Shown here piece after piece: positions 1-64,000 of a stretch of 64,000 nucleotides of DNA. A model generated the notes under the pieces. That model was not told the origin of the DNA. It saw nothing but the letters and a program-made list of their open reading frames with translations, and did not search any database. Positions within the stretch are counted from its first letter, which is position 1; every line of letters starts with the position of its first letter. Where the stretch lies: NCBI GenBank assembly GCA_039621445.1, contig CP154954.1, positions 3,353,715 to 3,417,714 of the forward strand, read 5' to 3'. The stretch is from Euglena gracilis (lineage: Eukaryota). The translations under genes were made by a program, and so were the position numbers.

Positions 1-21
1 ATGTATGTATGTATGTATGTA

Positions 22-2275
22 AACCCCCCCCAAAAAATAAGACCCCCCCCAAAAATAAGACCCCCCCCAAAAATAAGACCCCCCCTGGGCCGATCCAGCA
101 AAAATCCAAAAATAAGACCCCCCCAAAATTAAGACCCCCCCTGACGGACACAAGAAAAGAGCCAAAAATACAGTCTCCCCTTCTTGAAAAACATGCAACA
201 AACGGTTGAGTTGGAATACATTTCTCGAAACGACATGCACCAGTAGCACAGCTTCACTGTGTGCATGGCCCCCGGGGTCAGGGTCTTTGGCCTCTTTTTA
301 TTTTGTCCCAATGCATGGCCATCCTCGGAGTGTGTTTAGTGTGCCGTGATGGTTGCTCCCCGCAATTTGGGTTCCACTTCGATGGCGAAGATCTTACGAT
401 AGTTGTTCTTGAAGATGAAATTGTGTTCGGTGTCAAGGTATTGAACAACTGATGTTGTCCCCTCGGGGATCCTTGCAAATTGCGTCTTCGCCGACACGTC
501 CTTCTTTGCACACTCTGTGAAATGTGCCCTTGCAGAATCCCCAATAAACAGCCGCTGTTTGTTGCCCAGGAACGCATCCCACTCTGCATAAATGAGGTTC
601 ATCAAATCTCCATCCACAACACCTTTTTGTTGGAAGTAAGCGCCGGGACCTTTTTTGTGGTTTGTGGTGTAAAATATCAAACACTGTTTTTTCCCCATTG
701 GAAACCGAAAACCGGAAGAGCACAATCAAGCACAGCCCCGAAAAACAGACACATCAGGGTGGTACATCGCTGTCTCCTCAGTTGAAATATTCCCCAGACC
801 TTTGAAAATGACAATTGGCTTTGGCTGCACCACTTCAGTGCCATCCAGGCTGAGAATAACCAAGGGCAGGTACGTGAAGAAGCGCTTGGAATCTTCTGAA
901 GCGTTCGTTCCAAATGCAATGGTGTCCTCCGTGGACATGCCCTCCTTCAACACCATTGACCGCACAAACTCGCCGTTGAAGCTAACAGGTGCCTCATCAA
1001 AGTTGCCAGCAATCCGTTGCTCGATACACTTTCCCCAGTGATTTAGGCTTCTGTGCATGCTTTCCATACCCAGAAAAACATAATTCAATCAAACAACGTG
1101 CAATACTAACTAATGCGAACACGTCGCTACGTTGACCCCCAGGTTTGCTCGTTATCAAACGAGCAAACCTGGGGGTCTTTTTTTGGGCGCAAATCATTTT
1201 TGGTGTATTATTGCTGCCTAAAAAAAATCCAACTTATATGAACAACGGATTGGACCCCAACAATTTGGAATTGGAAGAATTGGTGCAGTGCTTGTACAAA
1301 GGTGTGGAAAGACGCCAAGCGGTCCATCAAGGTTGCCTTGTCCACCTTCATCGTCGGCTTCTCGCGCTGAAATTTCAGGTGATGTCGACGAACGAACAGC
1401 TCCTGCCAACGGTCGCCCAGCTTTGCCGTGATTCCCAGTTGAGTTCGGATGCAAGCAACCTGGTTCCACAATGCAGCAGGTCGCACCACTCCTTTGGAGG
1501 ACTCGGCGTCATACCATGCCATCACCTTGTCCTCCAGTTCCTGGTGTGCAGGTTTCTTTCCAGGCTTGCCAATACTTTTTCGACTCTGCAGAGACTTGTT
1601 CTTTTTGCGCAAATCTTGTAGCAGCTTCAAAATGCTGTCTTTCTTTTCCACATACTCTCTTACTTGTTTACTGCCTGAACTTTGTGACAAATTGAAAAAC
1701 TTTGCTGTGGCATGCTTGCTCTTTGACACGTTTTCAAAGTGGTAGACAATGCAAGCTTGTGTGAGCAAAGTCGGCCTTTCTCGCTTCTTTTTGTCTTTGG
1801 TTTGCTTGTCGACAACTTGCTTGATAATCCGCAAGACGGCTTCTTTGGCATCTTCCTTTGGTTTGGGATCCCCTGCTCCACTTACTTCAGCAAGGGCGTC
1901 GTCCGCAACTGGGGTCCCTTCTTCAGCATTTGCAATCTCAATGATTAAGTCATCCATGGCTGGGGCCTTTTCTTCTTCTCTGACAACTTCCAACTCTGAG
2001 TCTTCATCTTCTGATGGTAATTCTTGTGTGGCAATTGGAGCCATAGATAGCCCAGCCAACATGTCTTCAGACGTCACATTTTGATTTTGACTCATTGCTG
2101 AAGAGTGCGAGCAACACAATAAGAAAATTGTTGTTCACTGGCAAAATCCAGATTTTTTGGAAATTTTCGAGCAAAAATCCAAAAATAAGCCCCCCCCAAA
2201 AATAAGACCCCCCCTGGAGGCTTCCAGCAACGGACCCAAAAATAAGACCCGGGTCTTATTTTTGGGGGGGGGGTT
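22..2275 (-). mobile_element. pogo/Tigger-like (Tc1/mariner superfamily) DNA transposon
   Basis: TIR AACCCCCCCCAAAAA(A)TAAGACCC / GGGTCTTATTTTTGGGGGGGGGTT, TA on both sides inside (TATG)n; subterminal AAAATAAGACCCC repeats; encodes transposase. Confidence 0.9.
336..2095 (-). CDS. pogo-family transposase, spliced (exons about 2095-1256, 1004-744, 638 to about 370; C-terminus uncertain)
   Basis: CENP-B-type HTH (GKKPAHQELEDKVMAW...WQELFVRRH), catalytic NFDEAP, FIGDSARAH, VQYLD (34 residues between the last two Asp); frame restored by two paired-end introns. Confidence 0.85.
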
Positions 2276-2276
2276 T

Positions 2277-2725
2277 ATGTATGTATGTATGTATGTATGT
2301 ATGTATGTGTGTGTACCTATGTATGTATGTGTGTGTGTGTATGGATGTGTGCATGCATGAACGGATGGAGGAAAAGATGGATGGATGGGTGGGTGGATTG
2401 GTGGGTGGGTGGGTGGATGGCTAGATGGGTGGATGGGTGGATGGTTAGATGGGTGGATGGGTGGATGGATGGGTGGATAGATGGATGGATCGATGGATGG
2501 ATGGATGCATGCATGCATGCATGCATGCTGCATGAATGCTTGTATGCCTGTGTGTTGTATGTATTCACATCTGCATGCATGCATGTGTGTACATACATAC
2601 ATGTGTATGTGTGCATGTGTGCGTATGTGTATACACATCCATCCATCCATCCATCTATCCATCTATGTATATATGAATGCATGTAATGTATGTATGCATC
2701 TGTCTATTTATCTATGCATCCATCT
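2277..2725. repeat. Compound microsatellite (TATG)n/(GGAT)n/(ATGC)n
   Basis: Direct reading. Confidence 0.95.
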
Positions 2726-2809
2726 GCACATCCTCGTAAACGCGATGGTGGCTGTTGGTAGCTGGGAGTCCAACAGAAAAATAAACAGAGTAATCGCTCA
2801 GCCCTGGCC

Positions 2810-2908
2810 GAAGTTGCCGACGAGACACTCGCCAGTGTGGATCCCTGCACGGAACTTCAGCAGTGGCAGGCCGCCCGCCCGCCACGACATATGCAGGTCC
2901 ATGACGCT
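2810..2908 (-). CDS. Cyclase exon 23 (SVMDLH...RAGIHTGECLVGNF)
   Basis: RxGIHTG..VGN motif; CTGctgct| and |ggcCAGGG. Confidence 0.95.
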
Positions 2909-5900
2909 AGCAGCAGGGTCAGCCGAAAGCCCAAATGCTTTCCTTTGGCACAGACTCTGGATGTCTTGGTTACCATTCGGTGGATTACATGTGTCTTGTA
3001 ACTTCACTGCAGGCAGCAAAGGGGTTTATTCATCTCAGAGCCGCTGGGTGGAGGTCATTAAATGTTGGCGTTTAGTTTTTGGGGCAGGGAAAAGACATTG
3101 AAAAACAAGCTGAAAAGCGCCGGCAACACATTTTCACTGGACACTGGTATGACGCTTTTCACCAAACACTGCGGTTTGAACGGGTGGATGGGTTGTGGGT
3201 CACTGGGGGGGGGGGTCCAGTGGCCCACAATCCATCCACCCGCTCTGAGGTGGGGTGTGCCATGAGTCAGTTTGGCCAGGTCAAACTGATCTGTTTTCAA
3301 GGGTTTTCAGTCAATTTTGGGTGGGCAAGGTCCCCAAAGAGGGATGAGGGTTTTTTTGCCCCCCCCCCTCCTGTAAGAGGGAGAGAGTTCTGTTTCGTAG
3401 GATGAAATATGGGGGTTGAGTGGCCGCCCACACATTGCCCTGAACCTTGAGTGGTGCATCCCTGCTGCCTGTTGCGTGTCAGCACGTTGCCATCATGTTA
3501 GGGAAGCGTTTGCGTGCGAAAGTTGGCATAAACTTGATGGGCTTTTTAAACAACGTTCATGTGTTCATTTGTTGTTGTTTTGGAATTTTCCTTGAAAATT
3601 GTTTACAATATGAAGTATGTGCTACCACCTTTCAATTGTAAGCAGAAACACATGCCCTAAAAGAATCACCCCCCCCTGGGAACCGAGAAACCTGTACACC
3701 TGGGGAGGGGGGGGAAGGACTTTCCAGCGTGACACGACAGCCGGTAGGTACGAGCCCCAAGGTGCCAACTTCCCTGGGGGCGGGGGGGGGGAGGTAATGT
3801 GTGGCGTCGCCCTGGGGGGCCTGCATCGCCAGCGAGGCGGCCACAGCGTCCCCTCTCGGGCCAGGCCAGCCTCAAATCAACCGAGCAAAAAAACAACGTT
3901 CCACCAACATCGCCATGGCGCAGCCCCGCGGTGGGGCAACAGTGGGGGGAGGGGGGGGGGCACTTCTTCCCCTTCTGGAAGCACAGAGTTTGAATGTCCA
4001 GGGACCACGAATCTCCCGCTCTGGTCAGCGGGGGGGAGGGTAGTTGAGGCTGAAATGAGGCCCAACCTTTGCCCCAACTGACCCATTGGGACCTGCCCAA
4101 TCCTCACGCAGATCTATTCCGACCGCCACCCCTGAACCCGGATGCCATGCTTCCAGCCGGCTTTTCCAGCGGTCAGAATCACAGAAGGTAACCGCATTGA
4201 CTGCCAACCCCCACTGCGTTGGATGACCCCTCACTCCATCGTATCTGGTTGCACTGTTTTTTTTATATTTTAGAGAGTTGCTGATCTTTCCAGCCTTTCG
4301 GCTGGGTTTTCGTTGAATAGTATATTGAGATTTGGGGGATAGCCAGTTCTTAGAACTGGCTATCCACCCTGGGAAGCTGTCCTCTGGGTTTGTACCTAGC
4401 CCCCCCCCCCACAGGGAAACTGTCACCTGACAGGTTGTCCGGTGCCGGGGACCCTGCCAAATCCCCATCATGCTGGTTTGCTCCGACCCCACAGCAAGGC
4501 AGGTCACCGCCGTCCAATTACCATATCCTGACCCCCCCCAGGTCCGGACTCGCAAGATTGGCATCACAGGGAGTTGGCCCCTGCCAAAATATCTGTGTTT
4601 TTGGGGGGGCAAAATCGGTCCCAAAAAACGCCGGGTGAAGTGAACTCTGTTCGCTGGTTTGGCCATGTGAGGGGCCATTTGGGGGGAGTACAACGTTAAA
4701 TGGGTTGCACATGACCGGAGAGCGGGACAAAATGGCGATAATGCAGCAGGGAAATGCCCCAACGATCAAGCAGCCTAAGCTTCCAAAGTGCGAACTACGG
4801 AGCTGTTGATGCAGTCGCCGATGAACTTGTCAATGGTGCCGTTGTGCTGCACGATGTTGGGTTGCTGGGCCCCGCACGGCTGTGCCAGAAAAACTGGTGG
4901 AGAAGTAGACCCCTCCAGGTTGGGATATACGCTTTTATCTGATGATTATGTGGGTCTTTGGTCTGTCATTACAATTATTGACCATTGTTGGTGGCTGTGC
5001 TAAGGATCAGCTTTGAAAGACAAGCATTCTCCGAGTGGGTGACAACGTGGTGTGGGTAGGAAAAGTCACTGTCCGCATTGCCAAATGATGGCGAATGGTG
5101 AAGACCTCCCTAATACCCCACCTCCCTTTCCTGCTGATGAGCCCTTGACTTGTTCTGACCCCTCCCCTGCCCCAAGAAACTGTCACCTGACGAGTCAGCA
5201 GGGTGACAGGTCAGGAGAGCGGCCCAAAATGTATGGAATTTTGATGATTTGTTTGGATTTGGAGTCATTGGTGGACGCTGCGATGGGGAAGCCTCACTCT
5301 CTCCGTGAATGCAAGGGAGGGGAGGGGCTGAATTTCCTCCAATTTTGGGTGAGCTCCCTCCAAGCGTGTCTTTTTGGGGGGTATAAGGCTTTCCACCCTG
5401 AAAAAAACTAGTAAGGAACTTTTTCCCAAAAAAAAACCAGTCAGTCGCTTTGCCCCCACCCCCCCCCCCCTGGGGGGATCGGCCACTCTTGAATGCGCTC
5501 ATGTCGCTCATGTTGGCAAGGCAATATTGCCAAAAAGTTTCAAAAAATTTCCGGCGCCTTCGGCGCCAGGCCAGCTACTTTTCATTTTCAGGCCTACCCC
5601 ACCCCAGGGGGGGGGGTCTCTTGGCCTGAAAACCAGCTAGTCACTCTGAAAAAACCAGTCAGTCCCCCCCCCCGGTGGGGTGGGACAGGTATTAAGCAAT
5701 GGTATGATAAGGACAGGTCTGCAAGTACTGGACCAGAGGACAGTTTCCCAGAGGCCTACCTTAGAAGACATTGACAATTTTTGTCCCTCCAGTCGACACA
5801 AAAAAAAATCGAAACTGCGGGGGGTTCACAAATTTGTGATCAGAAGCCGGATAAAAATGAAAGCAATTATTTTGGGAAATTGCTGTTTTCAACATCTTTA

Positions 5901-8900
5901 CAACAATCTTTGACTGCCCTTGGAAAATAGACACCTGAAAATCTTTTAAAATTCCAAGATGCCTTTAAAAAATTTAAACCCTTAAAAAAGCCTTAAATAA
6001 CCCTAAAAAAAAATGAAAATTTTAGTCTTAAAGATAATAATGCACCCATTACGCACCCGTGCAAAGAAAAATCCTTCGGCGCCGAAGGAACTTTTTGACC
6101 TAAGAATCGGTGCCTCCGGAAATACGGAAAGCTCTGGAGGGTGGGCTCTTTGTGGTTCCACACCATGGTGTCACGGTTCTTTTAAAGGTTGACAGGGAAG
6201 GCATTTTCACACGGCTTTCCGGGAGGAGCTGCCAACAGATCCCCCCTGGGAAACTGTTCCCCCCGGGAAAATGTCCTCCACCCTCTGTGCCCGCTCACCC
6301 TACAAGGGACTACAGAAATCCCCGAAACCCTGTGGGTGGTGGGGGGGGTCGACTGCCCCCCCCCATCCTGGCGGGTGGGAGGGGGAATAACAGGGGGACG
6401 GAAAAAGGATTCTCGAAGGACAAAGAAATGGGGGAAAGAAAAAACACACACAAAAACACATAAACACTCACACACAAAACGACAGTTACATGAAAATTGC
6501 TTCTAAAGAAACTGCCTGGGATGCATGATGTCTGCTGGAGAGGTTATATGTTCTGCAGTAAGGTGCATGTTTTGGACAACTGTGCCAATTTTCCTCTCAA
6601 AAAATCTAAAAGGATGATCAAAAACAGCAAAAAAAAATCCAAATTATGTAGAAAAATGTGCATTTAAAGAAAATGGTCTTGATATGTACCCGCCCCCCCC
6701 CTTGTCGTACGACCGGGTTGCTGCAACCTGTGACCGGGGGGGGTCGTAACACCCCCATAACCTGCAACCTGTGACTGGGGGGGGGGGTCGTAAATGCGGG
6801 GGCGGTCGTAGGTGGTGTTAAAATTTTCGCAACCTGCAACCTGTGACCGGGGGGGGTGGTCATAACACCCCCATGACCTGCAACCTGTGACCAGGGGGTG
6901 GTCATAATGAGGGGTGGTCGTACGACAGGGGGGGGGGGCGGGTAGGTGATTAAGAATTCGGAACATTTGTTGCCAAAGAAAAAGGGGGGGGACACAAAGA
7001 ATGCGAAACACACAGATTTCCAAAATAAAAAAAGCACAAAAAATGCAAAAAAAAAAACAAGACGTGTTTGTTCACACATGCCTCTCCCTCCACTGGGAAT
7101 GGGACTTGGGCGCCAAGAAGTGAGGCTCACTGCCAAGAAGGGGCCCAAGGCGCTGCACATGGCCTCGAAGTACTCCGTGCACACGGAGACCAGCGTGGCG
7201 GGGGTCTCCTTCTCACAGATGGTGGAGAAGCCCTCGATGTCCGTGAACATAATGGTCAGTTTCTCAGCAGCAGGCACCGCTTTGGTGCTATCCCACTGTA
7301 TTGGCCATTCCCCGCTGACCCGATACACCGAATGGAAACTAAGAAAGGAAAAAAGAACATAAAACAAAACGGTGGGGGAAAAAAACGATCAAGATAAACT
7401 GCAACGGTCATTTTGTACGAGTGTTCGTTGTAAAATTGTGAAATGGTAGCTTCCATTGCTGTCGTTCCGCAGCCAACATTTCATAGGGCTTCAAAGGTTT
7501 GTGGTGCTGAACATCGCTTTCATTCAAGGAAAAAAAGCACCAAGCAACAAGCAGCAAAGATTCTCACCACCAATCGTCCAGTTCCTTTCCAGACAAATGC
7601 TGGCCTGGTTGGGGTACATTTGATCGTTTGCCTGCATTTTGCCAGCAATCAAAACCAGTCCCCGGGTGGATGCAAACGTCTCAAAAGAACCAAACAACAC
7701 GCCAAATCATGGAGGAAAAGCAAGGGTGACAGCAAATGAAATTTGCAAAGCATCACTGCATGCCGGAACCACGCAATCACTGCATTGTTAAACAAACATA
7801 AAACTCCCCCTCACCTTTTGTGCTGTACACCTGTGGACAAATATTTATTTTCTATTCAGATTTCGTGGTTCAACTGTGGACACCCAAAAAAACTGTTGTG
7901 GCTCAAAAGTATCTTGTGAACCACATTACATACATGTCTGCCCCACCACGCTTCCAGCCAACACTGACCTCACCAGATCGTAATGCAGATGCTTCTGATT
8001 CCTTCCCTTCATTTAAATCACAGACAATCAAGGGGCATGACAGCATGCGACAACGTTGGAGAGGGGGATGGGGACACGAAGCCCTTCTTTCCTGCGGAGA
8101 AAAAAATGCAAAGACAAACGGGTCTATTTGCTGGCTGCATCGAAAGGAGTTCCATCCCAGTCACGTCGCAAGGTGTGGCAATGCCCATACAAAAAGAACT
8201 ACTCAACCAACCCACAGTTCAGCCGGGAGGCTGCCCAGCACTTTCACCACCGCCTGCGGCACGAACTTCCCATGCAGGGATTTTTGGGACAGGTCTGAGG
8301 GGCTGGTGAGGGGGGGGACCCCTACCTGACACACCACAGCACTGCGAAAATAAAAATTCAAAATTCCTTCGGAGAGAGAAGGTGCCGAGAAAAAAATGAT
8401 GCGGCCTAAAAAACGGCACCCCAGAAATAGGGGAAGGCCTGCAGGGGGGGGGGGGGCGACCCCCCCCCACCCAACCACCCATGGGGTTTGGAGATTCCCC
8501 ACAGCCTTGGGTGGATTGGGGGGAGCCGACAGCTGGGTGGACCTGGGCTGGAACCAAGAAATTGCCCACATCTGTTCCATATGGTATTTGCCACAGTTTT
8601 GTCCCGAACCTTTTTAAAATGGGGGGGGGCACTTCTCCCTGGACCCAAACCCACGCACCCGCCCATTTTTTTGGAAAACCCACCCACCCACGAACTCCCC
8701 CCCCCCGGGATCAACCACCCATCCACCTAACCTCCCACACAAGCAAATTCGGCGGAAAACGCCGAAAAGCGTTTTCCGGCCTTCGTCTGGGCCAAAATCT
8801 GACCCAAGACTCAGGAGGGGGTGGTTCGAATCCACCCACCCACTCTCGAAAATCCCCTCCCCAGGGCGGGTGGGTTCAGCCAGATGATAAGTGAACCTAT

Positions 8901-11900
8901 GCTCCAAATCCCTCAACGACGCCATTTTCGACCAATTCGGGCCATTTCCCCCAAGGTTTTTTGGTGCTTTGCACCGTGGAGTTTCAGCTTGCTTGGCCGG
9001 CTCTGGGGGGGGGGAGGGTAGATGGACGGCCGCCAAGCTCGGCTGCCCGGTCTGAAACTGCGCGGGCTACCACCCCCGGGGAAACTGTCACCTGACAAGT
9101 GAACAAGTACAGAGCTAGGTGACAGGTCCCTTTGTGAAAGTGCGGGCGAGTGGGTTTTGGCCCATGGGCGACAGTTTCCCGGGGGGGGGGGGGGGGGCAG
9201 CCGCACCCTGGCCAGGGAGGGGCTGGGGCACCTTGGTGTGAAAAAGTCCCTGTTCCCAAACGCCCGCAGGCCGCGCTCCATCTGGGTGAAGGAGGCCTGG
9301 AAGCGGTGTAGCTCCCGGAATCAGGGAATCACTCAGTAACCACAGGGGTGGCGGCATTCCTTCCCAAACCCAAAACCCACCCACCCACTTTTTTTCCCCG
9401 AAAACCCACCCCCTCCTTCCCCGACACCCACCCACATACACACAAAACGCAGCATCGGCCGAAAACGCTGGAAAAAGTTCCAGCCTGGCCCTAGGGGCCA
9501 GAAATCCACCCACCCACCCTCCCCCCCCCGGGTGGGGGTCACAATGCTCCAATCCCTCAACGCCATTTTCGACCGGTGGGTTTCCCGGTGGCCGTGCAGC
9601 TGCTTGCGGCGTATCCACCCCTCTTCCCCCCCCCCCCCCCCCAGGTAGGTGTCGGTGAATTTGGAAAACGTGGTGAACTCGGAGGTAGGACAGGTGGGCG
9701 CTTTTCTGGGGGTCCATGCGGGCCCCGCCGCTCCCGGGGGGGGGGGGGGGGGTGTGGGGCTGTCACCGTTCCTGGCGCCGCCCGGGGCCACTAACGCGGA
9801 CAGAGGGGGTGGAGGCCGTGGGGGGGGGTGGCAAAACAATCAAACCACCGACACCCCCCCCAGGTCGGAACCCCCGCCGGCCAGGCCCCCCCCCGCAGGT
9901 TGATGCGGCGCCCCCAGCCTCCACTATGCGGGGCGGGGGGCCTTCAGCAAAAAAAAAAACCGGTCCCTGTGCATCCAATGCAAAATCCACAAGGGAAAAA
10001 CGGCCGGGAAAACAGGCCATATTTTGGCAAAACCAGGCCACTTTCGGGGGGGTAAAAAAAAATTCTGGCATCCTTGGGCCATCAACAATCCAGCCAAAAA
10101 TTCAAAAATGTGTTTTCTTTTCATTTTTTTTTTTCATTTTGACCCAATTCAAGCCCGCCCGGCCAGCCTCAGGCCAGGGTCCTCAGGTGGCAGAGATTGG
10201 GTGTGAATGGATTTCCCGATGTCAAGGGTCAGGAACTCTGATTTGGGGGGGGGGGGCACCACCTCAACCTGAGACACCCCACCCCTAAACTAGGGGGCCA
10301 TGACATAAATTTAAAAAAAAAACTGGAAACGTTCCCCAAGACAGAGGTTGCCTGTGACAGATGTGAAAGCATACTTTTTACTAGGTCACAGGCCAAATAG
10401 GCCACAGATCAGAATAATAATTCCCAAGTCCCATTCCTTGGAAATATGTGATTAATGGCCAAGAGATGATGCCATTTTTGTTGCACAGAAGCTGGAAAAA
10501 AATGCCGTTTCAATGGCAAATGCTATCAATATTATCAAATACCATCATGGTCGGTGGGTACAGCGGGTGGAGGATATTTCCCTGGAGCTCACAGATTGTG
10601 CAGACGACACTCTCCCCTCCCCTTGCTGAAAATTGCCGCCCGACAAACCTGTAAGCTCAAACCTGAGTGATAACAGGGGGCCCTGTCGTGAACCTTCCCA
10701 CAGGACAAGTCAGCCGGTCAGACACCCCTCCCTCCCCACGGCGACAGCCTCCCAGGGTGGGCACGCTTCTTTTAACGACCCCAGCAAGGGAGGGGGAGGG
10801 GACCCCCCCAAAATCAGGCCATCTGAGGGCATATCCAAAAAAAATGCGCTTTGTGCTGTAACCCATACCTGGGACTCTGGCCTGGGACCCCCCCCCTGGC
10901 CCCCGGGGATGTCCAGCCCTGGACTCCCCCCCCCCCGGGAGGGTCTACTGAGTTGAAAAGAAGCCTGGTGGGCCACACCCTCGTAGGCATGGGCGGACCC
11001 CTGGGCCCCCGCGCCAGCGCGTGGAGCCGCGTCCCCAGCCACAGCCCCACGCCGAGGGGCAGGAGGACCGCCACAGCGCTGACCGCCCCCAGGATGGCGA
11101 CCCGGGGCGGGGGGCTGTGGGGGGGGGGCACGCATCCGCCGAGCCATGGTGGGCCGGGGGTGTACGGCGGGGTAGCCACCGACCATGGGGGTTCCGCTTT
11201 CGACACAAAGATAAAAAAAGAAAAGAAAAGAAAACCACCCAAACAAACCAAGCAGTTGCCGTCAGGCGTTTGCCATGGTCGCTGGGCCGCGTAACTACGT
11301 AAATGCCAGCTGGCTAAAAAAAAAAACATGACTCGTGTGATGCCAAAACCACACAACACTATTTTTGGAGTGCTTTTCCAAGCTTTTCTAGTCCCTCTGA
11401 ATTAGTCTGGTCCCCCCCTCCCGTCCAGGAATACCCGCTTTGTTCGAAGAAAGACAGTGTCATTGGACATTGATGGAACTTCACATGGATGAGGATGACA
11501 TTCAAGTGAAGTTCGGCTGTTCCTTTGACTCGTTCAGCAGGTCAGGATCTCACACCTGAAACATATTGAAGCGTGGAGTCTTCACGGGGTAAAAGAAAAG
11601 CACTTCCGGCGCCTTTTGGGGAAGAGGTCAAACCTGAACTAAATGCAATTCCAGAGACAATCGTTCAGTTCCCCGGCTGTGACGCCCTTCTTGTCCGACA
11701 CGGACTGGTCCACTTGAGCGTTAGTGGCATCAATGCTTCCCATTACCGACGCCCGGTTCTTCAGCATCAGCACCGTGCACTGCAGGGTGCTGCTGGGCTG
11801 GAGACGAACCACTGCTTCCACACCCCACACCCCCGCACCATTGTCCACCAATGAATATCAATTTGTTGGCTTGGTCATCCTGAAGAAACCTCATCAGGGG

Positions 11901-14900
11901 CCAGAACTTAGCGGCCCCTAAGCCACTTTTTTAGCGCGCATCTTCGGGGGGGGGGGGGTTGGAAAATTGTTGCCAGCCCAATGTACGGGCAGGCAGGCAG
12001 GCAGGCAGGCTGGCTGGCTGGCTGGTTGGCTGGTTGGCTGGCTGGACGTGCATCAACCTTTTACAATCCAACTCACTGTCTTGGTGTGCCTGTCCATGCA
12101 GTGCCAAGCCAAATGGGAGCAGCTGCCCGCAAACCAACACTTCTTGCCGGAGCACAACCTGCTTTTTTAATTTTCCCGAAGACGGTGATGCCTAATACAA
12201 TGGTACACAATACGGGAATACCTGAAATACCCAATACAATACTCCCTCATTCAATGACGCCTAATACGATAAAACCCAATACAATTCCACCTAATGAAAT
12301 ACTACCACCTGTCTGACGGGTATTCCCAAACAGGTGATACCTGACGGGACGCCCGCTTCCCAATTCAGTTCCCTCCTCTGTGTTTGACGACACCCAGGTC
12401 AACCATCGCCGGCCCAGTCACCAGAGCTGTAGCCAGTGGCCACCCAATATCGCTGACCAGTCAACAGAACCTCTTGTCCCAGCCAGGGGTGTTCTTATGG
12501 ATCTCGAGGGACGGGGGGCTGTTTTTTTACAAACTCCGGGGGGGAGGGGGTCCGGAGTGCCCTTGAGTGCCTGCCCGGGCACTACCCCCCACCAGGGGGG
12601 TCGGATTCCGGCCTGTGCCCAGGAAATTTCCTTAGAAAATAGGCCATTTTTTTTGAAAATAGGCCTTTTTGAGCCTTCCGGAGCCTTTGGTGCCAGAGTG
12701 CCTGCTAGGCACTTTTGGCCGAGTGCCCTACCCCCCCCCCTGGGGGGGGAGGGTCGGATTTGAAGTGCCTTGGAGTGCCTGCCCAGGCAGGCACCCCCCC
12801 GGGGTGGGGTCGGCACCCGGCTATAATACAGCCTGGTCCTGAACCGAGAATGAAACCTCCCGTCCCAGCACATTCAATGGAAAATGCATGGGAAAAACGA
12901 CTGAAAAAACGGCCATATTTTGGCAAAAACGGGCCGACTTCGGGGAAAGAAAGTCATTTTTGGCACCCTTGGACCATCGCCCATCCACCCAAACTGTCAA
13001 AAAAAAATGTGTTTTTCAGATTTTCATTTTTGACCCCGTTCAAGCCCCAGTTCAGCCGTCCAGAACTGGGGCCCAAGGGCAGTCCTTAATGGGCGGTCCT
13101 TCCCCTTCCTTATGGGCCGTCCTGGATTTTAGGGGTTCGAACCCTTCAGAGGAAACCAATAGGGTGGAAAACTTGGGTTGACTCAAAAAAGCCGCTGCTT
13201 TGCTCCTTTTCCGGCGCTATGCACCGTACATCGCTCATATACAACGGGAGGAATGAGAGGGAGAAAGAAGGTGGTGCAAATGGTTCTGGATAAGAACAGC
13301 CCCTGGCTTCATTTCAGGAATGGCCGTCCAGGACTGGGGACAGGGGAGGTCAGGAGAGAAGGGTGTCTGCAAGCCTGAGCCCTTGGCAGAACAACAACGT
13401 GGATCCACACAAAAAGACACATAAAACATTAGTAACGACAAAAACGAGTTCTTCTCGGGTGGAGAGGGGGGAGAAAAAAAATGATTTTTGTGCTGCTTAA
13501 AATATTTTAGCCGAAAATATCCAGTATTTCATACGCATTTATTATCTCTCATTTATTGTTACATATTATTTACTATTTATATTATGTATTAATATTAAAT
13601 ATATATTTAATATATGTATTTTTGACACAACTTGAAAAAAAATGTGGGAAATTACTGGCACGAGGTGCTGGAGTGACAAAATGGTGTTCATTCAGGAGAG
13701 TTGACATTTTTTAGACTCAGGGCTGCTAAAAGGTGATGGTGATTTATCCACAAAAAAGATACCTTCTTAATGACGTTGCTGTGTGTTCAAAGGCCTGCAA
13801 AACCCTTCCAGACCCTTCCCCTGGCCGGTACCTACCGTAGAGTAGCTGGCAGGCCTGTGCGATGAGCGTGTCGTCGCTCTGCAGGCAGGTCCACAGACGG
13901 TAGGCGGAGACATTGGGCGGGTTCACCAGCGGGTTGATGTAACGCAGGTCCACGTCGCTGTCGCTGAAGTACTTCCCGTGGGAGGCTGCGGGCAGCGGCG
14001 GCTCGACGCCAACGGCCCGGAGTCCCATTTTTTTGCGCGAATGGACGGGCCAGCCCGATGGCCACGAAAGCAGGACTACGGCATACCACGACTTCGGGCG
14101 ACTTTTTGGCAATCTGGGGGTGAGGAAAAGGTTCGACTTCGGCCATGGGTTCTCCATAACAACTCCATCCCCAGGGTTGGTTTTGGGTTCCCTGAAAAGA
14201 GGCACTATCAGGGCTGTGGTGGGGGTGTGCTGGAGCACTACCCAAAACTCCAGGGGGTGGGGGTCGAAAGTGCCAGGGCTGTTTGGGAAAGTCTGGTGGG
14301 GGGTCAACCCCAACTCTGGGAGGTGGGGGGAGGGTCGACCCGCCCCACCACAGCACCTCGCAAAAAAATTTCCTTTGATGCCAAAGGTGCTGAAGAAAAA
14401 TTTTCACCTGAAATCGGCGCCCCTCAAAATCAGGCAAGAGGACGATAGCAACGACTTGGAATTCTACAGTCCAAGGGCACAGCGCTCCTGGGGCCCAGTG
14501 TGCATGAACACAAAGCGCCCAGTAATGAAACGAGGGGACTCCATTGCTCAGTTGTGCCATGGCACACCCATTTTTTTACATTGCAAAAATAAAAACACAT
14601 TGCGCTTTGGGCGCAATACTTCTAATTTTTTGTAATTCTACATATGTGGGTGATCGTTGCCGAACTTCAACAATTATAACAAAATAAACCCCCCACTTAA
14701 TCACCAGGTTTTGAATAGTGCTGAGCTCTTAATGGGGCATGTAATAAAGCCAGAAAAGACTTGCATTGCAAATTTCGTGTAATTTATAACTTGCAAATGA
14801 CATCATTGCAATTTACGGTGACTTGCAGTAATTTTACGAAAAATTTCTGAATGTTAATGAAAGCTTAACCCCCCCCATACCCCAGACACCCGGTTTATTG

Positions 14901-17900
14901 GATCTTTTTCGAACTTTTTGACCTGGTTTTGACCCGAAGTCCATGGGTTTCAGGCCCAAAACGGGGCGCCGGGGCGTAAACGCTCATTTTCGGCTCGAAA
15001 ACAGGTTTTCCGGGTCCGGGAGGCCAAAGAACATCGTTTCGGGCAAATGATGTTTTCGATATTTTTCGACTTTTTTTTTTGACCCGGTTTTGACCCAAAG
15101 TCAATGGGTTTCGGGCCCAAAACGGGACGCTGGCGGGTCGAAAAATGCTCATTTTCGGCTGAAAGACAGGTTTTCCGGGTCCGGGAGGCAAAAAAAAACA
15201 TTGTTTCAGGCAAAAAAAAACGGCGAAGTCAAAACAAGCCAAAAACTGTACAAAATGGCCAAACTTGGCCGAAGAATGGCCGTAACTCGAGCTAGATGGC
15301 GAGTTGCGGGGAAATCAAAATAGTGTTAGATAGGGCGTTCCAAGGGCTTCAAAGCAGGTCTCGGATGTTTCCTTTGATTTTGCTACACTTCCGAGATATT
15401 TTGAAAACATTGATATTTTTTTAAACCCCAAAAACAGCCCCAAATGGCCCTAAAACGGGCCAAAATTGGCCGAAAAATGGCCGTAACTCAAGCTACACGA
15501 AGAGTTGAGGAAAAATAAACCATGGTTGGATTGAGCATTCCAAGGGCTTCATTTTTGCACTCGAACATTTTCTTTGATTTTGCTTCATTGTTGAGATATT
15601 TTAGAAAAAATCAATTTTTGGCCCAAAAACGGCCAAAAAAACACCGCAAAATGGCCGTTTTGGGCCGCAAAAGCACAAGGCCAAGGCGTTTCGGCGGCCA
15701 AAACGGCGAATGGGGGGCGGTAGAGGGTCTCCAGGGGTATATTTCATCAGACATTTCCGAAAATAATGTACGTTTTCTCGAGATATTTTCGATTTTTTGA
15801 CCGATTTTTTGGACCCCGGCGAAATGGCAGAGTCGAAAGAGGGGGGGGGGGCAATCCTACCCAGCTTGGACCCCTTCGCGTGTGAATAACTCGGGCATAC
15901 CCCATTCCTTGGATTTTTTTGGACTGTTTTGACCCAAAAATGGCCCATAATCCATGGGTTTTGGGACAAAAAGGGGGCGCCGGGGGGGGGGGATCGTAAA
16001 ACGCTCATTTTCTTTTGATTTTAGGCTCAAAAAAATTTTCCGGGTCCAGGTGGTCAAAAAACAGAGTTTCAGGCTAAAAAAAAAAGAGTTCTTTTTCGAT
16101 TTTTTGACTTTTTTTTGACCAAAAATGGCCGAAAACGGTCAAAACGAGCCAAAACTGAACAAAACGGCCAAAATTGGCCGGAAAATGGCCGTAGCTCGGG
16201 TTAGGGGAGTTTCGGGGAAATCAAAATACTGTTAGATTGGGCATTTTAAGCGCTTCAATTGACTGGCAAATTATCACCATGATCCTGGATCCGTTCCCGG
16301 AATTTCTTTCAGTCGCCTGCAACTGGATTTTTTGTTTCCGAATCACCTCCGTTTGACCCCCAACTCCCTGTCAGGCCCGAGTTATTCAGCCGTGAAGGGG
16401 GGGTAGGATTGGCCCCCCCTCACTCTGTCGTTTTGCCGGGTCCAAAAATGGGTCAAAAATTCAATCTTCGAAAATATCTCGAGAAAATGTTCATTAACTC
16501 CGGTACTGTCCCGCTGACAAAGTGTATCCCCAGAGGCCCTCTATCGCCCCCCATTCGCCGCTGTGGCCGCCGACACGCCTGGCCCGTGTTCCGGTGCGCT
16601 TTTGTGGCCCAAAACGGCCATTGTGGGGTGTGTTTTGGACCGTTTTTTTTTTGCTCAAAAAATCGATTTTTCCAAGATATCTCGAAATGTCCAGAGAGCA
16701 AAAAGGAAGCCCTTGGAATGCCCAATCCAACCATGCTTTACTTTTTCCCCAACTCTTTGTGTAGCCCGAGTTGTGGCCATTTTTTCGGTCAATTTTGGCC
16801 CGTTTCTGGGACCATTTTGGCATTTTGGGTCGTTTTCAGGGTCAAAAATTGATGTTTTTGAAATATCGCGGAGATGAAGCAAAATCAAAGGAAATGTGCA
16901 GAGACCTAAATTGCAGCCCAGACAATGCCCTATCTAACAGTATTTCGATTTCCACGCAACTCCGCGCCTAGATCGGAATATGGCCGATTTACAGCCCAAC
17001 ACAGCGCGGCAGCCTTGCGATTTAGCGGGGTTCGACCCCCCCTTTTGCTCAGGGGTAAGCTTCGCTCAAGTCAGCGAGTACAGAGGTAGGAGACAGGTCC
17101 CTGTAAGGACAGGCCAACGAGTACAGAGGTTGGAGGACAGTTTCCCAGTGGGTCCGGGTCGGGGGAAAAAAAGTTGACTATTTTGACCTTGGAGAAAAAA
17201 AAGTTTTTTTCTTGAAACTTGTACCCAGACGCGAGGAAAAATGTCTGGAAAGAATTTCCTTCTAACCGTGGAAATTGTCGTTTTTTAAACAGAATAATTC
17301 AAAAAAAATCCTTAGCAGACAGTTCAGTGGGTACAAAGGGAGGAGACAGGTCAGGACAAGACAGCAGGTGAGGGGGTAGAGGGCAGCGGGGAAGGAAGGT
17401 ACAAATGTAGTTTCAAATGAACAGAAGCGCTCCCACCAGTCGGCGAGCAATGGTATTGTCCAGATTCTGATTTCCCGGGGTTTTCTTAAAGACCCGGGGG
17501 GGGGGGGGAGGCCGACTGGAAAAAAGTGCTGGGTTGAAAAAGGTGCTGGCTGGACCCCCCCCCGGGGGGGTCCGGGGGGGTGGTTCGAACCCGTATGGGA
17601 GCTGGACCCGGTGGGCACCCGAAAAATGCCAAAAAAGCCCAGCTGGGTTGGCATTTTTCAGCCAAAAATAGGAGACAAAAACCGAAAAACCACCCAAAAT
17701 GGCCATTTTTGGGCCATCCTTGACTCCATTTCAAAAATTTTCGGCACTTTTTCGGTCCAGTCCGGCGCCAAAAATTTCTTTTTCCAGTCTTTCGGCGCCA
17801 AAATTTTTTCGGTCCAGTCCGGCTTCGCCGGGCTGGACACAATTTTATTTCAGCAGACCCCGATGGGGGGGGGGGTCCGCAGCCCGGAAGGGAGGTGCTG

Positions 17901-18669
17901 GCTGGAAAAAAAGTGCTGGATGGCTGAAACCCCCGCAGGTAGGGTCCCTCGGGCTTAAGAAAACCCTGCTAGTTTCATAGTATCCCTCAGGATGATAAAA
18001 ATGTGTCATCGGTGAATTGACGAATTTACGAAATAGCAACAGAAGTACTCAAGGCACAAACCCCCTTGAACGCCCTTGGATGTCGAATATTGTCGAGGGG
18101 AGTCATTTCAGACCACCAACAAGCAATGGCATAATTCGGATGGCATTAGAGGAAAGCACAGATTACAAATCCTTGCTATCTAACCCCCATATCATCATCA
18201 CACACTCAGAAAAAAATAAAGCCAGCGCTGGGTGCTATCATGTAGCCATTGGGCTGGCGGAAAAAAAGCACAAGCCGGTCTCCTGCAAGTGTCCCCAAGA
18301 GAGCAGGTATCAAGTTATCTTCTGGTGTTACATTTATGTACATATAATATTTATAGGCATAAACATGCACACATACATACATACATACATACATACATAC
18401 ATACATACATACATACATACATACATACATACATACATAGATACATACATACATACATAGATACATACATACATACATACATACATACATACATACATAC
18501 ATACATACATACATACATACATACATACATACATACATACATACATACAGACATACATACAGACACATACATACATACATACATACATACATACATACAT
18601 ACATACATACATACATACATACATACATACATACATACATACATACATACATACATACATACATACATA

Positions 18670-18713
<44 letters not shown>

Positions 18714-18882
18714 TACATACATACATACATACATACATACATACATACAGACATACATACAGACATACATACATACATACAGACATACATACATACATAC
18801 ATACATACATACATACATACATACATACATACATACATACATACATACATACATACATACATACATACATACATACATACAT

Positions 18883-18931
<49 letters not shown>

Positions 18932-18995
18932 TACATACATACATACATACATACATACATACATACATACATACATACATACATACATACATACA

Positions 18996-19027
<32 letters not shown>

Positions 19028-19145
19028 CATACATACATACATACATACATACATACATACATACATACATACATACATACATACATACATACATACATAC
19101 ATACATACATACATACATACATACATACATACATACATACATACA

Positions 19146-19176
<31 letters not shown>

Positions 19177-22100
19177 GTACGTACGTACGTACATACATGC
19201 ATGCATGCATACAACCCCCGCACCACAGAATTTTCGCAAATTTTGGGTTAACGGGGATTTTGGCTGGGGAAATTTTTTAATTTTTTTTGAAAAATGACTG
19301 CATACTGTACATGGTTTTTTAATGGAAAACCACATTTTTTCACAAAAAAGTCTCAACGATTTCAGGGTTAAAAATTGGTAGTTTTTAGGGGGGGGGTGGA
19401 AAAAACAAACGAAGGTCAAAAAAAAGTGCACCAAATTTTGGCACAGTCAAAACTGACATTACTGACATTTCTTCTCTTCGAATTTTTTGGGCTTTTCAAT
19501 GGCACTTTTTTGCTTCAAAAACCTTCAAAATCAAAATTTTGAGAAATCGTTGAATTTTTGGAAGGCGTGAAAAAATGGGGTTTTGGGGGTTTTTTGGGAG
19601 GTCCCAAAATGGGTCAAAAAAAATATTTTGGGAATAAAATTTCGGTCGAAAAAATTGGTCCTCCCGGAAATACGGGAAGAGGTGGTGGGGAGGGGTGGTC
19701 GAACCCCCCACCCACCACCCTGGCTGTTTGGCCGATTCCCGTTCTGCCCTGGGGGCGGGTATCTCCTCTCCTCGCACTCCTGAAGGGGGCACTTGGCCAT
19801 CCGGGAACCCGGCCAGCTCGCTCTGCAGCTGGTCGCTGAGGGTCGCCGCCGCGATGTTGATCGTCAGCAGCATCCACGTCCCGTTCTGGGCTGCGAACTG
19901 GGCTTAGGGGCCGACCCTCAGGGGTATTTTTAGGACCCAAGGCGGGGGGAGGGGATCCGGACCCACCCACCCACCCACCCCGGGGGGGCAGGGCAGAACG
20001 GGAAGGCCTGGTGGGGGGAGGGGTCGACCCGCCCACCCGGGAGGTGGGGGGGGGGGGGCAGGTCACGGGACGTGGGTTCGTGGGAGGTTGGGTCGCCACG
20101 GCCCAACCAACAACGGTGATTTGGTTGGGTCACGGTCGGCCACAGCCAGCCACGGCCGGCCGCAGACCAACCCAAAAAAGTGATTTGTTGGGCCGCGGCC
20201 CAACCAAAATGACAATTTGGTTGGGCGGCAGCCAGTCGCGACCCAACCAACCTCCCACGAAGTTTCCTCCCGTGACATCCCAGCCGGGGTGGGGGGTCGA
20301 CCACCCACTACAGCATTTTCACCAATTTTGGGGAAACGGGGGTTTAAGCCAGGGAAACTTTTTGAATTTTTTTCTGAAAATTGAACCCCGAACACATGGT
20401 TTTTTGATGGAAAACCACATTTTTTCACAACCAAATTTTGGCTCAATCAAATTTTACTGAATTTTGGATTTTCAATGGCATTTTTTTGCTTCAAAAAATA
20501 CTCTCAAAATCAAAATCTTGAGAAAATGTTGAAATTTTGGAAAGTGTGAAAAAATGGGGTTTTGGGGGGTTTTTGAGGCGTCCTACATGGGTCCCAAAAT
20601 GGGTCCAAAGTACACCCGGCGCCAAAGGCGGCGGGGAAAAAAATTTTGGGTCCAAAAAATGGTGCCACCAGAAAAATGGGAAGCGGTGGTGGGGGGGTGG
20701 TTGACCCCAGGCTTGTGCTTACCGACCGGGGGGGTGGTATAGGGTGCCTGCCCCTGGCAGGCACATCCCCCCCCCGGTTCCGGGGGGTTCCGGGGGTTCC
20801 GGTGGGGACCCAGAAAATTTTTATTGAAAATGGCCTTTTCTGTGTCCCCGGCGCCTTTGGCGCCGGGGTCGGAGGGGGTGCCTGCTATGGGCAGTCACCC
20901 CCTCCGACCCCGGCTTGGGTTTTGGGGGGTGCCTGCTATGGGCAGGCACCCCCCAAAACCCAACCCCCCCGAAGGGGGGGTCGGATGGGGTACTATGGGT
21001 GCCTTCCCCTAGCACCCCCCCCCCCTGTGGGGTAGGCGCCCGACTAAGCAAAAGCCTGGTCGACCCCCCCACCCACCACCCTGGCTGTTTGGACGTTTCC
21101 CGTTCTGCCCTGCCGGGGGGGGGGGGTCGAGGACCCGTTCTGGGGGGTCGATTTTGGGTGCCAAAAAATTTTTTTCGCCGCTTTGCTCCGAAAATAGAGC
21201 ACTCCCCGCCCCCAGCAGGGGCCAACCCGGGGGGGCTGGCCCCAAAGAGGGCTCAAAATTGTAAAAGAGCAAAAAAAATGCCCTTTTACATCACTTTTAA
21301 GCACCTTGCATCCTGGTTCCATGAGGGGCCACAAGCCCCGGGGTAACGGATGCCACGGGCCGGCCCCTGTGCTCTGCCGGCGGACCAGTGCCACTTGGCC
21401 CGTCCACTTGTTGAACGCCATCGTCGGCAGCCAGCCGTTCTCCCATTGCGGCAGCTTGGGGCCCGGCGCAACTCTTGGGGGGGAGGGGGAAGGGCGGGTT
21501 GCCACACTGACAACGACTGAGCCCCGGGGGGGGGGGGGGGGGCGTGGGCAGGGAGTTGAGAAATCGAAGACGAGGACGAGCAAATGTGCAACCCAATAAA
21601 TGTGTGAAAATATGTGTAAATGTGTAAATGTGTGAAGGTGTGACCCCAAAAAAAAAACTCTGATGTTTGTTTTGAATTTTCTCCAATTTAACGAACAACA
21701 ATGTGCGGGTATGGATGAGGTTTGAGGCTGGCTGGATCCATGGCCTGGAGGTGTAAAAAATGGATTTGCCACTTTTGCCAAATTTGCCACTTCTGTGGGG
21801 GCTCTCTTGCCATCAACTCCGACAATGCAACTTCCCCACCCGCCACGATTCCTGAGCTGTGGAATATGCTGGGCATCTTGAATATTTTGAGCAGAAAAAA
21901 TTCATTTTCTGACGGCTTGGCCCTCTGTTTAAGATTCTTCAAATCACACACAAATCCCAGGGTCTTCGGGTACTCAAACCCCATCTTAAGCATGAGCATG
22001 GTCAAAAAAATGGGCTTTGAGGGTGGGGCCTGTCGTAGTAGGCAGAGGGAGCGGGTTGAGACGCAATCAAGCGCGTTGGCTTTCCTGTGATCTGGTCCAC

Positions 22101-25100
22101 CTGCGTCACGTTGCTTTGTGGGTCCACACTTTGTCCGCAACCCTAAAAAAATGCATCTGTCAAAACGTGCGGCTTCAATTTTCTTAAATAAAAAAACAAG
22201 GATGGATTTGGAGGAAGGGATGGAAACAGAGATGAAAAGTAATACAACGAACAGGAGTTTCTTCCAAAAGAAAATAATATTTTTATTTCAGGAAACAAAA
22301 CTTCTCTTTTGCTTCTTTCTTCTTTCAGGAACGAAAAGCATTTGTTGCAATAAAAAAAAACAGAGAACGGAACAATTCAGGGCGGCCCCAGCCCAGAACT
22401 GACACCTTTTCATTGGCGGCCATCGCCATTGGGGTGCTGTACACTGTGCGGTTCCCGAAGGTGCTGTTGAGGAAAGTGTTGTAGAACGCCACGAACGTTA
22501 CAAAGAAAGTGGGGATGTAGGAACCAGGGGCAGGGGCAACACGAAACCTTGGACGGGTGACCAGACACATTGCTTTGAGTTGAAAGAAATGCAGCGCGAC
22601 AGAAGACTATCCTCAAAATCCATCAACAATCTGATTTATATGACCACAGGTGAAAAATTTGGCAACGTTTTGCCACGTTACTAATCTAACACCAACCAGA
22701 AAAACACAAAGCCCCCCCCCCGCCAGGTTGAGCTCCCCAAGGGTGCAAATAAGGGCCAGGCGATGAATTTTTGGGGCGGATGTTGCGACTTTTCAAAAAG
22801 AATGATTTTTTATGCCCCGGAAAGTGAAAAAGCCACTACCATGCAGCCACCCGAAGAGTGGCTGGAAATAAATAAACCTAAATAAACAAACAAAGGAAGC
22901 AAAAATCTCAGGGCCGGAAGAAGGCAGCTGGCTGGAAAAAGGCTGCTGGCTGACCCCCAGGGTCAAGTTTTCTTGCCCTGGGGGCAAGAAAACCAAAAAA
23001 AATGGGCCAAAAAAATAGGACAAAAATGCGCGAAAATGGGTCAGATTGAGATTGGAAAAATTTGGGGCCAAAACCCTATTTGTTTTGCACAATTGGCAGT
23101 TTTTTTTGGACATTTTTTTGCGCTTTCAATTTTTTGGTACCTAGTTCGACCGTGGGCCGGCCCCTGCTCCAGCCTGGGACCTCTGGGGGCGCGGGAGGGT
23201 CAGCCAGCAACCTTATTCCAGCCATCCCAAATTTTTCACCCTCTGAGCTGGACCCCCTGGGGCTTGTTAAAAAAAAACACCCTGGTGGCAACTGCAAGCA
23301 GTCACAGTATTTGCATATGTGTTTGCGCACATGTTGTTGCATATGTATTGTGCACACTGTCGGAAACTTTCTTGAATGTTTCTCTGCTCCTGTCATCAGA
23401 TGGATGCAACCAATCAAAATATTATTTCTAATAAAATATGTAATATAAACCCCCCCCAAATATAAAACCCCCCCGGTTTTATAATTGGGCGGAAATTTCA
23501 AGACCCCGAGGGGGGGTTTTATATTTGGGGGGGGGGTTATATTCGGTCGGAAAAATCAACTTCCCGGTGGGCTGAAGTAGACACTTTTTTGGTCTAAAAT
23601 AACAAATACGCCCACCCTTGGGGGTCCAAAAACTTCATTTTTCGGGCGAAGGAGCAATTTTCACATGTTTTGGTAAAAATTGTTCCCAAATCTGCCAAAA
23701 ATGACAATTTTGGGAGAAATTTTGTCGAAAATTTTTCCTTCCGGCGCTTCGCGCCGGAGGGGGGGTTTTATATTTGGGCGGGATTTCAAGGTCCTCAGGG
23801 GGGGTTTTATATTTGGGGGGGGTTTGTATTTGGGGGGGGGGGTTATATTTGGGGGGGGGGTTAGTATTGAACACAGGGCTGGATTGAGGTTTGCAAAAAA
23901 ACCTCAACCTCAATGTCGACAACCTCAACCTCAACCTCAACCTGAAAGTCGCCTCAATGTCCAAAAAAAATGAGAAAATTGAACTCACAAAAAGCATCAA
24001 CTGGACAATCTCTTCTTGAAAACCCTTCCTCAAAGACAAGTTTGGTAAGTTTGTGTCAACGCACAACATATTCGGTTTGGAAACAAGAATAAATGCGTGG
24101 GTTGGTGATTTTAAAACTTGAGATAAATGATGAATTGCTCAATTTTTTGAAAAAATCCAGGTAACTTGCAAAGTTTTTGTTATTGACTCTTTCTCCTTTG
24201 AATTTTGACCAAAAAGTGACATTGAGGTATCATTGAGGTTGGAAAACCTCAACGGATGTGTATTTGGGATTTTTTGTAGAGAGTATTGGGTCGATAGGGA
24301 ACAAGGCTCGTAATTTTGCCTCAAACCCCATCCAATCGTCCCCATATTCCCCTTACTCAGCCCCCTCAGATCACACCATTGGGCCTTTGGGCCTTTAGAG
24401 GAATCTGTTTTGCCAACCCCTTTGGCGTAAACCCCTGATACAAAGTCCTTCAACACCATACATAAACCCGCCCCCATTGAATAACCTGGTCATATACAGT
24501 ATGCAGAAAATTCCTTCAAAAATGCCTGGGGATGTGCTCTTTTCTGCAGGAGAAGACGTCGAAAAGTTTCCACCTTCTCCTTAAAAGGAAAAATGTTTCA
24601 TCGTGCATTTTTTATGTAGATTTTGGGAGCATCCTGGATCGAAACATGTGCCATTTGAGGGCAAAAGCCACAAATGACAAAACTTTAACAAAAAAAAAGG
24701 TCTAGGGGGAAAATCAGGGCCAAAATGCAGAATTTCTCAAAGTCAAAAAAAATTCCAGCAAAAATCAATAAACCAGCGGGGAAAGAACAAAAATCCACAA
24801 ATTTTGGCAATATCAAAAACACAAAAAACAAAATGAGTTTGCATCCCACCCTCGCAATATGACCCGCCAATGAGACCCAGCTTTTATTCTCCAGGTGGTC
24901 AACTTGACTTTGACACCTGAATGCAACTACACCTACCTCACCTTGCACGTCAGAGGGACCATGTGACACCTCCCCAGCAGGAAAATGACAACCTCAAGAT
25001 GGGACAGGTACACATTTGCAAACACCATTCGAAAAATCACCGGTTAAAAGGCGAATTCCACACCTCAAAGAAGAAGATGTGAAAGGTTGTGGAGACGTTC

Positions 25101-28100
25101 ATCAAAAGAGGAAGTCGCGCCTGGTCATCCGTGGGGTCCTGGAAACTGCCTATCACCGACACCTGGGAGAACACCGGGTGGCCTTGCATTACGGTGAAAG
25201 TCTGGCCAGTGAAAGCGGCTGCCTGGCACCCCTGCCCTCTTCCAGACACAGGCAAAAACAGCACTGGCACACACAAACATGGTATCCACTCCAGAACCAT
25301 CAGGACATGGCCACCTGAAATGGCACTAAGTCCCAATACAACTCATGCTGGAGAAGAGAACGAAAAAACAACCATGTCTCCGCCCACATCAGAGACGGGC
25401 CAAATACCAAAGATCTATTTAATACCCCTGGGGAGGGGGGTCCACACCCCACCCACTCAGCCCGGTGCAGGACCCCGCCAGGCGGGGGGGGGGGGGGTCC
25501 GGCCCTGGACCCCCCCCCCATCCCCCCCACCCTGGGGGTCTTCTGACTGGACAAGTAGCCTGCCAAGTAATCTTCCTCGATTGGGTTTGAACAAAAAGGG
25601 AGCGGAGAGGGTTTATGACTGGTGGGGGGGGGGGGTATTCCACGATGCAAGTCATATAACTCCCTTCGGCTTCGAATGGTGTAAACGGAAATTTGTAAGA
25701 AAGCATGCAATGCTGTTGGTCTGGAAAAGTATTTCAGGCGAAACCAAATGGAATCACAACTTTACCAGGAAATTTGAAGAGACTTTTGTCACAAGTTTGT
25801 CAGAAAAAAACAGGCACAGGGATTTCGGCTCCGGGTTGGGAATAAAGAATATGATACAAAAATAAAATAAAAATCTGATATTATATTAGGATAATCATTA
25901 ATAATATAATGCTATGATACAATAATGATGTAAAAAAAATAATTATGAACTAACATAATAAAAGATTGAAAAATAATAACACAGTAAGAACATTGCTGGG
26001 CCATGCGGCTGACCAGTCTGAGTCCAGGACACAGGGACTTTCCAATCCCATTGCCACCAGGGGCAGAAGTGGGCAGACCCAGCCGTGGGATATCGAATCG
26101 CGGCGGGCGAAGGTCGTTGCCAGGGCCCTGCGCTCTCAATGCGATTTTGTTTGCATTTGCCCCGGGCTAGTGGTCAGGGCCAATGAGTTCTTTCTTCGCA
26201 ACCCCAAAATCAACCAAAATTCCATCCTGGAAAAGGGGTCCACGCAAGAACCATGAGCCAGTGGCTACCCAAACGTGGTCGATACAAATCCAGGCTTGTT
26301 TTTAGCCCCCCACCCACCTTGCCCAGCGCAGGACCCAGGGGGAGGGGGGCTCCCAAAAACCGCGCCGTGTGAGGCCATTTCCCAAAGAATTTCTGGCACT
26401 TCGTGCCGAAACCCATAACCAGGCATCTGGCCCAGGACCCCCCCCCCCCGCGGGGTCCAGCCCCGGACCCATCCCCCCCCAGGGGGGTCTTTTGACTTAA
26501 AAAGACTTAAAAAGAAACCTGTGCCCAATCCCACCATCCTGCAAAAACACCTTTTCTTTGTCAAAGAAGAAAAGCAGAGGGATCAGGAACATGTTCAGGG
26601 TCATTGCCCGCATGGACCACATCTTCCAAAAAAAACACATGTGTAGTAACCCAGGACGCCAGCAGGCAACTGGCCATAGGCCAGCACCCCACTGCCCTGC
26701 ACCATCAACGACAGCTCCGTGTTCTCACTCTCGCCCTCCGCCAGCAATGCATCGAACCGGTCAATCGATTGGTTCGATTCCAGGGTGGGGATAGGGCATT
26801 GGGGAGGCCAGTTTGTGAGCAGGGGAGGCAGCGGAGGGGCAAAAAGGCAAAGCAGGTTGTTATGCAAAAACATGCAAAAATCATGCAAGGCCAGAAATGC
26901 AAGTTCTGAATGAAATTCTGGAGAAACCTTCCGAAACTTCAACAAAAAAAATCTCAATCTCTTTTGGGTAAAAAAGCATGCATACTTACATCCCATAAAA
27001 AATCAAAATAAATGCAAGAATGCATAGAAAAAAGAACAGGATGGAATACCAAAAAAATGGTTGCAATGCATGTCATTTCGATACCCTGCATATCATGATA
27101 CAACTTTTACCTTGCATAATTTACAACAAATTGTGACATGCTTTTCAAAGCAGCAAAATTGCAATAATGCTATGCTGCACAATACTAAAATAAAGAACAA
27201 AAAACTAAGGGAACGGAATCCCTAAGGAGCAGATTTCTGTTGGAGATTCATATTCTTTTCAAAAATTGTGAGGTCGAAAAGAGATTATGCAAAAAAAGAA
27301 AATTCTCCCAGATACATATTTTCTTGAATTGTTCAAAAAATAAACCAATTTATGAAACAACATAATTTTCCCTCCTGCCCTCTGTTGAATGTCTGGGGGG
27401 ATCCACCTCAACCTGGACATCAACACACCCACGATGTTCTGGACCATTGAGTCCATGGAGTCCTGCGTGGTGCCTCGCAGCAGGTCCACAGAGGACGTCA
27501 TGAGGTCCATAAATACCACCCAGATGACGATGGCCGGCACTAGCGACAGGGCGAGGGTTGACACTTGGCAGCGTTGCCTGTCTGCATGGGAAGCAGCTGT
27601 CCGCAAACTGTCCGAATTCCAAAAAAAAATTACTCGGGCCAAAGGGTCCATTCGAGCTCAGGATAAGACCCAAGGGGAACGCTGTGGATGGCAAAGACAC
27701 TGGAGATCAGGCAGTAGACTTTGGTCATTTTGACCCCCTCCCCCCCCCCCTATGGTGAAGTTCACCGTTTGAAAGTTCACCGGGGGGTCCCGGACCCCCT
27801 CCCCCCCCCCCTCTGCCTAACCCATCGGTGAACTTCACCGGTGAAGTTCACCAGAGAGCACTTTTTGGGCCAAAATGGCCAAAAATGACATTTTTGGGCA
27901 AGTTTTCGGAAATTTTGATTAAATTCCACGAAGCATAAACTTCAAAATGACCGTTTTGAGAGGAAAGGAGCAAAATTTCACCAATCAAAATTTCACCCCG
28001 AACCATCAAAACAGTGAAGTTCACCGGTGAACTTCACCGGTGAACTTCACCGCCAAAAGTACCCCCCCTCCCCCCCGGTGAACGTTCACCGGTGAAGTTC

Positions 28101-28634
28101 ACTGGGGGGTCCACAGCCCCCCCCCGTACTGCCTAACCTCCACTGTGCTGTTCCTGGGCGCATTTGCATAAGAAAAAACAATAGGTGCAAGTATGGCACA
28201 ACAGACAACACAAAGGACGCCCCCAAATGGAGAGATGGAGGCCCCACTGTTGACTGCCTCCAACAGGTGCTCCCAGGGTCGCATATTCCGGGGGAGGTGG
28301 GCTTACAGCCACCCCCCCCCCCCGCCCACTGACCGGGTCACGGTCGGGGGTTCCTACTGACCAGGGGCGGGGCGGGGGGGGGGGGGGGCGTACACGCCCC
28401 CCAATCTACAACCCCTGACCAGGAGGGTAATTGTACGCTCCTCCTTACCTACAACTCATGACCATGGGGTGTCGGTGGGCAAATGGGTGGGGGGGGGGTA
28501 CAAGAGAGACTGAAGCGGGGGCGGAGAAAACCTGCTGCGAATCAACAGAAAAATCCAGTCCATGGGCTGGGGAATTGGAGACCCTGCCAGGGCACAAGGG
28601 TCAGTACAAAGGTGAACGGGATGCGGATCTCCAT
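2810..28634 (-). CDS. Multi-exon receptor-type adenylate cyclase (class III nucleotide cyclase), 3'-partial
   Basis: Exons join in frame: MEIRIPFTFVLTLV-STLALSLVPAIVIWVVF (TM1), extracellular domain, VAILGAVSAVAVLLPLGVGLWLG (TM2), HAMP-like RELHRFQASFTQMERGLRAFGKFVPQ, cyclase motifs LTIMFTDIEGFST, IDKFIGDCI, FRAGIHTGECLVGNF. Lys in KFIGD points to ATP specificity. Two internal exons are garbled. Confidence 0.9.
3818..3916 (-). CDS. Cyclase exon 22 (MAM...DAVAASLAMQA), internally disrupted
   Basis: Ends fit the family and paired intron termini; the middle has an in-frame TGA and the expected W-N is in a shifted frame. Confidence 0.7.
4808..4858 (-). CDS. Cyclase exon 21 (NIVQHNGTIDKFIGDCI)
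   Basis: KFIGD motif; upstream intron TTGGGCCCC/GGGGCCCAG stem. Confidence 0.95.
6689..6942. mobile_element. MITE with TA TSD and internal CCTGCAACCTGTGAC repeats
   Basis: TIR CCCGCCCCCCCCCTTGTCGTACGACC / GGTCGTACGACAGGGGGGGGGGCGGG. Confidence 0.8.
7152..7265 (-). CDS. Cyclase exon 20 (EKLTIMFTDIEGFST...EAMCS)
   Basis: First metal-binding Asp motif of class III cyclases. Confidence 0.95.
7611..7650 (-). CDS. Cyclase exon 19 (IAGKMQANDQMYP)
   Basis: CTGgtttt| and |aacCAGGC pairing with GCCTGctgct|. Confidence 0.8.
8237..8269 (-). CDS. Cyclase exon 18 (KFVPQAVVKVL)
   Basis: Typical pre-catalytic K(Y/F)VP motif; +4/-8 spacing on both sides. Confidence 0.9.
9075..9186. mobile_element. Small MITE GGGAAACTGTC...GACAGTTTCCC (relatives near 4415, 5177, 5738, 6248, 17135)
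   Basis: Inverted termini and dispersed copies. Confidence 0.6.
9256..9316 (-). CDS. Cyclase exon 17 (RELHRFQASFTQMERGLRAFG)
   Basis: HAMP helix 2; |gaaCAGGGA pairs with TCCCTGcatgg|. Confidence 0.9.
9600..9720 (-). CDS. Probable cyclase exon 16 (HAMP middle), garbled
   Basis: Traces ATGGAC..GCCCACCTG..GAGTTCACC where an MDxIAxLxF-type segment is expected; no clean frame. Confidence 0.3.
10762..10967. mobile_element. hAT-type MITE (CAcGCTTCTTTT...AAAAGAAGCCTG)
   Basis: TIR shared with 26291-26520 and 38623-38827. Confidence 0.7.
11007..11102 (-). CDS. Cyclase exon 15 (TM2, VAILG...HALARG)
   Basis: Hydrophobic helix followed by |gccCAGGGG. Confidence 0.85.
11679..11803 (-). CDS. Cyclase exon 14 (LQPSSTLQ...SDKKGV)
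   Basis: |agcCGGGG pairs with CCCCGccccg|; joins T-VAILG in frame. Confidence 0.8.
12429..12478 (-). CDS. Cyclase exon 13 (RQEVLLTGQRYWVATGY; 3' boundary approximate)
   Basis: Preceded by a 15-bp intron stem; in frame. Confidence 0.75.
13309..13335 (-). CDS. Cyclase exon 12 (27-nt micro-exon QSWTAIPEM)
   Basis: Both flanks have +4 CAG / -8 CTG spacing; phases match. Confidence 0.85.
   Translation of the reverse strand, partial: SPGRPFLK
13827..13987 (-). CDS. Cyclase exon 11 (ASHGKYF...LLYGRY)
   Basis: GC3-rich; |ggcCAGGGGA pairs with TCCCCTGtcccc|. Confidence 0.9.
14861..17062. mobile_element. Foldback-like element with long imperfect inverted arms
   Basis: About 15290-15845 is the reverse complement of about 16410-16975; outer AAGCTTAACCCC / GGGGTAAGCTT. 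Confidence 0.65.
17475..17968. mobile_element. hAT-type MITE
   Basis: TIR CcGGGGTTTTCTTAA / TTAAGAAAACCCTG; imperfect 8-bp flanks CTGATTTC / CTAGTTTC. Confidence 0.8.
18234..18280 (-). CDS. Cyclase exon 10 (DRLVLFFRQPNGYMI)
   Basis: |accCAGCG pairs with CGCTGcccgc| 4.2 kb away; phase matches. Confidence 0.85.
18365..19212. repeat. (TACA)n microsatellite with (CA)n patches, about 850 bp
   Basis: Direct reading. Confidence 0.98.
19799..19891 (-). CDS. Cyclase exon 9 (AQNGTW...LAGFPD)
   Basis: |ggcCAAGTGCCCC pairs with GGGGACACTTGcagga|. Confidence 0.85.
19989..21112. mobile_element. hAT-type MITE, nested in another MITE (about 19919-21284); partial second copy at 19221-19751
   Basis: TIR CAGGGCAGAACGGGAA / TTCCCGTTCTGCCCTG; CCGGGGGG flanks. 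Confidence 0.8.
21344..21457 (-). CDS. Cyclase exon 8 (KLPQWENGW...WHPL)
   Basis: Coding-like; downstream intron CGGGGCTT pairs with AAGCCCAG; may contain a 24-nt micro-intron. Confidence 0.7.
22035..22100 (-). CDS. Cyclase exon 7 (VDQITGKPTRLIASQPAPSAYY; boundaries approximate)
   Basis: Open frame between exons 6 and 8, followed by gaCAGGCCC. Confidence 0.6.
22385..22525 (-). CDS. Cyclase exon 6 (GSYIPTFF...VSVLGWG; 3' boundary approximate)
   Basis: CTGcccct| at the 5' side; coding-like GC3; 3' junction unclear. Confidence 0.75.
23446..23863. mobile_element. MITE related to the 22-2275 element termini
   Basis: TAAACCCCCCCCAAATATAA / TTATATTTGGGGGGGGGGTTA with multiple subterminal repeats. 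Confidence 0.75.
25127..25213 (-). CDS. Cyclase exon 5 (FTGQTF...FQDPTD)
   Basis: In frame; |gacCAGGCGCGAC pairs with GTTGCCCCTGcccct|. Confidence 0.8.
26080..26115 (-). CDS. Cyclase exon 4 (DLRPPRFDIPRL)
   Basis: CTGgcaac| upstream; downstream intron CTGCCCACTTCTGCCC pairs with GGGCAGGGGTG..GGCAG. Confidence 0.7.
26291..26520. mobile_element. hAT-type MITE
   Basis: CAGGCTTGTTTTTA / TAAAAAGAAACCTG. Confidence 0.7.
26676..26775 (-). CDS. Cyclase exon 3 (NQSIDRF...GVLAY)
   Basis: Phase-compatible; flanked by CTGgaatc| and |ggcCAG. Confidence 0.85.
27419..27561 (-). CDS. Cyclase exon 2 (STLAL...NIVGVL, TM1)
   Basis: Hydrophobic ORF segment; downstream intron gtcCAGG...CCTGgaatc. Confidence 0.85.
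27732..28112. repeat. MITE-like unit with many GGTGAA(G/C)TTCACC palindromes
   Basis: About nine copies of the palindrome. Confidence 0.7.
28593..28634 (-). CDS. Cyclase exon 1 (MEIRIPFTFVLTLV)
   Basis: ATG at 28634; joins STLAL to give a continuous TM helix; intron ends TGGCAG/CTGCCA pair. Confidence 0.7.
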
Positions 28635-28650
28635 GCAGCAGAGAACCTCC

Positions 28651-28664
28651 CTGCAGAGAAAGTG
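28651..28664 (-). promoter_or_regulatory. Candidate splice acceptor (possibly spliced-leader trans-splice site) upstream of the start codon
   Basis: Pyrimidine tract plus CAG (cactttctctgcag) 16 nt before the ATG; euglenozoans use SL trans-splicing. Inference only. Confidence 0.4.
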
Positions 28665-28949
28665 GGTGGCCATCGGGTCGACCACCAAAACTGCCCCACT
28701 CGGGTCACCCCCCTGTTGCTAACCCTGTCAAGGCAAATATAACAACGCTCTTCGGAAAAAATTCAACTGTGGGCTTGAAGTCTTAACCCCCCATTCCTTC
28801 AAATGATCACAAATTGTTTTCACATTCTGATCATCATCAAAAAAAAAGATTTGGTTGGAGTTCAAAGGTGTCCACGTGGTCGAGTTCAACAAAATTGATG
28901 ACGTGGAGGAGGCTCCACGGCAACACCTTTTTTCCAGCCAGGACCTGTT

Positions 28950-29216
28950 CAGGGGTTTTTTTTAAGACGGGGGGGAGGGGGGCAGGGGGTCAGCACCCAC
29001 CCACCCCCCCTGGGGTGGGCCCCCGGGGGGGTCCCAGGGGACCCAGCCACTTTTGCCCGAAAATGGCTAAAATGCTAAAAATAGCACCGTTTTCAAAATT
29101 AAGGCACCTTCGGCACCGAAAAGGTTATACCTACCAGGGGGTCCAAGAGACCCACCCACCCTATCCCCCTTCCCCCCGGGGGGAGGGGGTCCAAGACTAA
29201 AAAAAAAAGCCCCCTG
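28950..29216. mobile_element. hAT-type MITE
   Basis: CAGGGGTTTTTTTT / AAAAAAAAGCCCCTG flanked by a perfect (G)GACCTGTT duplication (8-9 bp). Confidence 0.85.
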
Positions 29217-29410
29217 GGACCTGTTTCCAGCTGGCTTGCTGGACCCATCTCCCCACTGGGTTCCTCAAGAAATTCTCCATTTTGTTTGGATGTCACCCCC
29301 CTTGAATCTCGCACCAAACAGTGCTCCAATTGAGAACACAATTGTTTGTCGAGGTGCCATATAATCCGACTCAACAGGGGCAAAAAAATGAACCCTGACA
29401 GAGCCAACTA

Positions 29411-29977
29411 CCCTCACCCCCCCCCCTAATTCCCCCCCCCTAATTGGCTAATTGGGGGGTCCTTAAGGGAGGTCCATTAGCCAATTAGGGGGGGTTACCA
29501 TGCCCCCCCCCATATAAGACCCCCCCCCATATAAGCCCCCCCCCATATAAGACCCCCCCTGGCCGGCCGAAGGCCGGCCCTTTGGCCGGGACCGACCCCC
29601 CCCCCATATAAGAACCCCCCCCATATAAGACCCCCCCCCTAGGATTTTGGCTCCCGAGGGGGGGGTCTTATATGGGGGGGGCATGGTAGCCCAATTGGCC
29701 AATGGACGTTCCCTTGGCCAACTTTGGCCAATTTCGGCAAGGGCTCAGAAAACCTCCAAAATCGTCCGTTTCGAAAATGTTAAAAATTGCCAGATAAGAA
29801 AAAGTCATAACCAATCCAAAAATGCTCAAAAAATCGACCAATTTTGCACACGTCAAAAATTATGGGGTCGGGGTCCTCGAGCCCCCCCCCCCCCCTAATT
29901 GTCCCCCCCCCCTAATTGGCTAATTGGGGGTCTGAAGGAGCCCGGCCATTAGCCAAATAGGGGGGGGGGGGTGAGGG
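29411..29977. mobile_element. TA-flanked MITE containing nested CCATGCCCC MITE (29498-29686)
   Basis: TIR CCCTCACCCCCCCCCCTA / TAGGGGGGGGGGGTGAGGG. Confidence 0.8.
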
Positions 29978-30375
29978 TAGGGGGTGGCTACCGGCCACCT
30001 GGCTGAAGCCCAAACCCAGCTCGGTTGAAGAATTCTCGCCCCCAAAATACTTTGAGCTGAAATCACCTCAAAAAATACTCAGAACGATCATTTTGGCCCT
30101 TTCAGTCCCCTTTTAAAATAAACATCGGTCCAACCCGACATAGCTTTGCCGGACCCCCCCCCCTGGCTGGTAGTTGTTGTTGGCTGATTGGATCCCCGAT
30201 AGGGTCAGGGTCCTCACCAGCTTTAAGTTCCCTGAACCGCACATATCAAGGTTAAAAGAAACATGTGTTTTGCTGTATAATAGCTGAAAGTATGTTTTGA
30301 ATACCTGCAAACCCCATCCGCCCTCAGCATTCCTCAGATGTATTTGTGTGTTTGCCCACATAAAAGAGGAAGATG

Positions 30376-30745
30376 CCATGCCCCCCCCCCCGAGCTATTC
30401 CCGTCCCCGGGACCCTTTACGGCCCAATGGGAACAGTACGGGGGGGGGGACAGCTCGGGGGGGGGGGGGGGACCTAGGTCCCCCCCCCCGAGCTATTCCC
30501 ATACCCGACCCTCGGGCAACTCAAAAGGGGTCATTTTTGGCAACTTTTTTGGATATTTGCAAATAATGGTCAATTTTGAGCACATTTGCCAAAAGGTGAT
30601 TTTTGAAAATGGTCCAAAAACGTCGATTTTTGAGCACTTTTTGGGAAGTTCTTTGTGAAAAGTGCTTTGACAGTGAGCTATTCCTGTCCCCCCAATGGGA
30701 ATAGCTCGGGGGAGGGAACAGCTCGGGGGGGGGGGGGGGGCATGG
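30376..30745. mobile_element. CCATGCCCC/GAGCTATTCCC MITE family (also 39670-41588 interrupted, 47673-48015, 50957-51305)
   Basis: Near-identical dispersed copies with TIRs, mostly TA-flanked. Confidence 0.85.
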
Positions 30746-30914
30746 TATATCTCTCTAAAATATTATGCATGTGTGCATAGTATATACAAACATACCATGC
30801 CCCCCCCACCGAGCCCTGAGCTATTCCTGTCCCAAGAACCTTTACGTCTCATTGGGAACACTGCGGGGGGAGGGGGGGGGACAGCTCGAGGTGGGACCTA
30901 GGTGCCCCACGAAG

Positions 30915-33900
30915 TCCACTACACTGTAACTTATATGTATACTATACTCTACAACACTACACTACACTACACTACACTACACTACACTACACTGCACTAC
31001 ACTACACTACACTACACTACACTACACTATACTATACTGTATAGTGTAGTATAGTGTAGTACTACTATATATATACTAGTATGTATACTACTAGTATACT
31101 ACACTATACTCTACTGTACTATACTATACTATACTATACTATACTATACTATACTATACTATACTATACTATACTATACTATACTATACTATACTATACT
31201 ATACTATACTATACTATACTATACTATACTATACTATACTATACTATACTATACTATACTATACTATACCATACTATACTCTTCTATACTATACTATACT
31301 ATACTATACTATACTATACTATACTATACTACACTATACTATACGAAACTATACTATACTATACTATACTATACAACTATACTACACTATACTATACTGA
31401 CATGCCCCCCCATATTATACCCCCCCCTGGGAGCCATTTTCTGGGGGGAGGTACATGATGCGGGGGTACAATATGGGGGGGGCCAAGGTCATGGTCCGTG
31501 GTCACTCCGATCGAAACCATACACAATCAATCCAATGGGGGGGGGAACATTATGGGGGGTACAATAGGGGGGGGGGGGCATGGTATACTATACTATACTA
31601 TACTATACTATACTATACTATACTATACTATACTATACTATACTATACTATACTATACTATACTATACTATACTATACTATACTATACGAGACGAGACTA
31701 GACTATACTATACGAGACTATACTATACTATACTATACTATACTATACTATGTACTATACGATACTATACTATACGAGACTATACTATACTATACTACGA
31801 GACGAGACTATACGATACTATACTATACTATACTATACTCTACGAGACGACTCTACTCTACGAGACTACGATACGATACTATACGAGACGACTATACTAT
31901 ACTATACTATACGATACTATATACTATACTATACTATACTATACTATACTATACTATACTATACTATACTATACTATACTATACTATACGAGGACTATAC
32001 TATACTATTACCATACTATACTATACTAACTATACTATATATACTACTATACTATACTACTATACTACGAGACTATACTTACTACTACTATATACTACTA
32101 TACTATACTATACTATACTATACTATACTATACTATACTATACTATACTATGCTATACTATACTATACTATACTATACTATACTATACTATACAACACTA
32201 TACTATACTATACTATACTATACTATACTATAACGTGACCCCCCCCTATATGACACCCCCCCCTAATAGCTGCCCCCCCCCCTTGGGGGCGACAATTAGG
32301 GGGGGGGGGTTACCCATGGACCCAAAGGAAATGTGGGGTAATTGAGTAAACCCCCCCCTAATTGACACCCCCCCCTAATAGTCGCCAGGGGGGTCAAAAC
32401 GCTCCCGGGGGGGTGCCATTTAGGGGGGGGGGGGGTCACGTTACTATACTATACTATACTATACTATACTATACTATACTATACTATACTCTACTCTACT
32501 ATACTATACTATACTATACTATACTATACTATACTATACTATACTATACTATACGATACTATACTATACTATACTATACTATGGGGACAAGGCAGTACAG
32601 TTGGTCAAACCTTGGGACCCCCCCCCTCCCCCCCCCTGTACAGTTCCAACCCCCCCCTCCCGGGACCCCCCCCCTCCCCCCCACTTCCAACCCCCCCGAG
32701 ACAGATGAAAATTTTTTTAAAAAAACGGCTTGTTTTTTTTGAAACAAAAAACAAGCCGTTTTTTCAGGGGGTGGTGCGGGTCGCGGGGGGGGGGGGTCAT
32801 GGGGGGTCACGAAGGGGGGGGGGGTCGCGGGGTCAAATAAGGGGGGGGGGTCAAATAAGGGGGGGTCAAAAATTCCTTTAGAAACAGGCAAAAAAAATTC
32901 AGCGCCTTCGGCGCATGAAAATTTTTTTCCCGGACCCAAATGCTCAATTAAGGGGGGGGTCAAAATTCCGTTTTGGGTGGGGAAATGCACCAGTTTTTGG
33001 CACTTCTTTCAAAAAAAATTGGGCCATTTTTGGGTGTGAAAGTGCATTGGGCGGACAAGGATACAAGAAAGTTCATTGTTTTTTTTAAAAAAAATGCTTT
33101 TAAAAAAAAGAATGGCAAAAGATCGATTCTCGGGTCACGGGGGGGTCACGGAGGTGTAACTGGGGGGGGGGCACGGGGGGAGTACCCCCTAAGAAAAAAT
33201 ATGTTTTTAAAAAAAACAAAAAAAACCTCATGGGGGTTTGGGGGAATTTTTTTTGAAACTTTTTTTAAAAAAAGGTCTTTTTTCATCTCTAGTCCACCTC
33301 GTAGTCCATTAAAGGTGCCGGATGAAGGGTCTGGAAAAACTAAAAATACGTCACTTTTGATGACCAAAAAAAATGGCCATTTTGCAAGGAAAAACGTCAT
33401 TCTAAAAAAGAAAACATGTTTTTGTGTGGTTTTTTTGGGGAAAAAAACATACTACCACTCTTTTTACAAGACACAAATATTTTGCAAAATGCATCTGAAT
33501 TTCGCAAAATCCACCATTACCAACCTCAATTGGACGAAAAATGTCGCAACTGTCTCGGGGGTAGGCAGTACAGTTGTGATTTTCTGGACCCCCCCCCTCC
33601 CCCCCCCTGTACAGCTTCCAACCCCCCCCCTCGGACCCCCCCCTCCCCCCCCTGTGCCTTGTCTCCTATACTATACTATACTATACTATACTATACTATA
33701 CTATACTATACTATACTATACACACGAGACAACACTATACACTATACTATACCGAGACTATACTATACTATACTATACTATACTATGCTATACGAGACTA
33801 TACGAGACGAGACGATACTATACTATACTATACGATACTATACTATACCTTACTATACTATACTATACTATACTATACTATACTATACTATTCTATACTA

Positions 33901-36900
33901 TACTACTATACTATACTATACTATACGACTACGAGACTATACTATACTATATATACTATATAGACTAACGATACTATACTATACTATACTATACTATACT
34001 ATACTATACTATACTATACTATACTATACAACACTATACTATACTATACTATACTATACTATACTATACTATAACGTGACCCCCCCCTATATGACACCCC
34101 CCCCTAATAGTCGCCCCCCCCCTGGGGGTTCCCATGGACCCAAAGGAAATGTGGGGTAATTGAGTAACCCCCCCCTAATTGTCACCCCCCCCCTAATAGT
34201 CGCCAGGGGGGTCAAAACGCTCCCGGGGGGGTGCCATTTAGGGGGGGGGGGGTCACGTTACTATACTATACTATACTATACTATACTATACTATACTATA
34301 AGGTTGTTTCGATTAATCGATTTTTTGATTAATCGTTCGCCACCCCTTGATTAATCGTTCATTCGGCCAGGGGGTGATTAATCGAAATAATCGGTCTTCC
34401 CAAGGAAACCATTGAAAAAGCAGTGCAGGAAAACTCTTGGGAGTGATCATTTTGGAGGCTCTGTCTCACAGAAATGTCACTGTGTGTTGCTTTCTTTTGG
34501 GGGAGACCCGTTAGGAAACAAACGGGATAGATTCATACGCACAGACATCAGAGCACGGATGGGAGAGTCATCCAGCTTAGCGCGCAAGTCGCTATGCAGG
34601 AGACTTTGGTGAGAAAAACTGTGCTCAACACAAGCTTCTCAACACCAAGGCTGAAAATTGCAATGCAACTTTGGCCAAATCGGCACATGCAAAGCAACCC
34701 CCTCCCAAAATTGCACAGGCTGAGGAAATGGCCGAGCAGTGATGGCCAGAGGGCCATTTCGGGTCACCCATTGCACCACCTATTTTTAAGGAAAAACATG
34801 ATTTTTCAAGGGAAATGAAGTGTTTGTTGGTCATCATAATGCTAGGAACCCAAAGGGGGCATTAATCGTTCGGTAATCGTTCGCCACCCCCCGATTAATC
34901 GGCATTAATCGTTCGGTGCCGTCGATTAAGATTAATCGTCCAACCTTATATACTATACTATACTATACTAAACTATACTATACTATACTATACTATACTG
35001 ATACGAAAACTGTGTCCAGAACGCCGGTTCGGACCACGGAACTGTGTTCCAGAACGCCGGTTCGGGCTGCCGCCCGAACCGGCGTTCTGGAACACAGTTC
35101 CGTGGCCGAACCGGCGTTCTGGACACAGTTGTTGAAACCGTGGATTAGGGGCTCTGGCTTCACGCCCGAACCGGCGTTCAAGGAATCCAGGTCAATTTCG
35201 GCCTAAATACCCATTTTTCGAACATTTTGGAGCATTTTTGGGCTCCTTTCGGCGCATGGCCATATCGACCGGCCGATTGAAGTTTTCACCCGTCTGGTGC
35301 CATGTTACCCATCGATCGAAAGCTCTTCTCAAGTGCTTTTGGCAGATGGCCACAGGATTCAGCAATAATCCACACAGCGCTTATTTTCAGCGATCGTGCA
35401 TTCCAAAATTTGAGATCCTAATTTGTGAAATCCCACACCTGAGGTGCCATACAGCACATCAATCGAAAGCTCTCGCCAAGGCCTTTCATTTGGTACCCAC
35501 AGAACTCAGCTATACTGCAGAGCACTCTGAAAATCGGCGATCGCATTTTCCGACCCTGTTTGCAAAGTCGAAATTCCCATGTTTCACCGGCCATGTTGCC
35601 CATCGATCGAAAGCTCTTCTCAGGGGCTTTCAGCAGATGGCCTTAGATTTCAGCCGTGCTGCATGGTATTATATTTCAAAAATTCCCTAAATTTGGCCGA
35701 ATGGAAATTCTTGCACAAAATACCCCAATATCTGGCCAATTACCTCCCAAAAACTGCTCAGATGTGATTGCCACATGTCTACTAAGCATTTTGAACACTT
35801 TTTGGCACTTTTTATTTTCGGTCCCCTGGACGCTATCTTCCCATCTTCCCGCCCGAACCGGCGTTCCAGAACGCCGGTTCGGTGCAAAAATTTCTGCGCC
35901 GAACCGGCGTTCTGGAACGCCGGTTCGGGCGTGAAGCCAGAGCCCCAATACACGGTTTCTATACTATACTATACTATACTATACTATACTATACTATACT
36001 ATACTATGCTATACTATACTATACTATACTATACTATACTATACTATACTATACTATACTATACTATACTATACTATACTATACTATACCATACTATACT
36101 ATACTATAATATACTATACTATACTATACTACCATGCCCCCCATATTGTACCCCCCCCTGGGAGCCATTTTCTGGGGGGAGGTACATTATGGGGGGGTAC
36201 AATATGCAGACCCGTGAACCGTCAAAAAAAGACATTTAATTTTCTTCATGAGGAAATTGGGGGTACATTATGGGGGGTACCATATGGGGGGGCATGGTAT
36301 ACTGGGGAGAAAGCAGTACAGTTGGGGTTTTTTGGGGACCCCCCCTCCCCCCCTGTACAGTTGGGATTTTTGGGACCCCCCCCCCGAGACAAATGAAAAT
36401 TTTGACACCAAAACTGGCCTTTTTAGAACAAAAAAAGGCCCTAAAATTTTTTTTCGGAGCCTTCGGCGCCAGTTTTTTTGCCAATTTTTGAGGGGGGGTT
36501 GGAGTACAGTTGGGACACCAGTACCCTTCCACCCCCCCTGTGTTGACACAGTACAGCAAAAAGTGCCAAAAATGCAAAAAAAACTGACCTCGGGACCCCC
36601 CCTCCCCCCCTGCCAAAGCACCACTATACTATACTATACTATACTATACTATACTATACTATACTATACTATATTATACTATACTATACTACACTATACT
36701 ATACTATACTATACTATACTATACTATACTATACTATACTATACTATACTATACTATACTATACTATACCATACTATACTATACTACACTATACTATACT
36801 ATAAAATACTATACTATACTATACTATACTATTCTATACTATACTATACTATACTATACTATACTATACTATACTATACTATACCATACTATACTATACT

Positions 36901-37022
36901 ATGCTATACTATACTATACTATACTATACTATACTATACTATACTATACTATACCATACTATACTACACTATACTATACTATACTATACTATACTATACC
37001 ATACTATACTATACTATGCTAT
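30915..37022. repeat. (TATAC)n arrays interleaved with MITEs (31400-31583, 32233-32441, 32582-33668, 34074-34258, 34299-34948, 35134-35959, 36132-36297, 36302-36623)
   Basis: Direct reading; inserts have TIRs and mostly TA flanks. Confidence 0.9.
35134..35959. mobile_element. MITE with about 45-bp TIR
   Basis: GAAACCGTG..GGGGCTCTGGCTTCACGCCCGAACCGGCGTTC and its reverse complement; three internal CATC(G/A)ATCGAAAGCTCT repeats. Confidence 0.85.
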
Positions 37023-37023
37023 A

Positions 37024-39593
37024 CCGGTCTGCCAATTAATGCGCGATCACTTTAATTGTAATCACTTTATTGCGCAGGAGAGTGACCTGCGCATTTTGGT
37101 GTTCACAAATATTCGCGAAAAAGCGCGAAATGTTTAACGTACCGTTCGTGGTCCCTAATATTCAGGATGGACCGGTTTGTTGTGAAGCAACCCCATGGAA
37201 CGCACCACCTGCAAAGAATACTGAGGGAGAAGTTCATCGAAACAAAGCAAAGTGTCAGGGTGAAACCAATTGACCGCCCCTGGTTGAAGTATTCCAGTGA
37301 TCACAAGGCAATGATTGTCGAGGAATGGATCAAGTGTGGCCGCTCGTGGGCCTCACTGTGTCGACATCTGGGATCCAGTCTGACGCCGCCGTCGTCAACC
37401 CTGAAAGGTTGGGAGACCAAGCTGGCTGTCCGAGGCGAAGTTCTTCGTCGTGGTCGGCCTTCACTGCTGAACGCTGTTGAGGAGGAAGCTCTGAGTACCT
37501 TTGTGCAAGCTGTTCGCAATGAAGGTGCCCCAGTTGACAAAGAAATGCTGACCAACCTGGGTGGACGTTTGATGCAGGAGACTCGCACGGAGAGGGACCA
37601 CCCCATTCTTGGGCGAGGCTGGGCTTGGAGCTTTCGAAAGAGGCACAAGTTCACGAACTTGAGGTATTCTTTTTGGGGAGAATGTTTTTTCTGTGTGGTT
37701 TGTGTCTGACAGAGGCATCACTACTGACAAACCTGTGGACACAGAAGAAGAAGTTGCTGCAGATGCCACGTGGCGCCAGTCCCTGAACCAGATTTTGCAG
37801 GAGCCATCGAAGCATGGTATGCTCATTGTGCCTGTATGTTCTGGGATTCTGGGATTGCTGCATGTAGGAATCCCTTGGGACGGCCCATTGCCCTCAAATC
37901 AAGTACTGGCAATAGATGAGACATCAATTTGTTACCTGTTGGCAAGAATCTTGCAAGCAGGTGGGAGATTGCTGCCAGACCGGTTTGTGTTTGAATGGTA
38001 TTCGTCCCCTCCAATTTCCACCTTCAATTTCCAGAGGAGGTGTCCCCATGAGCAGCAGACGTTTGCAAGGAGTTTGACTAAGCATCAGCTGTGAGCAGGT
38101 GCCCTCCCCCCTGCACGGATTTTTCCTCGTGTCAAGGTGTTTGACCATCAACAATGTGCAAAACGGGGTCATTCTTGTCTGCCGTTCAGCCCCTTCACCC
38201 CCCCCTGCATGGATTTTTCCTCGTGTCAAGGTCTTTGACCATCAAAAATGTGAAAACGGGGTCATTCTTGTCTGCCGTTCAGCCCCCTCCCCCCCCCCCA
38301 GCCCCCCCTCGTTCTGCGCAGGTGTTTGACCATCAACAACAACTCCCCGGCCGCGTGTCATCAACACGACCTGCACCGTTTCTGGCTGACAATGGGTGTT
38401 TTTAAATTTTGGGGGGTTTTCCAGTTCTTATTCTGTCTCTCAGAAGTCCTTCCCCAGAATCAAACGGGTTCGTTGTTGGGCGTGGTTGGTTTTTTTTTCC
38501 CTCTTGCACCCCTGCACCCCCTTGGATACTTGGATACTTCTACTTGGATACTTCGGTGCCTAAAGTGGGGTGGCATTTTTTCTGAAACTTTTTCCCGTGT
38601 TTTTTTTTCACCGACCCCCCCCCAGGCTTCTTTTTAAGTCAGCAGACCCCCCCCCCCGGGGGAGGGGGGTGGGTGGGTCCGGGCGGGACCCCCCCCCCCA
38701 GCGAAAATTTTTGAAAATTGCCTTGAATGGGTCCGATTTTGGGGGGGTCCCCCCCCGGGGGGGGTCCCGCGCCACCCTGGGTGGGTGGGGGGGAGCCCCC
38801 CCCTCCGGGGGCTTGAAAAGAAGCCAGCCCCCCCCCCCGGGTTTCCTCCGAGAGACGGTCCAGCACCTGCCTGTCGGCTGCACGGCTGTGTTTTTTGGCA
38901 CGGTCAGATGGACTTCTTACAACCCTGAACAATTCAGTGAACACACAAAGTCTTTTGTGGCAGTGTCATCTTTGAAAAAATTTTGCGAGGAATGGCTTGC
39001 GCGGTTCAAATTCAGCTAATTTTTAAGTTTTTTGACAATTTCAGGTTCAAAACTTAAAAAAAGTTCAAAAACAGTTTTCGACATTTTTCAAAATTTGATA
39101 AACAAACCGTGCTGAGGAACCGTCCTTCAAAGCACTTTTTACAATAGACCCAAAGAACCGGAGACTCTAATCTTAGAACCAAACAATTGTTTTTACCCAT
39201 GGGGGGGGGAGAAGGTCAGTGAGCTTTTTGTTGTAAAACTAGTCCTTCAGTTTTTCAGATGACCAGCCAGGCAGCCACCGGCCGGGGGGCCTCTCTTGGC
39301 CTGTTTCAGGGGGAAAAAATCATTCCGACCGCAGAGTCACTCACCCGTCATTCACTCCGAAAAAACCCGTCACTGCCCCCCCCCCCGGGTGGGGGGCTGG
39401 TCAGATCTTGAGCGGTTGCCTGCTGAGGGCCTTGACGTCGTTTAAAAATACACTTACGTTGAAAAGAGGAGCGCGCTTCACGTCCGCGGAACCCTCTGTC
39501 CCGGCTGTCGACGACATTTTAATGCGCCGTGGCTTTTCCATACGGCCGCCGGACCTGCGCATTTTGATGATCGCGCATTTTGGTGTCGCCCCT
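37024..39593 (+). mobile_element. Second pogo-like transposon, internally deleted
   Basis: AATGCGCGATCA / TGATCGCGCATT subterminal inversion, TA flanks; contains transposase 5' half, a tandem repeat of about 100 bp (38095-38345) and a nested MITE. Confidence 0.7.
37167..37940 (+). pseudogene. Truncated pogo/Tigger transposase with GT-AG introns (37664-37712; probably 37817-37867)
   Basis: HTH + GRP + CENP-B HTH (GRGWAWSFRKRH), first catalytic motif AIDETS; later Asp motifs not found. Confidence 0.75.
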
Positions 39594-41589
39594 TAGTGTG
39601 TCTGCCTATTTTTTGGCAGGGAGGTACTATGCTATACTATATTATACTAAACTATACTAGACTATACTACCGTGCCCCCCCCCCGAGCTATTCCCCCCCC
39701 CCCCGAGCTATTCCCATTGGGGGTACGGGAATAGCTCACTGTCATAGCACTTTTTATAAAGAACTTCCTAAGAAAGTGGTCAAAAATTGACGTTTTTGGA
39801 CCATTTTCAAAAATCACCTTTTGGCAAACGTGCACAAAATTGACCATTTTTGGCGAACATCCAAAAAAGTTGCCAAAAATGACCCCTTTTGGGTTGCCCG
39901 AGGGTCGGGTATGGGAATAGCTCGGGGGGGGACCTAGGTCCCCCCCCCCCCGAGCTGTTCCCCCCCCCGTACTGTTCCCATTAGGCCGTAAAGTCCGGCG
40001 TGTTCGCCGGAAAGCAATAAATTGTTCGCTATTTTTGGAACCTGTCAAGGAGTGTGGGTCCAGACACCCCTCCCAACATCCACCTCAAAGTAAAAGGCTT
40101 CTCATCCATGGAAATGACAAGTGAGAAAAACCTTTGCGGAACAAATTGTTCGCAACTGGTCCTCCTCCTGATGCAATAAGGCAAACCACAAACGTTGAAC
40201 TGCCTGTGCCGGTTTTGAGGGGTGCAGGCGATGGTCACTGAAATACAAAATCAATAATCCATCTCAATACCCATCTTTCATCCATACCACTGGCAGAAGC
40301 TGAACTGCCAGATATGATGAACTGGGGCTTATTTTAGGAAAAATTTTAGGTGTATTATTCCAGGGATTGAAATTATGCCAGAAGTTGGGTCAGATTAACC
40401 TTTCACCAAACCCTAAGTAACTAACAACCGTTTCAATGTCCAATTTTAAGGCCAAACAATGCAAAAACATCCGCAATTCCATGATGCCTGCAGCGACTTC
40501 CTGGGTTTTATTTGGTCGCCAATCTACCCCAGGTATTCCTACTTGGGGGGGGCTTCCAAAAAATAACACCTCTCATGACGGACGGATCCACTTAGTGGTT
40601 CAGACATTTCTGCAAACGAGAGAAATTATTTCCATAACTTCCTGTTGAAACAACTTTGGGCTATTTTCCACTTATAAAATATGCCAATGAAATGTTTTTT
40701 TGGGAATTCAAGTCCGCTGGAATGAAAATAGAGGGGGGGAAAGTCAATCACATTTTTTCCAACAACAAAGCCAAAACATGATTTTGATAATTTTGGGAAA
40801 ACGTTTGAAAAATGGAGGTTTGTTGGCCAAAAAAAAACACCAAAAATGACAAAACCTGCCAAAAAGTTCGGTATCAAACAAATCCTGGTCGAAATTTGAA
40901 ACTTTTTAAATCGAAATTATCTCCCAACAGAACTCAAAATTAAAAACACTAAAAATTGCATGATTTTTCTGAGAATTGGCCAAAATTTGGGGGGAAAATG
41001 CAAAAAAAAAGAAGCGCTTGTGTTTTCCCTTGATTGCCTTAAGAACCATTTGCAGAATGGCCGGAACTCATTGCATCTGCAGATTCCAAAGTGTGGAAAA
41101 AAATGCGGGAAGAGGGAAAAATGAGGGGGAAATGCGGAAAATTGCAAAATCGGGGGAAATTGCGGAAAAATTGCAGCTATCAACTCCCCCCTGTATTCCC
41201 CTGTATTCCCCAACAAAAAAGGCACGACACATATCCAACAATAAACCAACAAAAAAATTGAAAAAAAATTTAATGCATCGGCTTCAATTGTGTCAATAAA
41301 ATTTTTTCACAATCCCACCTTTTTAAAGTCCCCCAGGGGGGAGGGTTCCTCCCACCCACCCAGTCTGGCTTGGGAACCCCCAAAGATCGGGCCGTTTGAG
41401 GGCATTTCCAAAAAAAATGGCGATTTCGCACCAAAAACCATATAAGGGCAGGTGGGGGTGGGTCAGGGACAAGCCTTGAGGGGGGGGTCGGACCCCCCAA
41501 CACGGAAGGGGGGGGTCGGACCCTCCCAACAGGCTTTTGCTTAAGGACCGGTCCCGGGGACGGGAATAGCTCGGGGGGGGGGGCACGGT

Positions 41590-43472
41590 ATTCTATACTA
41601 TACTATACTATGGGGGTCGACACGCCGTGGCGAGCCGTCCGGCTAGGGGGGGGGGAGGGGCGTGGCGAGGGGGTCCAGATGGGGGGGGGGGTGCGGGGGT
41701 TTTCCAAGAAAATTTTCTTTGGCGCGGCTGACATGGCGTGGCGAGGGGGTCTGAAAAGGGGGGGAGGGGGGGGGGTAAAATGGCGTGGCGAGGGGGTCGG
41801 TGAGGGGGGGGGGGGAGGGGTGTGCCGACCCCCCTATACTATACTATACTATACTATACTATACTATACTATACTAGACTATACCATACTATACTATACT
41901 ATACTATACCATACTATACTATACTATGCTATACCATACTATACTATACTATACTATACTATACTATACTATACTATACTATACTATACTATACTATACT
42001 ATACTATCCTATACTATACTATACTATATCATACCATACCATACTATACTATACTACCATGCCCCCCCCCCATATAAGACCCCCCCTCGGGGTCTTATAT
42101 GGGGGGGGGGTCGGTCCCGGCCAAAGGGCCGGACTTCGGCCGACGAGGGGGGGGGGTCTTATATGGGGGGGGTCTTATTGGGGGGGGGGCATGGTATACC
42201 ATACTATACCATATTATACTATACTATACTATATACTATACTATACTATATACTTTACTATACTATATACTATACTATACGATATACTATGTTGTACTAT
42301 ATACTATACTATACACAAATATATATATATATATGTATATATATATATGTATATATATAGAGATAGAGAGAGATAGTGTATATATAGAGAGATATAGATC
42401 TATAGAGAGAGAGAGATAGAGAGAGATATATATATATATATAGAGATATATCTATATAGATATATATATAGAGAGATATAGATATATAGAGAGAGATATA
42501 TATATATATATATATCTATATATTATATATACTACACTGTACTATACTATTTACAATACTATACTATGCTGTACTGTACTATACTATACTATACTATTCC
42601 ATACTATACTATACTATACTATACTATACTATACTATACTATACGAATATATACTACACTATACTACACTATTTACTGTACTATACTATACTATACTGTA
42701 CTATACTATACTATACTATTCTATACTATACTATACTATACTATACAATACTACACTATACTATACTATACTATACTATATACTATACTATATACTATAC
42801 TATATGCTATACTATATGCTATGGGGGGTCGGCACGCCGTAGGGGGGGGGCGGGTTTGGCGTGGCGAGGGGGTCCCGGATGGGGGGGAGGGGTGCGCGGG
42901 GGTTTTCCAAGAAAATTTTCTTTGGCGCGGTTGACATGGCGTGGCGAGGGGGTCTGAAAAGGGGGGGGGAGGGGGGGTAAAATGGCGTGGCGAGGGGGTC
43001 GGTGAGGGGGGGGGGGGGAGGGGGGTGCCGACCCCCCTATACCATAGCTGGCGTTTTTTTGTTTTTTATTGAAAAAAACGGGCAAAAAAACAGCAAAAAA
43101 AACAAAGGGGAAAATGATGGTCCAATTTTTGCCTTTGATCGCAAGGGTGAACTGTACTATACTATACTATACTATACTATTCTGTACTATACTATACTAT
43201 ACTATACTATACTATACTGTACTATACTGTACTGTACTGTACATAGTATAGTTATAGTATAGGATAGCATAGTATAGTATAGTATAGTATAGTATGGTAT
43301 AGTATAGTATAGTATAGTATAGTATAGTATAGTAAAGTATAGTATAGTATAGTATAGTATAGTATAGTATAGTATAGTATAGTATAGTATAGTATAGTAT
43401 AGTATAGTATAGTATAGTATAGTATAGTATAGTATAGTATAGTATAGTGTAGAAAAGCATGTAGTATAGTAC
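41590..43472. repeat. (TATAC)n/(TA)n/(GA)n arrays with MITEs 41609-41836, 42057-42194, 42820-43039
   Basis: Direct reading; GGGGTCG(G/A)CAC...GTGCCGACCCC family also at 51345-51592. Confidence 0.9.
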
Positions 43473-46400
43473 ATAGCTGGCACTTCGTTAAAAACGAAGT
43501 AAAAAAAACACGTTTTTTTTTAAAAAAAACACGTTTTTTTTAAAAAAAAACATGTTTTTTTATAAAAAAAAACAACAAAAAAACGCCATTGAGGGTCCAG
43601 GGCAAAAAAAAATGCCTTTAATTTTAGCTTTTTTTGCCCATCCTCCGTCAGAGAAAGACCCCAAATTTGGGATGTTTCAAGTTAGTTTGGAATGGTTTCC
43701 CTATTTTGACCATTCTTGTTGACGACAACCAAAAGTATTGGTTTTGAGGCTCAACCGACTGAAAAGACAAACTTTTCTTGAAAAGACAGAGTGCCCCCAG
43801 AAAAAGTTTCTCAGAAAAAGTTTCATTTTGGGAAAAGAATCCATCCTGAGCTGAATAGAGATGTGCGAACTGTGTCAGATGTTGCACGAATATGTCACAG
43901 AAATGTCCAGAAGAAAACATTCACAGGATTTGTTGGAATAGTGTCTTGAAATACTTGTGAACACATGCCACAGACAAATGAAACGATGCAAAATGAAGCC
44001 ACAGATGCATGGAGGCATGTCACATCAAGTGACCAAGTGGTCCCAAAACTAAGAAAAAAAGGTTGCCATTACATTGCAACAAAATAGACAAACAAAAAAC
44101 CATCGAGTTTCTAGGCACAGCAACAGGAATCAGAAAACACACACAACAACAGCAACAACATGGAGCAGTTTTTTTAGCAGGGACATGCTCAGGTCCTGAT
44201 TAGGATCTTCCAATAAAGTTCATCCCACCTCAAGCTAAGTCAGGTTGGGGAAATTCTCCACACCTGTAAAGATTCTTGAAACCGTGTTTGGGCCGATTTC
44301 GAGACTTTAAACGTCTTAAATCTTCGTCCAAAACACGGTTTCTATATCGAGAACTGTGTCCCAGACGCCGGTTCGGGCGGGAAACCTGCCGCCCTACCGC
44401 CCCTACCGCCCTACCGCCCTACCGCTAGGGGCGACCACGGCGCCTTCGGCGCCGCGGTCCCCGCCCCTGGGCTCCCCCTAACTCTTGGCCCAAACACAGT
44501 TCTTGACACAGAACACAGTCTGTTCCTCAGCTTGGCGTTGGTCTTGACTTGTAACTTGAATTTGAAACTTGATCTTGATAACATAAACTTCAGAAACACA
44601 TCCTTGTAACTTGAACCCCTCCGAGTTTCACTTCTCAGACATCTGCTGTGAAAAACACTTCTTTACTAGGGCACGTTGCCTGCCTGCGGCAGTTGGAGCA
44701 TGCCTGGAGAAAAATAAGGAATGGGGATTGTTACCGCAATTTGGGTAACATCGCGGGGTTTATTAACGCGGGGCCTATTAGCACGCTTCGGCCGTGGAGC
44801 GCGCGGTAATATAGCGCGCCTAAAATGGCCGCGTTTAAGCCCGAGCGGGAATTACCCACCCGCGGTAATTGTCGGTCCCTAGTGTATAGTATAGTGTATA
44901 GTTTAGTATATAGGGGGGTCGGCACACCCCTCCCCCCCCCCCTCACCGACCCCCTCGCCACGCCATTTTACCCCCCTCCCCCCCCTTTTCAGACCCCCTC
45001 GCCACGCCATGTCAGCCTGGAAGGGAAATTCCGCCAGGGTGACCAATAGGGGGGGGGGTGACTAACTCGGGGGGGGGGGTAGCAATTTTTGCCCAAATTT
45101 TGCCCCCCACCCAAAGTCTTGGGGGGTTTCAAGGTTGTTTTTGGGAATTCCAGGGCACTTTTCATGGATGCCAACAAGGCGTTTTTTTCACAGAAAAATA
45201 TTTCCCGTCGGAATTTTTTTTTGCCGGGGGCCCAAAGGTGACTAATAGGGGGGGTGACTAACTCGGGGGGGGGGCATGGTATATACTATACTATATGCTA
45301 CACTATATACTATACTATATACTATATTATATACTATGCTATGGAGCTGGGGTATCTGGATAGCCGCGGCTAGCCGCGGCTGGCTGGCTGGCAAAAAAAG
45401 GAGGAGGACTGGCCAGCCATGGCCAGCCACGGCTGGCTGGGTGGGTTTAGAGGAGGAGGAGGTCTGGCTGGCTTCAGTGTTGAGGATCTAAAAGAGGAGG
45501 AGGAGGTCTGGCTGGCCGCGATGGGAAATTTGCCGAAAAAAACCCGCGATCTGGGCAAGTCCGAATTCAAAGTGTTTTCTGCACAAAATGTCAGACCTGC
45601 AGTACGGAGTCATTTGACCTGGGCAAAGTGGCAGCTTTGATTGATATGACGATATATTTGTGTTTGTTGTGGTCATAATGCTGCTTTACTGGTGGCTCCT
45701 GATCCACAACCAGCTGTGGTCCCCACTAGGTTGAACTATCAACATCCATCTGGCTCTGGCCTGGTGGCCCCCCCATGGCCCACGTGCAAGTTTAATTGTC
45801 ACTAGCAGATTCAATTGCATGTTTTCTTCCCTGGTTCTGTGCTTTGCCCTTTTATGGGAGAAGGGGGTCCCGGCAAGAGATCTCAGAAAACTCCCTACAT
45901 CATTTTCCCATGACCATGTTCCACCAGTCTGCAGGGTTCCCGTTTTTTTGTTTTAAAACAAAGCAAAAAAACTTTCATGAATAAAAAACGGTTTAAAAAC
46001 GGTTTTTTTGCTTTAAAAAGGGGTGTTATTTTTAAATAAAACACCACAAATAGGAAAAAATCCTGTTTTAAACAACGTGTTTAAAAACAGCCCGGGAACC
46101 CTGCCAGTCTGGGGGGGATGTGGTTTTGTGGTTTCCATCACGAGTTTTGGCGGGTTTTAATTTTCGGCTATGTTTTGCCTTGCCCTGGGAAAAGCTCCTT
46201 CAAACAGTTTTTTTTCAGCCCAGGCACAGCATTCACCCCCCTCCCCCAGTTTGGTGCCACATCTTGTCCACAGATTGGGGAAACATTTTGGTCCAGTTGA
46301 TCGCCTCAATTTGCAGTTTGTTTCACAACTTTGGGCCACTTTGGTGCACGCACCTTTGGTGCCACAGGTGGGCAACCTTTTTCCACATCTTGGTCACATT

Positions 46401-47206
46401 TTGGCTCCATTTTCCTGGCACATCTTGTGCACAGGTGTGGACCACAACTCTTGGCCACAGATGGGGGAAACCTTTGACTTTTGTGTCTGCCTTGGGCACC
46501 CACTTGGGGCCAGTTTGGTTTGACCCTCGACGACGAAAAGGGAGGGAAACTGGGTTGGCGTTCCATACTGGACCAGAGTTCCCTTTCAGCGAAGCCGAAG
46601 ACCACCTGATTGTGAAGAACAAAAAAAACACAAAATCTTTTGGTCTCTAAAATTAAAAAAAAACGAGTTTTAAAAGACAAATGATGAAGATACCGGGCCC
46701 TGTGTGATGCGCGCTCAATTGGGATTAAGGGGAAGAATTTGAAGAAAATTCCGAAAATTCAAGAAGACACCAGAAACACAAAGAGTTCAGAGAGTTGACG
46801 TATCATGAAAAGATGCCAAAGATTGCAAGGTGGCCAAGAGGCCAAAAGTCAGGGACGGCAGGAAGACTGTAGCACCCAGAAAAGGAGACATTTTGAATGG
46901 GCCAGATTTGGCAATCTCAAAAGGTATTTCAATTGCCTCTTCAGTCAAAGAGTTCAGGTTTTTTGTCACCTGAAACAAAATGCACAGTTCTGGGGCTTTT
47001 GCCTGGGAAATTAGGAACAGAGAATGTTAATTTGTCTGGTTTCGTTTGCCAGCGCCCCCCGCCGCCAACGGGCACACACCAAGGATGCCCTATGGGCCCC
47101 ATTTGTTTCTCACTCGTATTACAGGAAATTGTGGAAAAAATACGAAACGACACAGGCCTGTTGTGGAGTGCCTGGTATTTGAATGATGGGGAACTCATCG
47201 GTCAAC
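43233..47206 (+). repeat. Segmental duplication, copy 1 (about 4 kb)
   Basis: Near-identical to 60022-64000, offset about 16.8 kb. Confidence 0.95.
45932..46103. mobile_element. hAT-type MITE with perfect 8-bp TSD (copy at 62728-62898)
   Basis: CCAGTCTG-CAGGGTTCCCG...CGGGAACCCTG-CCAGTCTG. Confidence 0.92.
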
Positions 47207-47372
47207 CAGAAAGTATTAATGCTGCAGTACAACTCTTGAAGGACCTGGGCCCAACAGTGGGCCTACACCTGAACCCGCAAAAGTGCATCACCTGGGGTCC
47301 CTGTGGTGCAGAAATTGCTGCAAAGCACAACATGACCCACAAACAATGGCAACCGGGGGAGGGAATTAAAGG
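47065..47372 (+). pseudogene. Non-LTR retrotransposon reverse transcriptase fragment (frameshifted copy at about 63860-64000)
   Basis: GTHQGCPMGPICFSL, AWYLNDGELIG (YLDD-like), GLHLNPQKC. Confidence 0.85.
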
Positions 47373-49058
47373 GGGTTTTCGGGACGCGGGGGGGACGCGG
47401 GGGGGGACGCGGGGGGGGGGGGGGCGGGGGGGGGGGCCGCGGGCAGAACACCTTCGGGATGTTGTTTAACGTAACCCCCCCCTATTTGTCACCCCCCCTG
47501 ATAGTCGCCCCCCCTTGGTGGGGCGACAATTAGGGGGGGTTACCCATGGACCCACGGAAATGTAGGGTAAATTGAATACCTTCCCTAATTGTCGCCCCCC
47601 CCCCCAATAGTCGCCAAGGGGGTCAAAACGCTCCGGGGGGGTGCCATATAGGGGGGAAGGGGGGTCACGTTACCATGCCCCCCCCGAGCTATTCACGTCC
47701 ACAGGACCCTTTACGGCCCAATGGGAACAGTACGGGGGGGGGAACAGCTAGGGGGCGGGGACAGAGGTATTCCCATACCCGACCCTCGAGCAACCCAAAA
47801 GGGCTCATTTTGGCAACTGTTTTGGATGCTCGCAAAAAATGGTCAATTTTATGCACATTTGCCAAAAGGTGATTTTTGAAAATGGTCCAAAAACGTCGAT
47901 TTTTGACCACTTTCTTAGGAAGTTCTTTATAAAAAGTGCTATGACAGTGAGCTATTCCCGTACCCCCAATGGGAATAGCTCGGGGGGGGGATAGCTCGGG
48001 GGGGGGGGGGCATGGTATAGATGGACAAAATCCAACCTACCCCCACCCCTATTGTCCGCCTGGCCGACGGGGGATTTTTTTGGCTCGGCCAATGAAATTC
48101 CTTTGGTACCCCCATATTGTCCGGTCGGGCCTCCCGGGGGGAGGTCGGTGGGACAATAAGGGCGGGGGGGGGGGGGGGGTAAATTTCCATCATTGACGAA
48201 GGGAGGCAAAAAAAATAATGGTCTGTATGACTCTGGCACAGACTGCAGCATGGACTTCCTTCGGAACGTCGTGAAGACAAAATGGGAAAAGTGGACAGGT
48301 TATGGGGCACTGCAGGCATTGTGGAAAAAGTACGGCCCCAAAGAATTTTTTTGGACAAGAGCTCGGGCTCGCAGATGGGGCGTACAGTGGCAACTGCAGC
48401 CTGGTTGGCCCTTTCGGAAACCCCCCAACAAGGCTCTTCCCACCGCAAGCATTGTTCGGCATTGAAAAAAATCTGCGAAAAACATGGCGCAAATCGGGAC
48501 GCGGGGGGACGCGGGGGGGATGCGGGGGGGACGCGGGGAGAAAACCCCCAAAGTATTGGGTTTACCGATCAAAAACCGGGTGGAACAGGCTTGCCGAGCC
48601 CAGGGTTAAAAAGTGGAAATTTTCTGCGCCGGATTTAGAGGGAAAGGTTTTCATGCCCTTGGGCTTCAACTGTCATCTGCTCTGCCCTCAACGTGTAGAT
48701 TTCCATTTGCGACCCACACTGCCCTTACCGAAAAGTGCAAAGGGTATTTCCCCCGACTCGGGGGCGGCGCCGGCGGGGGAGGGAGCCGGCGGGGGCAAGT
48801 AAGCTTAGGCACCAAAAGAGGAGGAGGCACCCCAGCCACGGCCAGCCGCGGCTAGCCATGGCTGGTGGCTGGAAAAAAATAGGAGGAGGAGGTCTGGCTG
48901 GTGGCTGGAGAGAAAAAGAGGAGGAGGGGGTCTGGCTGGTATCTGACTGGCCGTGGGGCCTCCTATATACTATACTATATACTACACTATATACTATACT
49001 ATATACTACTATATATATAGTATATAGTATATAGTATACTATACTGTATACTATACTA

Positions 49059-50842
49059 TGGGGGCGGCTGGCCGTCCGTCCGTCCGAGCCGTCCGGACCT
49101 CTTCAGCCGGACCAATGCTGAACGCCCAGCCTTCCGTCCGGACGAAGCATTTTTTCGCCAGCCGTCCGTCCAGCCGGACCTATGTCTGTCTTGCCAGCCG
49201 GCCGGACCAAAATAAAATTTTTCCTTGCTGTCGAAAAAGCAGTCACGGCTTCCCTCCACTCTTCGCGTCAAATCAAGATGGCCGCGGCTGGGGCGCCTCC
49301 ACCTTTAGTGGCCTAAAAAATTATATAGGGCACGACGCAATCTCGGTTTCATCCACCGCGGCGGATTAGTCAACAGCACCAAAAGACTGCGCCGGAAGAA
49401 CTGGAATAGGGGGTAAGTCGACCCAGATTGGGCCAGATGTTCATCCAGTTTTGGGCTAGATGTGGTGGCCAGTTTTGGGCCACAGGATTCTCTCAGAAAG
49501 GAGTTGTTTGGGTACCATTCTCTTGGAAAGGGGGGGGCAGAAAAGCGTTTTGTTTCCTTTTTTTGGGCAAAATATGTGTTGTTCAACGAGAAAAATGTCA
49601 GTGAAATTTGACTGTGCCAAAAGTTTGTTTACTTTATTGACCCCCTCCTCAAAAGTATGAGTTTTTAGGACGGAAAATTTTGAGGTTTTTTGTGAAAAAA
49701 GTCTTTTTTCCATCAAAAATCACGTGTTTTTGGGTTTTATTTTTCAAAAAACTTTTCTGGGCAAAATCCCCGTTTTCCCGAAAACGGTGAAAATGTTGTG
49801 GCCCAAAAAAAAGCCATGACATCGCAAAAAATGTGAAATGGAAAATTTTGGCCGTTTGCCAGATTGAAAAACTTCTCCCAATTTTGGTTTCCAAGAACAT
49901 TTGTCGAACAGCATAACAAGAACAATAAAGAACGCAAGAAACAAAAATGGAAGTTTCAGAAGAAAACCAGCATCTAAGGACAAAATGTCTGTGCAGTCTC
50001 TCTTCAGACTTCTGATCCAAGTAGCAAGTACCAAGCAGAAAATAAGTAGACCCACCAAGGGCCTGTCACCGTGTTGCAGGCAGGCCTCTGCTCGCTCGAA
50101 TGTGTATTTGTTCAGAGCAAAGGCCTGCATGTGGTGATGTGCCCTTTCCACAAAGCAATAAGTTCCTGTAAATTCACTTCATTTCAGCACCCTGTACTAT
50201 CATCATAGCCATCCCACACCTCTTCCACCCGAAACGGCATTGTGACACTGAAGGAGAACGATTGGGAATGCAAGCATTTTTTTGCGTGTGGTGATTCATA
50301 ATTTCTTCAGAGGAAGCGCAGGCTAAATGAAGATGGACGAAGAAAGTTTCGAACACCAAATCTCGAAAAAATACCACATTTTGAATGTTGTAGTATGCAA
50401 ATTTCTTCTGTTCTGGTTAATTTGATTCATAGGGCACATCAAAGATGGACTGGTCCTTTTCCTCTTTTGATATTTCAATGTGTATCGTGCACACAGTATA
50501 ATTGGTGTGGCATGCAGTTCGCAACCGTGAGCTCGCGGGTTCAAATGCCGCTGTGTGCAAGTTTTCATCATTGTAAAATGTCTTTTTTTGCACCGAGCAC
50601 CCATAATTAGGACTTCCCAGTTCGCGACAAGAACAAAAAAAAGCCACATGCGCTTCCAAAGACCCAGCCGGCAAGTGGGCCAGCCGGCCAGCCGGCCAGC
50701 CGGCCAGCCGGCTAGCCGGCTAGCCGGCTAGCTGGACCAACTGCATTTTCTTCAGCCGTCTGGACCAAGGCCACAACTTCAGCCGTCCGTCCGCACCTTC
50801 GCTTTTTTCACCAGCCGTCCGTCCGTCCGTCCGTCCGCCTCC
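49059..50842. mobile_element. TA-flanked element with (CCGT)n-rich ends; inverted relative at 58413-60022
   Basis: 49059-49270 is the reverse complement of 59815-60022; 50650-50840 of 58418-58592. Confidence 0.75.
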
Positions 50843-51812
50843 TATGTACTATACTATAACGTGACCCCCCCTATTTGTCACCCCTCCCTGATAGGGGGGG
50901 TACATATGGGGGGGCATGGTGGTATAGTATAGTTTAGCATAGCATATAGTATAGTACCATGCACCCCCCCTAGCTATCCCCCCCCGAGCTATTCCCATTG
51001 GGGGTACGGGAATAGCTCACTGTCATAGCACTTTTTATAAAGAACTTCCAAAGAAAGTGGTCAAAAATGGAAGTTTTTGGACCATTTTCAAAAATCACCT
51101 TTTGGCAAATGTGCACAAAATTGACTATTTTTTGTGAACATCCAAAAAGTTGCCAAAATGACCCCTTTTGGGTTGCCCGAGGGTCGGGTATGGGAATAGC
51201 TCGGGGGGGGACCTAGGTCCCCCCCCCGAGCTGTCCCCCCCCGTACTGTTACCATTAGGCCGGAAAGGGTCCCGGGACGGGAATAGCTCGGGTCGGGGGG
51301 CATGGTATATAGTATAGCATATAGTATAGTGTATAGTATGCATATAGGGGGGTCGGCACGCCGTGGCGAGCCGTCCGGCTAGGGGGGGGGGAGGTGGGTT
51401 TTTGGCATGGCGAGGGGGTCCCGGATGGGGGGCAAGGGGTGCGCGGGAGTTTTCCAAGAAAATTTTCTTTGGCGCGGCTGACATGGCGTGGCGAGGGGGT
51501 CTGAAAAGGGGGGGGGGGAGGGGGGGTAAAATGGCGTGGCGAGGGGGTCGGTGAGGGGGGGGGGGAAGGGGTGTGCCCCCATACCCCCCATAGTAGAGTA
51601 ACGTGACCCCCCCCTATATGGCACCCCCCCGGGAGCGTATTGACCCCCCCTGGCGACTATAAGGGGGGGTGACAATTAGGGGGGGGTTACTCAATTCACC
51701 CCACATTTCCATGGGTCCATGGGCAACCCCCCCCTAATTGTCGCCCCCCCAAGGGGGCATTTTCTGGGGGGGAGGTACATCATGGGGGGGTACAATATGG
51801 GGGGGGGCCAAG

Positions 51813-54800
51813 TGTTGGGGGCCGGGGACCCGCCTCGCCCGGGGGGGCTGCTTTCGCTGGGGCTGCAACCACTTTTTTCTGGCCCTGGAGGGCTCAGGCC
51901 AGGGCCTTTGTGAAATTGTGCCCCATTTTCGAACATGTCAACAGGTGGTAAAGGGGGTGAGGTGTGCCCCCCCGACCCGGGGTCCCCAGTTGCCCCGCGT
52001 AGGATCTTTTTTTGCCACCATTGTTGGTTTTTTCCCATTTCTTCAACTTTGAACTTTCAGGATGAAATTCAACAATGACAGACCAACCCACCTACTTAGG
52101 ATCAAACAGCAGAGCACAACAAACCTGGGACTTGAGAGGGTGGGCAAGTACCTTTGAGTTCAGGTATTGAGTGGGAAAAAGATGTGGAAATGAATGCCTT
52201 GGCTTCTTGGAATAATTGAATAAATCCTTTTGATTCTTCAATTCTCAATGGACGTTTCTGCTTTTGTGATTCTCAAATCGAATTCTCAAATTCTTTCTGG
52301 AATTTGCTGGGGTTCCAATTCCACTCGCGTGGCGGTTGACTTGCTTTGGTGGTTCCTACTGGGGGTTTTTGGGAATTTTCTGGGGATTTTTTGGCTGCCG
52401 ACGCCAGCGGCAGCCGACACCCCCTCCCTTGCGACGTTAGTCGGACCCGTTTTTCTGCCCCCCCCCCCCCGAACAAAAACGGGGAGAGTGAAATTGATTT
52501 TTTTTTGTGGGGGGCGAAAATTCTGTGTTTTTTTTTTGAAACGGGTCCTGTCGCTTTTTTTTAAAAAAAATCTGTGTTACGAGTCTGACCCCCCCCCCAG
52601 CCATAATATCGGGCACCTTGGGGGACTCTGAAAAATCAGGTCTACGGGGGAAGCCCCCCCCCACCCCTTTCCTCCGACAAGCATGGGGAACGGGTCTTTG
52701 AACACAAAATCTGAAAACCGATTCCAAACGAAACAAACTCTGGGCACTCCACCCCAAGGCCTAAGTCCCACGCCGCCCCTCTTGGTCAAAATTCTTTGTT
52801 ATTTTTTTTTGGCAGCTTTCAATATGTGAGACTTCATTCGATTTCGATTTTTTAAAAAATCAGGGACTTTGGCCAACAGTGCCTCAGAAAATGACTTATG
52901 TGGGGAAAGAAAAAGAGAAACCCAGGCATTCCTTTCCAATTCAGGACAGAAAGGGTAAGGAAAAGGCAACGGTAAGCAAATGCGAAGAGGTGCGTGGGTG
53001 AGCGGTTATAAGGCGGGAATAGTGTACAATGGGTGTGCGGGTTCGTGTGCATGTGCGGTTGTGTGTTTTGTGTGTATGCACGCTCACTTCCTTGTCATGC
53101 ATTCCAACCGAAAATGACTGGGCCGAATTTTTTTTTTTTGAACGCAAAGAGAACAGGGCTTCACATTGGCCCTCAGCCACCATATCACAGGGCTTTAGTG
53201 CCCACGTGGCTGGAATTTTTTTTTTTTCATTGGCCCACACCAGGGCCTATGGACGGAGGAGGGGTCATCTCCGGTCCAGGGTCCCCCCCCCCTGAGTTTG
53301 GATGCCTCCAAGCTGTGTTCCATGGAAAATATGCCTTTGACGAATATCCAATAGTCCAAGCCGAATCAAAAAACTGAGTTTTAAAACTCCAACTCGTTTT
53401 GTCGTCCACCAGAAAAATTATCAAAATCCCAGGTTTTCTCCAACTCTTTGTGTAAAAATCCTCCCAGAAACAAAAAATCCTCAAAAAAAAATCAAAAATC
53501 TGAGTCCAACCCACAAATCCAGGGCCTTCAAAAGCCCTCAACATAGTCCAATCGGGAATTCTAACCTGCCACATACAACAAACAAAGTCCAACCGAGAGC
53601 AACCAACCCAACAGAAGCAACATGGAACAGCATACCGAGGGGTCAGGCCAATCCAGCCCAACCGTGGGTCCAACTGATTCACTGGAGCCGTAAAACCAAC
53701 AAATCCGGCTTGCCAATTAAAATTCACTGCCCCCCCCCCCCCAATCACACGGGGCAATGGGGGTCAAATGGTCAAATGACATGGCAAACTCAAAAATACT
53801 GAAAATTCAAATCCAATTTTCTCAGCCAAAGCGATTTTTCGCTGCCCCCCCCCCCAGTCACATGGGGCCATGGGGGGTCAATCTGGCTTCCGCCTCCAAA
53901 CAAAAAATAAATTCACAAACCTGGGCCGTAATGTCCCAACCGGCTGAAATCAAACTGAAATCCACCACCTGTCAAAGGATGGGTCGTCACAATGTCGCCC
54001 CCCCCCCCACCGTCAACCAATGCGGGGAGGGCCACGGGTTAAAAATTCCTGGCTGCAAAATCAGAATCCCCATTCGACAAATAAAATGGGAAAAATGGAA
54101 ATTTCATCAAACCCCGTCACAATCTGGGGTGTGACCAAAAACTGTCACGGTCACAAAATGATGCATTCCTGTCCCCACCCAAACGTCTCACAGGGTATCC
54201 AATTCTGAGTCAAAAAATTCCAACCGTAAATTCCAAACTGATTTTGATCCAGCACACCAACAAAAAACAGGGCTCAACACAGCCCCCCCCCCCCAGCTGC
54301 ACGAGGAGGGGAGAAAAACTGGCTCCAAATCACATGCGAAATTCTGAGACCCAAAAACATGAAAAATCTGATTCAGCGCTGTGGGAGCAGCCAACCTGGG
54401 CCTGGACCTGGGCTTTGGCCGTGCATCGGGCCACTGCCCACTGCAGGCTCTTTGGGGTCAGCCATTACGCTTCTCTCCCCAGCAGTAAATGACAATGTAA
54501 TAATTGAGTCAAATTGTGATTGTAAAATGTCATTGAAATTGTTCTCTCATTCCAATGCAAATCCCAGTCTTTGAAGTCATTCAAACTGTTGCAACTTGAA
54601 TCAATTGAAAATCATAATCTTTGTCATTTTTTGTCACTCTTGTCTGTTTTGCTCCTTCTGTTGATTCTCCTTGCTCGGTGATTGATTGCTTGAACCTGCA
54701 TGACAAGGCAACACACACGCACAAATTCACCACTGGCAACACAGAAGGCAGATTTCTGAATTTTCTCACTGAACCGAACCTGAAAATGCCACTGAATTCT

Positions 54801-57585
54801 GAACCGAAACGGCACTTAAAATCTGATCTTAATCCATCAAATGGGTCACACGAAAACTGTGTATGCAAGTCTCAAACTGTAAAAATTGCCCTTAGGAGTT
54901 TTGCATTGTGAGGCCTCATGTGATTCTCCCTTAAGCAGACTCCTACAGCTGAAAAAAATGCAACAGAAAGTGTTACCCACAGATCAACAGATTTTTCACT
55001 GAAAAACTGAACTGAATGATGATGATGCCACTGATGGGCCCAAAAATGGACTTACCTCAGGGGTGTCTTTTCCTCCTGGGTTTATCCACCTTGGTTCCCA
55101 CTGACTGAAAATTGAAACCTTTCCTGAGCCCTTAGATGGGTGGCCACAGGGGTGTTTATTCCTGGCCTGGGTCTAGCCCCACCCTTGGAACCCCTCTTTG
55201 CGCGCTTTCCAAAAAACTTTTTGGTTCGAGTGGTCCATCGGAGGTCTCCCCCCTCCTCAGGATTTGGCAAAAACCCAGATAAAACCTGCCACAGGACTGC
55301 TGGGCTGCCACACTCGAAAACCACAATAAAACTGGACTGAAAAATCCCAAAAAAACTGTGCCGATTCTCCAACATATGTCCCTGTCCGGGGGTAAGTTTC
55401 TCTCTGGAAAAACTGTCCCGTGACAAAAAGGACCAGCAAAAACACAAACAATGATCCCACCTGAAATGCCTGATTTGTCCCCGTCTGGGATGGTGACACA
55501 TGTCAATGCCGTGCCCCACCCCAAATGACATTCGGGACAAGAACCGAAAACTGAAAATTCTGAAACTGAAAATCATGATCTGGCTGCCTGAACACTAGGA
55601 GAAAAATCCCAAGCATCGTGGCTGGGCGTCTCCATTTAAGTGGAAGGCAACTGGGGAAAAAACATGTACCCCAGAAACCAGATTCAAAATCTTTGACTTG
55701 GCTGTTTTTCCATAAGCCAAACTCTGTGAACTGAAAATCCAGATTTAAATTCTGGCTGATTGCGCATCTGCCTCCAACACCAGATCACCAAAAGAATTAT
55801 GAAACAACAATCACAAAGCCACAAACAAACCACAAAAACACACTAATCACTGTAAAGTGTTGTGCGGTGCCAGTCAGTGGTTAGACCTGTGCTGAAAGAA
55901 AATTCACCACCACCATTGATACGGTGGAAACCACCCCCAGGTGTTCCAGGGATTTAAATGCCAGTCCCAACCCCACCAATCGTGATGCCAACTTGGTCTT
56001 AAAAACTGAAAGTCGTTCCAACTGTTGGCAGGCCTCCAGAATTTTTTTGTCTGTCTGAATTTTCTTGGCTGTGTGGCAAAACCTGAGGAAGATTTTTCAG
56101 AAGACACTGAAGACGGCTGCAAATTTGTGACATGTCCAGAATTCAGATTCACAGGCACAAAATTTTCTGGACTTTGCAATTTAAGTTCACTGGGCTGTAA
56201 CTTTTCAGCGATTTGTAGTTCAAGCATTTTCAGCCGTTCCTCCAGAATCTTTTCTTCACTCTCCAGCCGTTTTGACAGAGCCTCGCCCTTCTCACACAGG
56301 GACTGGATGCTTTCAGAAAAACGATTTTCAATTTCACTGCAAGTTCGTGTGTAAAGGTCATGAAAACTATCTGCCAAATTTCTCAGACGGGTTTCAATTT
56401 CAGCCATCCGTCCCTCCAAGTAGCTGGACTCACTTTGGCTGGGCACTTCCTCCAGTTTCGTCAGTCTCTCGTTCAGGGAAAAAGTGTTTGAAAATAATTC
56501 TGTGATACCTGCCTCAACTTTTTGCCACCACTCATCCCAAGGGTCATTAAAAGTTTCAGGTTTTGTGACCTCTGAAGTTTCCACACTGTCTGATTTAACA
56601 CTCACCTGTCCTGATTCAGATTCACACGCCACACCTCTGATGTGCAAAACATTTGGACAAGCAAAACTCTCTGGTTTAACTTCAGGTTCTCTTGGCAGTG
56701 ACCTTGTTGGGCTTACCCCTGACGCTTTACAAGATTGACATGGAGAAGATGAGTCAGGGCCATGAGAATGTCCAATGGCTGCTTCACATCTGAGTTTCCA
56801 AAACTCCCTCTGAGATGCCAGATATTCAGCCTCCCTTTTTCTTTGTTCCTCTGTTTGGGTATCACTAAATTCAATTCCCAACAATTTGAATTGGTCACAG
56901 TATTCTTTTATTTCTTTTTCATCAACGGAATCTAAAAATTCTTCACTGACAGAGTCAGTGAAGCCACCTCTGCGTACCATGTTGGGGGCCGGGGACCCGC
57001 CTCGCCCGGGGGGGCTGCTTTCGCTGGGGCTGCAACCACTTTTTTCTGGCCCTGGAGGGCTCAGGCCAGGGCCTTTGTGAAATTGTGCCCCATTTTCGAA
57101 CATGTCAACAGGTGGTAAAGGGGGTGAGGTGTGCACCCCCGACCCGGGGTCCCCAGTTGCCCCGCGTAGGATCTTTTTTTGCCACCATTGTTGGTTTTTT
57201 CCCATTTCTTCAACTTTGAACTTTCAGGATGAAATTCAACAATGACAGACCAACCCACCTACTTAGGATCAAACAGCAGAGCACAACAAACCTGGGACTT
57301 GAGAGGGTGGGCAAGTACCTTTGAGTCAGGTATTGAGTGGGAAAAAGATGTGGAAATGAATGCCTTGGCTTCTTGGAATAATTGAATAAATCCTTTTGAT
57401 TCTTCAATTCTCAATGGACTTTTCTGCTTTTGAGATTCTCAAATCGAATTCTCAAATTCTTTCTGGAATTTGCTGGGGTTCCAATTCCACTCGCGTGGCG
57501 GTTGACTTGCTTTGGTGGTTCCTACTGGGGGTTTTTGGGAATTTTCTGGGGAATTTTTGGCTGCCGACGCCAGCGGCAGCCGACA
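51813..57585 (-). mobile_element. LTR retrotransposon, apparently non-autonomous
   Basis: LTRs 51813-52419 and 56980-57585 (TG...CA, near-identical), TSD CAAG, PBS TGGTACGCAGAG, PPT AAGGGAGGGGG; no pol motifs seen. Confidence 0.92.
55904..57205 (-). CDS. ORF of the LTR element (gag position; coiled-coil, Trp-rich tail)
   Basis: 433-aa open frame starting in the 5' LTR; alternative ATG at the LTR/PBS junction; heptad-like E/L-rich segment. Confidence 0.65.
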   Translation of the reverse strand: MGKNQQWWQKKILRGATGDPGSGVHTSPPLPPVDMFENGAQFHKGPGLSPPGPEKSGCSPSESSPPGRGGSPAPNMVRRGGFTDSVSEEFLDSVDEKEIKEYCDQFKLLGIEFSDTQTEEQRKREAEYLASQREFWKLRCEAAIGHSHGPDSSSPCQSCKASGVSPTRSLPREPEVKPESFACPNVLHIRGVACESESGQVSVKSDSVETSEVTKPETFNDPWDEWWQKVEAGITELFSNTFSLNERLTKLEEVPSQSESSYLEGRMAEIETRLRNLADSFHDLYTRTCSEIENRFSESIQSLCEKGEALSKRLESEEKILEERLKMLELQIAEKLQPSELKLQSPENFVPVNLNSGHVTNLQPSSVSSEKSSSGFATQPRKFRQTKKFWRPANSWNDFQFLRPSWHHDWWGWDWHLNPWNTWGWFPPYQWWW

Positions 57586-57804
57586 CAAGGTCATGGTCCA
57601 TGGTTGGGGGGTACCCCATGGGGGGGTACATTATGGGGGGGGGGTACAATATGGGGGGCTGGCATGGTATATACTATACTACATACGATACTATACTGGC
57701 ATTGGGAAAATTTCCGAAATTCAGTTTAATTTCCGGAAATTGGAAACTTCCAGAAATTTCCGGAAATTTCAAGAATCCCGAAATTAGGATTTTTTGACCC
57801 AAAT

Positions 57805-58120
57805 TCTCTTCTCCCCAGATGCCAAGGCTACAAAGTGGACTTCAACTTTATAAATGACGTTATGGGAAAGTCATTGACTTCAACACTGTGACAACCTGCC
57901 ACAGATGAGGCGAAAGAAAGTGGAGGAGATATTGGTGAAAACTTTGAGTCGGATTTGCATTGTCAAGCTCCCCATGACAAAGGTTTGCCAAACAATTCTG
58001 CCAGTGAATGTTCATTTTTCTCTGCTATAAATCTCACAGTTGTTGAAGTTTATTGGAAGGACATGATGATGAGTCATTGGAAAGATTGATAATCTGGACC
58101 TGAGCATGTCCCTGCAAAAC
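57805..58120 (+). pseudogene. Possible hAT transposase relic
   Basis: ATKWTST (TRWNS-like), LPNNSASECSF and SLERL (dimerization-domain-like) with stops and frameshifts. Confidence 0.4.
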
Positions 58121-59325
58121 TGCTCCATTTTGTATTCGTTGCGGAGACAACGTTTGTATTTTCTGATTCTTGTAGCTGTGACTAGAAGCTGGAAGGTTTC
58201 GTTTGTCCGTCCTTTTTGTTTGCAAAATGGTGTTCTGGTGCATTCTGATGTTGTTTTGGTGGCCAGTTTTGGGCTGGACCCAAAACTGGGCAGCACATCT
58301 GGCCCAAAACTGGCCAGCAAATCTGGCCAGTTTTGGGCCCGATGTGCTGCCCAATTTTGGGTGGCCAATTTTGGGCCACAGGTCGTGGCAGTTTTGGACC
58401 ACAGGGGGTGTCTGGGGGGCGGACGGACGGACGGACGGACGGCTGGTGAAAAAAGCGAAGGTCCGGACGGACGGCTGACCTTGTGGGCTTGGTCCAGACG
58501 GCTGAAGAAAATGCACTTGGTCCAGCTAGCCGGCTGGCCGGCTGGCCGGCTGGCCGGCTGGCTGGCTGGCCGGCCGGGTCTTTGGAAGCGCAGGCGTCGC
58601 AGTGCACGCGACTCTGGGCAGATATATACCAATTTTGCCATGGTCTCTGTGAGGCCACGCAACTGTGCGGACGGACGGACGGACGGACGGACGGCTAGAG
58701 AAAATTCCATTCATCACGCGCGGACGGAAAGTGAAGGTTTTCTTCTGGACATTTATGTGACATCTTTCATGCTACATCTGGCACATTTCATTGTTCATAT
58801 TTTGGATGATGAATGGGAGCCACAGGGATTTAGTTCATGATTGAGTAAATGATGCTCATTTGGTTCATTTTACACAGGACATTGAGATTAAGACAGAGTT
58901 GATTTCAATGGAAAGAATTCAAGTCAAAGACTCAATTAACAAAGTGGATTTGAATTGAAAGAAGTTTTGAGACTGACCAAGTGTTTTGAAGTCAGTTGAA
59001 GGTGTGCCTTTTTTTCAAATGAGAAGTTTGTTGAAGATGCTTGAAGGCTCCTTTGCAAGCAACGGTTCCACCTTAATTGGTTTGTGCGACCTTGATTTTT
59101 CTGTTGTCCATGTTCTTGTGTGTTAGTTTTAAGTTTTTGAAGCTTTTTTGATGAAATTTGTGATGGTCAGTTTTGGACCGGTGGGTGATTTTGTTCCAAA
59201 AAAATAGCCAAAAATGGCCAAAAACGGGCAGTTTTTGCCACTTTTTGGGGGGTCACACGCACAAGTCGACATCTCTCTATTTATGAAAATAATTTTCATA
59301 AAAGTACACGGACGAGAATGGTATC

Positions 59326-59397
59326 GCCCCGTGGCATAGTGGTTGTGTGGTTAGCGTGTGACCGGTAGGTCGCGGGTTCGAATCCCGTTGGGGGGCA
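59326..59397 (+). tRNA. tRNA-like sequence (pseudo-tRNA or SINE head)
   Basis: A box TGGCATAGTGG, T arm GCGGG-TTCGAAT-CCCGT, acceptor GCCCC/GGGGC; D and anticodon arms poorly paired. Confidence 0.55.
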
Positions 59398-60021
59398 AAT
59401 ATGTGCTGTTCAACGAGAAAAATGTCAGTAAAATTTGACTGGGCCAAAAGTTTGTTTACTTTATTGACGTTCGTTTATTGCACCCCCCTCCTCAAAAGTA
59501 TGAGTTTTAAGGACGGAAAATTTTGAGGTCTTTTGTAAAAAAAAGTTTTTTTCCATCAAAAATCACGCGTTTTTGGGTTTTTTATTTTATTTTTATTATT
59601 TTTTCAAAAAAAATTTGGTTTCCCCGAAAACGGTGAAAACGTTGTGCTGGGTGTGGAGGGGTGTCGACTTACCCCCCCCTTCCGGTTCTTCCGGCGCAGT
59701 TTTTTGGTGCTGCCAAGAAATATGTTGCAAATGTTCATCCACCCGCAAAATAAATAGCCTCGTCTTGCGCAGCACCAGGAAAAACAGAAGGCAGGGACGA
59801 TTTCTTGATGTGACGCGACGAGTGGAGGGAGGCCGTGACTGCTTTTCGGAAGGAAGGCAATTTTTTTTTTTGGGTCTGGCCGGCTGGCAAGACAGACAGT
59901 GGTCCGGCTTGACGGACGGCTGGCGAAAAAATGCTTCGTCCGGACGGACGGCTGGGCGTCCAGCATTGGTCCGGCTGAAGAGGTCCGGACGGCTCGGACG
60001 GACGGACGGCAAGCCGCCCCC

Positions 60022-63000
60022 TGTACTGTACATAGTATAGTTATAGTATAGCATAGCATAGCATAGTATAGTATAGTATAGTATAGTGTGGTATAGTATA
60101 GTATAGTATAGTATAGTATAGTATAGTGTAGTATAGTATTGTATAGTATAGTTTTGTATAGTATAGTATAGTATAGTATAGTATAGTATACTATAGTATA
60201 GTATAGTATAGTATAGTATAGTATAGTATAGTATGGTATGGTATAGTATAGTGTAGAAAAGCATGTAGTATAGTACATAGCTGGCACTTCGTTGAAAACG
60301 AAGTCAAAAAAAACACGTTTTTTTAAAAAAACACGTTTTTTTTTAAAAAAACATGTTTTTTTATAAAAAAAACACAAAAAAACGCCATTGAGGGTCCAGG
60401 GCAAAAAAAATGCCTTTAATTTTAGCTTTTTTTGCCCATCCTCCATCAGAGAAAGACCCCAAATTTGGGATGTTTCAAGTTAATTTGGAATGGTTTCCCT
60501 ATTTTGACCATTCTTGTTGAAGACAACCAAAAGTATTGGTTTTGAGGCTCAACCCACTGAAAAGACAAACTTTTATTGAAAAGACAGAGTGCCCCCAGAA
60601 AAAGTTTTTCAGAAAAAGTTTCATTTTGGGAAAAGAATCCATCCTGAGCTGAATAGAGATGTGCGAACTGTGTCAGATGTTGCACAAATGATGTCACAGA
60701 AATGTCCAGAAGAAAACATTCACAGGATTTGTTGGAATAGTGTCTTGAAATACTTGTGAACACATGCCACAGACAAATGAAACGATGCAAAATGAAGCCA
60801 CAGATGCATGGAGGCATGTCACATCAAGTGACCAAGTGGTCCCAAAACTAAGAAAAAAAGGTTGCCATTACATTGCAAAAAAATAGACAAACAAAAAACC
60901 ATCGAGTTTCTAGGCACAGCAACAGGAATCAGAAAACACACACAACAACAGCAACAACATGGAGCAGCTTTTTTTAGCAGGGACATGCTCAGGTCCTGAT
61001 TAGCATCTTCCAATAAAGTTCATCCCACCTCAAGCTAAGTCAGGTTGGGGAAATTCTCCACACCTGTAAAGATTCTTGAAACCGTGTTTGGGCCGATTTC
61101 GAGACTTTAAACGTCTTAAATCTTCGTCCAAAACACGGTTTCTATATCGAGAACTGTGTCCCAGACGCCGGTTCGGGCGGGAAACCTGCCGCCCTACCGC
61201 CCCTACCGCCCTACCGCCCTACCGCTAGGGGCGACCACGGCGCCTTCGGCGCCGCGGTCCCCGCCCCTGGGCTCCCCCTAACTCTTGGCCCAAACACAGT
61301 TCTTGACACAGAACACAGTCTGTTCCTCAGCTTGGCGTTGGTCTTGACTTGTAACTTGAATTTGAAACTTGATCTTGATAACATAAACTTCAGAAACACA
61401 TCCTTGTAACTTGAACCCCTCCGAGTTTCACTTCTCAGACATCTGCTGTGAAAAACGCTTCTTTACTAGGGCACGTTGCCTGCCTGCGGCAGTTGGAGCA
61501 TGCCTGGAGAAAAATAAGGAATGGGGATTGTTACCGCAATTTGGGTAACATCGCGGGGTTTATTAACGCGGGGTCTATTAACACGCTTCGGCCGTGGAGC
61601 GCGCGGTAATATAGCGCGCCTAAAATGGCCGCGTTTAAGCCCGAGCGGGAATTACCCACCCGCGGTAATTGTCGGTCCCTAGTGTATAGCATAGTGTATA
61701 GTTTAGTATATAGGGGGGTCGGCACACCCCTCCCCCCCCCCTCACCGACCCCCTCGCCACGCCATTTTACCCCCCTCCCCCCCCTTTTCAGACCCCCTCG
61801 CCACGCCATGTCAGCCTGGAAGGGAAATTCCGCCAGGGTGACCAATAGGGGGGGGGTGACTAACTCGGGGGGGGGAGCAATTTTTGCCCAAATTTTGCCC
61901 CCCACCCAAAGTCTTGGGGGTTTCAAGGTTGTTTTTGGGAATTCCAGGGCACTTTTCATGGATGCCAACAAGGCGTTTTTTTCACAGAAAAATATTTCCC
62001 TTCGGAATTTTTTTTTTGCCTTGGGCCCAAAGGTGACTAATAGGGGGGGTGACTAACTCGGGGGGGGGGGCATGGTATATACTATACTATATGCTATACT
62101 ATATACTATACTATATACTATATTATATACTATACTATGGAGCTGGGGTATCTGGATAGCCGCGGCTAGCCGCGGCTGGCTGGCTGGCAAAAAAAGGAGG
62201 AGGACTGGCCAGCCATGGCCAGCCACGGCTGGCTGGGTGGGTTCAGAGGAGGAGGAGGTCTGGCTGGCTTCAGTGTTGAGGATCTAAAAGAGGAGGAGGA
62301 GGTCTGGCTGGCCGCGATGGGAAATTTGCCGAAAAAAACCCGCGATCTGGGCAAGTCCGAATTCAAAGTGTTTTCTGCACAAAATGTCAGACCTGCAGTA
62401 CGGAGTCATTTGACCTGGGCAAAGTGGCAGCTTTGATTGATATGACGATATATTTGTGTTTGTTGTGGTCATAATGCTGCCTTACTGGTGGCTCCTGATC
62501 CACAACCAGCTGTGGTCCCCACTAGGTTGAACTATCAACATCCATCTGGCTCTGGCCTGGTGGCCCCCCCATGGCCCACGTGCAAGTTTAATTGTCACTA
62601 GCAGATTCAATTGCATGTTTTCTTCCCTGGTTCTGTGCTTTGCCATTTTATGGGAGAAGGGGGTCCAGGCAAGAGATCTCAGAAAACTCCCTACCTCATT
62701 TTCCCATGACCATGTTCCACCAGTCTGCAGGGTTCCCGTTTTTTTGTTTTAAAACAAAGCAAAAAAACTTTCATGAATAAAAAACGGTTTAAAAACGGTT
62801 TTTTGCTTTAAAAAGGGGTGTTATTTTTAAATAAAACACCACAAATAGGAAAAAAACCTGTTTTAAACAACGTGTTTAAAAACAGCCCGGGAACCCTGCC
62901 AGTCTGGGGGGGATGTGGTTTTGTGGTTTCCATCACGAGTTTTGGCGGGTTTTAATTTTCGGCTATGTTTTGCCTTGCCCTGGGAAAAGCTCCTTCAAAC

Positions 63001-64000
63001 AGTTTTTTTTTCAGCCCAGGCACAGCATTCACCTCCCTCCCCCAGTTTGGTGCCACATCTTGTCCACAGATTGGGGAAACATTTTGGTCCAGTTGATCGC
63101 CTCAATTTGCAGTTTGTTTCACAACTTTGGGCCACTTTGGTGCACGCACCTTTGGTGCCACAGGTGGGCAACCTTTTTCCACATCTTGGTCACATTTTGG
63201 CTCCATTTTCCTGGCACATCTTGTGCACAGGTGTGGACCACAACTCTTGGCCACAGATGGGGGAAACCTTTGACTTTTGTGTCTGCCTTGGGCACCCACT
63301 TGGGGCCAGTTTGGTTTGACCCTCGACGACGAAAAGGGAGGGAAACTGGGTTGGCGTTCCATACTGGACCAGAGTTCCCTTTCAGCGAAGCCGAAGACCA
63401 CCTGATTCTGAAGAACAAAAAAAACACAAAATCTTTTGGTCTCTAAAATTAAAAAAAAACGAGTTTTAAAAGACAAATGATGAAGATACCGGGCCCTGTG
63501 TGATGCGCGCTCAATTGGGATTAAGGGGAATAATTTGAAGAAAATTCCGAAAATTCAAGAAGACACCAGAAACACAAAGAGTTCAGAGAGTTGACGTATC
63601 ATGAAAAGATGCCAAGGACTGCAAGGTGGCCATGAGGCCAAAGTCAGGGAAGGCCGGAAGACTGTAGCACCCAGAAAAGGAGACATTTTGAATGGGCCAG
63701 ATTTGGCAATCTCAAAAGGTATTTCAATTGCGTCTTCAGTCAAAGAGTTCAGGTTTTTTGTCACCTGAAACAAAATGCACAGTTCTGGGGCTTTTGCCTG
63801 GGAAATTAGGAACAGAGAATCTTAATTTGTCTGGTTTCGTTTGCCAGCGCCCCCCGCCGCCAACGGGCACACACCAAGGATGCCCTATGGGCCCCATTTG
63901 TTTCTCACTCGTATTACAGGAAATTATGGAAAAAATACGAAACGACACAGGCCTGTTGGGAGTGCGTGGTATTTGAATGATGGGGAACTCATCGGTCAAC
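60022..64000 (+). repeat. Segmental duplication, copy 2 (runs off window)
   Basis: Near-identical to 43233-47206. Confidence 0.95.

What the first reader, a model, noticed from the sequence alone, without database searches (positions are those of the whole stretch)
639..1255. A transposase gene interrupted by host-type nonconventional introns
Removing 1255-1005 (gtcCAATCCGTTGTTC pairs 13 bp with GAGCAACGGATTGctggc) gives FQIVG-NFDEAP. Removing 743-639 (tttCGGGGCT / GGTCCCGgcgct) gives DVSV-YFQQKG. Both use the +4/-6 register and rebuild a full DDD triad. Such an element would look dead to standard annotation, would depend on the uncharacterised euglenid splicing machinery, and sits inside a nonconventional intron on the same strand (introns within an intron).
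Basis: partly seen in the sequence, partly recalled or inferred. Interest (0 to 1): 0.8.

Follow-up and report, generated by a model that had tools for sequence, protein, structure and literature searches.

The report
Transposon gene split by Euglena-type introns
A cut-and-paste transposon copy carries a transposase gene broken by two extra stretches that look like the odd introns of Euglena-like algae; one is cut out in an RNA-like data set, the other is unproven, and the copy itself is probably crippled.

Summary
The sequence facts hold. On the minus strand lies a 2,254-bp pogo-like DNA transposon (22-2275) with terminal inverted repeats and a TA target duplication. Taking out 1255-1005 and 743-639 gives one open 467-codon frame with a D-D-D triad. 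A profile of 21 relatives aligns to the joined product without a gap at either joint.

Intron 2 (105 nt) fits the tested Euglena nonconventional splicing code: N3-CGG/CCG-N5. One contig of an RNA-like run skips exactly these 105 nt; 0 of 98 contigs of a DNA-like run do.

Intron 1 (251 nt) has a 13-bp end helix in the right register (1 of 200,000 shuffles). Its motif is CAA/TTG, not CDG/CH'G. The only RNA-like contig at its 5' edge runs on unspliced.

The rebuilt protein stops 31 residues after the third D and lacks the family's C-terminal tail, so this copy is probably not autonomous.

"Intron within an intron" cannot be tested: the host intron's 3' end lies off the window.

Verdict: partly supported. 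It combines two known things and is of modest interest.

The parts
20..21 (.). TA target-site duplication, left copy
   Evidence: TA flanks both TIRs. Removing the element and one TA restores the (ATGT)n microsatellite in register.
22..45 (.). Terminal inverted repeat (3' end of the element as transcribed)
   Evidence: pair I1: arms 21-45 and 2251-2275, 25 nt, 92% complementary.
43..137 (.). Subterminal copies of the TIR motif (43-63, 61-81, 106-120, 118-137)
   Evidence: pairs I2, I3, I6 and I9.
130..335 (-). 3' region after the stop codon. It shows no similarity to the C-terminal tail of relatives and is much more abundant than the coding part in the DNA-like run.
   Evidence: tblastn with 11 tails found nothing significant. 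X1 depth is 833-848 at 189-326, against about 75-135 inside the element.
336..638 (-). Exon 3 (100 codons plus TAA at 338-336). Holds the second and third catalytic D (539-537, 434-432).
   Evidence: DDE_1, 22.2 bits against a cut-off of 22, profile positions 48-133 of 177..
639..743 (-). Intron 2, 105 nt, nonconventional type: ttt-CGG...CCG-gcgct, followed by T. It contains an in-frame TGA.
   Evidence: X15 contig 11 lies on 546-637 and 743-999 and skips 105 nt (placement free by 2); 12 of 15 bridging relatives show one 35-codon gap, 4 of them exactly at 743-639.. Code from PMC12501133.
744..1004 (-). Exon 2 (87 codons). Holds the first catalytic D (998-996).
1005..1255 (-). Putative intron 1, 251 nt: gtc-CAA...TTG-ctggc, followed by A. 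It has a 13-bp end helix and an internal perfect 20-bp hairpin at 1134-1177.
   Evidence: MFE -102.4 kcal/mol, z -9.24; pair I5. No RNA joint was seen: X15 contig 12 covers 1188-1507 unbroken.
1256..2095 (-). Exon 1 (280 codons from the ATG at 2095): acidic N-terminus and the DNA-binding region.
   Evidence: HTH_Tnp_Tc5 only at E 0.18; relatives P0001, P0015, P0021 and P0029 align here.
2179..2250 (.). Subterminal copies of the TIR motif (2179-2193, 2190-2210, 2235-2250)
   Evidence: pairs I4, I8 and I10.
2251..2275 (.). Terminal inverted repeat (5' end of the element as transcribed)
   Evidence: pair I1.
2276..2277 (.). TA target-site duplication, right copy
2810..3025 (-). Host exon of an adenylate/guanylate cyclase catalytic domain (...FRAGIHTGECLVGNFG), upstream of the element on the same strand.
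   Evidence: PDB 3r5g_A CyaB residues 94-125, E 0.0012; an earlier part of the domain lies in the frame 6621-7388 (Guanylate_cyc, E 8.8e-5, profile 6-42).

Best explanation
What it is: the window's left end holds one copy (22-2275, minus strand) of a pogo-like (DDE_1, D-D-D) cut-and-paste transposon. It inserted at a TA inside an (ATGT)n microsatellite, downstream of a cyclase exon of the host and in the same orientation.

Its transposase gene carries two intervening sequences of the host's nonconventional (euglenid-type) kind. In that kind of intron, the ends pair from +4/-6 inward, and the cuts fall 3 nt upstream of the 5' arm and 5 nt downstream of the 3' arm.

Shown:
- Both stretches are exact additions relative to the protein family.
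- Intron 2 (743-639) obeys the tested code and is absent from an RNA-like contig.
- Both stretches are also present in a second, diverged genomic copy, so they travelled with the element.

Inferred:
- Intron 1 (1255-1005) was acquired as the same kind of intron, but with its CAA/TTG motif it is spliced poorly or not at all.
- This copy is an internal-deletion derivative that lost the C-terminal part of the catalytic domain. Even its fully spliced product is therefore probably inactive, and the copy would need a full-length relative to move.
For: Transposon identity:
- TIRs of 25 nt (92% complementary) with subterminal repeats.
- TA duplication; the empty site restores the microsatellite.
- DDE_1 in exon 3: 22.2 bits against a cut-off of 22.
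- Among 21 relatives scanned: DDE_1 in 7, HTH_Tnp_Tc5 in 2, CENP-B_N in 1. P0007 scores 35.2 bits over profile positions 19-155.

Exact borders:
- 35 relatives were found at E <= 1e-3.
- 15 of 35 give one tblastn alignment from exon 2 to exon 3. 12 of these 15 have a single 35-codon gap: 4 exactly at 743-639 and 6 one codon off.
- 7 of 35 have alignments abutting on both sides of intron 1. P0001, for example, reads ...VVG-NFDEAP... without a break.
- A profile built from 21 relatives matches the joined product as one domain (286 bits, nodes 3-220) with no gap at either joint. The unspliced read-through splits into two domains with 33 unmatched residues.

Intron 2:
- It reads N3-CGG ... CCG-N5. 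CGG-CCG introns were shown to be spliceable by knock-in (PMC12501133, Results read in full).
- X15 contig 11 (387 nt, depth 6.2, 0 mismatches) skips 105 nt there. 0 of 98 X1 contigs do.

Intron 1:
- A 13-bp helix in register (1 of 200,000 shuffles).
- Ends paired in both the MFE and the centroid fold, z -9.24.
- A purine starts exon 2.

Inherited with the element:
- An X1 contig on 614-771 carries intron 2 with 11 substitutions and 1 insertion.
- Another X1 contig carries the 3' part of intron 1 with its junction (differences at 993, 1010, 1017, 1039, 1049).

Mobile family:
- X1 also holds deletion derivatives (for example 285->2087, skipping 1801 nt) and roughly 10-fold higher depth at the element's ends.
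Against: - The RNA nature of X15 and the DNA nature of X1 are the tool's guesses. The splicing evidence is one contig at depth 6.
- That contig leaves the window sequence at 546 for 38 unlike letters, which are absent from the window. It is therefore not simply the mature mRNA of this locus.
- For intron 1 no joint was seen. X15 contig 12 runs 68 nt into it without a mismatch.
- The intron 1 motif, CAA/TTG, fails the CDG/CH'G rule. Single changes within CAG or CTG abolished splicing in the published assay.
- Intron 2 starts the next exon with T, not the preferred purine. Its overall fold is not unusual (z +0.70).
- I could not learn whether the contiguous relatives were predicted from DNA or from RNA (unavailable). 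'Intron gained' and 'intron spliced out' cannot be told apart for them.
- The frame lacks profile nodes 221-280 and Pfam DDE_1 positions beyond 133 of 177.
Confidence: 0.6

Rival explanations
1. Only the 105-nt stretch is a working intron. The 251-nt stretch is a dead insertion: a decayed or never-functional intron-like or MITE-like piece with inverted ends. It frameshifts the gene, so this copy and its near kin make at most a 295-residue DNA-binding fragment.
For: - The CAA/TTG motif violates the positions (G at +6, C at -8) whose single mutation abolished splicing (PMC12501133).
- X15 contig 12 is continuous across the predicted 5' splice site (1188-1507). The same run does splice intron 2.
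- Read-through ends at a stop after 15 extra codons.
Against: - The inverted ends sit exactly 3 and 5 nt inside the borders that homology defines, which is the intron register and not a TIR-plus-duplication layout. The 8 flanking nt are not a target duplication.
- The CAA/TTG change is compensatory and keeps the pair.
- 38.8% of annotated nonconventional introns do not fit the consensus pattern.
- The stretch is not repeated elsewhere in the window. In X1 its depth is about that of the neighbouring exons.
- All 467 codons around it remain open.
Confidence: 0.27
2. Neither stretch is spliced. Both are insertions in a dead copy, and the contig that lacks the 105 nt comes from DNA of an insertion-free paralogue or allele.
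For: - X15 is only guessed to be RNA.
- Many relatives are contiguous at both sites.
- The contig leaves the window sequence at 546, as a different genomic copy might.
- Many family members are visibly decayed, with frameshifts in P0006, P0012 and P0027.
Against: - The contig is identical to the window over 349 nt on both sides of the skip. The DNA-like run, with 98 laid contigs and depth 80-160 there, shows no such joint.
- X15 covers the exons but not the middle of either intron, and it does not show the 10-fold excess at the element's ends that the DNA-like run shows.
- The skipped stretch fits a code whose chance occurrence at fixed borders is 383 in 200,000.
Confidence: 0.08
3. The element's RNA is not its own transcript. 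It is part of the host cyclase pre-mRNA or intron, and the nonconventional machinery trims any fitting hairpin-ended stretch in it. The 'introns' would then have no meaning for transposase expression.
For: - The element lies downstream of a cyclase exon on the same strand.
- The published synthetic-intron work shows that the signal alone suffices for removal at a foreign site.
- The copy lacks the C-terminal tail.
Against: - This does not explain why both stretches lie exactly where the family is contiguous and restore one 467-codon frame.
- It does not explain why they are kept in a second diverged copy.
- No data on the host transcript were obtained.
Confidence: 0.05

Closest known systems
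Nonconventional introns of Euglena (code 5'-N3CDG/CH'GN5-6|R; Nomura et al. 2025, PMC12501133; consensus CCAGG/CCTG in E. gracilis, PMC11170887)
   Same: - No GT-AG borders.
- Ends pair from +4/-6 inward.
- Cuts fall 3 nt before the 5' arm and 5 nt after the 3' arm.
- Intron 2 has the tested CGG-CCG variant and is missing from an RNA-like contig.
- Intron 1 has a purine at the next exon's start and a long helix.
   Different: - Intron 1 has CAA/TTG (A-T instead of G-C at +6/-8), a variant not tested in the text I read. Its removal is not shown.
- Intron 2 is followed by T, not a purine.
- The host gene here is a transposase inside a mobile element.
pogo / Tigger-type DDE_1 transposons of the IS630-Tc1-mariner group
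   Same: - TA duplication and TIRs with subterminal repeats.
- A D-D-D triad with 34 residues between the last two.
- DDE_1 domain; HTH_Tnp_Tc5 and CENP-B_N signals in relatives.
   Different: - Very divergent: Pfam scores are near threshold, and the window's DNA-binding part is not significant (E 0.18).
- This copy lacks the end of the catalytic domain.
- The introns are of a non-GT-AG kind.
- That other DNA transposons (P, Ac, Drosophila pogo) carry ordinary introns is recalled, not from a call.
Transposon-derived introns (introners, MITE-like origin proposed for euglenid nonconventional introns; review PMC11282704, passages read)
   Same: Inverted ends that bring the intron borders together, and recent gain at new positions. 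Here the stretches are present in this subfamily and absent from most relatives.
   Different: - Neither intron is a repeat within the window, nor high-copy in the DNA-like run.
- No duplication-like direct repeat flanks intron 1. Intron 2 has only a 2-nt slide.
P-element third-intron retention giving a repressor (recalled, no call)
   Same: If intron 1 is retained, the product would be a 295-residue N-terminal DNA-binding fragment without the catalytic domain.
   Different: No evidence that such a protein is made or acts. The intron is of a different type and the transposon of a different superfamily.

Membership tests
Euglenid nonconventional intron | 3-nt spacer, then C-D-G at +4..+6 | tested here: inconclusive
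   Intron 2: ttt+CGG, met. Intron 1: gtc+CAA, not met at +6. Rule from PMC12501133.
Euglenid nonconventional intron | C-H'-G at -8..-6, complementary to the 5' motif, followed by a 5-6-nt spacer | tested here: inconclusive
   Intron 2: CCG+gcgct, met. Intron 1: TTG+ctggc; it pairs with CAA, but the first base is T, not C.
Euglenid nonconventional intron | Base pairing continuing inward from the motifs | tested here: met
   13 bp in intron 1 and 7 bp in intron 2. The end helices appear in the MFE and centroid folds.
Euglenid nonconventional intron | Purine at the first base of the downstream exon (a preference) | tested here: inconclusive
   Intron 1: A, met. Intron 2: T, not met. An A-to-T variant was still spliced in one of the two tested backbones.
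Euglenid nonconventional intron | Removed from RNA at exactly these borders | tested here: inconclusive
   Intron 2: one contig of the RNA-like run X15 skips 105 nt at 638-742/639-743/640-744, and none of 98 X1 contigs do. Intron 1: no joint seen; one X15 contig runs 68 nt into it. The library type of X15 is a guess.
Euglenid nonconventional intron | Excised as a full-length circular RNA | not testable with these tools
   Known from the literature (review PMC11282704, passage read). No suitable data here.
pogo-like DDE_1 transposon | DDE_1 catalytic domain | tested here: met
   Exon 3: 22.2 bits against a cut-off of 22, E 1.1e-4. Relatives P0007 35.2, P0022 26, P0014 25 and P0011 23.3 bits.
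pogo-like DDE_1 transposon | Three catalytic acidic residues in order | tested here: met
   D283, D401 and D436 of the joined product align with the conserved D columns of relatives, including the canonical-looking P0035 and P0036. This holds only after both stretches are removed.
pogo-like DDE_1 transposon | N-terminal helix-turn-helix DNA-binding domains (CENP-B_N, HTH_Tnp_Tc5) | tested here: inconclusive
   Window exon 1: HTH_Tnp_Tc5 at E 0.18. Relatives: HTH_Tnp_Tc5 in 2 of 21 (best 8.9e-4) and CENP-B_N in 1 of 21.
pogo-like DDE_1 transposon | TIRs and a TA target-site duplication | tested here: met
pogo-like DDE_1 transposon | Complete transposase (autonomous copy) | tested here: not met
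   The match ends at family node 220 of 280 and at DDE_1 position 133 of 177, where relatives reach 152-155 and P0036 reaches 170. Eleven C-terminal tails find nothing in the window.

The most novel reading that the evidence does not exclude
The family is, or recently was, an autonomous pogo-like lineage whose transposase can be made only through the euglenid nonconventional splicing pathway. The weak CAA/TTG intron 1 would act as a retention switch. Retained, it yields a 295-residue DNA-binding-only protein that could damp transposition; removed, it yields the enzyme. This would be a P-element-like self-regulation built on a non-GT-AG intron, operating even when the element is itself buried in a host intron.
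Probability: 0.1. Interest if true: 0.65.

Novelty: new member of a known kind. Interest (0 to 1): 0.35.

Why it matters
Nonconventional introns make up most introns in a sequenced Euglena genome (71.8% in E. agilis, PMC12501133), yet their removal machinery and their origin are unknown.

A multicopy transposon that carries them is a natural experiment:
- The copies are dated replicates of the same intron.
- Relatives without the intron give the 'before' state.
- A natural CAA/TTG variant sits next to a consensus CGG/CCG intron in one gene, which offers a direct test of how strict the code is.

There is also a practical warning. Transposase genes in euglenid genomes will look broken to annotation pipelines that know only GT-AG introns, so transposon activity may be underestimated.

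The finding does not reveal a new mechanism. It joins two known things.

Tried and rejected
- Own genome: not held, so no census of copies was possible.
- Runs: no RNA holder was listed.
- Raw RNA-seq runs: X22 gave 5 reads and X23 gave 0 on the element, none at a junction. This says nothing either way.
- Protein look-ups for a near-identical spliced product:
  - exon 2, longer proteins: only P0001;
  - exon 2, near lengths: none;
  - exon 1, near lengths: none.
- The listing of cluster members (to learn the source type of P0001) was switched off.
- DNA of relatives in metagenome contigs: two alignment queries were not conserved enough, and two single-protein scans found no relative.
- A third intron around the TAA at 338-336: I first thought the frame after the stop (335-129) carried a C-terminal motif. 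Pfam finds nothing there, the tails of 11 relatives do not match it, and the only N3-CGG/CCG-N5 candidate I read there pairs over 3 bp. Rejected in favour of a deletion.
- The 38 letters with which the spliced contig leaves the window at 546 are not in the window.
- Rfam: no family in the 64 kb, so no RNA marker of the organism. No tool named the organism.
- Host exon search between 7150 and 3025 by motif: nothing usable.
- Literature: three full-text searches found no report of a euglenid transposase gene with nonconventional introns (10, 789 [2 of 3 terms] and 6 papers). I saw only listings for most of them. Supplements were not opened; Datasets S7 and S8 of PMC12501133 may list CAA-TTG introns.
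Full report
**1. What is in the sequence**

Read on the minus strand, a frame opens at the ATG at 2095 and runs to 1256 (...FQIVG). It is then lost.

A second piece (1004-744, NFDEAP...DVSV) and a third (638-339, YFQQKG...) lie in another frame. All three are multiples of three.

Joined in a script, they give a 467-codon frame with no internal stop, ending at the TAA at 338-336.

The stretch 1255-1005 (251 nt) shifts the frame. The stretch 743-639 (105 nt) keeps the frame but holds a TGA.

- Intron 1: gtc+CAATCCGTTGTTC ... GAGCAACGGATTG+ctggc.
- Intron 2: ttt+CGGGGCT ... GGTCCCG+gcgct.

The helices are 13 bp and 7 bp, and both begin at +4/-6.

The acidic triad is D283 (998-996), D401 (539-537) and D436 (434-432), with 34 residues between the last two.

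**2. The element around it**

- Inverted repeats of 25 nt (21-45 / 2251-2275, 92% complementary) bound the gene.
- Further copies of the same 21-nt motif lie just inside both ends.
- TA stands outside both repeats (20-21, 2276-2277). Removing the element and one TA restores the (ATGT)n array in register.
- Exon 3 alone reaches Pfam DDE_1 at 22.2 bits, against a cut-off of 22.

This is a TA-targeting element of the pogo/DDE_1 kind, 2,254 bp long. The window holds only this one copy.

**3. Relatives fix the borders independently**

A search of 1.84 billion representatives with the read-through of exon 2 to the tail (stops as X) gave 35 proteins at E <= 1e-3. I read all of them. Many are fragments or visibly decayed copies.

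Family membership of the relatives:
- Of 21 scanned, 7 match DDE_1 (best 1.2e-8), 2 match HTH_Tnp_Tc5 and 1 matches CENP-B_N.
- P0007, P0022, P0014 and P0011 pass the DDE_1 cut-off in one stretch that spans the site of intron 2.

Laid back on the window by tblastn:
- 15 of 35 give one alignment running from exon 2 into exon 3.
- In 12 of these 15 the protein has a single 35-codon gap.
- The gap sits exactly at 743-639 in 4, one codon off in 6, and further upstream in 2. The other 3 have split gaps.
- 7 of 35 have alignments on both sides of intron 1 with abutting protein coordinates.
- P0001 reads ...VVG-NFDEAPVSFNGEF... without a break.

Profile test: a profile built from 21 relatives, none from the window, matches the joined product as one domain. 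The score is 286 bits over nodes 3-220, with no gap at either joint. The unspliced read-through falls into two domains meeting at nodes 127/128, with 33 unmatched residues.

Both stretches are therefore exact additions to the family's coding sequence.

**4. Do they fit the host's intron rules?**

Nomura et al. (PMC12501133; I read the outline and the whole Results) defined the signature by knock-in mutagenesis:
- The signature is 5'-N3CDG ... CH'GN5-6|R.
- The 5' spacer is fixed at 3 nt.
- Pairing beyond the motif is required.
- CGG-CCG variants were shown to be spliceable.
- 61.2% of annotated nonconventional introns fit this signature.

Gao et al. (PMC11170887; outline and section 10 read) give the consensus CCAGG at +3..+7 and CCTG at -9..-6 for E. 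gracilis.

Intron 2 is ttt-CGG ... CCG-gcgct|T. It fits in everything but the purine preference.

Intron 1 is gtc-CAA ... TTG-ctggc|A. It has the right spacers, a purine and a long helix. At +6/-8, however, it has A-T where the rule has G-C. In the assay, single changes inside CAG or CTG abolished splicing. A compensated change at this pair is not reported in the text I read.

Chance levels, with the borders fixed by homology:

| Feature | Shuffles meeting it (of 200,000) |
|---|---|
| Intron 2: code motif | 383 |
| Intron 2: helix of 7 bp or more | 318 |
| Intron 1: helix of 13 bp or more | 1 |

A blind scan of the element finds 59 code-plus-helix candidates, so the motif alone proves nothing.

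Folding: intron 1 folds at -102.4 kcal/mol (z -9.24), with its ends paired and a perfect 20-bp internal hairpin. Intron 2 shows the end helix, but its overall energy is ordinary (z +0.70).

**5. Read data (one call allowed)**

Four runs were laid on 120-2160.

X15 is a small contig set (135 million letters) that the tool guesses to be RNA. It gave 7 contigs:
- Contig 11 (387 nt, depth 6.2, no mismatch) lies on 546-637 and 743-999.
- X15 has no depth at 672-740 or at 1017-1154.
- It does not show the roughly 10-fold excess at the element's ends that X1 shows.

These features fit RNA.

X1 (1.5 billion letters, guessed DNA, 98 contigs laid):
- It covers all 30 bins, including both introns, at the depth of the neighbouring exons.
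- It shows no 105-nt skip.
- One X1 contig (614-771) carries intron 2 with 11 substitutions and one insertion. At least 10 of the 11 lie at 644-741. Differences within 31 nt of a contig end are not listed, so at most one falls in the 53 exon bases.
- Another X1 contig carries the 3' part of intron 1 with its junction.

Both stretches were thus inherited by at least two diverged copies.

- X15 contig 12 covers 1188-1507 without a mismatch. It runs 68 nt past the predicted 5' splice site of intron 1.
- No joint 1256/1004 was seen.
- The gap in X15 at 1000-1187 fits neither full retention nor clean splicing. I cannot explain it.
- Contig 11 also leaves the window at 546, seven bases before the codon of D401, for 38 unlike letters that are not in the window. 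The RNA may therefore come from a near-identical copy or a rearranged transcript.
- The two raw RNA-seq runs gave 5 and 0 reads and carry no junction information.

**6. The copy is truncated**

- Relatives continue for about 60 profile nodes (some 90-100 residues) after ...EVEPKL.G. P0004, P0008, P0017, P0024 and P0032 are examples.
- In Pfam terms their DDE_1 match reaches positions 152-155, and a canonical-looking relative reaches 170. The window stops at 133 of 177.
- The window's frame ends 31 residues after the third D.
- The tails of 11 relatives find nothing in the window, and Pfam finds nothing in the frame after the stop.
- The stop coincides with the start of the region that is roughly 10-fold more abundant in X1 (bins 189-326, depth 833-848).
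- X1 also holds deletion derivatives, such as 285->2087.

The simplest reading is an internal deletion that removed the end of the gene. I infer, but have not shown, that the product is inactive.

**7. The host context**

Upstream on the same strand lies an exon reading ...FRAGIHTGECLVGNFG. It matches residues 94-125 of the cyclase CyaB (3r5g_A, E 0.0012).

An earlier part of the same domain lies in the frame 6621-7388 (Guanylate_cyc, E 8.8e-5).

The domain is incomplete at 2810, so the element most likely sits in an intron of this gene. An N3-CAG can be read at 2809-2804.

That intron's 3' end would lie left of base 1, so its type cannot be tested.

**8. Verdict**

My rough odds:
- About 0.8 that the 105-nt stretch is a working nonconventional intron.
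- About 0.5 that the 251-nt stretch is removed at all.
- About 0.65-0.7 that this copy is non-autonomous.

DNA transposons with introns and euglenid nonconventional introns are both known. That transposons such as P, Ac and Drosophila pogo carry introns is recalled, not taken from a call. Three full-text searches found no report of the combination. The review PMC11282704 (passages read) already argues that these introns may themselves derive from MITE-like elements.

It is a new member of known kinds. It is useful as a natural test case for the splicing code and as an annotation warning, but not as a new mechanism.

Noticed in passing
window 23445-23534, 23796-23863, 29504-29637, 42149-42189: Further matches to the element's TIR/subterminal motif (GGGGTCTTATTTTTGG-like, 74-86% over 38-93 nt). 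They may be MITE-like relatives of the same family.
   Followed up: no
window 1134-1190: Inside intron 1, a perfect 20-bp hairpin (1134-1153 / 1158-1177) is directly preceded by CCCAAAAAAAGACCCCC. That sequence resembles the element's own TIR motif CCCAAAAATAAGACCC. It could be a remnant of a related small element or a chance match of low-complexity sequence.
   Followed up: partly
window 546 (run X15, contig 11): The contig that skips intron 2 departs from the window at 546, just before the codon of the second catalytic D, into 38 letters absent from the window. It is unexplained: another copy, a rearrangement or a chimeric transcript.
   Followed up: partly
window 1000-1187 (run X15): The RNA-like run has no depth over the 3' three-quarters of intron 1 but covers its first 68 nt contiguously with exon 1. 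This fits neither clean splicing nor full retention.
   Followed up: no
window 120-2160 (run X1): Contigs with internal deletions of the element (285->2087; 780->1463 with 30 filler letters; 140->233; 1870->1960). Depth at both ends is roughly 10-fold higher. This is the pattern of a DNA transposon family with many short deletion derivatives.
   Followed up: partly
window about 45370-47470 and 62170-64000; also 51694-52056 and 55907-57223: Long frames recur with identical starts at an offset of 16,796 bases (for example 45374-45637 = 62170-62433 and 45689-45952 = 62485-62748), which suggests a large direct duplication. The longest open frame of the window (55907-57223, minus strand, 439 codons) shares its start with 51694-52056 and has no Pfam match.
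   Followed up: partly
window 18371-19028 and 2280-2760: Long (ACAT/ATGT)n and related tetranucleotide arrays. The element is inserted in one of them.
   Followed up: no
proteins P0025, P0010, P0009, P0001 (relatives, not in the window): Some relatives carry in-frame extra segments, or break off, at other places. P0025 has 18 extra residues between ...KRMFT and YLP...; P0009 diverges two residues before the site of intron 2. These may be read-through of other nonconventional introns in other copies.
   Followed up: no

Follow-up and report, generated by a model that had tools for sequence, protein, structure and literature searches.

Nonconventional introns of a Euglena cyclase gene and probable hAT-like MITEs with corresponding ends from one stretch of DNA: putative excision from RNA of elements that duplicate 8 bp

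The origin of the nonconventional introns of euglenids and the mechanism of their removal have been a question since the 1990s. According to the available text of the published accounts, these introns follow a noncanonical splicing code, 5'-N3CDG-/-CH'GN5-6↓R, where the arrow marks the junction (Nomura et al., 2025, PNAS; Milanowski et al., 2014, 2016), with CAG and CTG at positions +4 to +6 and -8 to -6 and a pyrimidine followed by a purine at both junctions (PMC4770533). In knock-in mutagenesis the N3 spacer was strict and the N5 spacer tolerated 5-6 nt, as given in the accessible part of that work (Nomura 2025, PMC12501133). In E. agilis nonconventional introns make up 71.8% of ~650,000 introns. 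An origin from MITEs, with 'TSD-like' repeats, was put forward by Milanowski in 2014 and repeated in 2016, 2018, 2024 and 2025, and it stands in print without an example of a free element; in the available text of Milanowski 2014, transposable elements are said not to have been identified in euglenids. A published young case is intron 4 of gapC in E. agilis ACOI 323, a strain-polymorphic, recently gained nonconventional intron whose junctions carry direct repeats of eight nucleotides (Milanowski 2016, in the part available). Direct repeats flank conventional introns too, and were counted at 84.4% of all introns. In the accessible passages of the MITE-origin papers we found no duplication length, no named superfamily and no link to the spacers, and in the literature at hand nothing that connects the 3- and 5-nt spacers with an 8-bp or hAT duplication; the supplements of Nomura 2025 and Milanowski 2016 could bear on this point.

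A related system is that of the introners, transposon-derived spliceosomal introns of Micromonas, dinoflagellates and other lineages (Mob DNA 2024, PMC11282704). There too a DNA transposon that has TIRs and makes a duplication turns into an intron when it inserts, and part of what exact removal requires comes from the duplication. Introners differ in that the spliceosome removes them and their sequence families are recognisable, whereas the introns considered here belong to a separate nonconventional system, in which removal would be measured from the TIR stem.

The window analysed here (the whole stretch of 64,000 nucleotides, to which all positions refer) carries on its minus strand a class III adenylyl/guanylyl cyclase-like gene, in which at least 22 exon cores were recognised by tblastn with five paralogous Euglena-type proteins (P0001-P0005, PF00211) at 60-90% identity per exon. 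The 22 cores define 21 junctions, J1 to J21, all of which were placed by homology to the paralogous proteins and not by cDNA. An exact transcript-derived protein for the gene was not found (best identity 89%), and the C-terminal half of the cyclase domain, encoded by its 3' part, was not found in the window, including the region below 2807. Between exons 15 and 16 the paralogs carry a mini-exon resembling MDRIAQLQF; the window gave no counterpart, and for this reason J15 was left without an exact boundary.

The spacing at the intron ends can be measured independently of the choice of boundary by subtracting the span from the 5' CAG to the 3' CTG from the intron length, which is set by reading frame and homology. 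The difference was 8 at 10 of 20 cyclase junctions (J15 left out), and each other value, from -28 to +18, was seen at no more than three of the 20. When the published code was applied as N3-CDG..CH'G-N5-6↓R with the middle bases paired, and a fit was counted as N3/N5 spacing followed by a purine as first exon base, 10 of the 21 junctions fitted. Seven of these lie in the top-scoring homology class, and for J2, J5 and J21 the fitting boundary scores 1-6 points below the best class; the non-fitting remainder comprises two degenerate junctions (J8 and J9), one with 3+4 spacing (J18) and eight without a fit. The downstream exon begins with a purine in all 12 fitted introns, this being already part of the filter for 10 of them. 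The nonconventional introns recognised here lack GT-AG ends and are 345 nt to 4.2 kb long. Inverted repeats that reach beyond the CAG/CTG trinucleotide pair are kept in J12, J8 and J9 (Table 1). In RNAfold predictions for the 36+36 nt ends, made without a shuffled control, CAG pairs with CTG in J2, J8, J9, J11 and J12, and the two are not paired in the minimum-energy structures of J14, J17 and J21.

Most cyclase introns had originally been read as having this 3+5 arrangement, with 8 unpaired nucleotides outside the stem. The geometry proved real, but the share is about half, and the count of 8 holds whereas the description of these nucleotides as unpaired fails in J12, where the two spacers pair with each other. 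Judged by sequence, about half of the cyclase introns are of the usual nonconventional euglenid type and obey the published code; the genome-wide share of nonconventional introns that do so in E. agilis is 61.2% in the available text of Nomura 2025. They share with the described introns the positions of CAG and CTG, ends that may pair, the purine at the exon start and the lack of GT-AG, and as introns they differ in nothing; what is added here is the reading of N3 plus N5 as one 8-bp duplication, and the presence in the same DNA of free elements with matching ends.

Table 1. Positions of the cyclase gene, its junctions and the free elements in the window. An arrow marks the predicted junction, with the first exon base in lower case; 'sum' is the number of nucleotides outside the CAG..CTG pair.
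Feature	Position	Strand	Ends and spacers	Remarks
Cyclase gene	2807..28634	-		22 exon cores, tblastn with P0001-P0005
J1	27560-28593	-		no code fit; top-class coordinates
J2	26776..27418	-	GTC-CAG..CTG-GAATC↓g	N3/N5, R; homology score 67 vs best 70; sum 8
J3	26116..26675	-	GGC-CAG..CTG-GCAAC↓g	top-scoring class; sum 8
J4	25221-26074	-		no code fit; top-class coordinates
J5	22526..25126	-	GAC-CAG..CTG-CCCCT↓g	homology score 95 vs 96; basis also sum test
J6	22114-22394	-		no code fit; top-class coordinates
J7	21459-22035	-		no code fit; top-class coordinates
J8	19900..21372	-	GCA-CAGGGGCCGGCC..CGGCCCCTA-AGCCC↓a	degenerate CAG..CTA; TIR 11/16; TSD remnant 0/8
J9	18281..19798	-	GGC-CAAGTG..CACTTG-CAGGA↓g	3+5 with CAA/TTG; inverted repeat 12/16; GC-AG reading one base off equally possible
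J10	13988..18233	-	ACC-CAG..CTG-CCCGC↓a	top-scoring class; sum 8
J11	13336..13826	-	GGC-CAGGGGA..TCCCCTG-TCCCC↓a	top-scoring class; basis also sum test
J12	12479..13308	-	AGC-CAGGGGcTGTTCTTAT..ATAAGAACACCCCTG-GCTGG↓g	TIR ~15 nt with one indel; spacers AGC/GCT complementary, not direct repeats
J13	11791-12421	-		no code fit; top-class coordinates
J14	11103..11678	-	AGC-CGG..CCG-CCCCG↓g	CGG/CCG variant of code; top-scoring class
J15	about 9323-10980	-		boundary approximate
J16	8270..9255	-	GAA-CAGGGA..TCCCTG-CATGG↓g	8-mers tttggGAA / CATGGgaa, 6/8 identical
J17	7651..8236	-	GGG-CAG..CTG-GTTTT↓g	top-scoring class
J18	7261..7605	-	GGC-CAG..CTG-AGAA↓a	3+4 in top class; alternative 3+5 at 7266-7610 has lower homology score
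J19	4860-7152	-		no code fit; top-class coordinates
J20	3870-4799	-		no code fit; top-class coordinates
J21	2909..3817	-	CCC-CAGGG..CCCTG-CTGCT↓a	homology score 80 vs best 86
Eight junctions without code fit or firm boundary (J1, J4, J6, J7, J13, J15, J19, J20)	within 3870..28593	-		top-class coordinates
Free MITE, 172 bp	45932-46103 (with flanks 45924..46111)		TIR CAGGGTTCCCG	flanks ccagtctg at 45924-45931 and 46104-46111
Second perfect copy of the 172-bp MITE, 171 bp	62728-62898 (with flanks 62720..62906)			same flanks
Nested MITE, 351 bp	20708-21058 (with flanks 20700..21066)		CAGGCTTGTGCTTA..TAAGCAAAAGCCTG	flanks gttgaccc / gtcgaccc
Empty-site paralog of the nested-MITE host sequence	19676..19751			one 8-mer copy
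1124-bp element	19989-21112		perfect 16-nt TIR CAGGGCAGAACGGGAA	flanks cggggggg / ccgggggg
Element inside J5	23905-24241		CAACCTCAATG..	flanks 7/8

The window holds nonautonomous DNA transposons with CAGG..CCTG ends that duplicate 8 bp of their target, in agreement with the original prediction, and two independent insertions of this kind were found. The 172-bp MITE has a TIR that is perfect over 11 nt and flanks that are identical at 8/8 positions. Its second copy lies within a segmental duplicate of 43232-47206 (4 kb, 98%), and the two copies therefore represent one insertion event, not two. The other insertion is the 351-bp MITE, in which the TIR matches at 11/12 positions and the flanks at 7/8; it is nested in the 1124-bp element, itself inside intron J8, and a paralog of its host sequence, bounded at one end by the 16-nt terminus typical of the 1124-bp element family, has the 8-mer only once and so provides an 'empty site'. 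The flanks of the 1124-bp element itself also agree at 7/8 positions and are of low complexity.

When all CAG..CTG pairs with a TIR of at least 10/12 were scanned, flanks matching at 7/8 or better were present in 4 of 137, against 1 in a shifted-flank control, and with control ends at the same TIR threshold there were none (0/102 CGG, 0/158 CTG and 0/145 CAC pairs). At a looser TIR threshold of at least 8/12, complex flanks of at least 7/8 were found in 4 of 2963 pairs and in 0 and 4 of the shifted controls, that is, with no excess; one of the four matches, at 4431-5182, proved to be a repeated 16-mer and not a duplication. Unfiltered scans for TIRs and TSDs were dominated by TATAC-type satellites, the shifted control exceeding the observed count. 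A scan of metagenome data for the end pattern of the 172-bp MITE gave two single-end matches on large contigs (L001 and L002), which were taken as chance.

The free elements are probably hAT-like MITEs, a label given because of the 8-bp duplication and the CAG ends. Like hAT MITEs of the Hermes kind they have 8-bp target-site duplications and short TIRs that start with CAG, are small (172 and 351 bp) and lack coding capacity. Their TIRs measure 11, 11/12 and 16 nt, with hAT-like CAG.../...CTG ends, and the hAT end consensus is YARNG. They differ from such MITEs in that a transposase partner did not turn up: a Pfam scan of 10 ORFs of the window, five of them among the longest, gave no hAT transposase and only the pogo-like fragments HTH_Tnp_Tc5 and DDE_1. 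Their own duplications also fit poorly the target pattern nTnnnnAn preferred by Hermes/hAT, ccagtctg agreeing at 0/2 positions and gtYgaccc at 1/2 (n=2, for what is a preference and not an absolute rule). The elements could also belong to another superfamily that makes 8-bp duplications.

The arithmetic that links these elements to the introns is sound: cutting out 3 nt, a CAG...CTG element and 5 nt deletes the element together with one 8-bp copy. Remnants of such a duplication were sought by comparing the last 5 exon and first 3 intron nucleotides with the last 5 intron and first 3 exon nucleotides. Over 12 introns the 8-mers were identical at 37 of 96 positions, against ~28 expected (P=0.04); without J16, at 31 of 88 (P=0.20), and the remnant signal therefore rests on one intron. 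The 6/8 match originally given for J16 was recovered, and the other 11 introns score 0-4/8. The exon flanks tend towards the hAT target pattern nTnnnnAn: T occupies exon position -4, which would be position 2 of the putative duplication, in 6 of 12 introns (P=0.02), exon +2, putative position 7, is A in 6 of 12 (P=0.014), and intron +3, putative position 8, is C in 9 of 12. A tendency to R-A-C at the start of the downstream exon is also on record, with A at +2 in 43 of 55 and C at +3 in 30 of 55 introns in the accessible part of PMC4770533; with a register of five positions before the cut and three after it, R-A-C at exon +1 to +3 corresponds to duplication positions 6-8 and becomes comparable to nTnnnnAn.

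At the level of sequence families no connection was seen. Self-BLAST of the window and comparison of the 16-nt ends gave no family common to a cyclase intron and a free element, and no family-level similarity among the introns of this one 64-kb window; the clustering of intron ends with MITE TIRs that the original prediction calls for did not appear in the window, where CAGG(G) is all that they have in common. The suggestion that such MITEs act as introners draws on matching ends, 8-bp TSDs and the spacer arithmetic, and is weakened by the poor remnants and the lack of a shared family.

It is plausible that MITEs are cut from RNA as ready-made introns, a putative route that sharpens a known hypothesis. 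A hAT-like MITE with CAGG..CCTG ends would land in a transcribed exon and duplicate 8 bp; the splicing system would cut 3 nt before CAG and 5 nt after CTG, removing the element and one duplication copy, so that the pre-mRNA would lose the MITE and regain its original reading frame. Apart from a purine at duplication position 6, the insertion would need no additional splice signal; the 172-bp MITE has a purine at the predicted exon start in neither orientation. Many nonconventional introns would have begun as such insertions, with selection acting later only on the CAG/CTG pair and the spacer lengths, while the intron-side duplication halves degenerated along with the remainder of the inverted repeat. 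That many of these introns originated as hAT-like MITE insertions removed with one 8-bp copy is a proposal for and against which we find the case evenly balanced. With the MITE-origin hypothesis in print it shares the inverted repeats at intron ends and the 'TSD-like' direct repeats. The geometry, the MITE origin and these repeats are already published, and the hAT/8-bp reading is a coherent and testable sharpening of them, not a proven one.

A broader version, about which we are rather more doubtful, sees in the entire noncanonical splicing code of Euglena the fossil trace of hAT integration. CAG and CTG would be the transposon ends and N3+N5 one 8-bp duplication cut between positions 5 and 6, which would cover the strict 3- and 5-nt spacers, the pyrimidine-purine step common to the two junctions and the tendency of the downstream exon to start with R-A-C. 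An RNA-level 'excision' that measures from the TIR stem would have evolved in the host or been recruited by it, making new exonic hAT-MITE insertions silent; such excision would account for the share of 72% that introns of this type reach in a Euglena genome.

The agreement between introns and elements might instead be a coincidence, the 3- and 5-nt spacers being the geometry of the nonconventional splicing enzyme and the CAGG..CCTG elements ordinary hAT-like transposons with no part in introns. CAG/CTG ends are common in the hAT superfamily, the intron ends cluster with no free element family, the remnants fall to chance level without J16, the looser TIR scan does not rise above its controls, the 3' spacer tolerates 5-6 nt, and conventional introns are flanked by direct repeats as well. 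We nevertheless consider coincidence unlikely, as chance would have to account for each of several independent agreements: the identical terminal trinucleotides of introns and elements, the equality of spacer sum and duplication length, the 8-nt repeat of the one documented young intron, and the match between R-A-C at exon +1 to +3 and positions 6-8 of nTnnnnA(C). It is far less probable still that the 3+5 pattern was produced by choosing boundaries among equal or nearly equal homology scores. The boundaries do rest on paralogs and, for three junctions, lie 1-6 points below the best class, but the sum test is independent of this choice and peaks sharply at 8, and the same geometry has been established genome-wide and experimentally in Euglena.

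The direction of events could also be the reverse, with introns arising by double-strand-break repair or from re-inserted copies of excised introns and the 'free MITEs' being mobilised introns or introns of unannotated genes. Break repair was proposed by the authors of the gapC case (Milanowski 2016, in the part available), the scanned ORFs contain no transposase, and exact excision of 45929-46108 leaves an open reading frame in each of the duplicate copies (180 and 179 nt). For the ORF that spans the MITE, however, a search of 1.84 billion representatives gave one match (E=1.7e-4) and no credible relative. The idea that the free MITE is an intron of a coding gene was dropped, the downstream ORF (P0006) having only that match and no Pfam family. 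Moreover, the 351-bp MITE sits in an element within an intron, where selection for splicing is not needed, and yet has an 8-bp duplication and an empty site; long perfect TIRs combined with a duplication of constant 8-bp length are the mark of integration by a transposase. We regard a reverse or repair origin as improbable.

If N3+N5 is indeed one 8-bp duplication, hAT-like insertion as the source of the introns can be tested with the E. agilis and E. gracilis intron sets, strain polymorphisms and the knock-in splicing assay, and would be the first case of an introner-like system that depends on a pathway other than the spliceosome; should the link prove false, the window remains a record of euglenid transposons with defined ends and duplications. 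On the broader version, MITEs in sense orientation inside introns may themselves be removed as nested nonconventional introns, and the 351-bp MITE within J8, which is in sense orientation, would have a purine at the predicted exon start.

Homopolymer tracts of G or C, satellites and numerous short repeats give the window the character of euglenid nuclear DNA. An exon-sized minus-strand ORF fragment at ~7.1–7.3 kb led to five Euglena-type transcript proteins with a class III cyclase domain (PF00211), to which it was 84–89% identical across the matched portion; none of the transcript proteins retrieved matched it exactly. When the five paralogs were compared with the window by tblastn, 22 exon cores were located between 28634 and 2807, all in minus-strand orientation. 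The copy also reads ...NFGQG followed by a stop at ~2797. The C-terminal part of the cyclase domain (the last third to half) was absent from the window in a paralog search that included 1–2806, and a mini-exon common to all five paralogs (18–20 conserved residues) was not recognised between 9323 and 10980. As both are missing, the gene may extend past the window edge or be a diverged or truncated copy.

All 21 junctions (J1–J21) were predicted from the paralogous proteins: every in-frame donor/acceptor pair near the exon cores was listed, the joined peptides were ranked against the paralogs, and the published code for nonconventional introns (N3-CDG ... paired CH'G-N5-6 | purine) was then imposed as a filter. 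On this basis 10 of the 21 (J2, J3, J5, J10, J11, J12, J14, J16, J17 and J21) are predicted to have three nucleotides outside the 5' CDG and five outside the 3' CH'G, followed by a purine; seven of these fell in the top-scoring class and three were lower by 1–6 score points. J8 (19900–21372) reads CAG..CTA, and J9 (18281–19798) reads CAA..TTG with the 3+5 register retained, a GC-AG intron being the alternative. For J18 the top-scoring class was 3+4, and the 3+5 alternative at 7266–7610 scored lower. Eight junctions either did not fit the code or had an ambiguous boundary. Because the choice of boundary may bias this fit, we also used a boundary-independent measure, subtracting the span from 5' CAG to 3' CTG from the intron length, which is set by frame and homology. 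Of the 20 junctions measured (J15 omitted), 10 gave a difference of exactly 8, and any other value occurred at no more than three. Thus the geometry that the original prediction ascribed to most of the introns is genuine in about half of them. Nor are the eight outer nucleotides unpaired in every intron, as had been proposed, since in J12 (12479–13308) the spacers AGC and GCT pair with each other.

The free MITE at 45932–46103 was as described, with a perfect 8-bp duplication: it is 172 bp long, has a perfect 11-nt inverted repeat (CAGGGTTCCCG) and is flanked on both sides by ccagtctg, a match that extends in neither direction. A second perfect copy, at 62728–62898, has identical flanks and lies within a segmental duplication (43232–47206 and 60021–64000; 4 kb, 98% identity, direct orientation), so that the two represent one event, and the presence of the MITE in both duplicates indicates that its insertion came before the duplication. 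A second, independent insertion was found at 20708–21058 (351 bp, CAGGCTTGTGCTTA.., flanked by gttgaccc/gtcgaccc, with a TIR of 11/12). A paralog of the host sequence, at 19676–19751, carries the 8-mer once, which amounts to the equivalent of an empty site. This insertion is nested in a 1124-bp element (19989–21112) with a perfect 16-nt inverted repeat, whose terminus occurs three times in the window and whose flanks are of low complexity. Among CAG..CTG pairs with a TIR of at least 10/12, the flanks agreed at 7/8 or better in 4/137, against 1 in a shifted-flank control, and in none of the comparison pairs (0/102 CGG, 0/158 CTG, 0/145 CAC). With the TIR relaxed to at least 8/12 the signal was lost (4/2963 versus 0 and 4 in controls), and the case for free elements therefore lies in the quality of the two insertions and not in counts.

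An 8-bp duplication together with CAG ends points to the hAT superfamily. For Hermes, that duplication length and an nTnnnnAn preference are on record (PMC10368747, PMC2803484), a preference that the free elements' own duplications fit poorly. The 10 window ORFs scanned contained no hAT transposase, only pogo-like HTH_Tnp_Tc5 and DDE_1 fragments. Exact removal of the MITE plus eight nucleotides leaves an open frame across 45796–46647 and 62592–63443, despite a 1-nt difference between the elements (180 and 179 nt); as the ORF is without a credible relative among 1.84 billion representatives (one hit, E=1.7e-4), this may be chance.

Duplication remnants were sought in the register originally proposed, by comparing the last 5 exon plus first 3 intron nucleotides with the last 5 intron plus first 3 exon nucleotides. 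The 6/8 match noted earlier for intron 8270–9255 (J16) was reproduced, and 11 other fitted introns gave 0–4/8. The total over the 12 was 37/96, compared with ~28 expected from cross-pairing (permutation P = 0.04, or P = 0.20 once intron 8270–9255 was left out), and "slightly above chance" is fair wording for it. Exon −4 was T in 6/12 introns (P = 0.02) and exon +2 was A in 6/12 (P = 0.014), both being small numbers among several tests; intron +3 was C in 9/12, again a small number. Within the window, intron ends had only CAGG(G) in common with the free elements and with one another.

It is secure that ordinary nonconventional introns occur in one DNA with hAT-like MITEs that have matching ends and 8-bp duplications. 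Milanowski et al. (2014, 2016) had already placed CAG/CTG at +4 to +6 and −8 to −6, and the 3+5 = 8 arithmetic derives from published spacer experiments: in knock-in mutagenesis the 5' spacer had to be 3 nt and the 3' spacer 5 nt, with 6 tolerated, and the next exon had to open with a purine. In E. agilis, 61.2% of the nonconventional introns obey this code (Nomura et al., 2025; PMC12501133). A MITE origin was put forward in 2014 and has been restated since, and a 2024 Mobile DNA review (PMC11282704) terms CAG/CTG a 'TIR' and the junction repeats 'TSD-like'; the portions of the literature on these introns covered here give no duplication length, superfamily or link between spacers and duplication, and literature searches turned up none. 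In the specific form considered here, the introns would have originated as CAG..CTG MITE insertions with 8-bp duplications. On a 5|3 register, each of the two junctions would repeat position 5|6 of the duplication, with positions 6–8 falling at exon +1 to +3. The hAT target preference has A at position 7 (PMC10368747, PMC2803484). Published introns tend to pyrimidine|purine at both junctions and to R-A-C at the downstream exon start, with +2 A in 43/55 and +3 C in 30/55 introns, homologues from six strains being among the 55 (PMC4770533). The single documented recent gain, gapC intron 4, found in one E. agilis strain only, carries eight-nucleotide direct repeats at its junctions, exceeding those of other introns, which the authors read as break repair (Milanowski, 2016). 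An origin from hAT-like MITEs is coherent and fits more facts than the original prediction drew on, and we regard the chances for and against it as about even. With no shared family, weak remnants, no transposase found and splicing of free elements only putative, the window does not establish the link; the value of the finding is that a vague MITE hypothesis becomes a set of sharp, cheap tests using existing data.

The main rival, which we consider rather unlikely, is coincidence, the geometry of the enzyme happening to match a common transposon end. Origin by repair or by intron remobilisation seems improbable to us.

Several other repeats were seen in the window. The TA-flanked MITE-like families look like products of Tc1/mariner/pogo-type TA duplication, not of 8 bp, and the pogo/Tigger-like fragments may be their partners.

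TA-flanked MITE-like copies (inverted ends TACCATGCCCCC.. or TAACGTGACCCC..) and transposase fragments
Feature	Position	Strand
MITE-like family member	30376-30749	
MITE-like family member	39663-39993	
MITE-like family member	47671-48019	
MITE-like family member	50950-51307	
Further MITE-like copy	42055-42196	
Further MITE-like copy	32231-32443	
Further MITE-like copy	34072-34260	
Pogo/Tigger-like fragment, DDE_1 (E=1e-4)	339-725	-
Pogo/Tigger-like fragment, HTH_Tnp_Tc5 (E=4e-7)	37086-37706	+

Direct repeats of 608 bp at 51813–52420 and 56980–57586 (99.2% identical, 5.2 kb apart) start TGTTG, finish ..GACA and have caag on both outer flanks; they look like the LTRs of a putative young LTR retrotransposon, and a 439-codon ORF inside it (55907–57223, minus) had no Pfam match. 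Large blocks of TATAC-type satellite (31000–34300, 36000–36700, 41600–43460 and 60080–60240) overwhelm naive inverted-repeat scans, and long TGTA/TGTG-type microsatellites occupy 18350–19250 in J9 and 2135–2700 below the cyclase gene. Exon 19790–19900 is flanked by outward-facing termini of one family, CAGGGCAGAACGGGAA, at 19736–19751 (−) and 19989–20004 (+), and itself contains a 13/16 match to this terminus at 19878–19893, for which the chance expectation is 0.63 per window. Three cyclase introns share a perfect 16-mer, GAAACTGTCACCTGAC, on one strand (4416–4431, 5176–5191 and 9081–9096), preceded by CAGG, CAA or CGGG; at 9078–9184 it lies within a ~105-bp hairpin element, GGGGAAACTGTC..GACAGTTTCCCC, with G/C runs on either side.
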